Below, one piece after another: positions 1 through 64,000 of a DNA stretch of 64,000 nucleotides. Numbering within the stretch: position 1 is the first letter of the stretch; each line of letters begins with the position of its first letter. Source of the DNA: Candidatus Binatia bacterium (GTDB lineage: Bacteria; Desulfobacterota; Binatia; UBA1149; CAITLU01). Both the position numbers and the translations under genes were made by a program. The stretch spans positions 15,020 to 79,019 of the forward strand of contig DASPNH010000202.1 of NCBI GenBank assembly GCA_035626675.1, in the 5' to 3' direction. The notes under the pieces are model-generated. The model ran no database searches, was not told where the DNA came from, and worked only from the letters and a program-made list of their open reading frames with translations.

Positions 1-1
1 C

Positions 2-85
2 TGCTTCGACGGCGAGACCGAGTACACCGTCTATCTGCGCGACCCCGACCACCGCCGTGTCGGCGTGTCGACCTACCAATTCTGA
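2..85 (+). CDS. 3' end of a gene running in from the window edge, possibly a VOC/glyoxalase-family protein (partial)
   Basis: Frame 2 reads CFDGETEYTVYLRDPDHRRVGVSTYQF* with the stop at 83-85. YLRDPD resembles the VOC C-terminal Y/F-x-x-DPDG motif. Confidence 0.45.
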   Translation, partial: CFDGETEYTVYLRDPDHRRVGVSTYQF

Positions 86-109
86 GGTGCCCACCCCGGG
101 GAGGTTGCG

Positions 110-487
110 ATGAAAATCCTGCATACGATGCTGCGCGTAAAAGACCTGGATGCGTCCATCGACTTCTACTGCACCAGGCTCGGCATGGAGCTGAAGCGCC
201 GCACCGACTACCCCGGCGGCGAGTTCACCCTGGCCTTCGTCGGCTACGTGGGAGCCGAGCACGAGATCGAGCTGACCTACAACTGGGACGGCCGCGATTA
301 CGAAATCGGCACGGCCTACGGTCACGTCGCGATCGGCGTGGCCGACATCCACGCCGTGTGCGATCGGCTGCGCCAGGCCGGAGTGACGATCACGCGCGAG
401 CCGGGGCCGATGAAGCACGGCAGCACCGTCATCGCCTTCGTCAAAGACCCGACGGGGTATCCGGTGGAGCTGATCGAGCGGGTTTGA
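110..487 (+). CDS. gloA: Lactoylglutathione lyase (glyoxalase I)
   Basis: MKILHTMLRV, ELTYNW, YGHVAIGV and FVKDPTGYPVELIE motifs; 125 aa; GGAGG RBS upstream. Confidence 0.93.
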   Translation: MKILHTMLRVKDLDASIDFYCTRLGMELKRRTDYPGGEFTLAFVGYVGAEHEIELTYNWDGRDYEIGTAYGHVAIGVADIHAVCDRLRQAGVTITREPGPMKHGSTVIAFVKDPTGYPVELIERV

Positions 488-576
488 GCGTGCCCCGCTG
501 TCTTGGCGGCCCGATTTCCCGAAATGCTCCCGATTCGCTCGAGGCTGCTCGCTCGGTTCGGTGTAGGGTGCGGGCC

Positions 577-3279
577 ATGAAGATCCGCAACGCGCTTTCT
601 CTGATCGCCGCCCTGACCGCCGGACTGGCCGCCGCCTCCCCCGCCCACGCCGACAAGGCCAAGGGCAAGGACCTCATCGCCACCGGCCTCGAGGTCACCC
701 AGTCCGTCCAGACCCTGGCCAACGACGTTCCCCTGGTCACCGGCAAGAACACCTGGGTTCGCGTCTACGCGCGCGTCACCACGGTGGACGGCACCGACAA
801 GCTCGACGGCATCACCGCACGCCTGGTCGCCTCGCGCATCGCACCGGGCCCGGTCACGTTCCTCGGCTTCCTGGACTCGGAGCCGGTCACGATCGGAACC
901 AGCGCCGAAGCCTCGCGCCTGAGCCCCGGCCGCAGCTTCGATTTCAACATTCCGCCCTCGTGGCGCTCGGGCACGGTGCAGATGGTCGCCGTCGTCGACT
1001 TCCACGACGACGTCAGCGAGGCCAGCGAGGTCAACAACGCGCTGCTCTCCACCGTCACCTTCGAGCCGGTGCCGCCGCTGCGCCTGCGCGTCTACGGCGT
1101 CGAGTATCCCGGCGGCACGCTGCCGCCGCCGGTGCACGAGACGCGCCTGCGCTCGTGGCTGTCACGCGTCTATCCGACCGCGTCGGTGCTGTACCAGCCG
1201 CGAACCCTGACGACTCCCATCGCCTGGCCCAACGACCAGTGCACCTGCACGCGCGACGACGACGGCAACTGCGGCAACGTCGGCGTGTGCCCCAACGATC
1301 CTGGCCGTCCGTGCGACTCCGATCTGGACTGCGGCTGCGCGCGACTGAACGATCAGCTCACCACGATGCGCAACTTCGACAAGGCCAACCAGCCGGGCAC
1401 GTTCGATCCCGACCGGCGCTACGTGGCCATGGTCCACGACGACGGCGGCTTCATGCGCGGCTGCTCGCCGGGCGTGGACCGCAAGGTCGCGGCAGGCCCG
1501 GCCGGCCCCGGAGACTTCGGTTGGGATTTCGACGGCTCCTACGCCGACTGGTACACCGGCCACGAGATCGGTCACGCACTGGGACGCCCGCATGCGACCT
1601 GCTGCGGCGCCGAGCCCAATCCCGGCGACGTCGTCTTTCCCTACGACATGTGCCTGATCGGCGAGACCGACAACGCCGTGGTCGGCTTCGACACCTCGCT
1701 GCATCGAACCTACACCGCCGACTGGACGACGTCGTGGACCGACATGATGAGCTACTGCGACGCGGTGTGGCTGTCGGATTTCACCTACGAAGCGCTGCTC
1801 GACCAGCTCGTCGAAGAGAATGGTGCTCCGCCGCCGCCGCCGCCCGTCCTCGGCGACTACGTGCTGGTGCAGGGGAGCAAGAACGCCAAGCTCGGCAGCG
1901 TCAGGATCACCAGCGTGGTGCGGATGGATGATGCATGGGCGAACGCGCCGCGCACCGCCGGCGACCTGCTGATCGAGCTCTACGACGCCGCCGGAGGGCT
2001 GGCTGCCACGCACGCGGCGGCCACCGCAGTGATGGAAGATGACGCCGACCTCGTGCCCGACAGCCTTGCCGGCCAGGTGCGCAGCTCCAATCCGATCGCA
2101 ACCTTCGCCGAGGTTCTTCCGGTGCCGGCCGGAGGCCTGTCCCGCATCGCGATCGTCGAGAGCGGCGTCGAGGTCGCTTCGCGCGAGGGATCGGCAAATC
2201 CACCCACGGTGCTGATCACGTCTCCGGCCGGCGGCGAGAGCGTCGACGACGGATTCGAGATCACGTGGACGGCAGGCGATCCCGACGGCGATGCGCTCGA
2301 GTTCTTCGTGCTTTACAGCACGGATGCCGGCGCGACCTGGGAGACGATCGCCGCAGGGATCACGGACGACGCGCTGACGTTCGATCGCAAGGGGCTGGCT
2401 GGAGGAACGCAGGTGCTGCTGCGCGTCGTGGCAAGCGACGGTTTCCATTCGGCCAGCGACGACAGCGACGGCGTCGTCACGGTTCCGGACGCCGACCCGT
2501 CCATCGTCATCGTTGCTCCAGCCGGCGGCGCAACACTGGCGGCGTTGCAGACGCTGAGCCTCGAGGCTTCCGCCGACGATGCCGACGACGGCGTGCTCGG
2601 CGAGGGCAGCGTCGTGTGGACATCGGATCGCCAGGGCGCGCTCGGCCAGGGCAGCTCGCTGACGCCGGCGCTGGCGCTCGTGCCCGGAACGCATCTGCTG
2701 ACCGCGACGGCCACCGACTCGCAGGGCAACACCGCCAGCGACAGCATCGAGGTCGTGGTCGGAAGCGCAGCGGCCGACGCCTGCGGCCCGTCACCGCGAG
2801 AGGATTGCGACGAGGGGCGCGGAAAGATGACCGTGCGCACGGGAAGCGATGGTCGCACCAAGCACCAGCTCTATCGCCTGTTTGGAGGCGCCGACGGCGA
2901 CGCCGCGACGCTGTTCGGCGACCCCACCACTTCGACGGCGCACACGCTGTGCATCTACGAGAACGGCCTGCTGACCAACGCCCTGGCCCTTCCGGCGCCT
3001 GGCCCGGGCTGGCACGCGGTCCGTCATCGCGGCTTCTCGATCGTGGATCGCAGCAGCACCTCGGTGCAGAAGGCGGTGCTGACGGCGGGAACGGCGGATG
3101 CGCCGAAGCCGGCAAGGATCCTGGTCAAGGGTGAGGGCGACGATCTTCCCGACCTGCGCCTGCCGGCAACGGTGCCGCTCCACGTCCAGCTGGTCAACGA
3201 CACCGACACGAGCTGCTTCAGTGCCGCATTCCACTCGCTGACCAAGAACGGCAGCGGAGTGCTGCAGGCCAAGGAGTGA
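577..3279 (+). CDS. Secreted multidomain zinc metalloprotease (metzincin-like) with Ig/CARDB-like modules and a Cys-containing C-terminal domain
   Basis: Signal peptide MKIRNALSLIAALTAGLAAASPAHA (ATG 577, in frame with ORF 358). Extended zinc motif HEIGHALGRPH and Met-turn DMMSY. DEVSEASEVNN resembles a CARDB motif; Ig-like TATATDSQG strands. Confidence 0.8.
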   Translation: MKIRNALSLIAALTAGLAAASPAHADKAKGKDLIATGLEVTQSVQTLANDVPLVTGKNTWVRVYARVTTVDGTDKLDGITARLVASRIAPGPVTFLGFLDSEPVTIGTSAEASRLSPGRSFDFNIPPSWRSGTVQMVAVVDFHDDVSEASEVNNALLSTVTFEPVPPLRLRVYGVEYPGGTLPPPVHETRLRSWLSRVYPTASVLYQPRTLTTPIAWPNDQCTCTRDDDGNCGNVGVCPNDPGRPCDSDLDCGCARLNDQLTTMRNFDKANQPGTFDPDRRYVAMVHDDGGFMRGCSPGVDRKVAAGPAGPGDFGWDFDGSYADWYTGHEIGHALGRPHATCCGAEPNPGDVVFPYDMCLIGETDNAVVGFDTSLHRTYTADWTTSWTDMMSYCDAVWLSDFTYEALLDQLVEENGAPPPPPPVLGDYVLVQGSKNAKLGSVRITSVVRMDDAWANAPRTAGDLLIELYDAAGGLAATHAAATAVMEDDADLVPDSLAGQVRSSNPIATFAEVLPVPAGGLSRIAIVESGVEVASREGSANPPTVLITSPAGGESVDDGFEITWTAGDPDGDALEFFVLYSTDAGATWETIAAGITDDALTFDRKGLAGGTQVLLRVVASDGFHSASDDSDGVVTVPDADPSIVIVAPAGGATLAALQTLSLEASADDADDGVLGEGSVVWTSDRQGALGQGSSLTPALALVPGTHLLTATATDSQGNTASDSIEVVVGSAAADACGPSPREDCDEGRGKMTVRTGSDGRTKHQLYRLFGGADGDAATLFGDPTTSTAHTLCIYENGLLTNALALPAPGPGWHAVRHRGFSIVDRSSTSVQKAVLTAGTADAPKPARILVKGEGDDLPDLRLPATVPLHVQLVNDTDTSCFSAAFHSLTKNGSGVLQAKE

Positions 3280-3604
3280 AGCGGCGAGCTTGCGTCGCAA
3301 GCTCTTGGAGATTGCCTGCCACGTAATCCTGCAGAGAGCCCGCGTAGGTCTCGTCCACGAAGTTCAGATTCGGTGCGAATCCTTCGACGGGCTCGCCGTG
3401 CGCGATCTGGAACTTGAGCCCCGGCATGGCCCTGACCTGCCAGCCCGCCGGAGCGACGTAGGAGAACTTTCCGGCGGACTCGACGTGCCGTTTGGCATCC
3501 TCGGCCGCGGCGGGCCCCGCGATCGCGAGCAGCAGCGCCGCAGACAGCAGGAGGGCTCGCCGGCCTCGTGAGCCGTTGCCGTACGCGGAAGGACTGGTCT
3601 GCAT
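3218..3604 (-). pseudogene. Probably truncated exported PsbP/DcrB-like protein
   Basis: From ATG 3604: a signal peptide, then KFSYVAPAGWQV...GFAPNLNFVDE...LQDYVAGNLQEL. The frame then runs into the antisense of the upstream gene's 3' end and gives nonsense-like sequence. Confidence 0.45.
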
Positions 3605-3699
3605 CGTGGCGCTCACGGATTTCCTCCTGATCTTGCTGCGAGTCGCTCGGTCATGGTCTCGCCATCCGGCGGCGAAGAATGCGGAGCGGCCGGCCCACG

Positions 3700-5328
3700 C
3701 TACCGCCGGATCACCGTTCCGGCCTTGGCGTCGGCATCGTAACGGTCGCCTTCGACGACATGGCGCCCGCCGATGAAGACGTGCTCGATGCCGCGCGGAA
3801 ACTCGCTCGGCTTCTGGAACGTGGCGGTGTCGGCGAGCGTTGCCGGATCGATGACGACGAGGTCGGCCGCGCAGCCCTTGCGCACGAAGCCGCGATCGCT
3901 CCAGCCCAGACGGTCGGCGGCGGCGCCGGTCATCTTGCGCACCGCCTCCTCGAGCGGGAACAGTCCGCGCTTCACGTAGGTGTGCAGCACGCGGGGGAAC
4001 GTGCCGTAGCTGGCCGGGTTCTGGTGGCCGCACGCGGTGACGAAGGTATCGGTCTCGATGGTGCAGAGCGGATGGCGCAGCACCGCTTCCAGCGCGCTCT
4101 CGTCGGAGGCGTCGCCGCTGTACTTGTGGATGAGCACGCGCGCGTTGCGATGACTGGCCATCACCATGCGCGCATAGAATTCCCAAACGCTCATTCCGGC
4201 ATCGCGCGCCGCCTCGCCGCAGAACCAGCCGTTGTACCTCTCGAAGGCGGCCGCGTTGGCGTTCATGATCTGGATGTCTTCGAGGTGGAATCCGATCTGA
4301 TCGAAGACGGCGTTGCCGATGGCGACCAGCCCTTCCATCTGCTCGGGGCTGGACAGGACGTTCTCGAGGAACGGCAGCACCTCGGGCGGGAAGATGACGC
4401 TGGCCGTGGTGTTGCCGGCCGTGTACGGGAATGCGTCGAAGGCCACGTCGATTCCGCGTGACCTCGCCTCCTCGATCAGCGCGATGGCGCGTTCGGCCGT
4501 CGGCCACGTTCCCTGCCCGACGAAGATCAGGTGACTGATCTGCAGCCGCGCCCTGGCCAGCTCGGCCACGCGCAGGATCTCCTCGATGGCAGCGAGGTTG
4601 TGCGGCTGCGTCGCAGGGTCGGTCTTGTAGACGGGGCTGACCCAGCTGTACGCGCGCAGGTGCGAGGTGAAGATCTTGCCCGCTTCGCGCGCCCAGCTCG
4701 CGAAGGCCGCAAGCTCGTTTTCGCGCGCGAAGATTCCCGGCGGATAGCCCAGACCGGTGCTGATGCCGACGCATCCGTCGTCCAGCGCCTGCCTGGACAG
4801 CCTCTCCATCTGCGCGAGCTCGTCGGGCGTCGGGACCGAGGGATTCAGATGCCCGCTGACCGCAGCGCGCACGCTGCCATGACCGACCAGCTGCGCGACG
4901 TTCATGGCCACGCCGTCCTTGTCCAGAGCGTCGAGGAACTCTCCGAGCGTCTCCCAGCGCAGGTCGATGGCCTCGTCGCCAATGAGCAGGCTGGCTTCGG
5001 TGATCGGACCGCGGGTGTGCTCGGAGATGGGGCCGGGGCTGAAGCCACAATTGCCGCCGACCAGCGTCGTCATGCCCTGGCGAACGAAAGGCTCGAGCAG
5101 TCTGCCGTGATCGCTGCCCGGAACCAGGAAGTCGGAGTGGCTGTGAATGTCGATGAAGCCCGGCACGACGAAGCGACCCTTGCAGTCGATCGTGCGCGCA
5201 GCTCGGACTCCGTCCAGATCGCCGACCGCGACGATCTCGTTTCCGCGAACCGCGACATCGGCGGCAAAGGCTGCACTTCCGGTGCCGTCGACCACGCTGC
5301 CGCCTTCGAGCTTCAGGGTTGCTTCCAT
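3700..5328 (-). CDS. N-acyl-D-amino-acid deacylase family amidohydrolase
   Basis: GFIDIHSHSD metal motif, QGMTTLVGGNCG, HPASYGTFPRV-like segment (NPASYGTFPRV), G..ADLVVID; 542 aa. Confidence 0.88.
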   Translation of the reverse strand: MEATLKLEGGSVVDGTGSAAFAADVAVRGNEIVAVGDLDGVRAARTIDCKGRFVVPGFIDIHSHSDFLVPGSDHGRLLEPFVRQGMTTLVGGNCGFSPGPISEHTRGPITEASLLIGDEAIDLRWETLGEFLDALDKDGVAMNVAQLVGHGSVRAAVSGHLNPSVPTPDELAQMERLSRQALDDGCVGISTGLGYPPGIFARENELAAFASWAREAGKIFTSHLRAYSWVSPVYKTDPATQPHNLAAIEEILRVAELARARLQISHLIFVGQGTWPTAERAIALIEEARSRGIDVAFDAFPYTAGNTTASVIFPPEVLPFLENVLSSPEQMEGLVAIGNAVFDQIGFHLEDIQIMNANAAAFERYNGWFCGEAARDAGMSVWEFYARMVMASHRNARVLIHKYSGDASDESALEAVLRHPLCTIETDTFVTACGHQNPASYGTFPRVLHTYVKRGLFPLEEAVRKMTGAAADRLGWSDRGFVRKGCAADLVVIDPATLADTATFQKPSEFPRGIEHVFIGGRHVVEGDRYDADAKAGTVIRR

Positions 5329-5754
5329 CCCGGCGTTCTAGCGGTCGCGGGAGCGTGTTCCAAAGCGATGGGGCGCCAGCTCGGCCGCACGCCGACGAAC
5401 CTGTGCTGACAGCTGACGACAGCAGCGCGGCTTGCTCAGCGGCCCGACGATAGCGCGCTCAGGCCGCAGCCCGTTCCGTTCGTCGTCGGCGTCGCGATGC
5501 GTTCGATGTCCTTCGGCATGACCGCCTTGGACACGTGGAGGCAGTCTTGGTGCGAGCGCAGACGCCGTCGCGACCGACGTCGACCCGCGTCCACGGATCA
5601 GCCAGACGACGTCGACGGCGCCCGGCCGGCCCGTCAGACGATGGCCGTCTGTCGGAGGACACGCCCTCGCGCCGGCGGTTTCGGCGCGAGCGGGAAGATC
5701 CTGCCTTGACTCAGACGCGTCCGGCAGGAGAGGCTCAGTCGGGGAGGCCCCGCC

Positions 5755-6681
5755 ATGACCACGAACTGCCGATTCCTCGCTCTGGCCGCCGTCTGCCAAC
5801 TCGCCGCCGCTTCGGCTGCCAGCGCGCTGTCGTACACGCATATCGAGGACTGCGGCGCGGTGGTCGTCGGCGCCGCGATCCTGCGGCGCGACCTGCACTG
5901 CACGGACCCCGACACGCCAGCGATCCACTTCGCGGGCGGCGGCAGCCTGGACATGCAGGGACACGAGATCACCTCGACCGGCACGGGCATCTCGGCCGAG
6001 CGCAGCCTGAGGCTGTATTCCACCTTGGGAGCCAGTCGCATCCAGGCGCCTCTGGCGATCCGCGGCGGCGACGGCTCGACCTACGCGCTTGGTCCCAAGC
6101 TGGACATCACCGGGCTGGACATCGTCGGCCGCGTCCTCGCCCGGCGTCTGCACATGCGCGACGGCTCGGTCACCGGCGTCACCAGCGCCTCCGATCCCGC
6201 CGTCAGCACCATCGTGTACGCGTCGCTGGTGCGGACGGTCGTCGCCGGCAATGCCGGCGTGGCAGTCGTCGGCGGCTCGGTGCGGCTGCGCGACAGTGAG
6301 ATCACGGACAATGGCGGCCACGGCATCGTCGCCCGGATCGTGACCGTCATCGGCTCGGCCATCGACGGCAACGATGGCGGTGGCATTTCTGCGCAGTCGC
6401 ATGCGCGCGTGCTGGGCGGCTCGAGCATCACCGGCAATGCGCTGTTCGGCCTCCTGTACGAAGGCCTGGGCCGCAATCCCCTGGCCAGCGGCCCCGAGAT
6501 CGGAGCCTCGGCCGTCACGGCCAATGTCTCCTCGCCGCAGTGCGCGTCGCAGAGCGGCAACGCTGCGCGCTGCGCCGACATCGCCTCCTCCTTTCTGCCC
6601 GTCCTGCGCCGCGGCGGCAGCTGCGACACCAGCTCGCGCCTTACCGACGGCGAGCCATGGGGAGTCTGCGCAGAAGATTGA
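5755..6681 (+). CDS. Secreted right-handed beta-helix (pectin-lyase-like) protein
   Basis: Signal peptide; repeated ITDNGGHGI / IDGNDGGGI / ITGNALFG coils; Cys-rich C-terminus CADIASSFLP...CDTS...WGVCAED. Confidence 0.65.
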   Translation: MTTNCRFLALAAVCQLAAASAASALSYTHIEDCGAVVVGAAILRRDLHCTDPDTPAIHFAGGGSLDMQGHEITSTGTGISAERSLRLYSTLGASRIQAPLAIRGGDGSTYALGPKLDITGLDIVGRVLARRLHMRDGSVTGVTSASDPAVSTIVYASLVRTVVAGNAGVAVVGGSVRLRDSEITDNGGHGIVARIVTVIGSAIDGNDGGGISAQSHARVLGGSSITGNALFGLLYEGLGRNPLASGPEIGASAVTANVSSPQCASQSGNAARCADIASSFLPVLRRGGSCDTSSRLTDGEPWGVCAED

Positions 6682-6792
6682 GACCGCGTGCAGAAGCGGC
6701 GGGCAGGCCGCACGTGCGTCCAGCCGCTAACGGGCCATCCGCGTGCATCGGCCGCGGACCTGGGAGAAGTTGCCCGAGCCCGGAGGTGAGCC

Positions 6793-7851
6793 ATGCAGTT
6801 CGGTCTTCTGCAGATCTTCCAGAACCACCGAAGCGCCCTCGACGACGCCGGCATGTGGCGCGAAGAGATCGCCATGGCGCTCGATGCCGAGGAACTCGGC
6901 CTGGACTCGGTCTGGGTCGTCGAGCACCACTTCCGCGACTACGCGGCGTGTCCCGACAATCTGCAATATCTGGCCTATCTCGCGGCACGCACGCGCCGCA
7001 TCCGCCTTGCCACCGGCGCCGTCATCCTGCCGTGGAACGATCCGCTGCGCGTGGCCGAGAAGCTTTCGGTCCTCGATCATCTCAGCGACGGGCGCGCCAT
7101 CTTCGGCATGGGACGGGGATTGGCACGCCGCGAATACGCCGGTTTCGGCATCGACATGGAGAGCTCGCGCGACCGTTTCGACGAGGCTGCCGATGCCATT
7201 CTGGCCGCGCTCGATACCGGCTGGTTCGAGTGCAATGGACGATACTACCAGCGCGAGCGTACCGAGATCCGCCCGCGCCCTCGCGCCGGGTTCCGCGACC
7301 GCGTCTACGCCATCGCGATGTCGCCCGATTCGGTCGAGGCCGCTGCGCGCATCGGCGCCGGCATGGCCATCTTCTCGCAGGCCGCGTGGCCGGCGGCGCG
7401 CGAATCGATCCAGCGCTACCGCGACCTGTTCTCCGCCCAGCATCCCGCCAAGGTGATTCCGCCGGTGCTGACTGCCGACATGATCGTGTGCGACGAGGAC
7501 GCAGGGCGCGCCGAGGCGATGGCGCGAGAGTACGTCGGCGGCTACCTGCTGACTGTCTTCGACCACTACGAGCTGATGAGCGACCATCTCAAGAAGGCGC
7601 GCGGGTACGAGATGTACGGCAACAGCGTCGACCTGCTGCGCGCCATCGGCCTGGAGAACGTGGTCGAGAACTACGTCCAGGTGCAGGCGTGGGGCACGCC
7701 GCAGATGATCGTGGACAAGCTGCACGAGCGGCGCGAGATCATCGGCGATTTCGTCTTCAACGGCTGCTTCCGCTTCGCGGGCATTCCGGCCGACTATGCG
7801 CGTCGCAGCATGCGCCTGTTCGCCGAGCAGGTGATTCCGAAGTTCCGGTGA
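6793..7851 (+). CDS. LLM-class flavin-dependent oxidoreductase (luciferase-like)
   Basis: AEELGLDSVWVVEHHF, DPLRVAEKLSVLDHLSDGR, SMRLFAEQVIP. Confidence 0.9.
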   Translation: MQFGLLQIFQNHRSALDDAGMWREEIAMALDAEELGLDSVWVVEHHFRDYAACPDNLQYLAYLAARTRRIRLATGAVILPWNDPLRVAEKLSVLDHLSDGRAIFGMGRGLARREYAGFGIDMESSRDRFDEAADAILAALDTGWFECNGRYYQRERTEIRPRPRAGFRDRVYAIAMSPDSVEAAARIGAGMAIFSQAAWPAARESIQRYRDLFSAQHPAKVIPPVLTADMIVCDEDAGRAEAMAREYVGGYLLTVFDHYELMSDHLKKARGYEMYGNSVDLLRAIGLENVVENYVQVQAWGTPQMIVDKLHERREIIGDFVFNGCFRFAGIPADYARRSMRLFAEQVIPKFR

Positions 7852-7868
7852 CGCGCCCCGATCCCGGC

Positions 7869-8483
7869 TCAGCGCGGCTTGAGCCCGTATAGGAAGATCT
7901 GGACGCTGTAGCGCGCCCACTCCTCGTCGGAGTGCGGCGGCGGCGTCAGCATCGGGAAAAGGCGCGAGGTCGCCTGTCCCCACAGCAATGCCACGAAGGC
8001 CGAAGCCGCCATCGCGCAATCGCCGCACTGGATCGCACCGGCCTTGACCTGCCTGTCCAGGTAGTTCTCCAGAACGCTGTAGATGTTCTCGGGACGGTAT
8101 TCGGTCAGGTGCCGGTTCGAGTTGGCCTGAGGCGAGCGAAGGATCAGTCGATAGGCCATGCGCACGCTCGGATCGCTGAAGCCGGCCAGGAATCGTTCGG
8201 CGATCCGGTGCAGATACTGGGCCGGATCGTGCTCCCATTCTTCCAGACCGACGTGGAGATCGGCGAAGACGGCTGCGTAACGCAGCATGGTGCGCAGATA
8301 GAGGTCGCGCTTGGAGGGAAAGTACCAGGCCAGGAGCTGTGGCGAGGCCAGGCCCGCGTCGGTCGCGATGCGCTTGAGGCTGGCCCCGGCATAGCCGTCC
8401 TCGGAGAACGCCTTGAGGGCCGCTTCCAGGATCGCGGTCTCGCGGACATCGCGCGGGACACGCTTGCGAGCCTGCTCGTTCAC
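7869..8483 (-). CDS. TetR/AcrR family transcriptional regulator
   Basis: N-terminal HTH ILEAALKAFSEDGYAGASLKRIATDAG...WYFPSKRDLY. Confidence 0.88.
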   Translation of the reverse strand: MNEQARKRVPRDVRETAILEAALKAFSEDGYAGASLKRIATDAGLASPQLLAWYFPSKRDLYLRTMLRYAAVFADLHVGLEEWEHDPAQYLHRIAERFLAGFSDPSVRMAYRLILRSPQANSNRHLTEYRPENIYSVLENYLDRQVKAGAIQCGDCAMAASAFVALLWGQATSRLFPMLTPPPHSDEEWARYSVQIFLYGLKPR

Positions 8484-8614
8484 CTGGCTGACTTAGAAGA
8501 TTTCCGGGACCGCGGCAACGTCCTCGTCGCGCCAGCGCATCGCGAGCGACGGGACGCAAGACAAAGCTGGCGCATGCTTTGACTTCCCGAATGCTCGCCT
8601 CATAGCGTGGGCGC

Positions 8615-9205
8615 GTGTGGCGCACGGGCGCAGCTCTTTTCGGCGTGGCGGCGCTGGCCGGCTACCTGGTGGCCGCACGCGGCACCAACGGACGATCCGA
8701 GTCGGTGGCTGCCCCGCCGCAAGTGACGCGTTCCCGGGAAGTGCGACCCTTCGCCGCAATCGAGGCGAAGGCCGCACCACGACGCGGCAGCGCTGCGGCG
8801 CTTCCCACGCAGCGACTGCCGCAGCCTCGCCGCACAGCCGCCGAGCACGCGCAGCCGCAGCCCGATGCGCGGCAGGATGAGCGCATCCATCGCAAGGCGC
8901 GGCGCCTGGCAGCACGAGAGAAGCTGTCGCGAGAGCAGATCCGCGGCCTCCTGCTCGACATCATGGAAGAGCAGACCGCCGCGAGCTCCTTCGACGACGG
9001 CGAGCTCGAGCGCATCACCGATGCGGTGCTTCGGGTGCGCGCAGCCCAGCGCGTGCTTCGCCGGTTGCGCCCGAACGGCGCCGGCCAGCAGATTCGCAGC
9101 CGGCACAGCCGCGAGCGCGTCGAAGCGATGACCGAGATCTTCTCGTCCACCGGCATGTCCACCAGCGATCTGGGAAAGGTCACCGATGCCGGAAGCGACC
9201 GCTGA
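8615..9205 (+). CDS. Hypothetical protein with an N-terminal hydrophobic anchor
   Basis: GTG start; hydrophobic LFGVAALAGYLVAA, a Pro/Ala-rich linker and a helical C-terminus; overlaps the trmO start. Confidence 0.5.
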   Translation: MWRTGAALFGVAALAGYLVAARGTNGRSESVAAPPQVTRSREVRPFAAIEAKAAPRRGSAAALPTQRLPQPRRTAAEHAQPQPDARQDERIHRKARRLAAREKLSREQIRGLLLDIMEEQTAASSFDDGELERITDAVLRVRAAQRVLRRLRPNGAGQQIRSRHSRERVEAMTEIFSSTGMSTSDLGKVTDAGSDR

Positions 9206-9689
9206 GCTGCGAGTCATCGGCGTGGCGCGCACGCCCTGGTCGCGGCGGGAAGACGCTCCTCATCAAGGCGAGGCCTCGCCCGATAGTCGCGCCACGCTGG
9301 AGATCGAGGAGCAGTATCGCGGCGGACTGGCCGACCTCGCCTCGTTCGCACGCATCTGGATCCTCTTCCTCTTCGATCGCAGCCGCGGCTGGAGCGCGAC
9401 GGTTAAGCCTCCGCGCGGCGGCCCGAAGCGCGGCGTGTTCGCGACGCGTGCGCCCAATCGTCCCTCGCAGATCGGACTTTCCAGCGCGGCACTGGTTTGC
9501 GTACGAGAGGCCGAAGGCATCGTCGAGCTGCAGGGCGTGGACCTGCTCGACGGCACGCCCGTGCTGGATGTGAAGCCCTACGTCGCGTGGATCGATGCAC
9601 ATCCGGATGCGGGCAACGGCTGGCTGCAGCCTTTCCTGGATGCAGGCGTGGAGCCGCGCCTGAAGAAACCGTACCGCCCCCCGCGCTGA
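9186..9689 (+). CDS. trmO: tRNA (N6-threonylcarbamoyladenosine(37)-N6)-methyltransferase TrmO
   Basis: GVFATRAPNRPSQIGLS and GVDLLDGTPVLDVKPY hallmark motifs. Confidence 0.88.
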   Translation: MPEATAELRVIGVARTPWSRREDAPHQGEASPDSRATLEIEEQYRGGLADLASFARIWILFLFDRSRGWSATVKPPRGGPKRGVFATRAPNRPSQIGLSSAALVCVREAEGIVELQGVDLLDGTPVLDVKPYVAWIDAHPDAGNGWLQPFLDAGVEPRLKKPYRPPR

Positions 9690-9703
9690 CGTCATCTGCG
9701 CGC

Positions 9704-11431
9704 ATGCGGCACCGATTGCGGACATCGATTCTCGATGCGCTCCTGATCCTGGCCGGCGCAGCGGCCATGCTCGCCGTCCCGCTGGGCTACCGGCGATGGA
9801 GTGCCGGCATGGACTGGCACTACTTCGACTCGCTGTCGTGGCTGGTGCGCTCGTCGGTCCTGCACTACCGCGTGCTTCCGCTGCACGATCCGTGGATGTG
9901 CGGCGGCGTGGACGTGGGGGCCAACCCGCAATCGCGTCTGCTGTCGCCGCTGATGCTGGCCGACCTTGCGCTGACACCGCACGACGCCAACCTCGTGACG
10001 CTCTACGTGTTCGCCGCAGCAGGGCTGGCATCGATGACGGCGCTGCTGCGGCACCTCGGCCACACGCGCGCGCTGTCGATGCTCGGCGGCTTGCTGTTCA
10101 CCGGCAGCACCTGGTTCGCGCTGCACTGGAGCGAAGGCCATCTGCGCTTCGCGCCGATCGCCGTCCTCCCGCTTTTCGTGCTCGCGCTGCTGCGACTGGA
10201 CGAGCGCCGCATGCAGCTGACCGCGGCCACGCTGATGTCCTTTTTCATGCTCGAAGGTGCCATCTACGCCTTCGTCTATGCGCTCTACCTCGCCATTGCG
10301 CTGACGATCGCCGGCATGGTGCCGTGGCGCAGGACGCTGCAAGGCGCGCGCAAGGCCCCGTGGTTCACGCTGACCGTGCTCGCGGCGACCGCCGCACTGG
10401 TGGCGGCCAAGGCTCTCCCGATCCGGATGCTGCACGACACCGCGCCGCGGAAAGTCGAAACCGGCGCGCTGTTCTCCGAGCTGCCGCGCATCCTGCTGTG
10501 GCCCCAGCAGAGCCGTCATCACGTCATCGATCTCGAGTATCGCTTTCACGAGTACGGGCTGTACCTGGGCGTGGCCGCCATCGCCTGCGTGGCGTGGTCG
10601 CTGAAGGATCGCGGATACCGGCGCCAGGTGTGGCGCTGGCTCGTGGTGGCGCTGGTCTTCTTCTGGGCCGCGACCAACTGGCTGGCGCCGCTGAGTCCCT
10701 GGACGCTGATGCAGAACCTCCCGCTGCTGCGCAACGCCCACGTGCCCAGCCGCCTCTTCGTGCTGTTCCACATCGCCTGGATCGTGCTGCTGATCGGAGC
10801 GCTGGCGCGTCTCCGCCATCGCCGCATCCTCCTGGCGACCCTGGCCGCGTTCCTGGCGATGGAGACGTTCTGGATCAGCACCAACACCTGGCGCGCGGCG
10901 TACTCCTGGGGCAAGCCGACCCTGCGCGTTGCCGCCATGGAGAAACCCATCGACGTCGAGCGCTGGCAGCACACCATCGAAACCGCGGTCAAGCCGGGGC
11001 ACTACGGCAAGGGACTGGGATCACGCTACTGCTACGAGCCGGTGCAAACGCATCGCAATGCCCGATCGGCCGGTCAGAGCGGATACCTCGGTGAGATCCA
11101 TCTTCGGTCGGGCAAGGGCACCGTCGACATCGAGAAGGTCACGCCGGGCACGGTGACGTTGAACTACGCGGGAGGGCCTTCGGCCATCGCCGAGGTCAAC
11201 CTGAACACGCTCGGCGGCTGGACCGTCGAGCGCGGCAACGCCGACGTCCTCAGCGAACGGCACAGGCTGACGGTGAAATTCCGGCGACCAGGGCCCGTGA
11301 CGCTGCGCTATAGCCCGCCGTACTGGCCGCTGGCTATGTGGCTGTGGACCGGCGGCGCCATCCTGCTTTCGGCTGCATGGCTGGTCGCGCTGCTGCGGCC
11401 TTGGCGCAGGCAATCGGGCCCGGCGCTTTGA
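9704..11431 (+). CDS. Polytopic membrane protein, YfhO/GT-C-like
   Basis: ATG 9704. Many TM segments, N-terminal PLHDPWMCGG...ANPQ typical of YfhO-like proteins, RVPSR-like NAHVPSRLF, and a C-terminal loop ending LRYSPP plus a TM helix. Confidence 0.6.
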   Translation: MRHRLRTSILDALLILAGAAAMLAVPLGYRRWSAGMDWHYFDSLSWLVRSSVLHYRVLPLHDPWMCGGVDVGANPQSRLLSPLMLADLALTPHDANLVTLYVFAAAGLASMTALLRHLGHTRALSMLGGLLFTGSTWFALHWSEGHLRFAPIAVLPLFVLALLRLDERRMQLTAATLMSFFMLEGAIYAFVYALYLAIALTIAGMVPWRRTLQGARKAPWFTLTVLAATAALVAAKALPIRMLHDTAPRKVETGALFSELPRILLWPQQSRHHVIDLEYRFHEYGLYLGVAAIACVAWSLKDRGYRRQVWRWLVVALVFFWAATNWLAPLSPWTLMQNLPLLRNAHVPSRLFVLFHIAWIVLLIGALARLRHRRILLATLAAFLAMETFWISTNTWRAAYSWGKPTLRVAAMEKPIDVERWQHTIETAVKPGHYGKGLGSRYCYEPVQTHRNARSAGQSGYLGEIHLRSGKGTVDIEKVTPGTVTLNYAGGPSAIAEVNLNTLGGWTVERGNADVLSERHRLTVKFRRPGPVTLRYSPPYWPLAMWLWTGGAILLSAAWLVALLRPWRRQSGPAL

Positions 11432-11455
11432 CGCACCGGCGGCAGTGACGGATGA

Positions 11456-12079
11456 ATGGCCTTGCCGGGGCCGATCCGGCAGCAGGCGCGAATGCAGGCG
11501 GATCCGCACGAGTACCATCAGCTCGACCTGAAGGTTCACAGCTTCCTCTCCGACGTCGAGTTGCACGACGTCTGGATCGCCGAGCTGCATGGCGGCGGCC
11601 CCGACCGCAACATCCTGGACGCGCGCACCTGCTTCACCGCGCAGACCGCGACCACCGCCAATTTCGCCGTACGCATGCTGTTCCTGATCCGCTCCACCAT
11701 CGGATGGATGCTGTGGTGGGACCGCGAGGACGAGACCTGGTCCGGCGAGTACTACAGCCTGCGCTTGAGTGAGGAAGAGCGCGCGGCCTCGCTGATCCCT
11801 CCGGGCACCGAAGACACGATCTTCAAGGTCGTCTACGTCCTTCCCAACGAGGCGCTGAGCGAGATTCGCAACGCGACCGTGCATGCATTCTCGTGCCTGG
11901 CTCTGCGCCCGACCATCGACGGCTACCGGCTGTACTGGGCAATCTACGTCAAGCCCATCAGCTCGTGGACCAGCCTCTACATGCGAACCATCGATCCGTT
12001 CCGCCGCGCCGTCGTGTACCCGGCCGTCATCGATCGGATCCAGCTCGAATGGCAGACCCGTTTCGGCGACAACGCATGA
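11456..12079 (+). CDS. DUF2867 domain protein (possible alternative start 11492)
   Basis: LHDVW, LFLIRSTIG, LSEIRNATVH and YMRTIDPFRRAVVYPA resemble DUF2867. Confidence 0.7.
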   Translation: MALPGPIRQQARMQADPHEYHQLDLKVHSFLSDVELHDVWIAELHGGGPDRNILDARTCFTAQTATTANFAVRMLFLIRSTIGWMLWWDREDETWSGEYYSLRLSEEERAASLIPPGTEDTIFKVVYVLPNEALSEIRNATVHAFSCLALRPTIDGYRLYWAIYVKPISSWTSLYMRTIDPFRRAVVYPAVIDRIQLEWQTRFGDNA

Positions 12080-12144
12080 AAAGGGCAGCGCTCGTAGCCG
12101 GCCATCTGCGGGCGCGGTGACACGTCCGCAAGTGTGATTCGCGA

Positions 12145-13029
12145 GTGAAGAAGCCGCTCATGCCGCGCCTCGGCGCGCTCGAAGTCTTCGAAGCCGCCGG
12201 CCGTCTCGGGAGCTTTCAGGCGGCTGCCGCGCTGCTGCACGTGACGCCGTCGGCCGTCAGTCGCCAGATCCAGTCGCTCGAGGACGAGCTCGGCGTGCCG
12301 CTCTTCCATCGCCTGCATCGCGGTGTGCGCCTGACCGAGGAGGGCGCGATCTACCTCGGCGAGGTGCAGACGGCGCTGTCGCGCATCGCGCGCGCCACCG
12401 AGCGTCTGGTCGGCGACGAGCCCGAAGGCCGCCTGCGCCTGAGCGTACTGCCGAGCTTTGCCGGCAACTGGCTGCTGCCGCGTCTCGGGGACTTCGAGGC
12501 GCAGCATCCGCGTGTCGCCATCGAGATGCGCGCCACCACCGACTACGCCGACTTCGAGCGCGACGACGTCGACGCCGCCATCCGCTTCGGCACCGGGCCG
12601 TGGCCGGGGCTGCACAATGAGCCGCTGCTGGAGCTTCGCTTCTTCCCGGTATGCACGCCGCAGATCGCGCAGTCGCTGCGTGAGCCGGGCGACCTCGCAC
12701 GCCAGCGTCTCCTTCACGAATCGCACGTTCCCTACGCGTGGCCGCAATGGCTGAAAGTGGCCGGCGTCGAGGGCCTTGCCGCCGCGCAGGATCGCACGTT
12801 CGACAACGCCCAGCTGGTCCTGGACGCCGCGATGGCCGGCCAGGGCGTGGCGCTGACCACGCAGATCCTGGCCGAGCGTCACCTCAGCCAAGGCCAGCTC
12901 GTGCGGCCCTTTGCGCAGGAAGCGCCGAGCCAGGCCACGTATCACTTCGTGTGCCGGCGGTCCGACTTGCAGCGGCCCGCGCTGCGCGCGCTGCACCGCT
13001 GGATCGTCACGGCCATGGGCCGCGGCTGA
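12145..13029 (+). CDS. LysR family transcriptional regulator (GcvA-like)
   Basis: FEAAGRLGSFQAAAALLHVTPSAVSRQIQSLE HTH; WLLPRLGDF; DVDAAIRFG. Confidence 0.92.
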   Translation: MKKPLMPRLGALEVFEAAGRLGSFQAAAALLHVTPSAVSRQIQSLEDELGVPLFHRLHRGVRLTEEGAIYLGEVQTALSRIARATERLVGDEPEGRLRLSVLPSFAGNWLLPRLGDFEAQHPRVAIEMRATTDYADFERDDVDAAIRFGTGPWPGLHNEPLLELRFFPVCTPQIAQSLREPGDLARQRLLHESHVPYAWPQWLKVAGVEGLAAAQDRTFDNAQLVLDAAMAGQGVALTTQILAERHLSQGQLVRPFAQEAPSQATYHFVCRRSDLQRPALRALHRWIVTAMGRG

Positions 13030-13152
13030 GGTTCGCGCTGGGCATCACCGCGGATCGCGATGCCGGCGGCTGCCTTCGCTTGCGCCGCGCGCAACCCGGC
13101 TTGAGAAACAATCGTTTTACGGCCTGCCCGCAACCGCTCTAGGCTGCAGCGC

Positions 13153-14181
13153 ATGAAAGCACTCCTCTGCACGAGTCCCGGAACCGTGGAATGGCGCGAG
13201 GTTCCCACCCCTCGCATCGAGGACGACGCACACGCCATCGTGCGTCCTTTGGCCGTCGCACGCTGCGACGTCGACCTGCTCTTCGCGATGGGCATGATCC
13301 AGCCGGGCCGGCCCTTTGCGCTCGGCCACGAGTGCATCGCCGAAGTCGTCGAGATCGGCGACGGCGTGCGCTCGGTGGCGCCCGGCGACGTGGTGGCCGT
13401 ACCGTTTCAGATCAATTGCGGTCTGTGCGGCGCATGCCGGCGCGGCCTGACCGCGTGCTGCGAATCGGTTCCGTTCCGCTCGTCCTATGGGATGCCGCTG
13501 ACCGAGAAGGACTGGGGCGGCGCGCTCGCCGACTTCCTGCTGGTTCCTTTCGCCGACGCCATGCTGGTGCCCGCGCCGAGCGGGGTGCCGGCAACCGTGG
13601 CATGCGGCGCCGGCGACAACATCGCCGACGGATGGCGAACGGTCGCGCCGTATCTGGCCGAGCGACCCGGAGCCAGCGTGCTCGTGGTCGGAACCGGACA
13701 TACCGCCGTCGGGCTCTACTCCGTCGACATCGCGCTGGCACTTGGCGCGAGGCGCGTCGACTATCTGGCACCGGACGGGCCGGCTCTGGCGATGGCGGAG
13801 AAGCTCGGTGCACGCGCGATCCAGTCGCCGTACGAGGGACGTCACGGGCCCTACGAGATCACCTCCAACGCCACCGTCGACGCCGACGCGCTCAAGCTGG
13901 CGCTGGCCTCGACCGCGCCCGGCGGCGTCTGCACCAATCAGGGCCCGTTTTCCGCCGGCGACGTTCCGCTGCCGGTGACCGCGATGTACACGCGCGGCGT
14001 CACCTTCGAGACCAGTCGCGTCCAGTCGCGCGCCGCGCTGCCGGCCGTGCTCGAGCTGCTCGAGCGCGACTGCCTGCACGTCGCCGACATCACGACCCGG
14101 ACGGTCGAATGGAGCGAGGTGGATGATGCTTGGCTCGAGCCGTCCGTCAAGCTGATCGCCAGGCACGCCGGCGTCGCTTGA
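13153..14181 (+). CDS. Zinc-dependent alcohol dehydrogenase (MDR family)
   Basis: LGHEC catalytic-Zn motif; CGLCGACRRGLTACC structural-Zn cysteines. Confidence 0.88.
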   Translation: MKALLCTSPGTVEWREVPTPRIEDDAHAIVRPLAVARCDVDLLFAMGMIQPGRPFALGHECIAEVVEIGDGVRSVAPGDVVAVPFQINCGLCGACRRGLTACCESVPFRSSYGMPLTEKDWGGALADFLLVPFADAMLVPAPSGVPATVACGAGDNIADGWRTVAPYLAERPGASVLVVGTGHTAVGLYSVDIALALGARRVDYLAPDGPALAMAEKLGARAIQSPYEGRHGPYEITSNATVDADALKLALASTAPGGVCTNQGPFSAGDVPLPVTAMYTRGVTFETSRVQSRAALPAVLELLERDCLHVADITTRTVEWSEVDDAWLEPSVKLIARHAGVA

Positions 14182-14264
14182 GCGCGGGGCCGGTTTCGCG
14201 TGAACGCGGCGCCGGCGTCGCTTGAGCGCGGCGCCGGTTTCGTGTGAACGCGGCGCCGGCGTCG
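14166..14264. repeat. Tandem repeat, 44-bp unit x2.25 (22-bp sub-period)
   Basis: cgccggcgtcgcttgagcgcggggccggtttcgcgtgaacgcgg at 14166-14209, a near-identical copy at 14210-14253 and a partial copy to 14264. It begins inside the ADH 3' end. Confidence 0.9.
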
Positions 14265-14400
14265 ATCCATCTCGGACGCCGGTCCGGCGACAAGTCCGGG
14301 GAGATCGACCTTGCGGCCCGCGATCCACGACCAGAAAAACTGGCGCCGCCGGCCGCCGACCCCATACCCATCCGCCGCCAGGCGTGCTACCGACTAGGGA

Positions 14401-15465
14401 ATGCGCACCCAGACGATGCCGTTCCGCTCCGTCGCTTCCGCCTTCGCGCTGCTGGTGACCTTGCAGGCCGGGCCCGCCCTGGCCGGCAGCGGCGACTGCG
14501 GCCAGCCCGTCACCAACTTCAACAAGCCGACCGCTTCGGATGCGCTGGGTGTCCTGCGCGCCGCCGTCGGTACGCTGGAGTGCGACGACTGCGTCTGCGA
14601 CGTCGACACCAGTGGCGACGTCAACGCCTCGGACGCGCTGCGCACCTTGCGTTTCGCCGTCGGGACCGTCGATGCGCTCGACTGTCTCGAGTGCCCCGTC
14701 GTCAAGTCGATCGGCGTCGCCGGCGGCGTGCTCGAATCGAACGATCATCGCGTGGTCCTGAACGTTCCGCCCTTCGCACTGACCGAGACGACCGAGCTTT
14801 CGATCGAGGAGATTCCGGTTTCCGACCTGCCTGGGTCGATCTCGGGCATCGCCGAGCGCGCCTATCGGCTCGGTCCGGACGGTCTGGACTTCGACGCTCC
14901 CGCCGAGCTCGACGTGATCGTGGACGGTGATCCCCGAGCCGCCGAGGGCGAGCTGTCCGCCGAGCTCGCGCTGCTGGTCAGCGTCGACGGCAACGCGACC
15001 GAGCTGCTGCCGGTCCAGCAGCTGTTCGTCGACGGGGATCAGGGCGTGATCACCGCGGGCGCCGCGATGTCCCATTTCTCCGAGCTGGCCGTGCTTCGCG
15101 TCGACGTCGAGGCCAGCGTCGCGGGCATTCCCGAAGAGGCCGAGGTCGAGGAAGCGCATTCGCTCGACGTTGCGGTGGTCGAGGATGCCGGAGAGTCGCT
15201 GGTCGAGGTCGATTCGGCCGCCTACACCGACAACAACTTCGGCGCCTGGGCGCCCTCCGAGGGCGCCATCGTCAGCTCGCCGCTGGACGAGACCGCTCCG
15301 GGCACGTTCGAGGATTCGTTCGGCTACGAGTGCACCACCGAGGCGGCCGTAGCCTATCGCCCCCAGCTCCACACGCTCTTCGACGTCACCGGCGCCATCG
15401 ACGGCTCGCCCGAGAACGTGCCGCATCTGACGGTCTTCGAGCAGACGGTGCTCTGCGAGCCGTAG
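14401..15465 (+). CDS. Secreted protein with a dockerin-like duplicated repeat and a ZU5-like domain
   Basis: Signal peptide; PTASDALGVLRAAVG / DVDTSGDVNASDALRTLRFAVG repeat pair; GVAGGVL...VPPFAL...LGPDGLDFDAPA resembles ZU5. Confidence 0.7.
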   Translation: MRTQTMPFRSVASAFALLVTLQAGPALAGSGDCGQPVTNFNKPTASDALGVLRAAVGTLECDDCVCDVDTSGDVNASDALRTLRFAVGTVDALDCLECPVVKSIGVAGGVLESNDHRVVLNVPPFALTETTELSIEEIPVSDLPGSISGIAERAYRLGPDGLDFDAPAELDVIVDGDPRAAEGELSAELALLVSVDGNATELLPVQQLFVDGDQGVITAGAAMSHFSELAVLRVDVEASVAGIPEEAEVEEAHSLDVAVVEDAGESLVEVDSAAYTDNNFGAWAPSEGAIVSSPLDETAPGTFEDSFGYECTTEAAVAYRPQLHTLFDVTGAIDGSPENVPHLTVFEQTVLCEP

Positions 15466-15476
15466 ACGCTGCGTCC

Positions 15477-15986
15477 GTGGCACGCCGTCATGACGCGCTG
15501 ATCCCGCTGTCGCACGATCATCAGAAGGCGCTCTCGCTGGCCTTCCGGCTGCTGCACCCGGCGCCGCCGGGCCCCGTCACGCCCACGACGCCCGAGAGCA
15601 CGCCTCCGTCGCGACGGCTCGAAACGCTGCAGTTCTTCGACGAGCATCTGGCCGAGCATTTCGCCATCGAAGAGGAGCTTCTCTTCCCCGCGCTTCGCCA
15701 GGCCTACGGCGAAGGGAGCACCGAGCGCACCGTCGTTGACGCGCTCTGCCAGGACCACCGTGCGATGACGTCCGCGCGCAACGCCATCGAGCGATGCATC
15801 GAGGAGTCGGAGCTCTGCCATCTGCTCGAGAGCTTCGGCGTCCTTCTCCAGCGCCACATCCGCCGCGAGGAACGAGAGCTGTTCGCGATCTTCCCGGGAA
15901 TGCTCGAGCCCGCCGCGGTCGCGGAGCTGCACGCACGTATCCACGAGCGTCGGCCGCCCGATACGCCGGGAGCCTGCAAGCTCTGA
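15477..15986 (+). CDS. Hemerythrin/HHE cation-binding domain protein
   Basis: GTG start then RRHDALIPLSHDH; HFAIEEELLFP, DH and HIRREERELF hemerythrin His/Glu motifs. Confidence 0.8.
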   Translation: MARRHDALIPLSHDHQKALSLAFRLLHPAPPGPVTPTTPESTPPSRRLETLQFFDEHLAEHFAIEEELLFPALRQAYGEGSTERTVVDALCQDHRAMTSARNAIERCIEESELCHLLESFGVLLQRHIRREERELFAIFPGMLEPAAVAELHARIHERRPPDTPGACKL

Positions 15987-16056
15987 AGCCGAAGGTCGCC
16001 GTCTGCGCCGCAGCGAGAAGCAATCTGTGCGCGGCGAGCCGAGTGTTCGATCCCGT

Positions 16057-16443
16057 CTAGGGCGCAGCCAGGCCGCGGACTCTGGCGCGCAGCGCCTTGA
16101 TCACGTCCGGCTTGCCGGCAAGGTCGGGGTTGCCCGGCATCAGCACGCTCATGCCGACCGCGGGCCCTCCGCTCAGCACGATCTTCTCGATGTGCTCGTC
16201 GGTTGCCGTCTTCTGCCACTCCGGCGAGCTGAGGTCGCGAGGCTTGGGATTGAGCGAGGCCGCCAGCGCGCCGTCGCCCTTGCCACCAGCGCCGTGGCAG
16301 GTGCTGCAGCGCACCTCCCAAACCGTCTGCGCCTCGGAGACCGCCGCGGCCGGCAGCTCCTGCGCAGCAGCGTGCGCGGTGACGATCGTCGTGATGGCGA
16401 TTGCGTAGACCACAGCGGCCACAAGCCGGCGATGCGTCGTCAT
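16057..16443 (-). CDS. Periplasmic monoheme cytochrome c
   Basis: Signal peptide, CSTCH heme motif, KGDG...LNPKPRDLS, distal MPG; AGGAG RBS. Confidence 0.88.
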   Translation of the reverse strand: MTTHRRLVAAVVYAIAITTIVTAHAAAQELPAAAVSEAQTVWEVRCSTCHGAGGKGDGALAASLNPKPRDLSSPEWQKTATDEHIEKIVLSGGPAVGMSVLMPGNPDLAGKPDVIKALRARVRGLAAP

Positions 16444-16477
16444 GCTGTTCTCCTGTTCGCCGTGGCCCGCATCCGTG

Positions 16478-17998
16478 TCAGCGGTCGGCGATCAAACGCT
16501 CGTAGACTTCGATGTAGGCCTTGGCCGTCACGGCAAGCGAAAATCTCTGCAGGCTCTCGCGCATGATGCGCTGGATGGTGCGCCGGCGCGTGTCCTCGGG
16601 CTCACGGTAGAACTTGACGGCCTCGGCAATGGCAGCGGCCAGCGCGGCAGGCGTGTGCTGCTGGAACAGGAAGCCGTTGCCGGTTGCGCGCGTCGGATCC
16701 AGCTGCACCACCGTGTCCTTGAGACCGCCGGTAGACCTCGCCACTGCCAGGGTTCCGAATCTCGGCCCCATCATCTGCGGAAGCCCGCACGGCTCGTAGA
16801 GCGAAGGCATCAGCACGAAGTCGGCGCCCGCCAGCGCACGCGTGCTCAAGTCCTCGCGGAAGGACTTGAGCACGATGTTGCCGTCGGTCACCGCCGCCAG
16901 CTTGCGAAACGCCATCTCGTGCACGCGATCGCCGTTGGCCACCAGGACGATCTGCAATCCGAAGCGGCGCACGCAGTCCGCCGCAATTGCCGAGAGCAGC
17001 TCGGGTCCCTTCTGCGCGTAGAGGCGGCTCGGCCAGAAGAACAGAGGCGCGCCCGGATCCGGCCGCAGTCCGACCTCCTTCTGGAACTTCTCCTTGTTGG
17101 CCAGCTTGCCGGCAAGGACGTTCTCGATGTCGTAGGGCTGGATGTGCGGGTTGATGCGCGGGTCGTCCGAGTCGTTCGGCGCATTCAGGATGCCGAGCGC
17201 GCGGCCTGCATCGTGCTTGGAACGCATCGCATGGCGCACCGACGGCGGGATGATGGTCTCGAACTCGCCGGCCACGATCTCTTCGAGAAACGTGGGGCTG
17301 ACGGTGTTGACGACGTCGGAGGCGTGGACCGCGGTGGCGGTGAAGTCGACGCCGTTGGTGGTCCAGTTGGCCTCGGTGTTGGTGGGGAAATCGCGAAAGT
17401 ACAGGAACTCGTGGAAGCGCCGCACGTCGATGCCGCTGCGATCGATGTCGCGCGGGGTGGCGTACTCGGTAAACACGTTGTGGAGCGTGAACAGGCTCTT
17501 GAAGCCGAATGCACGGGCGGCGGCGGGCACCAGGCCCGTCATCCAGTCGTTGCAGTGCACGACGTCGGGCTGCAGGCGCCCGAGCAGCTCATTGATGATG
17601 TAGCGCTGGAACGCCTGGGCGCGGTGGATGCGCGGATGGGCATCGGACTCGCCGTACACGTCCGAGAGCGAGGAGAAGGCGCTGTCGGTGACCAGGTGCA
17701 CCCCCCGCCGTCCGAGCGTGCGTCCCAGCGCGTCGATCTCGCGGTAGGTGACGCGGGCGACGTCGCGGATCTTGGCATCGTAGCGGGGGACCACCACGTG
17801 CAGGTCGAAACGGGCATCCTCGTGGAAGTGCTGGATGAGGCCGGCCGAGATGTCGCCGAGGCCTCCGCCCTTGGCGCGGATGTAGAGCGCGGCGTTACCC
17901 ATGCCTTCGGGAAGCTCGGTGATTTCCGGCGTGCAGATCAGAACGCGCGGGCGCGCGCGGCGGCGATGTCGGGTGGTGAGCTTGCCGGCCGTGGTCAT
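16478..17998 (-). CDS. glgA: Glycogen/starch synthase (GT5)
   Basis: KGGGLGD ADP-glucose-binding loop, VVHCNDWMTG, NTVSPT, SRLYAQKG, LMPSLYEPCGLPQM, TGGLKDTV. Confidence 0.88.
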   Translation of the reverse strand: MTTAGKLTTRHRRRARPRVLICTPEITELPEGMGNAALYIRAKGGGLGDISAGLIQHFHEDARFDLHVVVPRYDAKIRDVARVTYREIDALGRTLGRRGVHLVTDSAFSSLSDVYGESDAHPRIHRAQAFQRYIINELLGRLQPDVVHCNDWMTGLVPAAARAFGFKSLFTLHNVFTEYATPRDIDRSGIDVRRFHEFLYFRDFPTNTEANWTTNGVDFTATAVHASDVVNTVSPTFLEEIVAGEFETIIPPSVRHAMRSKHDAGRALGILNAPNDSDDPRINPHIQPYDIENVLAGKLANKEKFQKEVGLRPDPGAPLFFWPSRLYAQKGPELLSAIAADCVRRFGLQIVLVANGDRVHEMAFRKLAAVTDGNIVLKSFREDLSTRALAGADFVLMPSLYEPCGLPQMMGPRFGTLAVARSTGGLKDTVVQLDPTRATGNGFLFQQHTPAALAAAIAEAVKFYREPEDTRRRTIQRIMRESLQRFSLAVTAKAYIEVYERLIADR

Positions 17999-18445
17999 TA
18001 CAGGGATCGCTAGCGAGCGGCCGAAGGCTTAGCACGAGGGCGAAGGGCCCTCCAAAGCGTGAAACGCTTTGGAAAGACATCGGGCCAGCGACCGGCCGCT
18101 GCGCATGCGCGCCGATTAGCCCGAGGCCGAGCGGCCGCTGCATGCCGTTCGCACGGGCCGCGGTAAGCGGCGAGTTCCCTTTCGGGTGCATGATCCCCCA
18201 TGAACACTACTACGGAGCGGGAGTTCGCGATCGACTGCCAAGGGAGAACAGCTCTCGCACCGGAGCCCGAAGTGACCATTGTGAGTAGCAAAACCGCGAC
18301 GCTCCCAGGGAGCAGAGCACGTGCGACAACCCTCGATGCGTAGGAATGTCCAGGAATGCGGCCACCGATCTGGACAGTCGCGAAACGTATTGTTCACATT
18401 GGGAGGCACCAACCAGCACCGCTGGCCAAGCGGAGGAGCATACTC

Positions 18446-19048
18446 ATGAAATCGATCACCCGAACTCTCATCACACCATCCGTTGCGGCGCTCCTGGGCT
18501 TCGCCATCATGATGGCGCCCGCGAGTGCATCTGCCCAGGCAGCACCCTCGGATCACCTCAAGTGCTACAAGATCAAGGACACCAAGATGTTCAAGAGCGC
18601 CGAGGCCAATCTGCAGGCGCAGACCGAGGACTTCGGCCTTCAGAACTGTCTGATCAAGCCCAAGGCAAAGAGCTATTGCGTTCCCGTCCAGAAGACCGTG
18701 ACCAATCTGCAGGACGGCCATCCGGTCGAGCTCGGCGGTGCCGATCAGACTGGCGGGCGCATCTGCTACAAGGCGAAGTGTCCGAAGCAGGAAATCGCGC
18801 CTAAGGTAGTCACGGACCAGTTCGGCACGCGCACCGTGCAGTTCAAGAACACCGTCCGCCTGTGCACGCCCGCCGTCGAGGGCAGCATTCCGACGACGAC
18901 GCTGGCCCCGACGACGACGCTGCCGACCCCCACGACAACCATTCCGGTCACCACGACCCTGCCGGCGACCACGACCCTGCCCCTCCCGACGACGACATTG
19001 CCCGTTATTCCGACGACCCTGCCGGATATCGGCACTCTGATTCCGTAG
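18446..19048 (+). CDS. Secreted Cys-containing protein with a Thr/Pro-rich tail
   Basis: GGAGGAG RBS; signal peptide ending ASA-Q; DHLKCYKIKD...ICYKAKC...DQFG...LCTPA domain; PTTTL(A/P) repeats at the C-terminus. Confidence 0.75.
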   Translation: MKSITRTLITPSVAALLGFAIMMAPASASAQAAPSDHLKCYKIKDTKMFKSAEANLQAQTEDFGLQNCLIKPKAKSYCVPVQKTVTNLQDGHPVELGGADQTGGRICYKAKCPKQEIAPKVVTDQFGTRTVQFKNTVRLCTPAVEGSIPTTTLAPTTTLPTPTTTIPVTTTLPATTTLPLPTTTLPVIPTTLPDIGTLIP

Positions 19049-19085
19049 GGCCGCTCAAAGCGTAGAGGGTCGGCCTCGACCGCGC

Positions 19086-19136
19086 GGGTCAGGCACCTTT
19101 TCCGGCAGCCGGAAAAGGTGCCTGACCCTTTTTTTT
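19086..19136. terminator. 21-bp perfect inverted repeat plus T8, a likely intrinsic terminator and member of the palindromic element family
   Basis: gggtcaggcaccttttccggc-a-gccggaaaaggtgcctgaccc followed by tttttttt, between convergent genes. Confidence 0.8.
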
Positions 19137-20145
19137 ACCGGCGGTGAGGCGAATAGACGCAGCAGGCGGGCGCGCATGGCCACGGCCGCGGACCGCGCGC
19201 TCCCAGGGTCGAGGTCGGCCGCCCCATGACATGGTCTTCGATCATGTCGACCAGCCCTGCTGCGAACCGCGGCGAGGCTCCGACGGCCTCGGCTCGAGCC
19301 AGGCGGATTCCGCATTCGGATGCGACCGCCGCGGCCTCGATGTCGAGATCGAACTTCACCTCCATGTGATCCGCGACGAAACCTATGGGCACCAGCACGA
19401 TCTCGCGCACGCCGTCCGAGGCCAAGGCGCGCAGGCGATCGCGGACGTCCGGCTCGAGCCACGGCTGCACGGCCGTCCCGCTGCGACTCTGATACACGAG
19501 CTCGTGAGCGAGCTCCGGCGCCGATCTGGCAGCAACGAGCGCGCAGGCTTCCTCGAGCTCCGCGACGTAGTCGGACGTGGTGGCCATTGCCGTGGGAATG
19601 GAATGCGCCGTGAAGAGCAGACGCACGCGTGGACGATTCGCATCGCCGAGCGAGGCCAGCGCGGCACGCGTATGCTCGGCCATGGTCTCGATGAAGCCGG
19701 GGTGGTTCCAATACGGTGCCAGCTTCTCGATGACCGGGGCGCCCTCTCCGACCACGGTGCGAGCGCGCTCGATGTCATCGAGATACTGGCGGCAGGCCGA
19801 ATAGGAGCTGTATGCCGAGGTGGCGATCGCGACCGCACGACCGATGCCGTCGCGCGCCATTTTCCGGACTGTATCTTCGAGAAACGGCGGCGCGTTGCGA
19901 TTGCCCCAGTAGACGGGCAGCGCGATGCCGCGCGCCTCGAGCTCGGCCTGCAGCGCCGCGATCAGCTTGCGACACTCCTCGTTGATGGGGCTGACGCCGC
20001 CGAACAGCATGTAGTGGGCGGCGACCTGCTCCAGGCGCTGGCGCGGAACGCCGCGCCCAGCCGTGACGCGCTCCAGAAACGGCATGACTTCGTCCGGGCC
20101 CTCGGGACCGCCGAAGGACAGCAGCAGGACGGCGTCGAAAGTCAT
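19135..20145 (-). CDS. hemH: Ferrochelatase (actinobacterial/coproporphyrin-type-like sequence)
   Basis: LLSFGGPEGPDEVMPFLERV, FGGVSPIN, LFTAHSIP, YQSRSG...PWLEPD, PIGFVADHMEVKFDLD. Start taken at MTFDAV. Confidence 0.9.
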   Translation of the reverse strand: MTFDAVLLLSFGGPEGPDEVMPFLERVTAGRGVPRQRLEQVAAHYMLFGGVSPINEECRKLIAALQAELEARGIALPVYWGNRNAPPFLEDTVRKMARDGIGRAVAIATSAYSSYSACRQYLDDIERARTVVGEGAPVIEKLAPYWNHPGFIETMAEHTRAALASLGDANRPRVRLLFTAHSIPTAMATTSDYVAELEEACALVAARSAPELAHELVYQSRSGTAVQPWLEPDVRDRLRALASDGVREIVLVPIGFVADHMEVKFDLDIEAAAVASECGIRLARAEAVGASPRFAAGLVDMIEDHVMGRPTSTLGARGPRPWPCAPACCVYSPHRR

Positions 20146-20201
20146 CGCGGCAGCACCCGATCCCATTGAACGAGCGCTGAGCGAAGCGCAAGCTGCCCCG
20201 C

Positions 20202-21224
20202 ATGCGACAGGTCTGGATTCCCAAAGCCGGTCCGCCCGAGGTTCTCGAAGTGCGCGAAGCGCCCGATCCGCAGCCGAAGGCCGGCGAGATCCGCGTTCGC
20301 GTCGAGGCCAGCGGAGTCAACTTCGCCGACATCATGGGCCGCCTCGGACTGTATCCCGATCTTCCGGCGATGCCGGTCGTGGTCGGCTACGAAGTCGGCG
20401 GCCGCGTCGACGCGGTCGGTGCCGGTGTCGATGCGAGCTGGAACGGACGCGACGTCTTCGCGATGACGCGCTTCGGCGGCTATTCCGACGTCGTCTGTGT
20501 TCCCGAGAACCAGGTGTTCGCGCGTCCGGGCGGCATGAGCGCCCAGCAAGGCGCCGCACTGCCCGTCAACTACTTCACGGCCTATCAGCTCGTCATCGTC
20601 ATGGGCGGCCTGCGCGCCGGCGAGACGATGCTCGTGCACTCGGCCGGAGGCGGCGTCGGCATCGCCGCCACCCAACTCGCCAAGCACATCGGGGCTACGG
20701 TGATCGGCACGGCCTCGCGCTCCAAGCACGAGCAGCTTGCCGCCATCGGCGTCGATCATCTCATCGACTATCGCACCGAGGACTTCGAGAAGCGTGCGCG
20801 CCAGATCACGGGCGGGCGCGGGGTCGAGCTCATCCTGGATGCCGTCGGCGGCGACTCGTTCAAGAAGGGCTACCGCCTGCTGGCGCCGACCGGGCGCCTG
20901 GGCATGTTCGGCATGTCGGCCGCCGCAAGTGGCAAGGAGCGCAGCATCGTCCGTGCGCTCAGGACGGTGGCAAGCATGCCGTGGCTGCAGTTCAATCCTC
21001 CCTCGCTGCTCAACGCCAACAAGGGCGTCTTCGGCGTCAACCTGGGTCACATGTGGGGAGAGGTCGCACGCCTGCGAGGCTGGGGCGAGCATCTGCTGGA
21101 GCTGTGGAAGCAGGGCGTGGTCAGGCCACACGTCGACGAGACCTTCCCGTTCGCGCAGGCGGCGGCAGCGCATCACTACATCCAGGACCGCAAGAATCTC
21201 GGCAAGGTGCTGCTGGTTCCGTGA
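20202..21224 (+). CDS. NADPH:quinone oxidoreductase / VAT-1-like MDR protein
   Basis: GVNFADIM, GYEVGG, HSAGGGVGIA, NLGKVLL. Confidence 0.85.
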   Translation: MRQVWIPKAGPPEVLEVREAPDPQPKAGEIRVRVEASGVNFADIMGRLGLYPDLPAMPVVVGYEVGGRVDAVGAGVDASWNGRDVFAMTRFGGYSDVVCVPENQVFARPGGMSAQQGAALPVNYFTAYQLVIVMGGLRAGETMLVHSAGGGVGIAATQLAKHIGATVIGTASRSKHEQLAAIGVDHLIDYRTEDFEKRARQITGGRGVELILDAVGGDSFKKGYRLLAPTGRLGMFGMSAAASGKERSIVRALRTVASMPWLQFNPPSLLNANKGVFGVNLGHMWGEVARLRGWGEHLLELWKQGVVRPHVDETFPFAQAAAAHHYIQDRKNLGKVLLVP

Positions 21225-21270
21225 TCGCCAGCGTCTTGTGACCGAAGCGGTTCCGCGCGACATTGCGCGC

Positions 21271-22449
21271 ATGAACGATCCGGTCGTCATCACGGGTTAC
21301 GCGCGCACTCCGATGGGCGGTTTTCTCGGCGATCTCTCCGCACTGCCCGCCACTCGCCTCGGGTCGGCTGCCATCGCGGCCGCACTGGAAAGGGCCTCGC
21401 TGCCCGGCGATGCCGTCGAGGAAGTGCTGATGGGCTGCGTGCTGCCTGCTGGACTCGGGCAGGCACCGGCGCGGCAGGCCGCACTCGGCGCGGGAATTCC
21501 GGCCAGTGCCGGCTGCACCACCGTCAACAAGATGTGCGGCTCGGGCATGCAGGCGGCGATCCTGGCGCACGACATCCTGGCGGCCGGAAGCCGCGACGTC
21601 ATCGTGGCCGGCGGCATGGAGAGCATGAGCAACGCGCCCTACCTGATGCCGAAGGCGCGCGCCGGCGCGCGCATGGGACATGCCGAGGTCAAGGACCACA
21701 TGTTCCTCGACGGTCTCGAGGATGCCTACGAGCAGGGACGCCTGATGGGCAGCTTTGCCGAGGAGACGGCCAGGCACTTCGGTTTCACCCGCGAGCAGCA
21801 GGACGCCTTCGCCGTCGAGTCGCTGATGCGCGCGCGCCGCGCCGGCCAGGGGGACTTCGATGCCGAGATCGTGCCGGTGACCGTCAAGACGCGCGGCGGC
21901 GAGCAGAGCATCGCCATCGATGAGCAGCCGGCCAAGGCATCGCCCGAAAAGATCCCGACGCTGCGACCCGCTTTCGCCAAGGACGGCACGGTGACGGCCG
22001 CCAATTCGAGCTCGATCTCCGACGGCGCCGCCGCGCTCGTGCTGATGCGGCGCAGCCAGGCACAGGCGCGCGGCTGCCCGGTCAGCGGCGTGATTCGTGC
22101 GCATGCGTTTCATGCGCAGGCGCCTGCCTGGTTCACGACGGCTCCGGTCGGCGCGATCCGCAAGGCGCTGGCTCGCGCAGGCTGGAGCGCCGATCAGGTC
22201 GACCTGTTCGAGATCAACGAGGCCTTCGCCGTGGTGACGATGGCGGCCATGCGCGAGCTGTCGCTCGACCATGATCGCGTCAACGTCAGCGGCGGCGCAT
22301 GTGCGCTGGGTCATCCCATCGGCGCATCCGGCGCCCGCATCGTGGCGACGTTGCTGTCGGCCCTGGCGCGCCGCGGGCTGAAGCGGGGCGTGGCCGCGCT
22401 GTGCATCGGCGGAGGCGAAGCCACCGCGCTGGCGGTGGAACGAGTCTGA
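21271..22449 (+). CDS. Acetyl-CoA C-acyltransferase (thiolase)
   Basis: NKMCGSG active-site Cys, [23 protein letters not shown]. Confidence 0.93.
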
Positions 22450-22615
22450 GGCCGATATCGCTGCGCCGACGCGCCGCAATCACCGCGGCCGAAAGGTGCG
22501 CCGTTTCGTCGTGGCCAGCTGCGCCGCGGGCGAGCGATTTCGGATCCGCGGCTGCGGTGGAGCGTTCGACGTTGCCGGCTATACTCGCGCGAGCCTGTCT
22601 TCCCGGAGGTACCCG

Positions 22616-23209
<594 letters not shown>

Positions 23210-23218
23210 TTTCGGAAT

Positions 23219-23273
23219 GGGGTCAGGTACTGAAAATCAGGGTGATGCACCCTGATTTTCAGTACCTGACCCC
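23219..23273. repeat. 26-bp perfect inverted repeat (palindromic element family)
   Basis: ggggtcaggtactgaaaatcagggtg-atg-caccctgattttcagtacctgacccc; a further half copy tctgacccc at about 23280-23288. Confidence 0.9.
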
Positions 23274-24685
23274 TTCTTGTCTGACCCCTGCTTCTTTCGA
23301 AGCAGCGGGCGGCCCGCGAGGATGACCTCGCGAATCTTCTCGGTGTCCTCGATTCGTGCGGTGGGATCGCCGTCGACCAGGACGAGGTCGGCGCGTTTGC
23401 CGGCATCGATCTCGCCGAAGTTGGCATCGCGGCCGGAGAGGAAGCGGGCGTTGTCGTAGGTCGCGGCGCGCAGCGCCTGGCCCGGCGACATGCCGGCCTC
23501 GACCAGCTTTCTCATCTCCAGATGCAGGCCTGCGCCGGGAATGTTTCCCGGATTGGCCGCGTCGCTGCCCGCAAGCACCGGCACACCCGCTGCCATCAGC
23601 TTGCCGACGTTGCGCCGTCGTATCTCCCACGCATCCGATGCCGCCTTCATGAACACCTTGGCTTCCGGTCTGGCCGGCGTCGCCAGCAGCAGCTCCACGA
23701 GCTCGTCCGATGCGACCTCGCGCTCGATGGGAAGGAAGTCTTCGATCTTCGTGCGCGGACGTCCGCCCAGATCCCATCCGGCGATGGTGGCCACGACCGG
23801 CGTCGGCTCGTGCGCCAGTGCCGCGACGGTTTCCTCGCTGAGCTCGTCGCGCCACGGCGAATGCGCCAGTGCGTCCGCACCGGCGCGCACCGCTGCCAGA
23901 GCTTCGGCCGAATCGCCGATGTGGACGATGGAGCGGATGCCGGAGGCGTGCCCGGCCTCGATGATGCCGGCAAGCGCCTCCTGCGAAAGGTTGGGAACGT
24001 CCCCGGCAGCGCCCACGTCGATGGTGATCTTGAGGATGTCGGGGCGATGCTCGAGCAGCTCGGCCACGGCCTCATGGGCATCCTGCGCACCGGCGATTTC
24101 GCGCGTCGCGCGCGGCAGCACGTACCAGCGCAGATACCACGGCAGCCACTCTCGCAGCACTTCGGCCGGATGACCGCCGTGCGCCGTAAAAACCGGACCG
24201 GCCGCGAACACGCGCGGGCCGAGCCGCTCGCCGCGTGCGATCTCGTCGCGCTGCTCGAAAATGGCCGGTGCGAGGCTGCCCAGATCCAGCACGGTGGTGA
24301 CGCCTGCGTAGAGAAAGGCCGCCAGGTTGGCGTCCAGGTCGGGCAGCGAGCCGGTCGCGCCGGGCGGATTCGACGACGAGCCGGTGTGGGTATGGGTGTC
24401 GACGAGGCCCGGCAGCAGAGTGCCGCCGCCGCCGTCCAGCTCGGGGGCGCCGCCCGAGTCCAGCCCGCATTCGCTTATCTTCTCGATGCGACCCTCGCGC
24501 ACGAGCACGTCCATCATGCCGTCGCTCAGACGCGCGCGCGGTGCATCGAAGACGCGAACGTTGCGGATCACGAGCGAGCCGGAGTGATCCTCTGGTAGCG
24601 ATACCAGGCGCTCGCCGCCTCGGCCGCAGCCGGCGACCAGCAGCACGAAGGCGGGTGCGAGAATGCGTAGGAGGGCAGATGCCAT
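23237..24685 (-). CDS. Amidohydrolase family lipoprotein (imidazolonepropionase-like)
   Basis: Start MASALL (24685) or MLVAV (24700); lipobox-like LVAGC; LLPGLVDTHTH, AGSDA, GKRADLVLVDGDP. The 1050-aa track ORF is an upstream antisense extension. Confidence 0.82.
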   Translation of the reverse strand: MASALLRILAPAFVLLVAGCGRGGERLVSLPEDHSGSLVIRNVRVFDAPRARLSDGMMDVLVREGRIEKISECGLDSGGAPELDGGGGTLLPGLVDTHTHTGSSSNPPGATGSLPDLDANLAAFLYAGVTTVLDLGSLAPAIFEQRDEIARGERLGPRVFAAGPVFTAHGGHPAEVLREWLPWYLRWYVLPRATREIAGAQDAHEAVAELLEHRPDILKITIDVGAAGDVPNLSQEALAGIIEAGHASGIRSIVHIGDSAEALAAVRAGADALAHSPWRDELSEETVAALAHEPTPVVATIAGWDLGGRPRTKIEDFLPIEREVASDELVELLLATPARPEAKVFMKAASDAWEIRRRNVGKLMAAGVPVLAGSDAANPGNIPGAGLHLEMRKLVEAGMSPGQALRAATYDNARFLSGRDANFGEIDAGKRADLVLVDGDPTARIEDTEKIREVILAGRPLLRKKQGSDKKGSGTENQGASP

Positions 24686-24734
24686 GACGGCAACTAGCAT
24701 CGCGGCCGCCGCCAATCCAGGCATCGCGGCCCGC

Positions 24735-24881
24735 GCGGACTCGTGTCGTGCCGGCGCGGCCACGTCTGGTGCGGACGCGGCCTCGTCCCGTGCGGACACG
24801 GCCTCGTCCCGTGCGGACACGGCCTCGTCTCGTGCTGGCGCGGACTCGTCTCGTGCCGGCGCGGACTCGTGTCGTGCGAGG
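24735..24881. repeat. Tandem repeat, 21-bp unit x7
   Basis: Units at 24735, 24756, 24777, 24798, 24819, 24840 and 24861; consensus (g/a)cgg(a/c)ctcgtNNcgtgc(cggc/ggac). Confidence 0.9.
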
Positions 24882-24934
24882 GCAACCCGACGCCGCAACT
24901 TCCTGTTTTCCACCGGCTGCGATTGAATCCACCG

Positions 24935-26221
24935 ATGCCCTCCGAGCAGGACCAGCCCCGCGGCGGCGACGTCGAGGAGCTTCTGGCGGCCGAGGACGCG
25001 ATCGCCGAAGCGCGCCGCCGCCGCATCGTCATCGCCGCCGGTGCGCTGGCGCTGGGAGCGGCGGTGTGGTGGGCGATGAGCTCCGACGACGACGACCAGC
25101 GCATCCGCTACGCGACCGAGCCGGTCATGCGTGGCAACCTCGTGGTCACGGTCAGCGCCACCGGCGCGCTTCAGCCGACCAATCAGGTCGAGATCGGCAG
25201 CGAGCTCTCGGGAATCGTCGACACCGTCGCGGTCGACCACAACGATCGCGTCAACAAGGGCCAGGTACTGGCGCGGCTGGACCTTTCCCGGCTCAACGCC
25301 GAAGCCCTGCAGTCGCAGGCCGAGCTCGACGTGGCCAGGGCCGGCCTTCAGGAACGCCGCGCCACCTTGGCGGAAGCCGAAGCGTCGCTGGCCCGCCTGA
25401 TCCAGGTCCGCAAGGCCAGCGGAGGCCGCGTTCCCTCCAGGCAGGAAATGGACAACGCCGAGGCGGCCGTCGCGCGCGGCCGCGCTGCCATCGCCAACTC
25501 GCAGGCGCAGATCGAGCTGGCACAGGCCAAGGTCGACTTCGCCAACACCAACCTTGCCAAGGCCGAGATCCGATCGCCGATCGACGGCGTGGTGCTGAGC
25601 CGCGCCGTCGAGCCGGGCCAGACCATCGCGGCATCGTTCCAGGCACCCAAGCTGTTCACGCTGGCCGAGAGCCTCGAGCAGATGGAGCTGGAGGTCGACG
25701 TCGACGAGGCCGACGTTGGTCAGGTTCGCGAAGGACAGAACGCGACGTTCACCGTCGACGCCTACCCCGACCGGCATTTCCCCGCGCGCATCACGCAGCT
25801 TCGCTACGCGTCCGAGACCGTCAACAACGTGGTCAGCTACAAGGCCGTACTCGAAGTCGACAACGACGATCTGGCGCTGCGACCCGGCATGACGGCAACC
25901 GCCGAGATCGTCGTCGCCACCGTCGACGACGCGGTGCTGGCTCCCAACGCGGCGCTGCGTTTCGTGCCGCCGCGCACGCGCGAGGACGATCGCAGCCTGC
26001 TGCAGAAGATCATCCCGTTCAGCCGCCGGCGCGGCGGCCCGCAAAAGAGCGAGGAGCCCGCGGGCAGGGAACGCACGGTCTACCGGCTCGAAGGCGGCGA
26101 GCCGGCGCCGGTCAAGATCACCATCGGCCTGACCGACGGCCGCCACACGCAGGTCGTCGAAGGCGAGGTGCGCGCCGACGAGAATCTGATCGTCGACGCC
26201 ACGATGCCGAAGGAACAGTGA
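24935..26221 (+). CDS. Efflux periplasmic adaptor subunit (MacA-like)
   Basis: N-terminal TM; VSATGALQP, IGSELSG, IRSPIDGVVL, VDVDEADVGQV, LRPGMTA. Confidence 0.9.
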   Translation: MPSEQDQPRGGDVEELLAAEDAIAEARRRRIVIAAGALALGAAVWWAMSSDDDDQRIRYATEPVMRGNLVVTVSATGALQPTNQVEIGSELSGIVDTVAVDHNDRVNKGQVLARLDLSRLNAEALQSQAELDVARAGLQERRATLAEAEASLARLIQVRKASGGRVPSRQEMDNAEAAVARGRAAIANSQAQIELAQAKVDFANTNLAKAEIRSPIDGVVLSRAVEPGQTIAASFQAPKLFTLAESLEQMELEVDVDEADVGQVREGQNATFTVDAYPDRHFPARITQLRYASETVNNVVSYKAVLEVDNDDLALRPGMTATAEIVVATVDDAVLAPNAALRFVPPRTREDDRSLLQKIIPFSRRRGGPQKSEEPAGRERTVYRLEGGEPAPVKITIGLTDGRHTQVVEGEVRADENLIVDATMPKEQ

Positions 26222-27009
26222 GCGGCGCGGCGGCAGACGGCGGCGTGCGCGGTGCGGGCACCCGCGGAGTCGGGCAGCGCGATGTCGACGATGCTGCGCG
26301 GCAGGCGACCGGTCGCGGCGACGGCCCGCTGATCCAGCTGCGCGCGGTGCGCAAGGTCTACGGCAGCGGCCAGGCGGCGATGCATGCACTGCGCGGCGTC
26401 GACCTCGACATCCATCGCGGCGAGTTCGTGGCGGTGATGGGGCCGAGCGGCTCGGGCAAATCGACCTGCATGAACATCGTCGGCTGTCTGGATACCCCGA
26501 GCGGCGGCAGCTATCGCTTCCGCGGCGTCGAGGTCACCACGCTGACGCGGCGCCAGCGCGCACTGCTGCGCCGCTTCTGGCTCGGCTTCGTGTTCCAGGG
26601 GTTCAACCTGCTGCCGCGCACGACGGCGGTCGAGAACGTCGAGCTGCCGCTGATGTACCGCGGCACGCGGCCGCGCGAGCGGCGCGCCGCTGCGCTGGCG
26701 GCGCTGGCCGAAGTGGGGCTGACCGGCTGGGAGACGCACACTCCGGGCGAGCTGTCGGGCGGACAGCAGCAGCGCGTGGCGATCGCGCGCGCCATCGTCA
26801 CCAAGCCTTCCCTGCTGCTTGCCGACGAGCCCACGGGCAATCTCGACTCGGCCCGCAGCGTCGAGATCATGGAGCTGCTCGGCCGCTTCAATCGCGATGC
26901 GGGAATCACCGTGGTCATGGTCACGCACGAGCCGGACATGGCACGGTACGCGCGCCGTATCGTGCACTTCACCGACGGCCTGGTTTCCTCGGACGAGGCC
27001 CGCCACTGA
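26218..27009 (+). CDS. ABC transporter ATP-binding protein (MacB/LolD-like)
   Basis: GTG overlaps the upstream stop; Walker [34 protein letters not shown]. Confidence 0.92.
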
Positions 27010-28217
27010 TGTGGTGGGACACGCTCCTGCTGGCGCTGCGTCAGATCCGCCGCAACGCGCTGCGCTCGTTCCTGACCGTGCTCGGCATCGTCATCGGGGT
27101 TGCCGCCGTCATCACGATGGTGACGGTGGGCGGCGGCGCCACCGCCAAGATCAGCGCCGACATCTCCAGCCTGGGCAGCAACATCCTGTACGTCTCGCCG
27201 GGGCAGGGACGCGGGCCGGGACGCGGCTCGTCCAATTCCAGGCCGTTCACCGAGCGTGACGTCGAGGCGCTGGCCGAACAGATCGGCTCGCTGGCCGCGG
27301 TCGCCCCGACTTCCAGCAGCGCAGCGGTGGTCGTGTATGGCAACGCCAACCGCAACACGACCATCGTCGGCACCACCAACGACTACTTCGTCGCGCGCGC
27401 TTGGCCGCTGGCATCGGGCCGCCTGTTCAACGAAGCCGAGCTGCGCTCGGGCAAGGCGGTCTGCGTGATCGGGCAGACCGTGCGACAGGAGCTGTTCGGC
27501 GGCATCGATCCGGTAGGCGAGCTGATCCGGGCCGGCAAGGTCACGTGCCAGGTGATCGGCTTGCTGATCGCCAAGGGCCAGTCCGGCATGGGCAGCGATC
27601 AGGACGACACCGTCATCATGCCGCTGCACACGCTGCAGCGCCGGCTGACCGGCAACCAGGATGTCTCCTCGATGCTGGTCTCGGTCAGTGACGAGAGCTC
27701 CACCGACAAGGCGGCGCGCGACATCCGCATGCTGATGCGCGAGCGGCGCCATCTTTCGGCCGGCGACGAGGACGACTTCAGCGTCTTCGACATGAAGGAG
27801 ATCGCGGCCACGCTGACCGGCACGACGCGGGTGTTGACCACGCTGCTCGGCGCGGTGGCCGCCGTCAGCCTGCTGGTGGGCGGCATCGGCATCATGAACA
27901 TCATGCTGGTGTCGGTCACCGAGCGCACGCGCGAGATCGGCACGCGCCTGGCCGTCGGCGCGCTCGAAGGCGAGGTGCTGCTGCAGTTCCTGGTCGAAGC
28001 CGTCGTACTTTCGCTGATCGGCGGCTTGATCGGAATTGCCCTTGCCATCGGCGCTGCCGTCGCGATCACGCGCGGGATGGAGATCCCCTTCCTGCTCGAC
28101 CCGGGCATCGTGGCGCTGGCGTTCCTGTTCTCGGGCGCCATCGGCGTGATCTTCGGATTCTTTCCGGCCCGCCGTGCGGCGCGGCTCGATCCCATCGAGG
28201 CGCTGCGACATGAGTAG
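27009..28217 (+). CDS. ABC transporter permease (MacB/FtsX family)
   Basis: [56 protein letters not shown]. Confidence 0.93.
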
Positions 28218-28328
28218 CGGCGTACCTGACCCGCTGTGTGCGACGCGCGCGATATGCAGCATGAGTAGCCGCTTCGTACCCCACGCAACTGCGAGTGCGG
28301 CGGCGGCGATCCATCGGAGCGCCGCCGC

Positions 28329-29873
28329 ATGAGCAGGCGCCTGGCATGTCTTGCCGCACTGTGCGCGCTGGCGGCCGGCTGCTTCAAGGTCGGTCCCGAC
28401 TATCGCGAGCCTCTGGTGCCTGCACTGTCGCGATGGAACGCGCCGCTGGAGCGCGGGCTCGAGCCGGGAGCGCGGGATCTCGCGCACTGGTGGCGTCTTC
28501 TCGGCGACCCGATGCTCGACTCGCTGATCGAGCGAGCGATCGCTCGCAACACCGACATCGCGCGTGCGACGGCAGCCGCGCTCGAGGCTCGTGCGCGGCG
28601 CACCGGCTCGATCGCATCGCTCTTTCCCGCCGCCGACGTCGATGCCGGCTACCGCAGGCAGAAGCGCACGGGCAGCTTCGGATCGTTCAGCAACGCGGAC
28701 GACGGCAGCGGATCGACCGGCGGCGGCAGCACGGGAGCGACGAACGCCTGGTCGGCGGGCTTCGATGCGAGCTGGGAGATCGATCTGTTCGGCGGCGTGC
28801 GTCGCGGCATCGAGGAGAGCCAGGCGACGCTGGAGGCCGCGCGCGCGGATCTGCGCGACGTCCTGGTGACGGTGCTGGCCGAGGTCGCACGCAACTACGT
28901 CGAGCTGCGCTCGCTGCAGGAACGAATCGCCATCGCCCACGCCAACGCGGAGAGCCAGGGCGAGACGCTGCAGCTGACGCGCTGGCGTTTCGAGGCAGGA
29001 CTGGTCGGCGATCTGGACGTGCAGCAGGCGACGTATCAGCTCTCGCAAACGCGGGCCGGCATCCCGACGCTGGAGAGCGAGCTCGCGCAGATCGGTCATC
29101 GCCTTGCCGTGCTGCTCGGAGCTCCGGCCGGATCGCTCGATGCCGAGCTCGCCCCGCGCGGCCCGGTGCCCGAACCGCCTGCGCGCGTCGCCGTCGGAGT
29201 TCCGGCCGATCTGCTGCGCCGCCGCCCGGATGTTGCGGCGGCCGAGCGCCGGCTCGCCTCGGCGACCGCGGCCATCGGCGTGGCCACGGCCGACCTGTAT
29301 CCGAAGCTGTCGCTGACCGGATCGCTCGAGCTGTCGGCGACGTCGCTGAGCGGGCTCGACGACGACAGCGCCCGCGGCTACGGCATCGGCCCGAGCCTGC
29401 GCTGGAATCTCTTCGATGCCGGTCGCATCCGGGCCGAGATCGCCGCGCGCTCGGCGCAGGCCGATCAGGCGCTGGCTGACTACGAGGCGGCCGTGCTGGC
29501 CGCGTACGAGGAAGCCGAGAACGCGCTCGTCGCATTCGCACGCGAGCAGGTCCGCCGCGATCGCCTGGCGCACGCGGTCGGTGCTGCGCGCGACGCGGAA
29601 AGGCTCGCGCGCTTCCAGTACGAGAACGGCGTGATCGACTTCCAGTCGGTGCTCGAGGCGCAGCGCGCGCGGCTCGGGCTGGAAGAGTCGCTGGCGATCA
29701 GCCACGCCGCCGTCACCACCAATCTGGTGGCGCTGTACAAGGCACTCGGCGGCGGATGGGAACGCGTCCAGCCGCCGCCGGTGACATCGCCCGTCGTGCA
29801 GGAGGACGCACCACGCGCGCGCGATGCGCCGTCGTCGCCTGGCGCGGGAGAAGTCAGTACACGAACGGAATGA
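28329..29873 (+). CDS. Efflux outer-membrane lipoprotein (TolC/NodT family)
   Basis: Lipobox [40 protein letters not shown]. Confidence 0.92.
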
Positions 29874-30930
29874 TGCGCCACGGCACGCGGCGGCAGTACT
29901 CCTGCCACAGCTCCCCGTAGCGCTCGGCGCAGCGACGGTCGTCGTCGGCCTGGCGCGGAAACAGCAGCGCCACGTAGTAGAGCGGATAGAGCCACGGCGC
30001 CAGGACGCCGGGATGCCCGAGGCTCAGCGTCAACCCGCACGCCATCAGGATCTCGCCCAGATAGTTGATGTGACGCGAGAGTCCCCAGAAACCGCCCGTC
30101 AGCACGTGGCGGCCGCCGTCGCTCAGAGGCCGCGGATCCAGAACGCCGAAGGCCTTGGCCTGCGGGTCACGCTTGAACTGGAACTTCTGGAGATTGGCGC
30201 CGCGCGACAGCACCCAGCCGCCGAAGAACATCAGCGCACACAGCGCCAGAGCCAGTGCCGAAGTGTGAGGATTCGGCAGTTCGGCCACTGCCCACAACCC
30301 GATGCAGTAGAAGAACGGATAGAAGACCAGGCATCCCCACCCCAGCTTGAATCCCACGCGCTCGGCCATGAAGTCGTAGGTGTAAAGATGCACCTCTTCG
30401 AAGTTCAGGTACTCGACCACGAAGAAGCTGAACATCGCTGCGTACAGGAAGACGCCGGGAGAAGGGTCGTTCGGATGCAGCGCTACGTGATGCGCCGTGA
30501 ACGACAGGATGTTGAGCTCGAGCATGACGGCGCCGATCAGGTAGAGAACCATCTTGGCGTCGAGCAGTCCGCCGGCCGTCTGCGGATTCTCCCAGCGGCC
30601 CAGGTAGAGCTCTTCGAGAAGGCTCTTGCCCGCCACCTTGGGCGCCGGCAGCACGATGGCCAGCGTGAATACCAGGCCGAGAGCGCACGCGCCTGCGGCC
30701 ATGTCCCAGCGGTGAACGTAGAAGGCGTCCCACGCCAGCACACCCAGCTGACAGGCAAGCGCCCACGCGGCGATGGTGATGACGAGGACGCGAAGACCGT
30801 TGAGGCGGTAGCGCAGGCGCTCGCCCGTGACTTTGTCGACGACATAGCCGGTCACCCAGCGGCCCGGCACGATGAGGTGCAGCCCGAGGATGAAGGCGTA
30901 GATCAGCAGCGGCCAGAGGAATGCAGGCAC
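29854..30930 (-). CDS. ERG4/ERG24 family sterol reductase (Delta14/Delta7-like)
   Basis: [71 protein letters not shown]. Confidence 0.85.
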
Positions 30931-31185
30931 GTGTCTCCCTCCCTCATGGGTGGTGCATCACGGATTCGTTCCGCTACCGGGGTTGCATCTATGCCGTCGG
31001 TGCCGATGTTTCCAGGCGGACCGGCGGCGTTTCGCGATCACGGCGACGGGCGCGCAATCACCCAAATGCCATGGCGTGACTACCCCGTTTCCATTATCGT
31101 TTTGAATGTCTGGCCCCTCATGACGTCGGTTGAGGCGAGGGACCTGATCCTTAGCGGGACGAGAAGGCCTCGACGAGGAAGAGAA

Positions 31186-31521
31186 ATGAAGAAGTTCGGC
31201 ATGATGTTGGCGGCAGTTGCGACGGCGCTGATGCTGTCGGCCTCGGCGGCAGACGCCGGCGGCTGGCGCGGCGGCCATCGCGGCCACTGGGGAGGCGGTC
31301 ATCACTGGGGCGGCCACCGAGGCCACCACGGCGCGGCGATTGCCCTCGGCATCACCGGCGCATTCCTGGGCGGCGCGGCGCTGGCACATTCGTACGCGTA
31401 TCCGCGTCCGTATTACGGCTACGGCTACGGCCCGGGCTACTACAGCTACGGTCCGCGCTACTACTACCCGGCCCCGGTTCGTCGCTACTACTACCCGCCC
31501 CCGGGGTACTACCCGTACTGA
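31186..31521 (+). CDS. Small secreted Gly/His- and Tyr/Pro-rich protein
   Basis: GAGGAAG RBS; signal peptide ending ADA; GGHRGHWGGGHHW block, central hydrophobic helix, YYGYGYGP...YYYPPPGYYPY tail; 111 aa. Confidence 0.7.
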   Translation: MKKFGMMLAAVATALMLSASAADAGGWRGGHRGHWGGGHHWGGHRGHHGAAIALGITGAFLGGAALAHSYAYPRPYYGYGYGPGYYSYGPRYYYPAPVRRYYYPPPGYYPY

Positions 31522-31578
31522 TCTCGAGGGCATGCCCTTCGAGCGCTCGCATCGCCCGCGACGGAAGCTCCGTCGCGG

Positions 31579-31620
31579 GCGATTTCGTTCCAGGCCCCTG
31601 CGATTTCGTTTCAGGCCCCT
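31579..31620. repeat. Tandem 21-bp direct repeat x2
   Basis: gcgatttcgttccaggcccct / gcgatttcgtttcaggcccct between convergent genes. Confidence 0.8.
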
Positions 31621-31983
31621 GAGATGTCATTGGCGCCGCGCAGCATCGGACCTTTGGCGCGGCGCGACAAGAATCTTCTTCTTGCCACAGCCCGTTTCTC
31701 GACATTATTCTCGCGGCAAGAGCGCGAGGCCCGACAGTGAGCGAGGCGCGCGCGATTAGCGCCCCGACGTTTCGGGCAAATGCCATAGCCCGCATTACGA
31801 GAGCGCGTCCTTTGCGCCCGGCTGTCGATCTTGCAGCCGGGCGCAATTTTTTGAGGGCAAGCGGCGGCCGGCGTTTTCCAAGCCGCGTTCTCGCAGCGCC
31901 ACTGCACCACCGTACGTGCGCGCGCGTCGGAGGCGCGTCGCTTCTGATCCGGCCGCGCCACTCTCGTCTCGATCCATGCCCCT

Positions 31984-33519
31984 TCATTCGTCCAGCCAGC
32001 CCAGTCGCTGCAGCGTGCGGCGCAGGCGCTCGTCGTCCTTGGACAGCGGCGGCAGCCAGGCTCGAACCCGCTCTCGATCCCACCAGCGGCCTTGTCCGTT
32101 GTCGGGGTCGGCAAACTCGTAGCGATACAGCGTCGCGCGCACGTGGCGCGGCGGGCGGTCGGGAAACGGGTTGTCGGCGAACAGCGAGAGCGCGCCGGCA
32201 TCGTCGTGCAGCAGCTTCCAGACCAGGTGCAGCGTCCAGGGATAGTCCTCGGCGCGGCTCATCGAGGCGAACCACATCTGCCAGTCCAGACGCGGCTGGT
32301 AGGGCGCGATCTGCACGGGCATCGCGTCGACCTCGACCGGAAGCGCGCGATAGCGGTACGGCTTCCACTGCGCCTGCTCGTCGGCGATCTCGGCATCGGT
32401 GCCTTCGAAGACGACGTTCATGCGAATGCGGCCGACGCTGCCGAAGGCCCCGTACGTGTTGACGATGGCCAGCGGATCGAAGGACGTGTTCATGACCTGG
32501 CTGGCCGACAGCAGATTGAACGCCGGTGGGATGCTGAGAACCGCAACCAGGATCGTCACCGCCACCGAAGTCCGCTGCATGCCGCGGCTGGGCACGGCCG
32601 CCGCACGCGCCGCGTGCGCCTTTGCGACCAGAGAGCGCGGAAGAACGCGCGACCAGAAGACGTCGTCGAAACACGCCAGCGCCGGCACGATCGTCAGCCA
32701 GTTCAGGAAGGAAAGGTTGCCGCTGGCAATCAACGCGAGCTGGAACGATACGATGATCAGGCCCGCCGCGTAGCGCGCCCGACCCGGCCACAAGACCAGC
32801 CACGGCGCCGCCAGCTCGGCCACATGATTGAACGCGACGCCGGCGCGCAGCAGCGGCCGCGGCAGGAAGTGGAACCACCTGCTGAGAGGATTGGGGATCG
32901 GCTGGGTCTCGAAGTGGTAGTCGAGCGCGGTCAGATTGCGCCAGACCTCGTCGCCGCGAAGCTTGATCAGGCCCGCGCCGAGCATGATGCGGAAGATCAG
33001 CCACCGATACAGCGCAAGGATGGCGCGCGGCGGCTCGCGTTTCGGGAAGGGCCGGCCGTCGAGGAGCGGGCAAAGGAAGATGGCCAGGAAGCCCGTCTCC
33101 AGCAGCTGGATCTCCCAGCCGTAGCCGTACCAGTCCTGCCCCACGCGCACGATGGACATGTAGAGCGCCCACAGCGCCGTCATGACGACCGCGTTGGCGT
33201 AGCCGGCCGTCACCGCCAGCGACAGGGCAAGGCCCGTGTAGGCAACGGCCATCAGCGCGTTGTCGGAAGCGTCGATCCAGAACAGCGACGGCAGACGTAC
33301 CAGCGAGGCCCAGGTCGAGCCGAAGTGGTCGCGCACCGCGGCAAGGAAGCGCTCGACCGGCATCAATCCCTGCGAGCCGATCAGCGGCAGCAGCTGGCGC
33401 GTCGCCGCCAGGAACGCGACCGCATAGACGGCTCCGAGCAGACGAAGGATGACGAAGCGAGTCAGCCACCAGGACGGCGGATCAGCTCGCTTACTTCTTG
33501 TCGGTTGCGCGGTGCTCAT
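31984..33519 (-). CDS. Lipase maturation factor (LMF1) family membrane protein
   Basis: YGWEIQLLETGF, FRIMLGAGLIKLRGD, YHFETQPIPNPLS, YGAFGSV, PYQPRLDWQMWFA. Confidence 0.9.
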   Translation of the reverse strand: MSTAQPTRSKRADPPSWWLTRFVILRLLGAVYAVAFLAATRQLLPLIGSQGLMPVERFLAAVRDHFGSTWASLVRLPSLFWIDASDNALMAVAYTGLALSLAVTAGYANAVVMTALWALYMSIVRVGQDWYGYGWEIQLLETGFLAIFLCPLLDGRPFPKREPPRAILALYRWLIFRIMLGAGLIKLRGDEVWRNLTALDYHFETQPIPNPLSRWFHFLPRPLLRAGVAFNHVAELAAPWLVLWPGRARYAAGLIIVSFQLALIASGNLSFLNWLTIVPALACFDDVFWSRVLPRSLVAKAHAARAAAVPSRGMQRTSVAVTILVAVLSIPPAFNLLSASQVMNTSFDPLAIVNTYGAFGSVGRIRMNVVFEGTDAEIADEQAQWKPYRYRALPVEVDAMPVQIAPYQPRLDWQMWFASMSRAEDYPWTLHLVWKLLHDDAGALSLFADNPFPDRPPRHVRATLYRYEFADPDNGQGRWWDRERVRAWLPPLSKDDERLRRTLQRLGWLDE

Positions 33520-33638
33520 CGGCTACCACTACGCCCGGCTTGTTGAGCGAACGCTCGATGCCACGTGGTGCCTCGCGCAACTCTTGCTTGAGGTCTCAAT
33601 ACGAGACATACCGCTGCGGCAACTTACGGGGGATGCAG

Positions 33639-34010
33639 ATGGCCGGACCACTTTTGCGATTGGAGAAGCTCTTCGCGAGCTCGAAGCGCATCGAGTCTTT
33701 CACTGCCGGTAGCACCGTCTTTCAGCAGGGTGATCCCGGCGACTCCATGTACGTCGTGCTCGAGGGCACCGTCGACATCATGCTCGGCGACAAGCTTCTG
33801 GATCTGTCGGGCCCTGGCGATCTCCTTGGCGAAATGTCTCTCATCGACAACAAGGCCCGCAGCGCGACCGCCGTGGCTCGCACCGACGTCAAGCTGGCGC
33901 GCGTCGACGAAGGGGCGTTCCTGACGATGGTGCAGGAAACGCCGTTCTTCGCGCTGCACGTCATGCGGGTGCTGGTGGAGAGAATGCGGCGCTCGCGCGC
34001 CCGTCTCTAG
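33639..34010 (+). CDS. Stand-alone cyclic nucleotide-binding domain protein
   Basis: VFQQGDPGDSMYVVLEG...GEMSLID...RSATAVA cNMP fold; no HTH. Confidence 0.85.
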   Translation: MAGPLLRLEKLFASSKRIESFTAGSTVFQQGDPGDSMYVVLEGTVDIMLGDKLLDLSGPGDLLGEMSLIDNKARSATAVARTDVKLARVDEGAFLTMVQETPFFALHVMRVLVERMRRSRARL

Positions 34011-34037
34011 CGCGCGCCTTCTCGCTCGCGTCTACGC

Positions 34038-34802
34038 TCAATCGTCGTTCTGCTCGCGCTCGCGCCGCTCCACCGCGGCCAGCGAGAGGATCTGGCGCGC
34101 CACTTCGTCCATCAACGCATCGCGCGTCTCCACGGTGTAGGCGGAAGCATCGATCGGCTCGCCGACGTGGACTTCGGCGGTACAGCCCAGCTGCAGGCTG
34201 CGAAAGGTCTTGGGCGGCAGCACCTGGCGCGCGCCGCGGATGCCGATGGGCACGATCGTCGCGCCCGTCTCCAGCGCCAGCATGAACCCGCCCTTCTTGA
34301 ACGGTCCGAGCCGGCCGTCGCGCGAGCGCGTGCCTTCGGGCGCGACCCACAGGACGATGCCGCTCTCCATCTTGGCGCGGGCCTGGGCAAGATCGCGCAA
34401 GGCCTGCTCGCGGTTCTTGCGATCGATGGATGCGAACTCGCCCGCGCGCAGGCCACGTCCCCAGATCGGAATCGAGAACAGCTCCTTCTTCGTCAGCATC
34501 CGGATCGAGCCCGGCAGGGCCACGAAGATCAGCGGAATGTCGTAGAGGCTCGAGTGATTGCTCATGAGGATGGTCGGCTTGCCATCCTCGCCGAAACGCA
34601 GGCCGCGCGGATTGACCGCGCGGCAGCGGAGCTCGGCCAGGTCGATGAGGCGCTGCGACCACCAGCGCAGCCGGCGGTCGCCATCGGCTCGGCGGAACGT
34701 GCCGCGGTAGACTTCCCAGATCGTGGCGATGGAAATGCGCAGCGTCGCCGCAACGGTGCGCAGGAGAATCAACGCCGAGCGTGGTCCACCGGCTTTCTTC
34801 AA
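34038..34802 (-). CDS. 1-acyl-sn-glycerol-3-phosphate acyltransferase (PlsC family); start uncertain (TTG 34802 or 34772)
   Basis: NHSSLYD (HxxxxD), KKELF, PEGTRS, FKKGGF. Confidence 0.85.
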   Translation of the reverse strand: MKKAGGPRSALILLRTVAATLRISIATIWEVYRGTFRRADGDRRLRWWSQRLIDLAELRCRAVNPRGLRFGEDGKPTILMSNHSSLYDIPLIFVALPGSIRMLTKKELFSIPIWGRGLRAGEFASIDRKNREQALRDLAQARAKMESGIVLWVAPEGTRSRDGRLGPFKKGGFMLALETGATIVPIGIRGARQVLPPKTFRSLQLGCTAEVHVGEPIDASAYTVETRDALMDEVARQILSLAAVERREREQNDD

Positions 34803-34902
34803 GGTTGATGCCCGGAAGGCTCGCACGCCGGCGCGCGAGCCGCGGGGCGAGCGTAGCACTTCTGGGAACGGGAGCGAGAGCCGGGGTGTTGCCGGACCGC
34901 GT

Positions 34903-35811
34903 TCAGGACGCGCGGCGGCGCAGCAGCTCGTGAACCTTCTCGTCGGTGATGTCGGCAGGCTCGGTCGTATCGAGGAAGTCCAGCAGCACGTCGGCGAAGC
35001 GGCTCGGATCGTCGCGATGCGGGAAGTGGCCGGCGCCGGGGAAGAGCTCGAGCCGGCTGCCGGGCACGGCGGCGTGCGCCTCCAGGCCATGCTGCATCGG
35101 AATGATCGGATCGCGCTCGCCCCAGACGATCATCACCGGCAGGCCCACATCCATCAGGTACAGGCGATCGGTGGCGCTGACTCTCTGGCCGCCGGCATCG
35201 ACGATGGTGCGAAGCGTGTGCAGGAAGGCGCGCCGGCTGTCGGCGTCGCCGAGCGAGCAGAAGCCCCGCCAGCCCTCTTCCAGATCGGGCCCGGCGCGAA
35301 GGCCGAGGCGCGCGAGCATCGAGCCCGCCGAGTTGACGGCGTCTCGCACGCCCGGCGCACACATCAGCGGCAGCACCCATTCCGAGCCGGGCAGCGTGGC
35401 CGCGCGCAGGCTGGCGTGGACTTCCTCGCCCAGCCCGCCGCTGGAGACGAGCACGAGGCGGTCGCAGCGCTGCGGAAACTGATAGGCGAACTGCATCGCC
35501 ACGCCGCCGCCGAGCGAGTGCCCGATCACGGTTGCATGCGAATGACCGAGCACTGCCAGCAGATCACGGATGCCGCTGGCATAGGCGCCGAGCGAATAGT
35601 CGCCGCGCGGCTTGGCCGAGTCGCCGTGGCCGAGCAGATCCGGCGCGATGACCGTGTAGCGCGCGGCGAGAGCCGGAATGATTTCGTCCCAGGTCGCCGA
35701 GGTGCCGGCGATGCCGTGGATCAGCAGCACCACAGGCCCGCGGCCTGCGGTTCGGTAGCGGATGCGGTGTCCATGCAGAAGGACGTCGCGCGTGGTGGCA
35801 ACTTCTCTCAT
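34903..35811 (-). CDS. Alpha/beta fold hydrolase
   Basis: LIHGIAG, APDLLGHG, GHSLGGG nucleophile elbow, WGERD, GAGHFPH; ATGA overlap with the upstream TetR. Confidence 0.9.
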   Translation of the reverse strand: MREVATTRDVLLHGHRIRYRTAGRGPVVLLIHGIAGTSATWDEIIPALAARYTVIAPDLLGHGDSAKPRGDYSLGAYASGIRDLLAVLGHSHATVIGHSLGGGVAMQFAYQFPQRCDRLVLVSSGGLGEEVHASLRAATLPGSEWVLPLMCAPGVRDAVNSAGSMLARLGLRAGPDLEEGWRGFCSLGDADSRRAFLHTLRTIVDAGGQRVSATDRLYLMDVGLPVMIVWGERDPIIPMQHGLEAHAAVPGSRLELFPGAGHFPHRDDPSRFADVLLDFLDTTEPADITDEKVHELLRRRAS

Positions 35812-36446
35812 CGAGATTTCCCTGGTTTGGAGGTCAGCGTGGGCTTCTTGGGAAGGTGGCGAAGTCCCATCCAGGCAAGCGCGGCGATATGCCCTGCCAC
35901 GGACTCGACCGGCGGCCTTTTGGAGCTTTCCGTCCACCACTGGCCCACGAACGCGACCATGCCGACCAGCGCGTGCGCATAGATCGGTGCGGCCTTGGCA
36001 TCGTAGCCGGCCTTGCGGAACTGATCGGTGAAGATGGCGCCGACGCGGTCGGCGAGGTCGTACATGAGAGCCGGCATCTCGCCGGTGCGCTTGGAGGCCG
36101 GAGCATCCCGCAGCAGCATGGCAAAGCCTTCGGGCCGGTCCCGGACATAGCTGAGGAAGGCCAGTGCGGCCTGCTCCAGGCGCTCGCGCGGCGAGCCCTC
36201 GGAGATCGCCCCGACGATGCAGTTGACGATGTGCTCGATCTCGCGATCGACGACGACGGCGTAAAGGCCCTCCTTGCCGCCGAAGTGCTCGTAGACGATG
36301 GGCTTGGAGATGCGGGCGCGCTCGGCGATCTCCTCGACCGAGGCGGCCTCGTAGCCGCGCTGCGCGAATACCTTGCGGCCGATGTCGACCAGCTGCGCGC
36401 GGCGCGCCTGGGCGGCAAGCCGCGGACCTTTCTCGTCCCTGCTCAT
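35808..36446 (-). CDS. TetR/AcrR family transcriptional regulator
   Basis: HTH SVEEIAERARISKPIVYEHFGGKEGLYAVVVDRE; translationally coupled to the hydrolase. Confidence 0.9.
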   Translation of the reverse strand: MSRDEKGPRLAAQARRAQLVDIGRKVFAQRGYEAASVEEIAERARISKPIVYEHFGGKEGLYAVVVDREIEHIVNCIVGAISEGSPRERLEQAALAFLSYVRDRPEGFAMLLRDAPASKRTGEMPALMYDLADRVGAIFTDQFRKAGYDAKAAPIYAHALVGMVAFVGQWWTESSKRPPVESVAGHIAALAWMGLRHLPKKPTLTSKPGKSR

Positions 36447-36498
36447 AGGGCCTACTGTGACAGGGTTACTACGGAAGCGTAAGGTACGCAATCGTAGG

Positions 36499-36675
36499 TT
36501 ACGGAAGCGTAGGGACGACCATGGAATCGCGCGCGAGGACATAGTCGCGGATCGCATCGGCGATGTTCTCCAGGGCTTCAGCCTCGGTTTCGCCCTGCGA
36601 CCAGCATCCGGGAAGGCCGGGGCACGAAACGCTGAACCCCTCTTCGGATTTCTGCAGGATTACCTTGTACTTCAT
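36499..36675 (-). CDS. Solo HicB-family (UPF0150) antitoxin-like protein, possibly truncated
   Basis: GGAGA RBS; MKYKVILQKSEEGFSVSCPGLPGCWSQGETEAEALENIADAI; 58 aa; no hicA seen nearby. Confidence 0.7.
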   Translation of the reverse strand: MKYKVILQKSEEGFSVSCPGLPGCWSQGETEAEALENIADAIRDYVLARDSMVVPTLP

Positions 36676-36746
36676 CGTCCAGTCTCCACGCCTCGACGGT
36701 ACCAACTCTCCGAGGCGCCGGCTATGCCGCCGAAGGTATGAAACGG

Positions 36747-37370
36747 CTACAAGCGTTCCCGGTAGCTCTCGGCCAGGCCCTCGTCGATGGCCTGCTCGAG
36801 CGAGTCGTTGCCGGCAAGACGCGCGCTGATCTGGCGCGCCAGTGGCGCGCGGTAGCCTTCGGGCCAGGACGACGCGTCCCATAACGAGGAGCGGAGGAAG
36901 GCCTTGCCGCAGTGGAAGAAGCACTCCTCGACCGTGATGCGCGTGACCAGGAGGGCCTTCATGCCGCGCGCCGACATGCGCTCGAGCAGGCCCGGATCGC
37001 GCGTGATCTCGGCGGTGCCGTTGACGCGCAGGGTCTCGGTCACGCCCGGGACCACGAAGATCATGCCCACGCGCGGATTGCGCAGGATGTTCTCGAATCC
37101 GTAGATCAGCTTGTTGCCGGGCCGATCGGGCAGCAGCAGGGTCCGGCCGCCGCCGGTGACCTCGACGAATCCGGGCGCGTCACCCTTGGGCGAGACGTCC
37201 AGGCGACCGTCGGCATCGGCCGTGGCCAGCAGCAGCAGCGGGGAATGTGCAATGAAGTCAGAGGCATGCGCGTCGACGTGATCGAAGAGCTTGGCCGCGA
37301 TCGTGGGCTTGGGCTCGCCGATGACGGCGCGCAGATCGGCAGGGGTGCGAATCAGGTGCGGGTCGCTCAT
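36747..37370 (-). CDS. Pyridoxamine 5'-phosphate oxidase-like FMN-binding protein
   Basis: DVSPKGDAPGFV, LPDRPGN, NPRVGMIFVVPG..ETLRVNG, FFHCGKA. Confidence 0.88.
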   Translation of the reverse strand: MSDPHLIRTPADLRAVIGEPKPTIAAKLFDHVDAHASDFIAHSPLLLLATADADGRLDVSPKGDAPGFVEVTGGGRTLLLPDRPGNKLIYGFENILRNPRVGMIFVVPGVTETLRVNGTAEITRDPGLLERMSARGMKALLVTRITVEECFFHCGKAFLRSSLWDASSWPEGYRAPLARQISARLAGNDSLEQAIDEGLAESYRERL

Positions 37371-37511
37371 GGCCGCGGTCTATCAGGGCGTCCCCGGTCG
37401 CGCGACACAGGACCTCGAAATCCCTTGCTTCAGGGCCATGGAACGGGATGATGGCCGCCGTCGCGAACGCACTCCACGGCGGGCGCGACAGTAAAAAGCA
37501 GGAGGCCAACG

Positions 37512-38594
37512 ATGGCGGCTCTGGGCCGTGCAGCCATCGCGGTGTCCCGCGACGCGTCCGCGCGTCCGGGCCAATATCGCTTTCCATTCACACCGTTTCC
37601 ACGCGGCTGGTTCGCAGTGGCTTTCGGCGACGAGCTCGTCGCCGGCGCCGTGATGCCGCTCCAGTTCTTCGGCAAAGACCTCGTCGCCTATCGAACCGAA
37701 TCCGGACGAGCCGTCGTCGCCGACGCGCACTGTCCGCATCTCGGCGCGCATCTCGGCTACGGCGGAACCGTCGAAGGCGAGTGCATCCGCTGTCCCTTTC
37801 ATCGCTGGAAGTTCGACGACAGCGGTCGCTGCGTCGAGATCCCGTTCCAGAACAGGCCGTCCTCGCGTGCGCGTCTGCATCGCTGGCACGTCGACGAAGT
37901 CGACGGGATGGTGCTGGTGTGGCACGACATCGACGGCTCCGAGCCGGACTGGTACGTGGAGCCGATGGCCGAGACCGATGCGTTCTGCCTGCCGCAGGCG
38001 CCGAGTACCTGCGACTGGACGCTGCGCTCGCACGTGCAGGAGATCTGCGAGAACGCTTTCGACATCGCGCATTTCCCGGCCGTCCACGGCATGGGACTGC
38101 CGCCCAACGCGCAGCTGACGTTCGAAGGCGAGCGCTCCATCGTCATGTTCGACACGCTCTCGAACGGTCAGGCTTTCGGACTGCCGGGCGAGTTCCCGAC
38201 CAAGGTACGCATGGACCTGCAGGGTCTCGGCGTGCTGCAGGCCGACACCGCGCTTCCCGAGTTCGGCTTCTGCTTTCGCAACTCGCTCTACATGACGCCC
38301 ATCGACGACCAGCACATCCGTCTTCGCGCAGCCATGAGCGTGCGCAAGCTCGGCGACGACGACACGACCGCCGCGCTGCAGGACATCTGGGTCAAGACGT
38401 TCGCGATGGACCTGCCCAAGGACTTCCAGATCTGGGAGCACAAGGTCTACGTACAGCGACCCGAGTTCTCGCGCGTGGACGGGCCGATTGGGCGCATGCG
38501 GCGCTGGGCGCAGCAGTTCTACGAGCTGGCAGCCGAGCCGATGGTCGCCGACAACGTGCTTCAGATGGTCAGCGGCGCCGGGATGGTGAAGTAG
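37512..38594 (+). CDS. Rieske non-heme iron oxygenase, KshA/Neverland-like
   Basis: CPHLGAHL...CPFH Rieske ligands; ENAFDIAHFPAVH iron motif; DFQIWEHK...DGPIGRMRRWAQQFY. Confidence 0.88.
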   Translation: MAALGRAAIAVSRDASARPGQYRFPFTPFPRGWFAVAFGDELVAGAVMPLQFFGKDLVAYRTESGRAVVADAHCPHLGAHLGYGGTVEGECIRCPFHRWKFDDSGRCVEIPFQNRPSSRARLHRWHVDEVDGMVLVWHDIDGSEPDWYVEPMAETDAFCLPQAPSTCDWTLRSHVQEICENAFDIAHFPAVHGMGLPPNAQLTFEGERSIVMFDTLSNGQAFGLPGEFPTKVRMDLQGLGVLQADTALPEFGFCFRNSLYMTPIDDQHIRLRAAMSVRKLGDDDTTAALQDIWVKTFAMDLPKDFQIWEHKVYVQRPEFSRVDGPIGRMRRWAQQFYELAAEPMVADNVLQMVSGAGMVK

Positions 38595-40189
38595 AAGGTC
38601 GCGCCCGAATCGGGCCTTCCTTCCGCCCACACCGTGCCGCCGTGGCGGCGCACGATCCGCTCGACGGTTGCCAGGCCGATACCGCTGCCCTCGAACTCCT
38701 TGCTGTTGTGCAGGCGTTCGAAGGGCTTGAAGAGCTTGTCGGCGTAGTGCGCGTCGAAACCCGCCCCGTTGTCGCGCACGAAGTAGACCGACTGGCCGCT
38801 CGGCAGGCGCCCCGACCCGAAGTGGATCACGGCATTCTGCGTCTGCGAGGTGAACTTCCAGGCGTTGTCGAGCAGGTTGGCGATGACGTCGTGGATGAGC
38901 GTGGGATCACCGAAGCAGACCAGGTCCTGATCGATCTGGACTTCGGCGTGATCGGTCATCCACGTCTCGCGAATCTCCTTGAGCACGTCGACGGCGAGCT
39001 GGGTCATGTCGATCTTCTCGCGCTTGAGCTCGCAGCGCGAGACGCGTGACATCTTCAGCAGGTCGTCGATCAGGCGTCCCATGCGCTGGCTGGCCGTGCG
39101 CGCACGCGTCACGTACGACATGCCGCGCTCGCCCAGCGCATCGCTGAACTCCTCGCCGATCAGGTAACAGAAGCCGTCGATGCTGCGCAGGGGCGTGCGC
39201 AGGTCGTGGCTGACCGAGTAGGAGAAGGATTCGAGCTCGCGGTTGGCGTCGCGCAGCTCGGCCGTGCGGCGCTCGACCCGTTCGTTCAGATCGTCGTTGA
39301 GGCGCCGGATCTCCTGCTCGACCTTCTTGTGCTCGCCGATGTCGGTGACGGTGCCGATGTAGCCGCAGATGTCGCCCTGCGCGTCGCGTTCCTCGACGCC
39401 GCGGCAGATCACCCACAGCGGCTGGCCATCGGGCCGCGGCACGCGGAAGGTCAGGCGGCGAGGCTCGCCGGGGCTCCACAGCGTGGCGTTCCATTCCTGC
39501 CAGACACGGTCGCGGTCGTCGGGATGGATCCATTCCAGGCAGTGACGTCCCACCGCCTCGTGCGGCGGGATGCCGATGAGCTCGGAGAAGCCGGCGTTGA
39601 CGTACTGGAAGAAGCCCTGCGGATCGATGCGCACGATGCCGATGGGCGCGGTCTCGGCCAGCAGCTTGTAGCGTTCTTCGCTGGCGCGAAGGTTGGCCTG
39701 GGTCTGGCGAAGCTCGGTGATGTCGAGCGAGACGCCCACGGCCGCCCCGCCGCCGGTCTCGTCGTAGGTGATGTACGTCAGAGCCGACCAGCCGGTGCCG
39801 GCCAGGGCGCCGTCGGACTCGTGGTAGACCGTCTCGCCTTCCAGGGCGCGCTTAATGTAGTCGCCGACCTCGGGGAAGATCTCGTAGGCGTTCAGGCCAA
39901 GGATGCTGTGGGGCGGAACTGGCAGGACCTTGAAACCGCCGCCGATGGACTCGGTGATGGTGCCGTCGCGCTCGATGCGGAAGCAGATGAAGGGAAGCGA
40001 CAGCATCCCGTGCAGCACGCGGGCTGCGAAGGGCGGGATCTCGATGGCTTCGGTGTTGCGAGCGGCCAGCTTGGCTTCGAGCTCGCGGACGTGAGCACGC
40101 AGCAAGTCCAGCTCGGCCTCGACCGCAGGGTCGGGGCGACTGGCCCTCAGGATCATGCTCGTACTGGCGAGACGGGTAGACTTGCTCAT
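38561..40189 (-). CDS. PAS-PAS sensor histidine kinase
   Basis: Two PAS-like segments (IHPDDR, YIGTVTDI), H-box FSYSVSHDLRTPL, NLLDNAWKF, DNGAGFD, GSGIGLA. Confidence 0.9.
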   Translation of the reverse strand: MSKSTRLASTSMILRASRPDPAVEAELDLLRAHVRELEAKLAARNTEAIEIPPFAARVLHGMLSLPFICFRIERDGTITESIGGGFKVLPVPPHSILGLNAYEIFPEVGDYIKRALEGETVYHESDGALAGTGWSALTYITYDETGGGAAVGVSLDITELRQTQANLRASEERYKLLAETAPIGIVRIDPQGFFQYVNAGFSELIGIPPHEAVGRHCLEWIHPDDRDRVWQEWNATLWSPGEPRRLTFRVPRPDGQPLWVICRGVEERDAQGDICGYIGTVTDIGEHKKVEQEIRRLNDDLNERVERRTAELRDANRELESFSYSVSHDLRTPLRSIDGFCYLIGEEFSDALGERGMSYVTRARTASQRMGRLIDDLLKMSRVSRCELKREKIDMTQLAVDVLKEIRETWMTDHAEVQIDQDLVCFGDPTLIHDVIANLLDNAWKFTSQTQNAVIHFGSGRLPSGQSVYFVRDNGAGFDAHYADKLFKPFERLHNSKEFEGSGIGLATVERIVRRHGGTVWAEGRPDSGATFYFTIPAPLTI

Positions 40190-40449
40190 CCTTTGCCCCA
40201 CGGGCTGGACGAGCGATCGATCTTCGCGCGGAGACCGCCCAGCAAAGCGGCCCCGCCGCCTAAAAGCACCAAGTGCGCCGGCGTGTAAAGAAAAAAGTCA
40301 GCAGCGGGGAGAATCGTTTACACGGGCCGCGGTTAGCTCGACGGAAAACGCAAGATTCACGCGAAAATCGTGGGGCCGTGTCGGGTATGGGAGCCTGGTT
40401 GCCAGTGACATTTCGGACGAGGCTGACGTCACACGGCCAACCCTAACTT

Positions 40450-40751
40450 GGGGGTGAAGGCGCGACGTATCGATTTCGTGCTCCCGCGTTCATTCTTGAA
40501 CGGCGCGGGACATTGGCGGCGCGGCGGCCAAGCCGCGCCCGTGAGGACGTATGCGGAAACGTTGCGGATTCGGCGCGGGGCGGCGTGGCACGCCGAGTGC
40601 TTTGGTGAAGGCGCGGCGATCCGGACTTCGGTCCGGCAAGCCGTGTCCCTCCCCGGCAGCGGCCCAACGCAGGGAGTGGACGGCGCGCGTCCGTTGTGGA
40701 GACGGGCGCGCGCCACCCCTCCTGCCGGGGAGGATGCGGTGAGCCCTTTTT
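40450..40751 (+). ncRNA. Unassigned highly structured candidate ncRNA
   Basis: Consecutive stems, including a C(UUCG)G hairpin (40621-40636), a 12-bp perfect stem 40648-40659/40721-40732, a 13-bp stem with a G-U pair, and T5 at 40747-40751. No credible ORF. Confidence 0.5.
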
Positions 40752-40942
40752 ACTGGTTTGCGGAGATACGGGAAGTGGGAGTGGGGGATTTCGGCCACTA
40801 CGAACGTCCGCGGCGGCGACTAGCATCTCACCATGCGCGCCCGACGCAGCGGAATGCTGTCGGCGCGCCGAGCCCTAGGCGCAAAGCGAATCGGTGATGA
40901 ACCGCCGCCGGGCTAATCGCGACAGTCCCGTGTTGTCGTTGA

Positions 40943-41015
40943 AGCTGACGGCCGGACTCGAACCGGCGACCTGCTGATTACGAATCAGCTGCTCTACCAA
41001 CTGAGCTACGTCAGC
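40943..41015 (-). tRNA. tRNA-Thr (anticodon CGT)
   Basis: Minus strand reads GCTGACGTAGCTCAGTTGGTAGAGCAGCTGATTCGTAATCAGCAGGTCGCCGGTTCGAGTCCGGCCGTCAGCT: full cloverleaf with GTTCGA T-loop; CCA not encoded. Confidence 0.97.
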
Positions 41016-41043
41016 CTGAGAGGACGCGGCACCAGGCCGCAAA

Positions 41044-41072
41044 GGCGAGCGCCTATATAACCGGCGCTCGCC
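41044..41072 (-). terminator. 10-bp hairpin after vapC; its loop carries a TATATA -10-like box for the tRNA
   Basis: ggcgagcgcc-tatataacc-ggcgctcgcc, followed by ttt on the minus strand. Confidence 0.5.
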
Positions 41073-41077
41073 ATGGT

Positions 41078-41506
41078 TCAACCCTGGCTTCGGGGCGACC
41101 CTACCCAGCAGGCGACCTGCGGCAGTCCGGCGCCGGCCAGCGTGCCGAGCAGCCTGCGATCGGCGGTCACGAGCTTTCCCTGGTGCCGCATCGCCGCGGC
41201 GACGTAGAGACAATCGTAGACGGGATGGCCGAGCAGGACGGCGAGTCGCAGCGCGTCCTCGATGAGGTCGCGCGTCGGGATCAACTCCACGGGCATCTCG
41301 GCCAGAAGGCTCAGGCAGCTGCTGCTTTCGGCCAGCGTCAGCTGGCGGCGTACGGTGCGTTTCCACAGCAGGCTGGCGACTTCAGCCAGCAGCGATTCGG
41401 GCGCGACCAGCTCGATCTCGTCGTCCAGCCAGGCGCGCGCGTCCTGAGAGTTGTCCTCGGGGAGCACCCATTTCGCCGCGACGCTCGCGTCGACGACGGC
41501 AATCAT
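41078..41506 (-). CDS. vapC: PIN-domain toxin VapC
   Basis: MIAVVDASVAAKW, LLAEVAS, YDCLYVAAA, LVTADRRL. Confidence 0.92.
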   Translation of the reverse strand: MIAVVDASVAAKWVLPEDNSQDARAWLDDEIELVAPESLLAEVASLLWKRTVRRQLTLAESSSCLSLLAEMPVELIPTRDLIEDALRLAVLLGHPVYDCLYVAAAMRHQGKLVTADRRLLGTLAGAGLPQVACWVGSPRSQG

Positions 41507-41730
41507 CGGTCGCGATCCTCGCGAACCAGCTCGGTGCTGTCGCCGAGGGGTCCGGGCAGCGTGGCGCTGAGGCGCTCGGCCGCCTGGCGGAACTGGGATG
41601 CGGAACCGCGAGCGGCCCGCTCGAGCACGACCTTGAGCTCGGCCTGCAACGACCGGTTATGCGCCTTGGCCCGGCCCTTCAGGGCCTGCAGGACCTCGGC
41701 ATCGATTCCGCGGATCAGGACGTTCGGCAT
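41503..41730 (-). CDS. FitA-like ribbon-helix-helix antitoxin
   Basis: MPNVLIRGIDAEVLQALKGRAKAHNRSLQAELKVVLE...DSTELVREDRDR; 4-nt overlap with vapC. Confidence 0.88.
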   Translation of the reverse strand: MPNVLIRGIDAEVLQALKGRAKAHNRSLQAELKVVLERAARGSASQFRQAAERLSATLPGPLGDSTELVREDRDR

Positions 41731-41839
41731 TGGACCACCACGCGCTTTCATTTCGATATCGATCTCTGGCGCAAGTCTATCGCCGTGAGGGCCGCCGGCC
41801 CAAAACCATCGCTGTCATGATTCTTTGGCGGTGCGCGGG

Positions 41840-41873
41840 ACAATGTGAGACGGCCGCGAGACATTGTGATACA
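41840..41873. promoter_or_regulatory. Putative binding sites for the sigma-54 activator, upstream of the kinase operon
   Basis: Minus strand TGTATCA-caa-TGTCTCG-cggcc-GTCTCA, the same arrangement as at 45552-45568; also an acaatgt/acattgt inverted repeat. Confidence 0.55.
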
Positions 41874-41909
41874 CCCCCACCGATGCTCCGAAGCCGAGCT
41901 AGGCAAGTG

Positions 41910-43697
41910 ATGCGCTTCCCGCTCCAGGCCCGCTACACGCTGGCCATCGGCGGCCTGGTCTTCGTGGCCCTTACCGTCCTGTGGATCGGCATGACCATCC
42001 GCAACCGGTCCTTCACCCGCGAGCTCGAGCAAGCCACCTCCAAGACCATGGCCGCGACGCTTCAGCGGCGCAGTGAAGACCAGGCCATGACCATCGCCAC
42101 CAATCTGGCCAAGCGTCTGACCACTGCCGTTGCCAGGAAAGACCTCCCTGCCATCGAGAGGCTGCTTGCCGAGACGCGCCGCTATCCCAACGCGCTGTCG
42201 GCCAAGGTCCTGGACCCGCGCGGCATCGTCTTGCACGACGGCACGCCCGCGAACGCGGATGCCGGCAGCGACTTCGGCACGCGCTGGAGCCGCGAGGCTC
42301 TAAAGAAGAAGAAAGCCGTCGTCGCCGTCGAGATGGAAGCATTGCGAGCGTCCGCGCCGATCATGTCGGACGACGCCAGCGTGCTCGGCATTGCGATGGT
42401 CGAGCTCGCGCGCGTCGACAGCATCGCCGAGGTCGACTTCGAGCGCGGCAACCTGCGCCGCATCATCTACGGAGAGTGGCAGGCACTGGCCATCACCGGC
42501 GCCATCACGGGCCTGGCGCTGGTCGGCCTCTCGATGATGGCGGCAGCCATCGTTGCCGAACGCCTGGCCACGCCGATCGGCGAGCTGGCCGAGCGCGCAC
42601 GTGCCATCGGCCGCGGCGAGCGCGACATCCCCGCAGCGTCCAAACGTCGCGACGAGCTCGGCGATCTCGCGCGTGCCTTCGACGAGATGGCCGCGGCGCT
42701 CAAGTCCACCACGGTCTCCAAGGACTACGTCGACAACATCCTGCAGTCGATGGCCGAGATGCTGGTGGTCACCGACGAGCAGGGCCGCATCGTGACCGCC
42801 AACAACGCCTTCCTTGCCGAGATCGAGGCCGACGAAGCTTCCGCCCGCGGTGCTTCGCTGGAACGGTTTCTTCCGGGTCTTTCGACGTTTTCCCAGCCTC
42901 GTCCGCCGCACTTCGAGCTTCACCGGCCCGACGGCACCACCGTTCCGGTGCAGGTATCGGTCACCCCGCTGCGCGAAGGCGCGGGCACCGATGCCGGCCA
43001 CGTCTACGTCATGCAGAACGTGGCCGAGCGCCTGGCGGCGAGCCGCCAGATCGAGCGCTCGCTGCGCGAGAACGAGATCCTGCTCAAGGAGATTCACCAC
43101 CGCGTCAAGAACAACCTGCAGATCATCTCGAGCATGCTCAGCCTGCAGGCGGCGCGCACCGACGACCGCCGTGCGCGCGCGGTGTTCATCGAGAGCGAGA
43201 GCCGCATTCGTGCGATGGCGCTGATCCACGAGCAGCTCTACCGATCCGGCGACCTGGCGCGCGTCAACATCGGCGAGTATCTCGAGAATCTCAGCCGGCA
43301 GATCGCGCGCTACCTCGGACGCCTGGACTGCCGCGTCGAGATCGCCTGCGACTTCCAGGAAGTGCCGGTCGACGTGGCCATTCCGTGCGGGCTGATCGTC
43401 AACGAGCTGGTCACCAACTGTATCCAGCACGCCTTCCCGGACGGTCGCGCCGGCACGGTCAGCATCTGGTTCACTGCCAGCAAGGGGCAGCGCGTGCTGA
43501 TCGTCAGCGACGACGGCGTGGGCGTGTCGCCCGACGTGGATCTGGAATCGGGCGCCACGCTCGGCCTGAAGCTCGTGCGCGCGCTGTCGGATCAGCTCGG
43601 CGGGCGCCTCGAGATCATCAACGACAACGGTGCGACTTTCCGCATCACTTTCCCGGCCAAGGACGAGAGCGGCGGGCGCCAATCGCGCGCTGCATGA
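41910..43697 (+). CDS. Membrane HAMP-PAS sensor histidine kinase (HisKA_2 type)
   Basis: Two TM segments, HAMP (RRDELGDLARAFDEM), PAS, LLKEIHHRVKNNLQII, NELVTNCIQHAF, SDDGVG. Confidence 0.9.
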   Translation: MRFPLQARYTLAIGGLVFVALTVLWIGMTIRNRSFTRELEQATSKTMAATLQRRSEDQAMTIATNLAKRLTTAVARKDLPAIERLLAETRRYPNALSAKVLDPRGIVLHDGTPANADAGSDFGTRWSREALKKKKAVVAVEMEALRASAPIMSDDASVLGIAMVELARVDSIAEVDFERGNLRRIIYGEWQALAITGAITGLALVGLSMMAAAIVAERLATPIGELAERARAIGRGERDIPAASKRRDELGDLARAFDEMAAALKSTTVSKDYVDNILQSMAEMLVVTDEQGRIVTANNAFLAEIEADEASARGASLERFLPGLSTFSQPRPPHFELHRPDGTTVPVQVSVTPLREGAGTDAGHVYVMQNVAERLAASRQIERSLRENEILLKEIHHRVKNNLQIISSMLSLQAARTDDRRARAVFIESESRIRAMALIHEQLYRSGDLARVNIGEYLENLSRQIARYLGRLDCRVEIACDFQEVPVDVAIPCGLIVNELVTNCIQHAFPDGRAGTVSIWFTASKGQRVLIVSDDGVGVSPDVDLESGATLGLKLVRALSDQLGGRLEIINDNGATFRITFPAKDESGGRQSRAA

Positions 43698-43707
43698 AGG
43701 GGAACGC

Positions 43708-45441
<1,734 letters not shown>

Positions 45442-45551
45442 TCGCTGCGGCGGCGCGAGCTCGAAGCCAAAGCGTGGTGCGTTGACGCCTGATGACGCCG
45501 CGGCGCTGACGGCGCGGGCTCCGTTCGTTGAGCCTCCGAACAGCCTCACGC

Positions 45552-45612
45552 TGTCTCAAAGTGTCTCGCCGATAAGTCGCCGAGACAGCCACGATACACG
45601 TTCGCTGAGACA
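45552..45612. promoter_or_regulatory. Upstream activating sequences (enhancer) for a sigma-54 promoter
   Basis: TGTCTCA 45552, TGTCTCG 45562, CGAGACA 45581, CGATACA 45592, TGAGACA 45606; 45562/45581 form a perfect 7-bp IR with a 12-nt spacer. Confidence 0.65.
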
Positions 45613-45642
45613 TCACTCCGTCGAGGCGGCCAGCTTGGCAGC

Positions 45643-45655
45643 CAAACAGCTGATT
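45643..45655 (-). promoter_or_regulatory. IHF-like binding site
   Basis: Minus strand AATCAGCTGTTTG fits WATCARNNNNTTR, lies between the UAS and the promoter, and has an adjacent A/T tract. Confidence 0.5.
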
Positions 45656-45692
45656 TTGCAGCAGTTTATTATTCGGGAGCTGCGAGCCGGCT

Positions 45693-45708
45693 CGGCACGA
45701 CAAATGCT
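45693..45708 (+). promoter_or_regulatory. Sigma-54 (RpoN) -24/-12 promoter
   Basis: CGGCACGACAAATGCT: GG at 45694-45695 and GC at 45706-45707 (GG-N10-GC); predicted +1 near 45719-45720. Confidence 0.7.
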
Positions 45709-45718
45709 CTAGAGCTAT

Positions 45719-45995
45719 CAGCGGCGAGGCCGCCAGGAGAAACGAGGGAGAGGGAACGGAGCGCGTGCACGGCGCGCTCCGAAGGATCAACGCAACGAAA
45801 CGAACAGGACTCTGAGCCGTAGGACCAGTCCCCCAACGCTACGGCTCACGTCCGCACTCACTCCCCCCGGGGGGCTGCGGACAGTGAGGCCCGGCGCTCC
45901 AAGGCCAGAGGGGCGCCGGGCGCTTCCCACAAGCTGAGGGGACAGGCACCGGCTACCCGCAATAGCCGGACCGCCTGTCCCCTTTCGCATTTTTA
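45719..45995 (+). ncRNA. Candidate sigma-54-dependent regulatory small RNA
   Basis: Starts at the predicted RpoN TSS; six hairpins separated by GGA- and A-rich single strands; ends in a hairpin plus T-rich tract; no convincing ORF. Confidence 0.55.
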
Positions 45996-46013
45996 AGGGG
46001 ACGGTCCCCTTAA
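45993..46013. repeat. Palindrome ttaaggggac-g-gtccccttaa (palindromic element family)
   Basis: Perfect 10-bp arms; preceded by the related hairpin aggggacaggc...gcctgtcccct (45937-45983). Confidence 0.8.
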
Positions 46014-46114
46014 GACTCACGCTTCTCCGTGTGCAACTTGGCAACCTCCATGCGGCTCGCATGCTGCGCAACCTCGCTTTTGCTTTTGATGCCGGAGCGT
46101 TCGAGGCACGCGCC

Positions 46115-46959
46115 ATGAAGCACACCCGCCATACGATGCGGACGCGCAAGGACGGTCAGCCGTTCGTTCTCGTCGATTCGCCGCGCCCGCACGTCCGCCT
46201 CATCACCCTGAACAATCCCGAGCGCATGAACGCGATGTCCTTCGACCTGGTCGGCTCGCTGTACGCAGCACTGCAGGAGGTCGCCAACGACAACGACTGC
46301 TGGGTCGCAGTGCTGACGGGTACCGGCCGAGGCTTCTGCTCGGGCATGGATCTGACGGACGTCGGGATGCCGCCGGGCAGCGACAACCTTCCAATCTCGC
46401 GCATCGCGACGCGCGCGATGGCCTTCATGTCGGATATCGTGCCGGCCATGCGTGCGATTCCCCAGCCGCTGATCTGCGCAGTCAACGGCGCGGCCATCGG
46501 CGGCGGAATGTGCCTGCCGCTCGGTGCGGACATCCGCATCACCTCGCGCTCGGCGACGTTTCGCGGCGCCGGCATCAACAACGGGCTCACCGGAACCGAG
46601 TGCGGCGTGAGCTTTCTGCTGCCGCGGCTGATCGGTGCGTCGCGCGCGAACGAGATCATTCTCTCGGGGCGCGAGGTTACGGCCGAAGAAGCGCAGGGCA
46701 TCGGGCTGGTCTCGCGCGTCGTCGACGACGAGGAACTGGTTTCTGCGAGCTGCGCTCTGGCTGAGCAGATGTGCGGCTACAGCCCACACGGCTTGGCCAT
46801 GACCAAGGAAGTGCTTTGGGCGAACCTGGAGAAGGCAGCCTTCAAGCGGCGATCGATCTGGAGAACCGCAACCAGCTGCTGGTTCGCATGACGACGCAGA
46901 ACCTCGACGAAGCGATACGCGCGCGCCGCGAAAAGCGACCGCCGGTCTATGAGGATTGA
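46115..46959 (+). pseudogene. Enoyl-CoA hydratase/isomerase with a 1-bp frameshift near 46832 (pseudogene or sequence error); start uncertain
   Basis: ITLNNPERMNAM, FCSGMDL, AVNGAAIGGG, GLVSRVV in frame 46031. The expected C-terminus GSLQAAIDLENRNQLL...EKRPPVYED continues in another frame to 46959. Confidence 0.8.
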
Positions 46960-47119
46960 GGTATCAGGAAGCTTCCGCTCGATGCTATCCGTGAACGCGT
47001 GACCAACAACACTGATCTGTTAGGCCGAAGTGGCACGCAACTGTCTGCTTGTCGCAGCCGGCGCCGCACTGCTAAGGTCGAACGAGTCGCCGCAGACGTA
47101 GCAGAAGGATGGCAGCTAT

Positions 47120-48814
47120 ATGGAGGCCGGGAAACGTAACATTACCGACATCTTCAACCGCGCTCGGACTTTGGAGATTCCGTTCTTCCAGCGGTCGTAC
47201 GTGTGGTCGGAAAGGAACTGGCAGCGGTTCCTCGACGACATGAAACAGACAGCATCGAGCGGCAGACCGTACTTCCTTGGATCTGTGATCCAAAAACAGC
47301 GCCCGACCAGTACTGGATCGAAAATTGGCGATGCGCGGCGCGTAATCGACGGACAGCAACGGCTGACCACGCTTGTGCTGTTCTTCAACACGCTCTGCCG
47401 GGTCCACAACCGCCTCGACCTTTTCGACACCACCTTTCGCGACTTCGAGGGGAGGCTCATCCTGCAGCATAACCACGCGGACATCGAGCCCTTCGAAGCT
47501 GCCCTGGAGAGTCGCCTAACGTCAGACGTGAAGGCGCAGTATCGTGGCAGCCGCATCATAGCGGCGCACGATTACTTCGAGAACAAACGAAACGTTCTCG
47601 AAGGAATTTCCCCGCTTTCGCTGCTACAGCTCGTATATTTCGTAGGCATCGACCTCGGGTCCGACGAGGATGAGCAACAGATATTCGACACGCTGAACTC
47701 TCTCGGCGTCGCGCTTAGCACCGCCGAACTTCTCAAGAATGAGCTCTTCAAACGCGACGACGTCCACTTTTATCGCGAAACCTGGCGAAAAGTTTTTGAG
47801 CACGATGCACCGACTCGTAAGTATTGGGACGAGAAGGTAACCGCGGGTAGGACCCGTCGTGGCATGGTGGACGTCTTTCTGCAGAGTTTCCTCATGATGC
47901 AGGACGACGTCGGCGAAGAACTGCGCGTAGACCGCTTGTTCGAGGAGTACAAGCAGCACCTCGCTTGCAGTGGGACGGACCGCAACGCTTTCATCACTGA
48001 GCTGACAAGGACCGCCGTCCTTTTCCGCGAGAACGTACGGGCGAACGTCCTGGAAGAGGAGTTGGATCGTAACATCGGAGTGGACAGGCTGAACGTCCTG
48101 CTTTTCGGACTCAATACGACGACGGTGCTGCCTTACGCGCTGTATGTTTTGAAAACGGTTCCCGACCGCGCGGAGCGTGAAAAGATGTTCCGGCTGATCG
48201 AGAACTATCTCATTCGACGCCTCGTCTGCCGGGAGACGACGAAAAACTACAACAACCTCTTTTCGAGCTTCATGCGAGCCCGACTGAACTCTTGCGACTC
48301 CTTGGCCGGCAGGCTCGCAAAGACGACGGATCCGACGGTGCGCATACCTACCGACGAGGAATTTGTTCGTGGGTTCGTCGAAAACAACCTGAGCAATGGC
48401 CAGGCAAAAATCCTTCTCTATATGCTCGAGCGCTCTATTCGTAATGACGAACGGCAGAGCACCGCACTGATGGGAGCGTCGCGCTACTCTTTAGAGCACC
48501 TCATGCCAAAGAAGTGGCGCAATCATTGGGGTACGCTGCCCGCAGAGGAAGCGCACCGACGCGATCAAGCGCTTCGCAAGCTGGGGAACCTTTCACTATT
48601 GTCAACGAAGCTGAACACGTCGATCCGCGACGGGGCGTGGGAGATAAAGAAGAACGGAAGCAAGGGGCGTCACGGCCTGCAACATTACGCGAGCAGTTTA
48701 GAGACGCTTGCGCCGTACTTGTCACGATCCGTATGGGACGATTCCGCGATCTACGAGCGCGGCCGTTGGCTCGCGGAGCAAGCGCTGCGCGTGTGGCCTT
48801 TCCCTTCGCTCTGA
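47120..48814 (+). CDS. DUF262 + DUF1524 (HNH) protein, GmrSD-like modification-dependent restriction endonuclease
   Basis: IPFFQRSYVW, IDGQQRLTT, IFDTLNSLG, SLEHLMP...LGNLSLLSTKLN. Lower GC (45-58% in two sampled lines versus 70% in a flanking line). Confidence 0.85.
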   Translation: MEAGKRNITDIFNRARTLEIPFFQRSYVWSERNWQRFLDDMKQTASSGRPYFLGSVIQKQRPTSTGSKIGDARRVIDGQQRLTTLVLFFNTLCRVHNRLDLFDTTFRDFEGRLILQHNHADIEPFEAALESRLTSDVKAQYRGSRIIAAHDYFENKRNVLEGISPLSLLQLVYFVGIDLGSDEDEQQIFDTLNSLGVALSTAELLKNELFKRDDVHFYRETWRKVFEHDAPTRKYWDEKVTAGRTRRGMVDVFLQSFLMMQDDVGEELRVDRLFEEYKQHLACSGTDRNAFITELTRTAVLFRENVRANVLEEELDRNIGVDRLNVLLFGLNTTTVLPYALYVLKTVPDRAEREKMFRLIENYLIRRLVCRETTKNYNNLFSSFMRARLNSCDSLAGRLAKTTDPTVRIPTDEEFVRGFVENNLSNGQAKILLYMLERSIRNDERQSTALMGASRYSLEHLMPKKWRNHWGTLPAEEAHRRDQALRKLGNLSLLSTKLNTSIRDGAWEIKKNGSKGRHGLQHYASSLETLAPYLSRSVWDDSAIYERGRWLAEQALRVWPFPSL

Positions 48815-48911
48815 CGTCCGCCTGCCGCTCCACCATCACTTCGGGCCGCTTGGGCCACATCTGGCACGCGCAAGCGGCGCTCCAGCTCCGTCTATGAAGA
48901 CGGAAACGGCG

Positions 48912-49319
48912 TCAGGCACCTTTTTCACCGGCGAGTCCGGCGATTAGCGTCTGAACTTGCGCTGAGTCGAAGTACTCGTCGAGACGCGTGATGCGTCCAC
49001 ATTCCACCTTGCAGACGACGCAGGCGGGCAGCTCGAAGGAAGCGCCCTTGTTCGAGACGGCAGTCAGCACGTGCTGCTGGACGAACCCGCCTTCGAACGC
49101 CGCGAGACGGCTGACCTCGTAACGCCGCTCTCGGCTGGCCGCGATGAACGCGCCCAGCGTTGCGAGGTTCTCGTCCACAGGCTGCGCGATGCCGTCGTGG
49201 TTGTGCCAGACCACCGCGCCGGGCGCATAGATCGAGGCGATGGTCGCGACGTCGCCGCTTTCGATGGCGGCGAAGAATCGGCGGGCGAGGGTGAGAGTTT
49301 CGGTGGTCGAATCGGGCAT
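48912..49319 (-). CDS. SnoaL/NTF2-like protein
   Basis: FFAAIESGD, YAPGAVVWHN, GFVQQHVL, ITRLDEYFDS. Confidence 0.85.
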   Translation of the reverse strand: MPDSTTETLTLARRFFAAIESGDVATIASIYAPGAVVWHNHDGIAQPVDENLATLGAFIAASRERRYEVSRLAAFEGGFVQQHVLTAVSNKGASFELPACVVCKVECGRITRLDEYFDSAQVQTLIAGLAGEKGA

Positions 49320-49404
49320 GGCGCGATCCTAGGCGGCTGTCGCGAAATGTCAGATGCGGATTCTGCACTGGAACACAGGGCCAGCGGCGTACCGAGGAAC
49401 ACCC

Positions 49405-49490
49405 GCGACCCGCACGACCTGCGACCCGCACGACCTGCGACCCGCACGACCTGCGGCCCGCACGACCTGCGGCCCGCACGACCTGCGGCC
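49405..49490. repeat. Tandem repeat, 16-bp unit x5.4
   Basis: gcgacccgcacgacct x3, then gcggcccgcacgacct x2 and a partial copy; between divergent genes. Confidence 0.93.
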
Positions 49491-49569
49491 GCCGCGCCCA
49501 CGACCACCACAAAGGTATACCGCCAGTATACTCTTGCACGCGCCTGTAATCAGGCGTACGGTCCGGCCC

Positions 49570-50196
49570 GTGTCCACCGCCGCCTCGCTGACCCCGACCC
49601 GCCGTGAGCGCCGCAAGCTCGAGGTGCGCGCGCGCATCGTCGAGGCGGCGCGCCAGCTCTTCGAGACGCGCGGGGTCACGGCCACCACCGTCGCCGACAT
49701 CTGCGAGCACGCCGACGTCGCGCACAAGACGTTCTTCAACCACTTCCCGGCCAAGCAGGACGTGGTGAGGGCGATGGCCGCCGAGTCCATCCAGATCCTG
49801 CTCGAGGAAATCGAGACCGCTCGGCGTGAGGGCCGCACCACGAGCGAGCGCCTGCTTCGCTTCTTTGATGGCATCGCCAAACGTGCCGGCCAAGCCGGCC
49901 CCATGCAGCGCGACGTCCTGACCGAGATCATCCACGCGGCGCAGCAGTCGCCGCAGGAGCCCGAGCACGCGCGCCGGCTGCACGAGGCGTTCGGCGCGCT
50001 CGTGCGCGACGGGGTCAAGGCCGGCGACGTCACCCGGCGCCACAGCGTGCAGACGCTGACCGAGATGATCCTGGGCGCCTACTACGTCCTGATGTTCGAC
50101 TGGGCCAACCTCGACGACTACCCCATCGCACGGCGTGCCCGCGCCGCTGCCCGCTTTCTGGCCGACGCGCTGTCGCCGCGGCCCGAGGAGACCTGA
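49570..50196 (+). CDS. TetR/AcrR family transcriptional regulator
   Basis: GTG start; RRERRKLEVRARI, TTVADICEHADVAHKTFFNHFPAKQD. Confidence 0.88.
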   Translation: MSTAASLTPTRRERRKLEVRARIVEAARQLFETRGVTATTVADICEHADVAHKTFFNHFPAKQDVVRAMAAESIQILLEEIETARREGRTTSERLLRFFDGIAKRAGQAGPMQRDVLTEIIHAAQQSPQEPEHARRLHEAFGALVRDGVKAGDVTRRHSVQTLTEMILGAYYVLMFDWANLDDYPIARRARAAARFLADALSPRPEET

Positions 50197-50197
50197 C

Positions 50198-51145
50198 ATG
50201 GCAAAACGCGAGCTCGAGCATACGCGTCTTCCCATCCCCAACGGCTGGTTCGCCGTGGCCTGGTCCAAGGACGTCATCGCTGGCGGCGTCAAATCGATCC
50301 ACTACTTCGACGAGGAGATGGTGCTGTTCCGCACGCGCAGCGGCGAGGCACGCGTGGTCGATGCGTACTGCGTTCATCTCGGCGCGCACCTCGGCGAAGG
50401 CGGGCGCGTGGTCGGAGATTCCCTTCGTTGCCCGTTCCACGGCTGGACTTTCGACGGGCAGACCGGCGCCTGCGTCAACATTCCGTACTGCGATCGCATC
50501 CCGGCCAAAGCTGCCGTTCGCGCGTGGCCGGTGCAGGAGAAGAACGGGATGATCTTCGTCTGGCACGACGAGAAGGGGCGCGAGCCGCATTGGGATTTCC
50601 CACTGCTTCCCGAGATCGGCCATCCCGACTGGTCCGAGCCGCGCACGTTCGACCTGGAGGTGCCGGTACACGTGCAGGACATGCACGAGAACAACAACGA
50701 CCCAGTGCACTTCCAGTTCGTGCACGGAGCGGTCGAGCCCCTGCCCTCCGACATCTCCTACGACAGCGACGGCCGCGCCTATCGCATCACCAGCGTCACC
50801 GAGCGCGCCACGCCGACGGGTACTTTCACGACACAGCTGGTGCGCGACTCGTGGGGAATCGGCCTGTCGGCCGTGCGCACGGAAGGGATTCCGCAGGCCG
50901 GGCTCCTGATGTTCTCCTCGACGACGCCGATCACCGCCGAGCGCACGCACTCGCGATGGCTGCTGACGGCCACCAACAACATGGTCGATCTCGCCGGCGA
51001 GGATTTCATGAACGGCCTGACCAGCGGCGTCATGCAGGACATGCGTATCTGGTCGAACAAGGTGCACCGCGCACGCCCGATGCTGTGCGAAGCCGACACC
51101 TACCTCGCCGAGTTCCGGCAGTGGGTGAAACAGTTCTACGTCTGA
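50198..51145 (+). CDS. Rieske non-heme iron oxygenase, KshA/Neverland-like
   Basis: CVHLGAHL...CPFH; ENNNDPVHFQFVH; DMRIWSNK...FRQWVKQFY. Confidence 0.88.
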   Translation: MAKRELEHTRLPIPNGWFAVAWSKDVIAGGVKSIHYFDEEMVLFRTRSGEARVVDAYCVHLGAHLGEGGRVVGDSLRCPFHGWTFDGQTGACVNIPYCDRIPAKAAVRAWPVQEKNGMIFVWHDEKGREPHWDFPLLPEIGHPDWSEPRTFDLEVPVHVQDMHENNNDPVHFQFVHGAVEPLPSDISYDSDGRAYRITSVTERATPTGTFTTQLVRDSWGIGLSAVRTEGIPQAGLLMFSSTTPITAERTHSRWLLTATNNMVDLAGEDFMNGLTSGVMQDMRIWSNKVHRARPMLCEADTYLAEFRQWVKQFYV

Positions 51146-51146
51146 T

Positions 51147-51201
51147 GGGGTCAGGTACTGAAAGTGCGGTTGCCGCAACCGCACTTTCAGTACCTGTCCC
51201 C
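51147..51201. repeat. 27-bp inverted repeat with 1 mismatch (palindromic element family)
   Basis: ggggtcaggtactgaaagtgcggttgc-c-gcaaccgcactttcagtacctgtcccc, 2 nt after the Rieske stop. Confidence 0.9.
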
Positions 51202-51224
51202 GCTCTTTCTTCCGGAGCGGAAGC

Positions 51225-52469
51225 ATGGATCGTCATCTCGTCGTTTCCTCCGACTGCCACGCCGGTCTTCCGGCTGCGCAGTATCGCGAATATCTGGACC
51301 CGCAGTATCGCGAGGTCTTCGACGTGGCGCTGCCCATCCAGATCTCGGAGATGGAGCGCATGTCGAAGATGTTCCTGATCTCCGACATCAACGCGCAGTG
51401 GCGCAAGGGTCGCGAAGTCGATCTTGCCGGCGCTTGGGACAGCGACGTGCGCCTTCGCGTTCTCGAGGCCGACGGCATCGCCGCCGAGATCATCTTTCCC
51501 GACGGCATCACCGAGATGAACACGCCGCCTTTCGGCGCCGGCCTATCCCTTCCCGTCGAGGACCGCATCGTGCCCGAGCTGCAGTGGGCCGGGGCGCGCG
51601 CGCACAATCGCTGGCTGGCCGAGTTCGTCGCGATGCAGCCGAAGCGCCGCGTCGGCGTGGCGCTGTGTCCCGCACTGTGGGACGTGGACGAGGCCGTGCG
51701 CGAGGTCGAATGGTGCGCCAGGAACGGCCTTCGCGGTATCCTTCTACCGTGCCTGTGGGGCCGCCTGGATGCGTATCATCATCCGAAGTTCGATCCGCTG
51801 TGGTCGGCGTGCGAGGACAATGACGTCGTCGTGCACTTCCATTCCGGCGCGGCGCCGATGGAGGACGCGTTCGGTCCCATCGCCTCTCCCGACGGCGTGC
51901 ACCGTCCCGGCGCCATGGGCATCTACATCTCCGAGGTCGTCTGGTGGTGCGCGCGTCCCCTGACGTTCCTGATCTGGGGCGGCGTGCTGGAGCGCCATCC
52001 GCGTCTGCGCGTCGCCGTCACCGAAGGCACCACGATCTGGGTGCCCGAGTATCTGACCCTTCTCGACCAGCGCTATGAGGAGACGCACTACTCGGCCAAG
52101 CTCGGCGACTACCGCAGTCACCTCTCGATGAAACCGAGCGAGTACTTCGCGCGGCACATCGCCATGGGCGCCTCGTGCATGCCCAGACGCGAGGCCGAGA
52201 TGCGCCATCGCATCGGCCTGCCCAGCATCATGTGGGGCAGCGACTTCCCGCATCCCGAAGGTTCGTGGCCGTACACCCGCGATCAGATGATCGAAACGTT
52301 TCGCGGCCTGCCCGAAGACGAGGTCGTCGCGATGCTCGGCGGCAACGCGGTGCGCTTCTACGGCCTCGACGCCGCCGCGCTCGAGCCCGTCGCCGCGCGC
52401 ATTGGCCCCGAGAAACACTGGTTCCGCGGAGAGCTGCCGCCTGACCGCATAAGGGGACTGTCCCCTTAA
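51225..52469 (+). CDS. Amidohydrolase family 2 protein
   Basis: ISSDCHAG-like start VSSDCHAG, YDPLW-like FDPLWSAC, HFHSG, MWGSDFPHPEG. Confidence 0.85.
   Translation: MDRHLVVSSDCHAGLPAAQYREYLDPQYREVFDVALPIQISEMERMSKMFLISDINAQWRKGREVDLAGAWDSDVRLRVLEADGIAAEIIFPDGITEMNTPPFGAGLSLPVEDRIVPELQWAGARAHNRWLAEFVAMQPKRRVGVALCPALWDVDEAVREVEWCARNGLRGILLPCLWGRLDAYHHPKFDPLWSACEDNDVVVHFHSGAAPMEDAFGPIASPDGVHRPGAMGIYISEVVWWCARPLTFLIWGGVLERHPRLRVAVTEGTTIWVPEYLTLLDQRYEETHYSAKLGDYRSHLSMKPSEYFARHIAMGASCMPRREAEMRHRIGLPSIMWGSDFPHPEGSWPYTRDQMIETFRGLPEDEVVAMLGGNAVRFYGLDAAALEPVAARIGPEKHWFRGELPPDRIRGLSP
52450..52468. repeat. Palindrome taaggggac-t-gtcccctta overlapping the amidohydrolase stop
   Basis: Perfect 9-bp arms; same core as 45993-46013. 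Confidence 0.75.
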
Positions 52470-52478
52470 AAAAGGAGA

Positions 52479-53282
52479 ATGACGATGAGCAAGCTCCGTT
52501 ACGTCAAGACGCCAGAGCAGGTCGAGAAGGCGCGCAACGCCAATCCCGAGTTCCTCGCCAGCACGGTGCGCTCGCTGCGCTTCGTCTATGAGACCGACGC
52601 GGCCGTCGCGCGTGCGCTCGTGCCCAAGCCGCTGGAGGTCGGGCCGGAGCCACAGATCTGCGTGACGTTCTCGAACGTGGCCATCCATCTCTCGCCCGAC
52701 TTCACGTTCGAGATCGGCTCGGCGATCTTCGGCGTCAAGACGACCTACGAAGGCGTCGACGGCATCTACCTCGTCACCATGCCGATGACGACGGAGCAGG
52801 CGGTGGTGCCGGGACGCGAGACCTACGGCGAGCCGAAGAAGATCGCCCAGATCGAGTTCAAGAAGGACGGCGACAACGTCGCCAGCGAAGTCACGCGCAT
52901 GGGGATCACCTATCTCGAAGGCCTCGGCCGCATCGGCGCCGAGCTCGGCCCGCGCGAGTTCGTCGAGCACGGCTACTGCTACAAGGCCATGCCTGCGTGC
53001 GAGAAGACCCGAGCCTTCGACGGCGATCCGCTGCTGGTCCGGCTGGAGTGGCGGCACAAGCACAAGAACGCCTGGCGCCTCGAAGACGCGACGCTGAACC
53101 TCTACGACTCGCCGTTCGACCCCGTCGCCGACGTGCCCGTGCGCCGCCTGCTGCTGGCCGAGTACGAGGAAGGCACGGCGCAGAGCAACGGCAAGGTCCT
53201 GCGCAGCGTACCGGGCGACTGGCTCACCCCGTTCCTGCACCAGCGCTACGACGACACCTCCGGCGACGGCATCGAGGTCTGA
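52479..53282 (+). CDS. Acetoacetate decarboxylase family protein
   Basis: AGGAG RBS; YETD...LVPKPL, GRETYGEPKK with the Schiff-base Lys motif. Confidence 0.85.
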   Translation: MTMSKLRYVKTPEQVEKARNANPEFLASTVRSLRFVYETDAAVARALVPKPLEVGPEPQICVTFSNVAIHLSPDFTFEIGSAIFGVKTTYEGVDGIYLVTMPMTTEQAVVPGRETYGEPKKIAQIEFKKDGDNVASEVTRMGITYLEGLGRIGAELGPREFVEHGYCYKAMPACEKTRAFDGDPLLVRLEWRHKHKNAWRLEDATLNLYDSPFDPVADVPVRRLLLAEYEEGTAQSNGKVLRSVPGDWLTPFLHQRYDDTSGDGIEV

Positions 53283-53285
53283 GCG

Positions 53286-54158
53286 ATGAAGGATCTACGT
53301 GGAAAGACCGCCGTCGTCACCGGCGGCGCAAGCGGCATCGGCCGCGCACTGTGCGACGTCTTCGCACGCGAAGGCATGAAGGTCGTGGTCGCCGACGTCG
53401 AACAGGGTGCGCTCGATCAGGCGGTGGCCGAGCTGCGCGACCGGGACGTCGACGCCATCGGCGTACGCACCGATGTCACCTCGTTCGAATCGGTGCAGGC
53501 GCTCGAGCATGCCGCCGTCGAGGCCTTCGGCAAGGTGCACGTGCTGGTCAACAACGCCGGCGTCGGCGCGCACGAGGACGTGCCGATGTGGGAGCTGCCG
53601 CTGAACGACTGGCGCTGGTGCATGAACGTGAATGTCTGGGGCGTCATCCACGGCATCAAGGCGTTTCTGCCGGGAATGATCGCGCACGGCGAGGAAGGCC
53701 ACGTCGTCAACACGTCCTCGGGCAACGGCGGGCTCATCCTGATCCCGACCACGCCGATCTATTCGGCCACCAAGGCGGCCGTCAGCGCCATCACCGAAAG
53801 CCTGCATCTGCAGCTGACGATGCAGGGATCGGCGATCCACGCGCACGTGCTGTACCCGGGCCCGCACATCGTCGCTTCCAACATCTTCACCGCGGCGCGC
53901 AACCGGCCCTCCGAGCTGACTCGCGAAGTGCCGCAGGTCGCGCCGGCCGTCACGCTCGAAAGCCTCGGGCAGATGTTCGAGGCGATGGGGCGCAAGCTCG
54001 AGACGACCTCGCCGGCGCAGGTGGCCGAGCATGCCCTGGAGGGCATCCGTGCCGATGCGTTCTACATCCTGCCGTGGACCGAGGATGGACGGGTGCGGTA
54101 TCGCGAACGCGTCGACGGCATCCTGGAAGCAAAGAACCCGCAGCCTCGATTCTTCTGA
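53286..54158 (+). CDS. SDR family oxidoreductase
   Basis: TGGASGIG, NNAGV, VVNTSS, YSATK. Confidence 0.92.
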   Translation: MKDLRGKTAVVTGGASGIGRALCDVFAREGMKVVVADVEQGALDQAVAELRDRDVDAIGVRTDVTSFESVQALEHAAVEAFGKVHVLVNNAGVGAHEDVPMWELPLNDWRWCMNVNVWGVIHGIKAFLPGMIAHGEEGHVVNTSSGNGGLILIPTTPIYSATKAAVSAITESLHLQLTMQGSAIHAHVLYPGPHIVASNIFTAARNRPSELTREVPQVAPAVTLESLGQMFEAMGRKLETTSPAQVAEHALEGIRADAFYILPWTEDGRVRYRERVDGILEAKNPQPRFF

Positions 54159-54191
54159 GCGAAGAGGCCGCGATGGAGAGCGACGCCGGGC

Positions 54192-54305
54192 GCCGAAGGC
54201 CGTTCTTCCGTGGGACGGCCGTGCCGAAAAGCGTTCTTCCGTGGGACGGCCGTGCCGGAGGGCGTTCTTCCGCGGACGGCCCGCTGAGAAAGGCCGTTCT
54301 CCCGC
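54192..54305. repeat. Degenerate ~31-bp tandem repeat x3.5 downstream of the SDR gene
   Basis: gccgaaggccgttcttccgtgggacggccgt (54192), gccgaaaagcgttcttccgtgggacggccgt (54223), a more diverged copy at 54254 and a partial copy at about 54286. Confidence 0.8.
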
Positions 54306-54420
54306 GCCGACCGCAGGCAGTGCGACTGGACCCGCCCGCGTTCCCTGTGACAATCTGTCCCGGCAGCTCGATCCCGAGCTCGCCTGATCTCCAACGTCTC
54401 TCGCAAAGGAGAACCTCAGC

Positions 54421-54798
54421 ATGCAGTTCCTGCGTCCCTACGGAGACATCGCCTATGCGCTGCTGCGCATCGTCACCGGTTTCCTGTTCGCGTGTCACGG
54501 AGCCCAGAAGCTGTTCGGATGGTGGGTGACCGAGGCGCGCGAGATGCCCGCGTTCGTCCAGTACGGCGCCGGCGCAATCGAGCTGATCGGCGGGCTGCTG
54601 GTGATGGTCGGCTTCCAGACCTCGCTGGCGGCATTCCTCTGCAGCGGAACGATGGCGGTGGCCTATTTCCTGGCACATCAGAAGGACGGTCTGCTTCCGA
54701 TCCAGAATCACGGCGAGCCGGCCGCTCTGTACGCGTTCGTGTTTCTGTATCTGGCAACGCGCGGCGACGGACGCCTGAGCATCGGCGGCGGCGTATGA
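54421..54798 (+). CDS. DoxX family membrane protein
   Basis: AGGAG RBS; LLRIVTGFLFACHGAQKLFG, GAIELIGGLL, MAVAYF. Confidence 0.88.
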   Translation: MQFLRPYGDIAYALLRIVTGFLFACHGAQKLFGWWVTEAREMPAFVQYGAGAIELIGGLLVMVGFQTSLAAFLCSGTMAVAYFLAHQKDGLLPIQNHGEPAALYAFVFLYLATRGDGRLSIGGGV

Positions 54799-54961
54799 TC
54801 CGGCGGCGCCGCGACGGCCGCCGGAACATCAGGCTTGGTGCAGTCTGACGGCGCGCGGCGACGCGCGCTAGGGCATCAGCGGTGCCCTAAGAGCCGGACG
54901 AATTGCGGCTGACGCCGTCGGCGCGCGACCAAGCGATGCTCCAAGGAGAGCCGCGCGCGTT

Positions 54962-55522
54962 TCAATCGGGCATGTGCTGCTCGCCGGGCTTGTCGAGCCA
55001 GAACCTGGTGTAGTCGTCGATGGTCGCGAGCTTTCGCGGATCGCGGATGCGATCGAGGAAGAGCACGCCCTGCAGATGGTCGAGCTCGTGCTGGAAAACC
55101 GTGGCCAGAAAGCCCTCGGCCTCGATGGACTGCGGCTCGGCGTTCAGGTCCAGATAGTCGACGCGCACGTGGCGCGGCCGCCATACCTCGCCGCGCATGT
55201 TCGGCACCGACAGACAGCCTTCCCAGTAGCCCTGCTCGGCGCGATTCAGGACGCGGATACGCGGGTTGATGATGACGGAAAGGTCGAAGGGCTTCGAGTG
55301 CGGATAGCGCTCGGAGTCCACGTCGATCTGGATCACCGCAAGCTGGAGCGACTCGCCGATCTGCGGAGCCGCGATGCCGATGCCGTCCTCGTGGTGCATC
55401 GTGTCGATCATGTCCTCGACGAGGGCGCGGGTCTGTTCGGAGCGTATCTCGACGGGCGTCAGGTCGCGCGCAACCTGTCGCAGCACGGGATTGCCGATTG
55501 TCATGACGGGGCGAATGGCCAT
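54962..55522 (-). CDS. def: Peptide deformylase
   Basis: GNPVLR, GIGIAAPQIG, EGCLS, QHELDHLQG. Confidence 0.95.
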   Translation of the reverse strand: MAIRPVMTIGNPVLRQVARDLTPVEIRSEQTRALVEDMIDTMHHEDGIGIAAPQIGESLQLAVIQIDVDSERYPHSKPFDLSVIINPRIRVLNRAEQGYWEGCLSVPNMRGEVWRPRHVRVDYLDLNAEPQSIEAEGFLATVFQHELDHLQGVLFLDRIRDPRKLATIDDYTRFWLDKPGEQHMPD

Positions 55523-55607
55523 GCGGCAACCTAACCTTCCCGCCGCTCCACTCAAGCCGCGCAGAAGAGGAAGACCCGGCGGGCTCGCGCGCGGCGCAGC
55601 CCGCGCG

Positions 55608-56708
55608 TCAGTTGGCGGGCAGGCGAAGCCGCTCGTCGAACCAGGCCAGGATCGAGTCGTTCTCCTCACGCGGATAGGTGTGCGAGAGGTTGTCGATGGG
55701 GCGGTAGACCAGTTCGGCGCCGGCCTCCTGAAGGTGCGTGCTGGCGGCGTCGGCCAGCTCGACCGGGAACATCCAGTCGAGCTTTCCGTGCACCAGATAG
55801 ATCTTCCTGCCGCGAGCCCGCGTCATGTTGCCGTTGGCGAAGTTGGCCGGATGCAGGACGCCCGACACCGGCGCAAGGTGCGTGTACGGCGCGCCGTCGG
55901 CGAGACCTTCGAGCAGCGCATAGGTTGCGCCGTCCGAAAGGCCCGTCAGCAGGACGTGGCTGCGATCGAGCCTCCATCGCGAAGCCACGTACTCGACCAT
56001 CGCGCGCAGCGATGCCGAGTCGACGTCGGGGCCCGCAAGCGACCAGGTCGAGCCCCGAGCGGTTGCCGCGGCGAGCAGGAAGCGACGCCCGCGCGCCTCG
56101 CGCAGCCATGACCACAGAAAATCGCGGCCGTTGCCCGAGCCGCCGTGCAGCGCGATGACCAGGGGCCAATCGGCGCCGCCGTCGTAACTTTCCGGAACGT
56201 AGAGGCAGAAGCCGCCGCGCGAGTCGGCGCCGCGCTCACCGCCCGTATGATGGAGGCCGACCGAGATGCCCTCGGGCGGCTCCTTCTCGAGCGACTCGAG
56301 CCTGTCGTGGAACGGAGGCTCGACGAAGAAGCGACTGAGCGGCGGAAACCGGTGCAGGCTGTAGAGCGTCTCGCACGCGCGGCAGAACGTGCGCAGGCTG
56401 GTCATGATGCGGAAGATCGCCTGGCCCGGATCGCTAGGCGACACGAACATGTCGAGGGCCCGATGCGTAAGGTCCGCGCCCTCGGCGAAACGCTCGTGGA
56501 ACGACTCGAGCGGGGCCGGCGGGACTTGCTTGCGATAGGCTTCGAGGGATTGCGCGAGCTCCTCGCAATGCGGCTGGAGCCATTCGCGCAGGCGCTGCAT
56601 TTCGGGCGGATGCAGGAAGCGCGCAGCCGCTTCCATCGCACCGAGCGCGGAGAGCGTGGCCACGCCGACGCTGCTCAGGGCGTGCTGGTATTCCTCGGTC
56701 ATCTGCAT
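55608..56708 (-). CDS. Phospholipase/carboxylesterase family protein
   Basis: LHGGSGNG, GLSDG nucleophile elbow, HGKLDWMFP, LSHTYPREEN. Confidence 0.75.
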   Translation of the reverse strand: MQMTEEYQHALSSVGVATLSALGAMEAAARFLHPPEMQRLREWLQPHCEELAQSLEAYRKQVPPAPLESFHERFAEGADLTHRALDMFVSPSDPGQAIFRIMTSLRTFCRACETLYSLHRFPPLSRFFVEPPFHDRLESLEKEPPEGISVGLHHTGGERGADSRGGFCLYVPESYDGGADWPLVIALHGGSGNGRDFLWSWLREARGRRFLLAAATARGSTWSLAGPDVDSASLRAMVEYVASRWRLDRSHVLLTGLSDGATYALLEGLADGAPYTHLAPVSGVLHPANFANGNMTRARGRKIYLVHGKLDWMFPVELADAASTHLQEAGAELVYRPIDNLSHTYPREENDSILAWFDERLRLPAN

Positions 56709-56851
56709 GGAGACGGCGCGAGCCTAGGCCATTTGCGCGCCCCGGGGAAGGCGGCGGTCTGCGCCAGACACGGGCTGTCACGGTACGGGGACCCGCTCGA
56801 ATAGGTCGCCCGGGCGTAACGTCGGTGCTATTCGATCCATCTCAGGAGTTC

Positions 56852-59272
56852 ATGACTGCAATCCAGACCACACCGAGCCCCCGGGCCAGGTCGAGCGTCT
56901 CCGGGCCGATCGTGCGGGCACTGCTCGTTTGCGCTGCACTCGCGCTGCCTTCGGCCGCCCCGGCCCAGCCGGTCAAGGGTAACTACGCAACTGCCGAGCT
57001 TCTGAGCGAGACGCGCACCGCGCAGCCCGGCACCCCCCTGGCGCTCGGAATCCGCATCGTCCCCGAGCACGGCTGGCACACCTACTGGACCAATCCAGGC
57101 CAAACCGGCCTTGCCGCGCGCGTGAAGTGGTCGCTGCCGCCGGGATTTTCCGCTGGCGAGCTGCAGTGGCCTCACCCCGATCGCATCGGAAAGCCGCCGT
57201 ACGTCGGCTACGGCTACAAGGGCGATCTGACGCTGCTGGCCACGGTCGATGTACCGAGCAGCGCACCGCGCGGCGAGAATCTCGCCATCGCCGCCAACGT
57301 CAGCTGGCTGGTCTGCCGCGAGGACGCCTGTGTTCCGGGCAAGGCCGATCTTGCCCTCGACGTGCCGGTCAGCGATGCGCCGCCACAACCGGATGCGACG
57401 GTTGCCGCGCTGTTCCGCGCCGTTCGCCATCGCGTACCTCGCGCTCTCGACCAGTACCGTGCGCGCCTGATCGATGGCGCAGATTCGATCGTCCTGAAGC
57501 TGGACGGACCTGCCGGCGATTATCCTTCCACACAGGATGTCGAGGTCTTTCCGGTCGACTTCAACGTCGTCGACGAGAACGTCGCGGCGGTAGCCAGGGC
57601 AACCGATCGCGGTCTGGAAGTCGTCATGCGAAAGCGTGCCGGCGCCAAGGCGCTGCCGGCGACGGTCCGAGCGGTCGTCGTGGCACGCAATGGCTGGGAC
57701 GCTGCCGGCAAGGTGCCGGCCATCGAGGTCGCCGCTCCCGTCACTGCCGCGGCATCTCCGTCTTTCGACGCGAACGTTGGTGGTGCTGCCGGCGGCAGCG
57801 GCGCCATGCACGATGCCGCTTCGCCCGCTGCGCCGCTTGGCACGGCAGGTACATCGGCCGCTGCTCGTGCTGCCAGCGCGCCGCCTGACGCGGCGGATGA
57901 TGTTGCCACTCGGCCTGCTGGCGCTGCGCCGCTTCACGCAGCAGATACTCCCGCTGATCGTTCCGCCAGCGCGCCGCTTCGCGCGGCCGACACGAGCGCC
58001 GCCGCTTCGGCCGTCCCCGAAGCGGAGAAGGTCACGCTCCTCGTCGCGCTGGCCCTCGCATTCGCGGGCGGCCTTATCCTGAACCTGATGCCCTGCGTGT
58101 TCCCGGTCCTGTCGCTGAAGATCCTGGGCTTCGTCCATATCGCGCACGCTACCTCCGCCAAGGTACGGCGTCACGGATACGTGTTCGCCGCAGGAGTGAT
58201 CGTCTCGTTCTGGATCATGGCCGGCATGCTGCTGCTCGTTCGCGCCGGCGGGGAAGCGATGGGCTGGGGTTTCCAGCTCCAGGAACCGGGTTTCGTGGCG
58301 GTGCTGGCGCTGCTGCTCTTCGCGATGGCGCTGAACCTGCTCGGGATCTTTGCCATCGGAAGCCTGGTGCCGAGCGCGGCCGGCCGCTTCGATTCCCACG
58401 ACGGCTACCGAGGATCCTTTTTCAGCGGCGTGCTCGCGACCGTACTGGCAACGCCATGCACCGCGCCGTTCATGGGCGCCGCGCTCGGCTTCGCGATGGC
58501 GCAACCACCGATGATCGCCATGGCCGTCTTCACCGCGCTCGGCGCGGGCATGGCCGCTCCCTACGTGCTGCTGTCCTGCATGCCCGCTCTGCTGCGGCGC
58601 CTTCCGCGTCCCGGCGAGTGGATGGAAACGTTCCGCCAGGCGATGGCCTTTCCGCTGCTCGCAACGGTGCTGTGGCTGGTGTGGGTGTTCGGGCAGCAGG
58701 TCGGCAACGACGGCGTGCTTCGCCTGCTGTCGGGTTTTCTGCTGATCGGCGTCGCGGCCTGGATCGGCGGTCGCTTTGGGCCAGCGCCTCTTGCTGCCCT
58801 CGGACGAATGTTCGCGCGCGGAGCCACGGCCACGGCGCTGGTCGCGGGCGTCGCGCTGGTGGCATCGGCAGCCTCGCTGCCCACTGCGATCGAATGCGCG
58901 GCGGCGGGCGAGGACCCGAGCGGCGTTGCGTGGACACCGTACGATGCAGGCAGGCTGGCCGAGCTTCGCGCGCAGGGCCGGCCCGTCTTCGTCGATTTCA
59001 CCGCGGACTGGTGCCTGTCGTGCAAGGTCAACGAACGCGTGGCGCTGCAGTCGCCCGCGGTGCAGAGCCGGCTGCGCGAGCTCGACGTCGTGGCGATGAA
59101 GGGCGACTGGACGCGCGGGGATCCGGAGGTCACCCGTGCCCTCCAATCGTTCGGTCGCAACGGCGTGCCGCTGTACGTGCTGTATCCACGGGGCGAGGGA
59201 AGCCAGCCCGTGCTGCTGCCGAGCATCCTGACGCCGGACATCGTCCTCCAGGCGCTCTCTGGCGCAGCCTGA
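56852..59272 (+). CDS. dsbD: Protein-disulfide reductase DsbD family (DsbD-N, TM domain, thioredoxin)
   Basis: GWHTYWTNPG, CREDAC, ILNLMPCVFPVLSLK, LATPCTAP, DFTADWCLSCKVNE, GVPLYVLYP. Start ATG 56852 (AGGAG RBS) or GTG 56825. Confidence 0.88.
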   Translation: MTAIQTTPSPRARSSVSGPIVRALLVCAALALPSAAPAQPVKGNYATAELLSETRTAQPGTPLALGIRIVPEHGWHTYWTNPGQTGLAARVKWSLPPGFSAGELQWPHPDRIGKPPYVGYGYKGDLTLLATVDVPSSAPRGENLAIAANVSWLVCREDACVPGKADLALDVPVSDAPPQPDATVAALFRAVRHRVPRALDQYRARLIDGADSIVLKLDGPAGDYPSTQDVEVFPVDFNVVDENVAAVARATDRGLEVVMRKRAGAKALPATVRAVVVARNGWDAAGKVPAIEVAAPVTAAASPSFDANVGGAAGGSGAMHDAASPAAPLGTAGTSAAARAASAPPDAADDVATRPAGAAPLHAADTPADRSASAPLRAADTSAAASAVPEAEKVTLLVALALAFAGGLILNLMPCVFPVLSLKILGFVHIAHATSAKVRRHGYVFAAGVIVSFWIMAGMLLLVRAGGEAMGWGFQLQEPGFVAVLALLLFAMALNLLGIFAIGSLVPSAAGRFDSHDGYRGSFFSGVLATVLATPCTAPFMGAALGFAMAQPPMIAMAVFTALGAGMAAPYVLLSCMPALLRRLPRPGEWMETFRQAMAFPLLATVLWLVWVFGQQVGNDGVLRLLSGFLLIGVAAWIGGRFGPAPLAALGRMFARGATATALVAGVALVASAASLPTAIECAAAGEDPSGVAWTPYDAGRLAELRAQGRPVFVDFTADWCLSCKVNERVALQSPAVQSRLRELDVVAMKGDWTRGDPEVTRALQSFGRNGVPLYVLYPRGEGSQPVLLPSILTPDIVLQALSGAA

Positions 59273-59275
59273 GCG

Positions 59276-60145
59276 CTACGACAGCTTCAGCACCCGCAGC
59301 GCGTTCTCGCGCAGGAACTTCGGCCAGACGTGGTCGCGAAACGGCACGTCGGGCATGTCGGTAAAGATACGCTCGAGGGACAGCCCCATCGGGAAGTAAC
59401 CCGCGTACAGTATCTTGTCGGCGCCGCGGGTGTTGGCGAAGTCGATGATGGCCTTGGGGTAGTACTTGGGCGCGAACGCACTCGTCGAATAATAGAGGTT
59501 CGGGTACTTGAGCATCAGCTTGACCATCAGGTCGGTCCACGGCTCGCAGCCGTGGCGGGTCACGAACTTGAGCTCGGGAAAGAACCAGCAGACCTCGTCG
59601 ATCAGCTCCACGTGCTGGCAGGCGGCCGGAACGCGCGGACCCGGGATACCGGCACAGACGAAGATCGGAATGTCCAGATCGACGCACGCCGCATAGATGG
59701 GGAAGAACTTCTTGTCGTTGATCGGGACCTGCGGAACACAGCCGGCGGGAAATGCCGTTGCCGCCTTGGCGCCCAGTTCCTGCACCGCACGGCGCAGATC
59801 GCGCACTCCTTCCATGCCCAGATTGGGCTCGACGGCGTAGCTGCCGATGAAGCGGTCCGGGTGCTCGCGCAGCGCCCGCGCGCCCAGCGGGTTGCCGAAG
59901 CGCACGCTGATCATCGCCTTCTCGATGCCGTACTTGTCCATCTCGTCGAGCGCGATACCGAGGTAGTCGTCGGACTCGCGCACCGTCGGCACCGCCTTGA
60001 ACATGTACTCGGCGGGGAACTTGAAGAGCTCGCGGCTTTCCTGGTCCATGAGCAGCGGCTTCATGAAGTCGTACCAGGTACCCCGATCATCGGTGGGCAG
60101 CTCGAGCATGAGATCGATGACGCCGATGTCTTTCGGCATGGCCAT
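59276..60145 (-). CDS. Amidohydrolase family 2 protein
   Basis: FFPIYAACVDLDIP, RHGCEPW, YSTSAFAPKY, KILYAGYFP. Confidence 0.85.
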   Translation of the reverse strand: MAMPKDIGVIDLMLELPTDDRGTWYDFMKPLLMDQESRELFKFPAEYMFKAVPTVRESDDYLGIALDEMDKYGIEKAMISVRFGNPLGARALREHPDRFIGSYAVEPNLGMEGVRDLRRAVQELGAKAATAFPAGCVPQVPINDKKFFPIYAACVDLDIPIFVCAGIPGPRVPAACQHVELIDEVCWFFPELKFVTRHGCEPWTDLMVKLMLKYPNLYYSTSAFAPKYYPKAIIDFANTRGADKILYAGYFPMGLSLERIFTDMPDVPFRDHVWPKFLRENALRVLKLS

Positions 60146-60427
60146 GGGACGTCCTCCTGGAGCGCGGATCCGCGAAACGACGAAATTCCGGCGGCAACGA
60201 CGCGGCAGGGCGCGAAACTAGAACACATCCCACCAGCGGGCAACCTCGCGACGCATTGCGTCCTACCGGCACGTGGGGGACGGGCGCTAGGTCCGGCGCC
60301 GCATGGCTCCGTCGACGAGCACCGGCGGCGACTTTTCGTGGCCGCGAGCATTGGATGGGCTGCAGCGAGCGCGTAAGCTTCGCAGGCCCGGCGCCGTCGG
60401 GCGCATTCCAATGCAGGAGACGCCTTC

Positions 60428-61288
60428 ATGAGCAACGCTGCCAACACGGCCAACGCCGAACAGATCGAGTACTGGAACGAAGTGGGCGGACCGAAGTGGG
60501 TCCGCTTCCAGCAGATGCTCGACAGCCAGCTCGAAGCCCTCGGGCTGGCGGCGATGGAAGCGGCATCGATCACCGGCAACGAGCACGTTCTGGATGTCGG
60601 CTGTGGATGCGGCAGCACCACGCTGATGCTCGGCAGGCAGCTGGCCTCAGGCGGACGCGCGGTCGGAATCGACATCTCGCGTCCGATGCTGGAGCTGGCG
60701 CGCCAGCGTGCCCAGCAGGAGCGGATCGCCAACGTATCGTTCGAAGAGGTCGACGCGCAGACGCACCGGTTTGCCGAGGAGGAGTACGAGATCCTCTACT
60801 CGCGCTTCGGCGTCATGTTCTTCGAGGATCCCGTCAAGGCGTTCGAGAACATGCGCACCGCCTTGCGTCCCGGCGGCCACGTCGCGTTCGTCTGCTGGCA
60901 GCCGGCACAAAAGAACCCCTGGGTGACCGTACCGATGATGATCGCGATGAAGCACGTGACCGTGGAGATGCCGATGACCCCGGACGCCCCCGGGCCCTTC
61001 GCGTTCGGCGACGCCGATCGCGTCCACCGCATCCTTCGCAATGCCGGCTACAGCGGCATCTCGGTGGAAGCCTTCAACCGCGACATGGCCATCGGCGGCG
61101 GCACCGACATCGAGCAGACGGTGCAGTTCATCATCGACCTTGGTCCGGTTTCACGGGCACTCAAGGACGTGCCCGATCCGGTGCGAAAGACCATCGCCGA
61201 GGAGATCCGCGAGTCGATGCAGCAGTTCGACGGTCCAAAGGGCGTGCGCATGCCCGCGGCCGCATGGATCGTCACGGCCGAGAACTGA
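60428..61288 (+). CDS. Class I SAM-dependent methyltransferase
   Basis: AGGAG RBS; VLDVGCGCG, GIDIS, SRFGVMFFEDP, LRPGG. Confidence 0.9.
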   Translation: MSNAANTANAEQIEYWNEVGGPKWVRFQQMLDSQLEALGLAAMEAASITGNEHVLDVGCGCGSTTLMLGRQLASGGRAVGIDISRPMLELARQRAQQERIANVSFEEVDAQTHRFAEEEYEILYSRFGVMFFEDPVKAFENMRTALRPGGHVAFVCWQPAQKNPWVTVPMMIAMKHVTVEMPMTPDAPGPFAFGDADRVHRILRNAGYSGISVEAFNRDMAIGGGTDIEQTVQFIIDLGPVSRALKDVPDPVRKTIAEEIRESMQQFDGPKGVRMPAAAWIVTAEN

Positions 61289-61321
61289 CGCGCTGCCGGC
61301 CCACGGCGTGAAGCGCGCGAG

Positions 61322-62188
61322 TTGACGACCGCCTCCGAAACCGAACGACCGGGCCGTCGCCGGCTGCGCGGCTGGTCGGGCGAGATCGTCCGTGCCACTG
61401 TCGGCGTGGCCGTGGTTCTTGCCGTGTTGACCGCACTGCAAAGTCGTTTCCTCTATTTCCCCTCGCGCGAGATGGTCGCCAGTCCCGCCGACCTCGGACT
61501 GCCGTACCAGGAAGTGCGCATGAAGACCGAGGACGGCGTGGCCATTCACGGCTGGTGGCTTCCCAACGAGAACGCGGGCGCCACGGTCCTGTTCCTCCAC
61601 GGCAACGCTGGCAACATTTCGTACTGGCTCGATGCCGTGCGCGGTTACCACGCCTGCGGCTGGAACGTCCTTCTCATCGACTATCGCGGCTACGGGCTCA
61701 GCGAGGGATCGCCCAGCGAGGAAGGCACCTACCTGGACGCGAAGGCTGCGTGGCGGCACATCACCGAGACGCGCGGCGTCGATCCATCGCAGATCGTCGT
61801 CATCGGCCGCTCGCTCGGCGGCGGCGTCGCGCTCGGGCTGATCGAGCATCACCAGCCGGCCGGTGTGGTGCTGGAAGCGACGTTCACCTCCATTCCCGAC
61901 ATGGTCGCCCACGTGATGCGCGTGGGACTGCTCGGCCAGCTCATGCGCATCCATTACCCCAACCTCGAGCGTGTCCGCGGACTGAAGGTGCCGGTACTGA
62001 TCGTGCACAGCCCGCAGGACGATCTGGTGCCGTTCGCGCAGGGCCGCGCGCTGTTCGAAGCGGCGCCGCAGCCCAAACGCTTCCTCGAGATACGCGGCGG
62101 TCACAACGACGGCTTCTACGAGGCGCGCGAGGACTACCTGCGCGGCGTGCGCGAGTTCGTCGAAGAGGTCGTGCCGCGGCCGCAATGA
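61322..62188 (+). CDS. Alpha/beta hydrolase (ABHD13/BEM46-like)
   Basis: N-terminal TM; LHGNAGN, DYRGYG.S.GSPSE.G, GRSLGG, GGHND. Confidence 0.88.
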   Translation: MTTASETERPGRRRLRGWSGEIVRATVGVAVVLAVLTALQSRFLYFPSREMVASPADLGLPYQEVRMKTEDGVAIHGWWLPNENAGATVLFLHGNAGNISYWLDAVRGYHACGWNVLLIDYRGYGLSEGSPSEEGTYLDAKAAWRHITETRGVDPSQIVVIGRSLGGGVALGLIEHHQPAGVVLEATFTSIPDMVAHVMRVGLLGQLMRIHYPNLERVRGLKVPVLIVHSPQDDLVPFAQGRALFEAAPQPKRFLEIRGGHNDGFYEAREDYLRGVREFVEEVVPRPQ

Positions 62189-62298
62189 CCCCCAATCATG
62201 GTGCGCCTCGGCGTGATTTCCCTGAAATCGCCGTGGTCAGAGCCTCATCGTTGGAATAGAAAACCGCTTACGGCGCGACCGGCGCCCGGGGGTTCGAC

Positions 62299-64000
62299 AT
62301 GGTCGTCACACCGGCAGCGCGCAGACCGCGCGGCATCTTTCGCGCAATCGTTCTCGGTGCCTCGCTCTTCCTGGCCATGCACGTGACGCCGGCGCTTGCC
62401 TGCGAGACGAACGCCGACTGCGGACCCGGCACTCCGATCTGCGGTTTCTTCGGCGAATGCACGCAGTGCACCGACGACAGTCACTGCGCCGCCCCGACAC
62501 CCGCGTGCGATTTCGAGTCGGGCACGTGCCGGCAGTGCGGCGGCTCTGACACCAGTCAGTGCACGGGCAGCACGCCCGCCTGCAACTTCGACAGCGGCGA
62601 GTGCCGGCAATGCTCCCTGAGCGACATCAGCCAGTGCACGGGGATGACGCCGACGTGCAACGAAGCGCTAGGCGTATGCGAAGAATGCGAATCCGTCGCC
62701 GACTGCGGATCGAACCCTGCCACACCGGCCTGCCTGCCCGACGGGTCGTGCGGCGAATGCACCGACGATTCCTTCTGCAGCAACGACGAGCCGATCTGCG
62801 ACGTGGGCACCGGAACCTGCGGCCCCTGCAGCGACGACATGCAATGTCCCGGCGAGCAGCCCTATTGCACCGACGGCCGCTGCGTCCAGTGCGAGAGCGA
62901 CGCGGACTGCAACAATCGTTTCTGCAGCGCCGCCGGCGCGTGCGTCGAATGCAGGGATGCGGGCGATTGCCAGCACTACATTCCCGAGGATCCGCCCGGC
63001 AGCGGAGAGCCCGACCCCTGCTACACGGCCGTGTGCCATGCCTCCGGCATGTGCCAGCAGCAGCAGTCTGACTCGATGCTCCCGCAGTGCTTCGGCTGCT
63101 GCATTTCGCACAACGAGATCTTCTTCCCCGAGTTCACCTGCTTCATGGAGAGCAAGTACAACTGCACCTTCTACTCACGCCCGTTCTACGCCGGCTACGA
63201 CTCGAGCCAGTGCGTGCAGAACCGGCCGACGCAAGGCGACTCGTTCTGCGTCTGCAACAGCGACGATGACTGCAACGACGGTCAGGGTTGCACTGCCGAT
63301 TCGTGCAATCCTTCCAGTCCGGCATCGGGCGCGGGCGGCTGCGTCCACACCAACCTGAACGGCCTGGCCTGCGACGACGGCGACGTCTGCTCGGGACCGG
63401 ACGTGTGCACCGACGGCGTATGCATGGGCAACAGCCCGCTCTCGTGCGACGACTCCAACCCGTGCACCAACGACTACTGCAACTATCCGGGCGGATGCGT
63501 GCATCAGCCGATTGCGTTCATCCCGTGCGACGACGGCGATGCGTGCAACGGTCAGGACACCTGCAACGAGGCGGGAGTGTGCGTGCATGCCAATCCCGGC
63601 GGCGAGGGTTCCCTCTGCGACGACGGCGACCCGTGTACGGTCGACGACGTGTGCACGGGTGGTCTCTGCTCGGGCGAGGCGCCTTCGGATTGCAATGCCA
63701 CCGCGGCCAAGACCCAGCTCAGCATCACCGGCTCCGACGACGACGCGAAGGACAAGATCTCGTTCCAATGGCTCAAGGGTACCTTCGAGTTTGACGATCT
63801 CGGTGCCCCGGCCGTCGGCACCGACTACACGCTGTGCATCCGCGAGGGCGACAGCGTGCTGGCGCGGCTGACCGCACCGCGCGGCGAGGACTGCGGCGCC
63901 GATCCGTGCTGGACGCTCAGCGGCAATCCGCCTTCGGGCATCGCCTACAAGGACCGGCGCAAGCCGGCCGTCAACGACGGCATCGCAGGGCTGTCGGCCA
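62299..64000 (+). CDS. Secreted cysteine-rich repeat protein with a conserved C-terminal domain (partial, runs off the window)
   Basis: Translated by hand; not in the track because it has no stop. Signal peptide ending PALA, about 8 C-x3-5-C-x4-6-P-x-C-x4-5-C repeats, CDDGDxC/CDDSNPCT repeats, then TGSDDDAKDK...GTDYTLCIREG. Confidence 0.85.
   Translation, partial: MVVTPAARRPRGIFRAIVLGASLFLAMHVTPALACETNADCGPGTPICGFFGECTQCTDDSHCAAPTPACDFESGTCRQCGGSDTSQCTGSTPACNFDSGECRQCSLSDISQCTGMTPTCNEALGVCEECESVADCGSNPATPACLPDGSCGECTDDSFCSNDEPICDVGTGTCGPCSDDMQCPGEQPYCTDGRCVQCESDADCNNRFCSAAGACVECRDAGDCQHYIPEDPPGSGEPDPCYTAVCHASGMCQQQQSDSMLPQCFGCCISHNEIFFPEFTCFMESKYNCTFYSRPFYAGYDSSQCVQNRPTQGDSFCVCNSDDDCNDGQGCTADSCNPSSPASGAGGCVHTNLNGLACDDGDVCSGPDVCTDGVCMGNSPLSCDDSNPCTNDYCNYPGGCVHQPIAFIPCDDGDACNGQDTCNEAGVCVHANPGGEGSLCDDGDPCTVDDVCTGGLCSGEAPSDCNATAAKTQLSITGSDDDAKDKISFQWLKGTFEFDDLGAPAVGTDYTLCIREGDSVLARLTAPRGEDCGADPCWTLSGNPPSGIAYKDRRKPAVNDGIAGLSA

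Follow-up and report, generated by a model that had tools for sequence, protein, structure and literature searches.

Two tags, GTAG and CGTC, have been published for repetitive extragenic palindromes (REPs), and REP-like families without a tag also exist (Di Nocera et al. 2013, PMC3733652). Because of these untagged families, the tag criterion defines two super-families and not REPs as such. In the published REP-associated RAYT groups 2 and 3, the 16-mer flanking the transposase gene has 57 and 140 occurrences (PMC5581495), while some RAYT-like genes are flanked by terminal inverted repeats (TIRs) and not by REPs (PMC3733652). Mirrored, compensatory substitutions have already been reported for REPINs without any re-templating of the arms (Bertels and Rainey, PMC3116915).

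Here we analyse the palindromes of a 64,000-nt stretch of DNA (the window) from a Binatia genome, and compare them across the whole assembly and with 40 relatives. A preliminary description had grouped these palindromes as one non-autonomous, REP-like family with homogenised or re-templated arms. Judged from sequence and genomic distribution, the palindromes headed by GGGGTCAGG (families A and B below) are probably non-autonomous repeats of the REP/REPIN type, for which a RAYT gene on contig C189 supplies the transposase. RAYTs are REP-associated HUH tyrosine transposases with the IS200-like fold.

Three families of palindromes

The REP-like nature of the palindromes was upheld, but genome-wide comparison sorted them into three sequence families, A, B and C, instead of one, the last going with another RAYT type. 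Family A comprises terminator-like AAAAGGGGTCAGGCACCTTTTC..GAAAAGGTGCCTGACCCCTTTT hairpins at ~119 loci genome-wide (48 hairpins of 35-47 nt and 71 singles with decayed arms), with A4/T4 feet at 77-88% of the ends. Family B is built from 27-nt units, GGGGTCAGGTACTGAAAACGCGGTTTT, present as 37 direct doublets, 24 inverted hairpins of 53-56 nt and 33 singles; a single unit has hairpins of its own of only 4-5 bp (TCAG-GTA-CTGA and AAAAC-GCG-GTTTT). Family C is the palindrome TTAAGGGGAC(A/T)GTCCCCTTAA, with 150 exact copies genome-wide. A U-tract is missing from families B and C. Genome-wide motif searches returned hundreds of copies: GGGGTCAGGTAC and GGGGTCAGGCAC gave 103 and 100 strand-hits (0 and 2 in a reversed-sequence control), and GGGGACNGTCCCC was found at 150 sites, rising to 186 when one mismatch is allowed (6 in the control).

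The basic module opens with a conserved head, GGGGTCAGG(T/C)AC, and continues as a variable tail; in family B the head carries the mini-hairpin TCAG-GTA-CTGA. Modules are arranged as direct doublets exactly 27 nt apart, which is the commonest family B form, as short tandem arrays, as inverted pairs folding into REPIN-like hairpins, the form present in the window, or as decayed single arms. Of 46 spacings between same-strand family B heads, 43 were 27 nt, and a 37-mer spanning both heads has nineteen exact copies in the genome. Some copies are MITE-like, with doublets at both ends of a 120-170 bp filler (C61:3815-4026 and C222:13970-14196). Pairs of doublets lying far apart enclose ordinary genes; between matching ends, no gene other than that of the RAYT was seen.

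Copies in the window and their position relative to genes

The palindromes of the preliminary description are real, every position being confirmed, and are listed here together with their status in a genome of the same genus (G001) where it is informative:

19086-19128, no strand: family A hairpin, GGGTCAGGCACCTTTTCCGGC A GCCGGAAAAGGTGCCTGACCC, 21/21 nt paired, then T8 at 19129-19136
23219-23273, no strand: family B inverted hairpin, one B unit and its inverse, 26/26 paired, GGAAT/CTTCT feet
23281-23288, minus strand: CTGACCCC, possible remnant of a further head; at 8 nt too short to tell from chance
28222-28232, minus strand: GTACCTGACCC, head-like remnant; at 11 nt too short to tell from chance
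45937-45983, no strand: imperfect A-like hairpin with head variant GGGGACAGGCACC, missing from G001
45993-46013, no strand: family C palindrome TTAAGGGGACGGTCCCCTTAA, not in G001; the enoyl-CoA hydratase gene starts 18 nt downstream
48908-48934, plus strand: decayed family A left arm GGCGTCAGGCACCTTTTTC, recognisable, right arm missing
51147-51201, no strand: family B inverted hairpin, 27-nt arms with one mismatch (96%)
52449-52469, no strand: family C palindrome (T)TAAGGGGACTGTCCCCTTAA, missing from G001

The hairpins at 19086-19128, 23219-23273, 51147-51201 and 45937-45983 have fold energies of -41.9, -53.5, -50.0 and -34.6 kcal/mol (z-scores of -9.6, -12.2, -11.5 and -6.8), with 0 of 200 shuffles as stable. 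Among the half copies noted earlier, a family A arm can be recognised at 48908-48934, and those at 23281-23288 and 28222-28232 are too short to separate from chance matches. The GGGGAC-N-GTCCCC palindromes, at 45993-46013 and 52450-52468, are the family C copies of the list.

The reported overlap with, or abutment on, stop codons (KKGSGTENQGASP, GEKGA and RGLSP*) was borne out on genes verified by Pfam. The 19086 hairpin, scored as terminator-like, sits between a convergent gene (18356-19048, plus strand) and ferrochelatase (19135-20166, minus strand), whose stop falls within the T-run after 19128; the orthologous spacer of G001 contains a terminator of its own that is unrelated, GGACGCCGGCAATGCCGGCGTCC-T7. 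The 23219 hairpin begins 10 nt past the stop of a plus-strand Cu/Zn SOD gene and a minus-strand amidohydrolase, ending ..KKGSGTENQGASP, has its final 13 codons and its stop inside the hairpin. The C-terminus of this protein reads ..RKKQGSDKKGSGTENQGASP here versus ..VPLTRTPHR* in G001, whose orthologous site is without the element. The 28222-28232 remnant lies within a ~110-nt stretch specific to this genome, the two flanking genes abutting in G001, and the 60 nt just 5' of the 45937 hairpin are almost identical between the two genomes. In the 48908 arm, TCA is the TGA stop of a minus-strand SnoaL-like gene (GEKGA*). The 51147 hairpin is located 1 nt after the stop of a Rieske/KshA-like oxygenase and 23 nt before the ATG of the next gene; in G001 the element is missing and the orthologous gene is 4 codons longer. 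An Amidohydro_2 gene reads through the 52450 palindrome (RGLSP*), with the distal TAA as its stop and the RBS of the next gene directly after.

Genome-wide, copies survive almost only outside genes, typically within ~15 nt 3' of a stop. On a gene map from a crude in-house codon-usage caller, 85-90% of copies are extragenic, compared with ~16% of random positions. The outer head of a doublet lies a median of 6 nt past the stop codon, and 16 of 37 outer heads are ≤15 nt from a stop, versus 2% of random intergenic points; for family A, the count at this distance is 32 of 96 ends. Family B is scarce in divergent spacers (5 of 76 intergenic copies, against 25% expected). Often the repeats take the place of a gene's final codons, bring its stop and extend the protein by a short C-terminal tail. 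The combination that characterises an intrinsic terminator, a GC-rich stem-loop and a U-tract downstream of a gene, was found in family A only; with its A4/T4 feet, this family most likely doubles as a bidirectional intrinsic terminator.

A RAYT gene bracketed by family B doublets

A Pfam Y1_Tnp search of the host assembly (a MAG, 92% complete, 250 contigs, 5.45 Mb, for which 'single copy' and 'absent' are provisional) revealed a single Y1_Tnp/RAYT gene, at C189:18319-19161 (46 bits), and tblastn with a second RAYT type returned the same C189 locus only. The gene scores 91.4 bits on the NCBIfam REP_Tyr_transpos model (cut-off 80) and 24.2 bits on the transpos_IS200 model, under the cut-off of 55. 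Its only relative in the PDB is E. coli TnpA_REP (4ER8, 23 bits), with which the HYH (HUH) motif and YIALNPV align. Inward-pointing family B doublets at C189:18039-18093 (plus strand) and 19200-19254 (minus strand) bracket the gene; the motif-flanked transposase anticipated by the preliminary description is present as a single gene, outside the window, with the motif inverted on its two sides. As in the criterion of Bertels et al. 2017, the flanking 16-mer, GGGGTCAGGTACTGAA, is over-represented genome-wide, with 82 copies in this genome and none in either the reversed control or the 40 relatives, the same-genus one among them. No family A copy flanks the RAYT gene, and the shared 9-12-nt head is the sole link between the two. 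Family C is a separate REP family going with a different, shorter RAYT type, which lies beside family C elsewhere and was not found in this 92%-complete assembly.

By analogy with E. coli TnpA_REP and IS608, the RAYT would bind the head and hairpin on single-stranded DNA, then cut at the hairpin foot and re-join the element elsewhere, and only copies whose arms still pair would be good substrates. Relative to a 287-aa homologue, the frame of the RAYT gene changes after residue ~181, which leaves the C-terminal HTH region in another frame; the catalytic domain is intact, upstream of the frameshift. Given this frameshift, the enzyme may be dead or truncated.

It is possible, if on balance unlikely, that the copies are fossil, MITE-like debris of an IS200-like cassette, which had the GGGGTCAGG heads as its terminal repeats and once multiplied whole or as deletion derivatives; with the transposase frameshifted, the copies would now be immobile and persist as neutral or co-opted hairpins. 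The MITE-like copies on C61 and C222 and the many decayed arms (71 A singles and 33 B singles) are consistent with this, as is a relative, G032, with 17 RAYT homologue matches, at least one of which is bounded by 30-nt TIRs starting GGGGTCAGGTCT, an IS-like behaviour. However, the nineteen exact 37-mers and the 150 exact family C cores point to recent spread, and the 165-aa E. coli enzyme works without a C-terminal HTH, the catalytic domain here being intact. Such debris is in any case a variant of the REP/REPIN reading, with the same kind of element and a different timing of activity.

Mirrored changes in the hairpin arms

The inner stems of the 23.2 kb and 51.1 kb hairpins had been described as unrelated. 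Their cores, AAAATCAGGGTG and AAAGTGCGGTTG, nonetheless align at 8 of 12 positions, and the four differences are all mirrored; on this alignment, the cores are homologous with mirrored changes. Genome-wide, 13 mirrored, pair-preserving substitutions were observed versus ~1.3 expected. One-sided changes were each commoner than these, with 54 breaking the pair and 19 leaving G-T. Because only copies with pairing arms would be good substrates for the RAYT, we propose that the surviving lineages would come to differ by mirrored changes.

Copying of one arm from the other, by fold-back or template-switch synthesis or by intra-palindrome gene conversion, in place of selection on pairing, could also yield mirrored changes at about ten times the independent expectation and window copies differing at 4 of 12 core positions, all mirrored; the arms of B hairpins also resemble single-unit variants present in direct doublets. 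We nevertheless regard it as improbable, since pair-breaking (54) and G-T (19) changes exceed mirrored ones (13), as expected of point mutation with selection on still-replicating copies, and compensatory changes have been described for REPINs without such a mechanism (PMC3116915). Direct evidence of arm copying was not found, and the homogenised or re-templated arms of the preliminary description are unneeded.

Distribution among relatives

Families A, B and C are essentially missing from G001 and 39 other relatives: a family A 16-mer and a family C 17-mer, found 66 and 134 times in this genome, occur at ≤2 sites in any of the 40. All six comparable sites of the window are without the element in G001, so the expected contrast between filled and empty sites held in this respect; clean empty sites were not seen, nor was a transposition event or excision footprint, the G001 spacers being too diverged at ~85% identity. 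No near-identical strain is on record, and in those metagenome contigs that were found the locus is identical.

The homologues of this RAYT measure 287-328 aa and have a C-terminal HTH-like region. Seven of the eight closest ones in other Binatia have inverted GGGGTCARRT heads adjoining, on the expected strand at every locus whose sequence covers both flanks; we estimate chance matches at ~0.03 per locus. At homologues L003, L006 and L007, as here, the repeat brackets the gene in inverted orientation. The motif was beside none of the more distant homologues retrieved (~40% identity or less). A variant of the relatives' own, GGGGTCAARTCGCGGC, has 103 hits in G007, 61 in G003, 24 in G022 and 17 in G005, all four of which have a RAYT homologue, 4 in G029 and 1 in G004, and 0 in both this genome and G001.

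This distribution across genomes contradicts a highly improbable alternative, in which the palindromes would be ordinary intrinsic terminators or operators for binding proteins, inherited vertically and alike through a shared function. In its favour, family A has a terminator-like GC-rich stem between A4 and T4, copies lie downstream of genes and a normal terminator occupies the 19086 spacer in the congener. Against it, near-identical 35-56 nt recur at dozens to 150 loci here, with none in the congener and essentially none in 39 others, in place of a sequence specific to each site and kept along with the gene among relatives. The RAYT in this genome and its homologues in others are bordered by the same head, and families B and C have no U-tract. 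Terminator function is compatible with mobile repeats and so no true alternative.

More tentatively, and with the odds well against it, the repeats with a GGGGTCA head may constitute a third super-family of REPs besides GTAG and CGTC, with the direct doublet, heads exactly 27 nt apart, as minimal mobile unit, a long (~290-330 aa), HTH-bearing RAYT clade widespread in Binatia as server, and insertion actively aimed just 3' of stop codons. The doublet would then be an IS200/IS605-style left-end/right-end pair without cargo, unit-wise cutting and joining would yield the 27-nt tandem arrays, and targeting would be active at a few nt past stops, beyond mere tolerance. If true, the 3' ends of genes, their stop codons and their terminators would be subject to systematic rewriting by the element.

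On the REP/REPIN reading, the REP/REPIN-RAYT partnership would reach into Binatota, an uncultured phylum, where the head matches neither of the catalogued tags and the RAYT clade is longer. Every RAYT orthologue of the class would have its own amplified repeat on the shared GGGGTCA head, and these pairs would form a comparative series for RAYT recognition. For annotation, several hundred gene ends, stops, short C-terminal tails and apparent terminators in this genome would be repeat-derived, and spacers that look like structured RNA may be repeat insertions.

Comparison with known systems

The REPIN-RAYT system of Pseudomonas fluorescens SBW25 (PMC3116915, PMC5581495) shares with the present one a single-copy RAYT flanked by the repeat, a flanking 16-mer present tens of times per genome, long inverted-doublet hairpins whose ends are invariant and whose middle varies with compensation, and an extragenic, lineage-specific distribution. 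It differs in that the head here, GGGGTCAGG, is no Pseudomonas REP, family B most often takes the form of direct, not inverted, doublets with a fixed 27-nt spacing, the RAYT homologues are 287-328 aa with an HTH-like C-terminus, and the host belongs to Binatota. The E. coli REP/BIME elements and TnpA_REP (RayT/YafM, 4ER8; PMC3479197) are likewise similar in the aligned HUH and Y-x-x-x-NPV motifs, in a hairpin with a conserved 5' motif, in location at gene 3' ends and in arrays, whereas E. coli has an unpaired GTAG tag and alternating orientations, its enzyme lacks the C-terminal extension and the similarity is just 23 bits. With the GTAG and CGTC super-families (PMC3733652) the repeats have in common that they are small palindromes, form dimers, lie near or overlap ORFs and give stop codons with their termini. 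There, a single REP is an imperfect palindrome of 20-40 nt whose GTAG or CGTC tag is unpaired; the head here is neither tag, and in the hairpin forms its GGGG is base-paired with its own inverse.

The transposase fold is common to the RAYT and to IS200/IS605 elements, of which IS608 is the paradigm. In IS608 the left- and right-end hairpins are directly oriented on one strand, like the two heads of a family B doublet. Unlike these elements, the RAYT here is flanked by inverted ends, and it scores under the IS200 model cut-off (24 vs 55 bits) and above that of the RAYT model. Family A resembles rho-independent terminators in its GC-rich stem, its A and T runs and its position a few nt past stops, and differs from them in being dispersed, near-identical and private to one species, with a head common to transposase-flanking repeats. 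The repeats and their RAYT are thus not a new kind of system; they are a further case of a known kind of selfish DNA, private to this genome.

Abundant palindromic repeats of three families

Each palindrome listed in the preliminary description was found at its given place. RNA folding of the three long inverted repeats gave −41.9, −53.5 and −50.0 kcal/mol; z-scores ranged from −9.6 to −12.2, and 0 of 200 shuffles folded as well. The genome-wide motif search proposed there was carried out on the source assembly (G000; 5.45 Mb, 250 contigs, 66.7% GC; window at C202:15020-79019), revealing strong over-representation relative to a reversed-sequence control: GGGGTCAGGTAC gave 103 strand-hits versus 0, GGGGTCAGGCAC gave 100 versus 2, and GGGGACNGTCCCC occurred at 150 sites. 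A two-mismatch search for the head, the conserved GGGGTCA-type start of many units, was too noisy (735 matches versus 396 in the control), and stricter head definitions were used instead. An Rfam scan of the window at the gathering threshold matched only one tRNA.

Rather than forming one family, as initially described, the palindromes sort into three, designated A, B and C.

Elements of families A, B and C
Window 19086-19128: family A hairpin
Window 45937-45983: family A variant
Window 48908-48934: family A decayed arm
Window 23219-23273: family B hairpin
Window 51147-51201: family B hairpin
Window 45993-46013: family C palindrome
Window 52449-52469: family C palindrome
C6:26434/26457: family C doublet, elsewhere in the genome
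C12:37892/37915: family C doublet, elsewhere in the genome

Family A has the consensus AAAAGGGGTCAGGCACCTTTTC(CGGCAGCCG)GAAAAGGTGCCTGACCCCTTTT. Both arms can be recognised in 48 hairpins, which measure 35-47 nt, and another 71 copies are single or decayed arms. The family B unit is 27 nt long (GGGGTCAGGTACTGAAAACGCGGTTTT). Its direct doublets number 37 and share the consensus (G)GAAC-[unit]-GGGGTCAGGT(AC/CG/GC)TGAA, followed by unique DNA. The unit also occurs in 24 inverted hairpins (most 53-56 nt), as 33 singles and in a small number of arrays that are 3-5 units long; of 46 spacings between same-strand B heads, 43 are 27 nt. Family C is TTAAGGGGAC[A/T]GTCCCCTTAA, with 150 exact cores and frequent doublets at a spacing of 23 or 26 nt. 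Close pairs are strongly polarised: nearly all carry a central A in the first copy and a central T in the second, and the opposite order is rare, which indicates that family C doublets are inverted.

The GGAAC preceding the B head was considered as an IS608-style insertion target. It is absent from the congener at the two junctions examined and resembles the tail of the unit, and is therefore more likely part of the element. Far-apart inverted doublet pairs (C174:19803/21928 and C210:51285/53982) were considered as the ends of cargo-carrying transposons; the genes between them are ordinary host genes, and each doublet inserted independently where convergent genes end. Members of different families are often separated by just 15-30 nt, in five A-C pairs and one B-C pair, forming BIME-like mosaics that could reflect a common site preference or insertion beside existing hairpins.

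Mixed-family mosaics
C6:133-198
C14:2598-2678
C86:1321-1393
C162:10129-10196
C72:18150-18211
Window 45937-46013

Mirrored substitutions in the paired cores

The inner stems of the two B hairpins in the window had been called unrelated, yet 8 of the 12 positions of AAAATCAGGGTG and AAAGTGCGGTTG match, and every core difference is mirrored in the opposite arm. Across five hairpin length classes, 13 mirrored, pair-preserving changes were observed, against about 1.3 expected under independent mutation of the arms; one-sided changes in the same classes broke a pair in 54 cases and left G-T in 19. This is the pattern expected of point mutation where only paired copies go on replicating. A special re-templating mechanism, previously put forward for the arms, is possible but not required.

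A single RAYT gene bracketed by family B doublets

The earlier proposal to look for a RAYT (REP-associated tyrosine transposase) gene flanked by the motif led to one gene in G000, outside the window. Searching the entire assembly with Pfam Y1_Tnp gave a single match, at C189:18360-18680.

C189:18319-19161 (L001 1450-2302): RAYT gene with frame change

The ORF scored 91.4 bits on the NCBIfam REP_Tyr_transpos model (cut-off 80), whereas the IS200 model gave it 24 bits against a cut-off of 55. Its sole relative of solved structure is E. coli TnpA_REP (4ER8), with which the HUH motif (HYH) and YIALNPV align. Compared with a 287-aa homologue, the frame changes after about residue 181, leaving the catalytic domain whole and the C-terminal HTH-like part in another frame. 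Inward-pointing B doublets bracket the gene at C189:18039-18093 and 19200-19254, and the host neighbours of the cassette (a TlpA-like gene and a P450) both extend into the outermost B units. A strong terminator (CGCCCGATCGCC..GGCGATCGGGCGG-T10) lies between the left doublet and the RAYT gene.

Scanning metagenomes for the 37-nt doublet yielded 13 contigs, all from one sample. The one contig examined (L042) carries a RAYT locus identical to that of G000, frameshift included; the 13 contigs probably represent the source assembly of G000, which would make them non-independent. Exact-protein look-up found no near-identical strain.

RAYT homologues and their flanking repeats in related genomes

RAYT homologues were found in 20 of 41 related genomes (best 57% identical), with none in the same-genus congener, G001. 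The head motif GGGGTCARRT adjoins 7 of the 8 closest homologues (L003-L008, L020), for a chance expectation that we estimate at about 0.03 matches per locus, and lies on the expected strand where both flanks are present in the fetched sequence. It was absent beside the remoter homologues that were fetched, which share about 40% identity or less. The flanking repeat in G007, G005 and G022 is GGGGTCAAGTCGCGGCTTGCGAC, a head followed by a proper hairpin, while in G033 three 23-nt direct units adjoin the RAYT gene. Matches to this relatives' variant numbered 103 in G007, 61 in G003, 24 in G022, 17 in G005, 4 in G029, 1 in G004 and 0 in both G000 and G001, most being in genomes where a RAYT homologue is also present (G007, G003, G022 and G005).

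The A, B and C motifs of G000 occur 66, 82 and 134 times in that genome, 0 times in G001 and at no more than 2 sites in any of 40 relatives. The B flanking-16-mer count of 82 is within the range of the counts of 57 and 140 published for REP-associated RAYT groups (PMC5581495). Together with the RAYT flanks of the relatives, these counts indicate that the repeats are lineage-specific, amplified, and linked to RAYT through a head conserved across the class. The related Binatia genome G032 contains 17 RAYT homologue matches, and the one copy examined (L003 1134-2085) is tightly bounded by 30-nt inverted repeats starting GGGGTCAGGTCT; the C189-type RAYT clade thus behaves like an insertion sequence there.

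Family C showed no match beside the fetched Binatia homologues of the C189 RAYT. Its exact 21-mer was found at 23 loci in other genomes, 2 of which adjoin a RAYT gene: L068, from a Ca. Binatia MAG, encodes a 187-aa RAYT with family C-like doublets on both sides, and L051, from a Thermoleophilaceae MAG, has two family C copies just upstream of RAYT. In G000 nothing is closer to the L068 RAYT than the C189 protein, with which it shares about 35% identity; with the RAYT links at L068 and L051, this makes family C an orphan in G000. Its own RAYT has been lost or is absent from the bin, unless the C189 RAYT cross-serves it.

Orthologous sites in the congener

Contig C31 of G001 aligns collinearly with the window and shares about 85% identity with it. 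Six sites could be compared (19086, 23219, 45937, 45993, 51147 and 52450), and G001 lacks the element at each of them. The anticipated contrast of filled and empty sites thus holds as far as absence goes, but none is a clean empty site and no target duplication is readable, since the congener spacers are otherwise unalignable at this identity. At the RAYT cassette, synteny stops at the left junction. G000 has a Rieske oxygenase gene 4 codons shorter than that of G001, the amidohydrolase ends in ..RKKQGSDKKGSGTENQGASP before its stop in G000 versus ..VPLTRTPHR in G001, and at site 19086 G001 carries its own ordinary terminator. These differing gene ends indicate that arrival of the elements remodelled gene 3' ends.

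Other differences from the congener were seen in the window. The roughly 60 nt at 45866-45925, which contain the hairpin GCCCGGCGC..GCGCCGGGC, match G001 almost perfectly, versus the regional average of about 85%, and homology breaks off abruptly just before the A-like hairpin at 45937. This segment looks like the conserved 3' end of a candidate sigma-54-driven small RNA; the stems downstream of 45930 are repeat insertions outside it. At 28220-28363, about 110 nt specific to G000 separate genes that abut stop-to-start in the congener (..CATGAGTAG); in this stretch CATGAGTAG, CATGAGTAG and CATGAGCAG follow one another, accompanied by a head-like remnant of 11 nt, and the stretch may be a duplication of the gene junction. 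The spacer at 26224-26325 is about 100 nt in G000 versus about 24 nt in the congener, and its extra DNA matched no repeat family.

Position relative to gene ends

Positions were scored with a crude self-trained gene caller (3,744 genes); the genes flanking the window elements are real by Pfam. By this caller, 85-90% of copies are extragenic, versus about 16% of random positions. Family B is depleted in divergent spacers, which hold 5 of its 76 intergenic copies versus 25% expected. For the outer head of B doublets, the median distance past a stop codon is 6 nt, and 16 of 37 lie within 15 nt of one, versus 64 of 3,000 random intergenic points, while the inner side shows no such bias (median 85 nt). 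Hairpin ends fall within 15 nt of a stop in 32 of 96 cases for family A and 16 of 48 for family B. In family C, the TAA of the proximal TTAA foot is the stop of 14 genes, and 5 genes read through the whole palindrome to the distal TAA. Stop codons supplied by REP termini and overlap with ORFs have already been described (PMC3733652). A UvrD/PcrA-like helicase ORF (C174:21826-23931, minus strand) reads through a whole B doublet, gaining about 35 repeat-derived residues (..RRGSGTENAVLGSGAEKRTPRR..) before its stop.

Proposed mechanism and relation to known systems

In analogy to E. coli TnpA_REP and IS608, the RAYT would bind the head and hairpin on single-stranded DNA, cut at the foot of the head and transfer the strand. 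The fixed 27-nt register suggests that B units are gained or lost head to head, and family A probably serves as a bidirectional terminator as well. The analysis establishes the anatomy, the distribution across genomes, the RAYT association and the effects on gene ends. The repeats and their RAYT form a true REP/REPIN-RAYT system, in a host lineage that is new for such systems. The head motif falls outside both catalogued REP tags, GTAG and CGTC, and the commonest form, the direct doublet, is unusual.

Follow-up and report, generated by a model that had tools for sequence, protein, structure and literature searches.

A candidate sigma-54-driven small RNA gene with an invariant hairpin next to tRNA-Thr in an uncultured soil bacterium

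The enterobacterial small RNA GlmY acts by protein titration, with RapZ as its partner, and in the Qrr RNAs one stretch is identical from species to species. Small RNAs that are encoded near an NtrC-type regulator and controlled by it with sigma-54 have been described, namely Qrr with LuxO in Vibrio and CrcZ with CbrAB in Pseudomonas (PMC4878744, PMC8871633). A sigma-54 site of the TGGCAC-N5-TGC type, TGGCACGTTATGTGCAAT, is also listed for glmZ in PMC3844500. The stretch of DNA analyzed here (the window, 64 kb) has a soil metagenome as its sample source. In it, a 740-nt gap between the gene for a PAS-HisKA histidine kinase and that for tRNA-Thr(CGU) had been predicted to hold a highly structured but unassigned noncoding RNA of about 300 nt on the plus strand (40450-40751). 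We find that the conserved and significantly structured unit is only about 140 nt long, and that the 5′ half of the predicted interval looks like a promoter and upstream DNA. The reading that we favor, and hold to be fairly probable, is that the plus strand carries a stand-alone, sigma-54-driven gene for a small RNA of about 140 nt (~40612-40751). The one full-length relative recovered belongs to Limnocylindria, which are abundant in soils and uncultured; to our knowledge, hardly anything has been learned about RNA regulators of Chloroflexota, and nothing about those of Limnocylindria, and our search for literature on noncoding RNA in the latter found nothing useful.

Extent of the structured unit

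The stems listed in the original prediction, its 12-mer repeat (40453 and 40604) and its T5 run (40747-40751) are all present in the sequence, and the description as an unassigned structured RNA on the plus strand holds: an Rfam search of the window gave no family match to the element at gathering thresholds, and at E<=10 the stretch 40150-41050 returned only the tRNA and fragments at chance level. ARAGORN finds no tmRNA in the window. Among known classes, tmRNA, SRP, RNase P, 6S, Y RNA and bridge or omega RNAs were dropped, as they came without a model hit or a required neighbor gene. A retron msr-msd RNA was rejected because the tRNA and a VapC/FitA pair, and no reverse transcriptase, lie downstream. 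The comparison with GOLLD and ROOL was abandoned on the grounds of size and of the Rfam result.

The 90% cluster of the PAS kinase includes a protein of a Candidatus Limnocylindrales MAG (Chloroflexota), and the full-length relative of the locus is the L001 contig of that MAG, with identical copies in L002-L004 and L014. Full-length sequences of the small RNA number two (the window and the L001 type), all other variants being 30-nt flanks from contig ends. Four intergenic pieces are conserved between the window and this relative, namely 40203-40320, 40448-40457, an island at about 40586-40601 and 40638-40734, the last of which aligns without substitution (97 of 97 positions) and with one extra G. 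The sequence from 40458 to 40585 cannot be aligned.

Folding of the window agrees with this division. The complete 302 nt do fold better than shuffled sequence (-181.6 kcal/mol, z -5.41 on the plus strand, and less so on the minus strand, z -2.33), but the signal is confined to the 3′ half: 40610-40752 alone reaches z -5.55 on the plus strand with a well-defined minimum-energy structure (frequency 0.19), whereas for 40450-40605 z is -1.44 and 18 of 200 shuffles fold equally well. In the L001-type relative the 3′ part has z -5.61 and the upstream part z -0.95. The further hairpins that had been suggested up to about 40900 do not stand out either (40752-40940, z +0.15).

A single RNA of about 300 nt, in which a 5′ GGGGG(U)GA pairs with the pyrimidine-rich tail and encloses a variable 5′ domain and a conserved 3′ hairpin, would agree with the z-scores of the full interval (-5.4 in the window, -4.4 in the relative), with a closing helix in each lineage (9 bp in the L001 type), with the conservation of TTGGGGGTGA at its proposed 5′ end and with a contig from an RNA library (run X10) that reaches about 110 nt upstream of the first hairpin. 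We nevertheless regard it as unlikely, given that in both lineages the 5′ half, folded by itself, does not surpass shuffles, that it is unalignable and its predicted helices differ between the two, and that the one conserved island within it matches the sigma-54 promoter consensus exactly. Moreover, a run of five G pairs with any C/U-rich tail by chance, and no sigma-70-like promoter was found upstream of the proposed long RNA. The small RNA of about 140 nt is therefore preferred, and 40458-40585 appears, from its sequence, to be upstream DNA that holds no conserved RNA.

Several features ascribed to the longer element find a simpler reading here. The predicted preference for G-U wobbles on the plus strand shows in the 5′ half as an asymmetry that shuffles match, and there it reflects base composition (G-richness). 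The cggcgtg/cacgccg stem has a loop of 1 nt and overlaps sequence that is better read as the promoter. The proposal of two modules was based on the repeat of GGTGAAGGCGCG, which is missing in the relative and is therefore no feature of the element. This direct repeat of 12-15 nt, GGTGAAGGCGCG(A/G)CG at 40453-40467 and 40604-40618, is found only in the lineage of the window. Its first copy directly follows TTGGGGG, its second falls between the -12 element and the RNA start, and it may be a small local duplication. In GC-rich DNA such as this, the impression of having every base in a stem calls for caution, as it doubled the size of the element and took in its putative promoter.

Table 1 Features of the locus in window coordinates.
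Feature	Position	Strand	Basis or remark
PAS-HisKA-HATPase histidine kinase	38561-40201	-	Pfam; divergent from small RNA
TTGGGGGTGA	40448-40457		Same place in both lineages, 138-140 nt before the -24 element
Upstream DNA with lineage-specific palindromes (e.g. TCCCGCG..CGCGGGA, 40482-40510)	40458-40585		Unalignable; folding z at chance
Putative sigma-54-type promoter TGGCACGCCGAGTGCT (TGGCACG-N5-TGCT)	40586-40601	+	-24 GG; -12 GC at 40599/40600
5′ hairpin P5	40610-40647	+	Minimum-energy structure
P5 outer helix	40610-40617 with 40640-40647	+	Minimum-energy structure
P5 inner helix	40621-40626 with 40631-40636	+	UUCG loop 40627-40630
Invariant block, 93 nt	40641-40733	+	3′ strand of P5 plus long three-way hairpin (40648-40733)
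Basal stem of long hairpin	40648-40658 with 40723-40733	+	
Mini-hairpin	40659-40670	+	Loop GCCCAA
Apical stem	40682-40694 with 40702-40714	+	Loop ~40695-40701 (UGUGGAG)
3′ tail AUGCGGUGAGCCC and U5 tract (40747-40751)	40734-40751	+	Likely 3′ end
tRNA-Thr(CGU)	40941-41016	-	ARAGORN, Rfam; convergent with small RNA
HWE/HisKA_2 histidine kinase	41910-43697	+	Pfam
NtrC-type response regulator	43708-45441	+	Pfam Response_reg, Sigma54_activat, HTH_8; GAFTGA in translation
sigma-54 promoter of sRNA-2, CGGCACGACAAATGCT	45693-45708		Preceded by GTGTCTC/GAGACA repeats

Putative promoter and ends of the transcript

The conserved island that precedes the structured unit matches TGGCACGNNNNNTGCW exactly, as no other site of the 64-kb window does, and lies on the plus strand, 10 nt ahead of the first helix. 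With a matrix built from 29 ChIP-supported Salmonella sites (PMC3844500), it scores 15.8 bits and is the top site of the window, the next best reaching 11.5. The site of the relative, TGGCACGACGCCTGCT, scores 16.9 bits, is the top site of its locus and is equally far from the first helix, although the sequence around it cannot be aligned. Since 28% of shuffled 64-kb windows contain a site of at least 15.8 bits, the promoter call rests on position and conservation. In runs X5 and X10, too, a -12 GCT stands 10-11 nt before GCGG. We infer a transcription start at about 40612, where the first helix begins, so that the first hairpin would form the 5′ end of the RNA. The same site suggests that the small RNA depends on sigma-54: sigma-54 RNA polymerase would bind TGGCACG-N5-TGCT, and an ATP-dependent enhancer-binding activator would be needed for the start.

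That the organism uses sigma-54 activators is suggested by the predicted domains and the GAFTGA motif of the NtrC-type regulator (43708-45441), which is encoded 3 kb from the small RNA; an rpoN gene is absent within the 64-kb window. Upstream of the promoter, TTGGGGGTGA is the only 10-mer that the window and L014 have in common within 250 nt, it lies at equal distance in both, and it is possibly an activator site (UAS).

At the other end, the U5 tract of the window follows the hairpin by 13 nt, and a simple terminator scan makes no call. A U5 tract is present 12-15 nt past the hairpin in five of the seven lineages with a recovered 3′ flank, the exceptions being X2 (CUUUU) and the L001 type (only UCAUUU). 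The first part of the tail can, in all variants, pair instead with CCGUGUC, the segment used by the 5′ strand of P5, and this alternative pairing lengthens the hairpin to 1-6 nt from the U tract at a cost of 2-6 kcal/mol. Intrinsic termination at the U tract is plausible on these predicted folds, and we infer that the small RNA ends at the U5 tract. The tail and the 5′ strand of P5 are near-repeats (GACGCGG occurs twice in X6) that compete for CCGUGUC (40734-40746 with 40640-40647), and the two mutually exclusive helices over this segment could act as a folding switch linked to termination.

Expression data come from one metatranscriptome run, X10, in which a single 198-nt contig contains the hairpin (2.6x depth, unstranded and possibly carried-over DNA). 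It is this contig that extends beyond P5 and past the predicted start, which counts against a start at 40612 if it does represent RNA. No other RNA run with the hairpin was found.

The strand of the element was weighed as well. If the minus strand were the functional one, the element would belong to a long structured leader of the histidine kinase mRNA that lies between tRNA-Thr and the kinase gene, downstream of the tRNA, and 40610-40752 still folds in that direction (z -3.72). This arrangement is very improbable. The plus strand is favored both by 14 kcal/mol and in z-score; UUCG loops and U-G pairs would become CGAA and C-A mismatches if read on the other strand; the U tract and the sigma-54 motif are both on the plus strand; and the hairpin lies 300 nt of unconserved sequence away from the conserved block upstream of the kinase.

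Covarying 5′ hairpin and invariant 93-nt block

In the proposed model the transcript would open with a protective hairpin that is usually capped by UUCG and free to vary in sequence, continue with a 93-nt three-way hairpin that is invariant between lineages, and end at the U tract after a 13-nt tail able to pair back and thereby lengthen the hairpin. The invariant block has no substitution relative to L001/L014 or in the contigs of runs X2-X11, and it differs only in a G run at 40672-40674, which has 3 or 4 residues, and in an extra C in X8. As the indel in the G run breaks every reading frame, the block is non-coding. A 149-aa open reading frame on the plus strand has no Pfam match and is broken by indels in the relative. 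Beyond the two full-length loci, the hairpin is found identical in short contigs from seven further runs, with different flanks in each; these runs are from soil, sediment and rhizosphere, belong to different studies and date from 2018 to 2025.

The covariation check proposed with the original prediction gives a divided answer. Pairs were counted in an alignment (A2) of eight variants from soil, sediment and rhizosphere that was hand-built to fit the structure. The inner P5 helix is 100% paired across the eight, and both sides have changed in five of its six pairs; forms of the stem include CCGGAC/GUCCGG, CUCCGG/CCGGAG, CUUCGG/CCGAAG, UCUC/GAGA and UUUC/GAAG, its sequence differs in each variant, and the cap is UUCG in all except one. 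In this hand-fitted alignment its covariation score is 0.138, compared with 0.043 in shuffles and at most 0.048 with slid partners, and it exceeds all 500 shuffles and all slid controls. In the outer helix of P5 only the 5′ strand varies, the 3′ strand being part of the invariant block. In the long hairpin all 34 of 34 pairs are invariant across the alignment, which makes it uninformative for covariation. Enrichment of GGA (CsrA-type) motifs in the RNA is not significant (45 of 500 shuffles).

The invariance bears on the question of whether there is an RNA gene at all. A long GC-rich hairpin followed by T5 near a tRNA 3′ end might serve as a terminator or insulator that separates tRNA and kinase gene, or be an attachment or recombination site left at the tRNA by a mobile element, and the surroundings of the tRNA do vary (VapC/FitA is present in the window and absent in L001). 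Terminators and attachment relics are, however, not invariant over 93 nt while genes drift: here DNA identity between the window and the L001 type is 87% and 74% for the two kinase genes and 86% for the regulator gene, and the HWE kinase proteins are 70% identical. The tRNA points in the opposite direction and ends 190 nt away. Selection at the RNA level is suggested by the G-U pairs and by the covariation of a hairpin that mostly has a UUCG cap. The related suggestion that the RNA was left by an integrated element likewise fails to find a footing in the window, where the 3′ end of the tRNA has no significant direct repeat, no integrase is encoded and neither blastn nor covariance model R1 finds a second copy of the element. 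Viral contigs gave 0 matches to the apical 21-mer of the hairpin, blastn against a plasmid collection found no match to the element, its flanks are kinases and a toxin-antitoxin pair, and the tRNA-RNA-kinase gene order recurs in a relative of a different lineage. We therefore judge a mere punctuation or attachment site very unlikely and return to the small RNA gene.

In public data the element is scarce. The apical 20-mer of the hairpin has 0 exact matches in 185,579 GTDB species genomes, and a 22-mer search of JGI metagenome contigs recovered only the window's own contig and the L001 type. A 31-mer of the tRNA matched 120 unrelated loci of Acidobacteriota and Clostridia and was a poor choice of probe. 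Covariance model R1 found no match in the loci of distant relatives, and the next relatives by kinase homology (49-51% identity) are without the tRNA-RNA block. Taken at the level of sequence, these results point to a real and new small RNA family of restricted distribution that is rare in JGI metagenomes.

The invariant hairpin would be the working part of the small RNA. Both of its strands, its bulges and its loops are frozen while the adjacent helix covaries, which indicates a constraint on sequence as well as on fold, and a constraint of this type suggests a conserved partner that reads the sequence of the hairpin. The combination of a freely covarying 5′ hairpin with a 93-nt block free of substitutions is unusual for a small RNA, and it is this contrast that hints at a sequence-reading partner.

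Neighborhood, mode of action and relation to known systems

Beyond tRNA-Thr the window encodes, in order, the VapC/FitA pair, the HWE-type kinase and the NtrC-type response regulator. The pair, a VapC (PIN) toxin with a FitA-like antitoxin, occupies 41078-41751 between tRNA-Thr and the HWE kinase; it is present in the lineage of the window (L005, L006) and missing in the L001 type, which makes it the sole indel nearby, at the 5′ side of the tRNA. On the other side of the gap, the block upstream of the PAS histidine kinase (40203-40320) is about 90% identical to the relative, compared with 85% in the 5′ coding region of the kinase, and carries an inverted repeat with a wide spacer, CGTGTAAA-N25-TTTACACG. 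This block is probably a regulatory region or leader of the PAS kinase.

A second structured RNA, sRNA-2, lies downstream of the NtrC-type regulator (45693-45990, within the region 45560-45990). The arrangement is found in four lineages, represented by the window, L001 (~905-1300, minus strand), L135 (8590-8900) and L136 (8710-9016), and its sigma-54 promoter is the top-scoring site of the locus in L135 and L136 and of lower rank in the window and L001. The loops of its hairpins are rich in C (CCUCCCCCCC, CCUCCCCCC and GUCCCCCAACG), and in the terminal hairpin, whose loop AAGGCCAGA is conserved, 6 of 12 pairs are compensatory among the four lineages; 45806-45925 is nearly identical in L001. 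In Rfam it shows only sub-threshold resemblance to 6C, ar7 and ar14, and it is probably a new small RNA family under the control of the adjacent two-component system.

The present RNA and sRNA-2 have in common the type of promoter, the neighborhood, the lineage and a CCCAAC loop motif. Unlike the present RNA, sRNA-2 has C-rich loops, a canonical terminator, upstream repeats and covarying stems, and it occurs in more distant relatives. Model R1 of the present RNA does not match sRNA-2, the GTGTCTC/GAGACA repeats are absent upstream of the present RNA, and no shared activator site was found. The complement of TTGGGGGTGA, UCACCCCCAA, resembles the C-rich loops of sRNA-2. With this second sigma-54-driven RNA in the window, L001, L135 and L136, sigma-54-driven small RNAs appear to be a habit of the lineage, and two of them beside two-component systems amount to a concrete, testable regulatory circuit in an uncultured organism.

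How the present RNA acts can be approached from its pattern of conservation. A base-pairing small RNA would use the GCCCAA and GUGGA loops or the tail, with targets such as the kinase leader mRNA or the C-rich loops of sRNA-2. The CCCAAC motif is shared with the first loop of sRNA-2, and in one of three tests a segment of the side hairpin pairs with the kinase leader better than shuffles do (p about 0.01). The signal is lost after correction for the three tests, the other two being at chance; the tail differs between lineages; and a short seed does not account for the invariance of both strands over 34 pairs. Base pairing is thus a distinctly unlikely mode, and a short single-stranded seed fits the invariance less well than a conserved partner that recognizes the hairpin. 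The mode that we tentatively prefer, by analogy with GlmY and RapZ, is an RNA that binds or titrates a protein; taken by itself this is possible, though less likely than not. More speculatively, the 93-nt hairpin might be the platform of a lineage-wide RNA-protein or RNA-RNA module of Limnocylindria, part of a sigma-54 circuit with sRNA-2 and serving, for example, as a decoy or sponge for two-component output; if true, a new class of ultra-conserved regulatory RNA would have come to light in a major but uncultured soil phylum.

Compared with known systems, the candidate is closest in arrangement to sigma-54-controlled small RNAs encoded next to two-component genes. Like GlmY and GlmZ of Enterobacteriaceae, which lie with GlrK-GlrR, it is a small stem-loop RNA (the known ones are about 150-200 nt) with a sigma-54 type of promoter, beside two-component genes that include an NtrC-type activator. 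Unlike them, it matches neither RF00128 nor RF00083 in sequence or structure at E<=10, its phylum is Chloroflexota as judged by the relative, and its invariant 93-nt three-way hairpin is without counterpart. Qrr with LuxO and CrcZ with CbrAB likewise combine a sigma-54-type promoter with a position near an NtrC-type regulator. However, the conserved stretch of Qrr is a single-stranded seed that works with Hfq, whereas the conserved block here is almost fully base-paired; CrcZ acts through A-rich single-stranded motifs; and the present RNA has no Rfam match to either. With 6S and Ms1-type RNAs it shares extensive base pairing, a protein-binding style and, in the 300-nt reading only, paired ends, but it lacks a central bubble between long arms and has no Rfam 6S hit at E<=10. 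Furthermore, 6S RNA keeps its fold and not its sequence, which is the opposite of the pattern seen here. The kind of RNA is already known, and what makes this one interesting is its lineage and its invariance.
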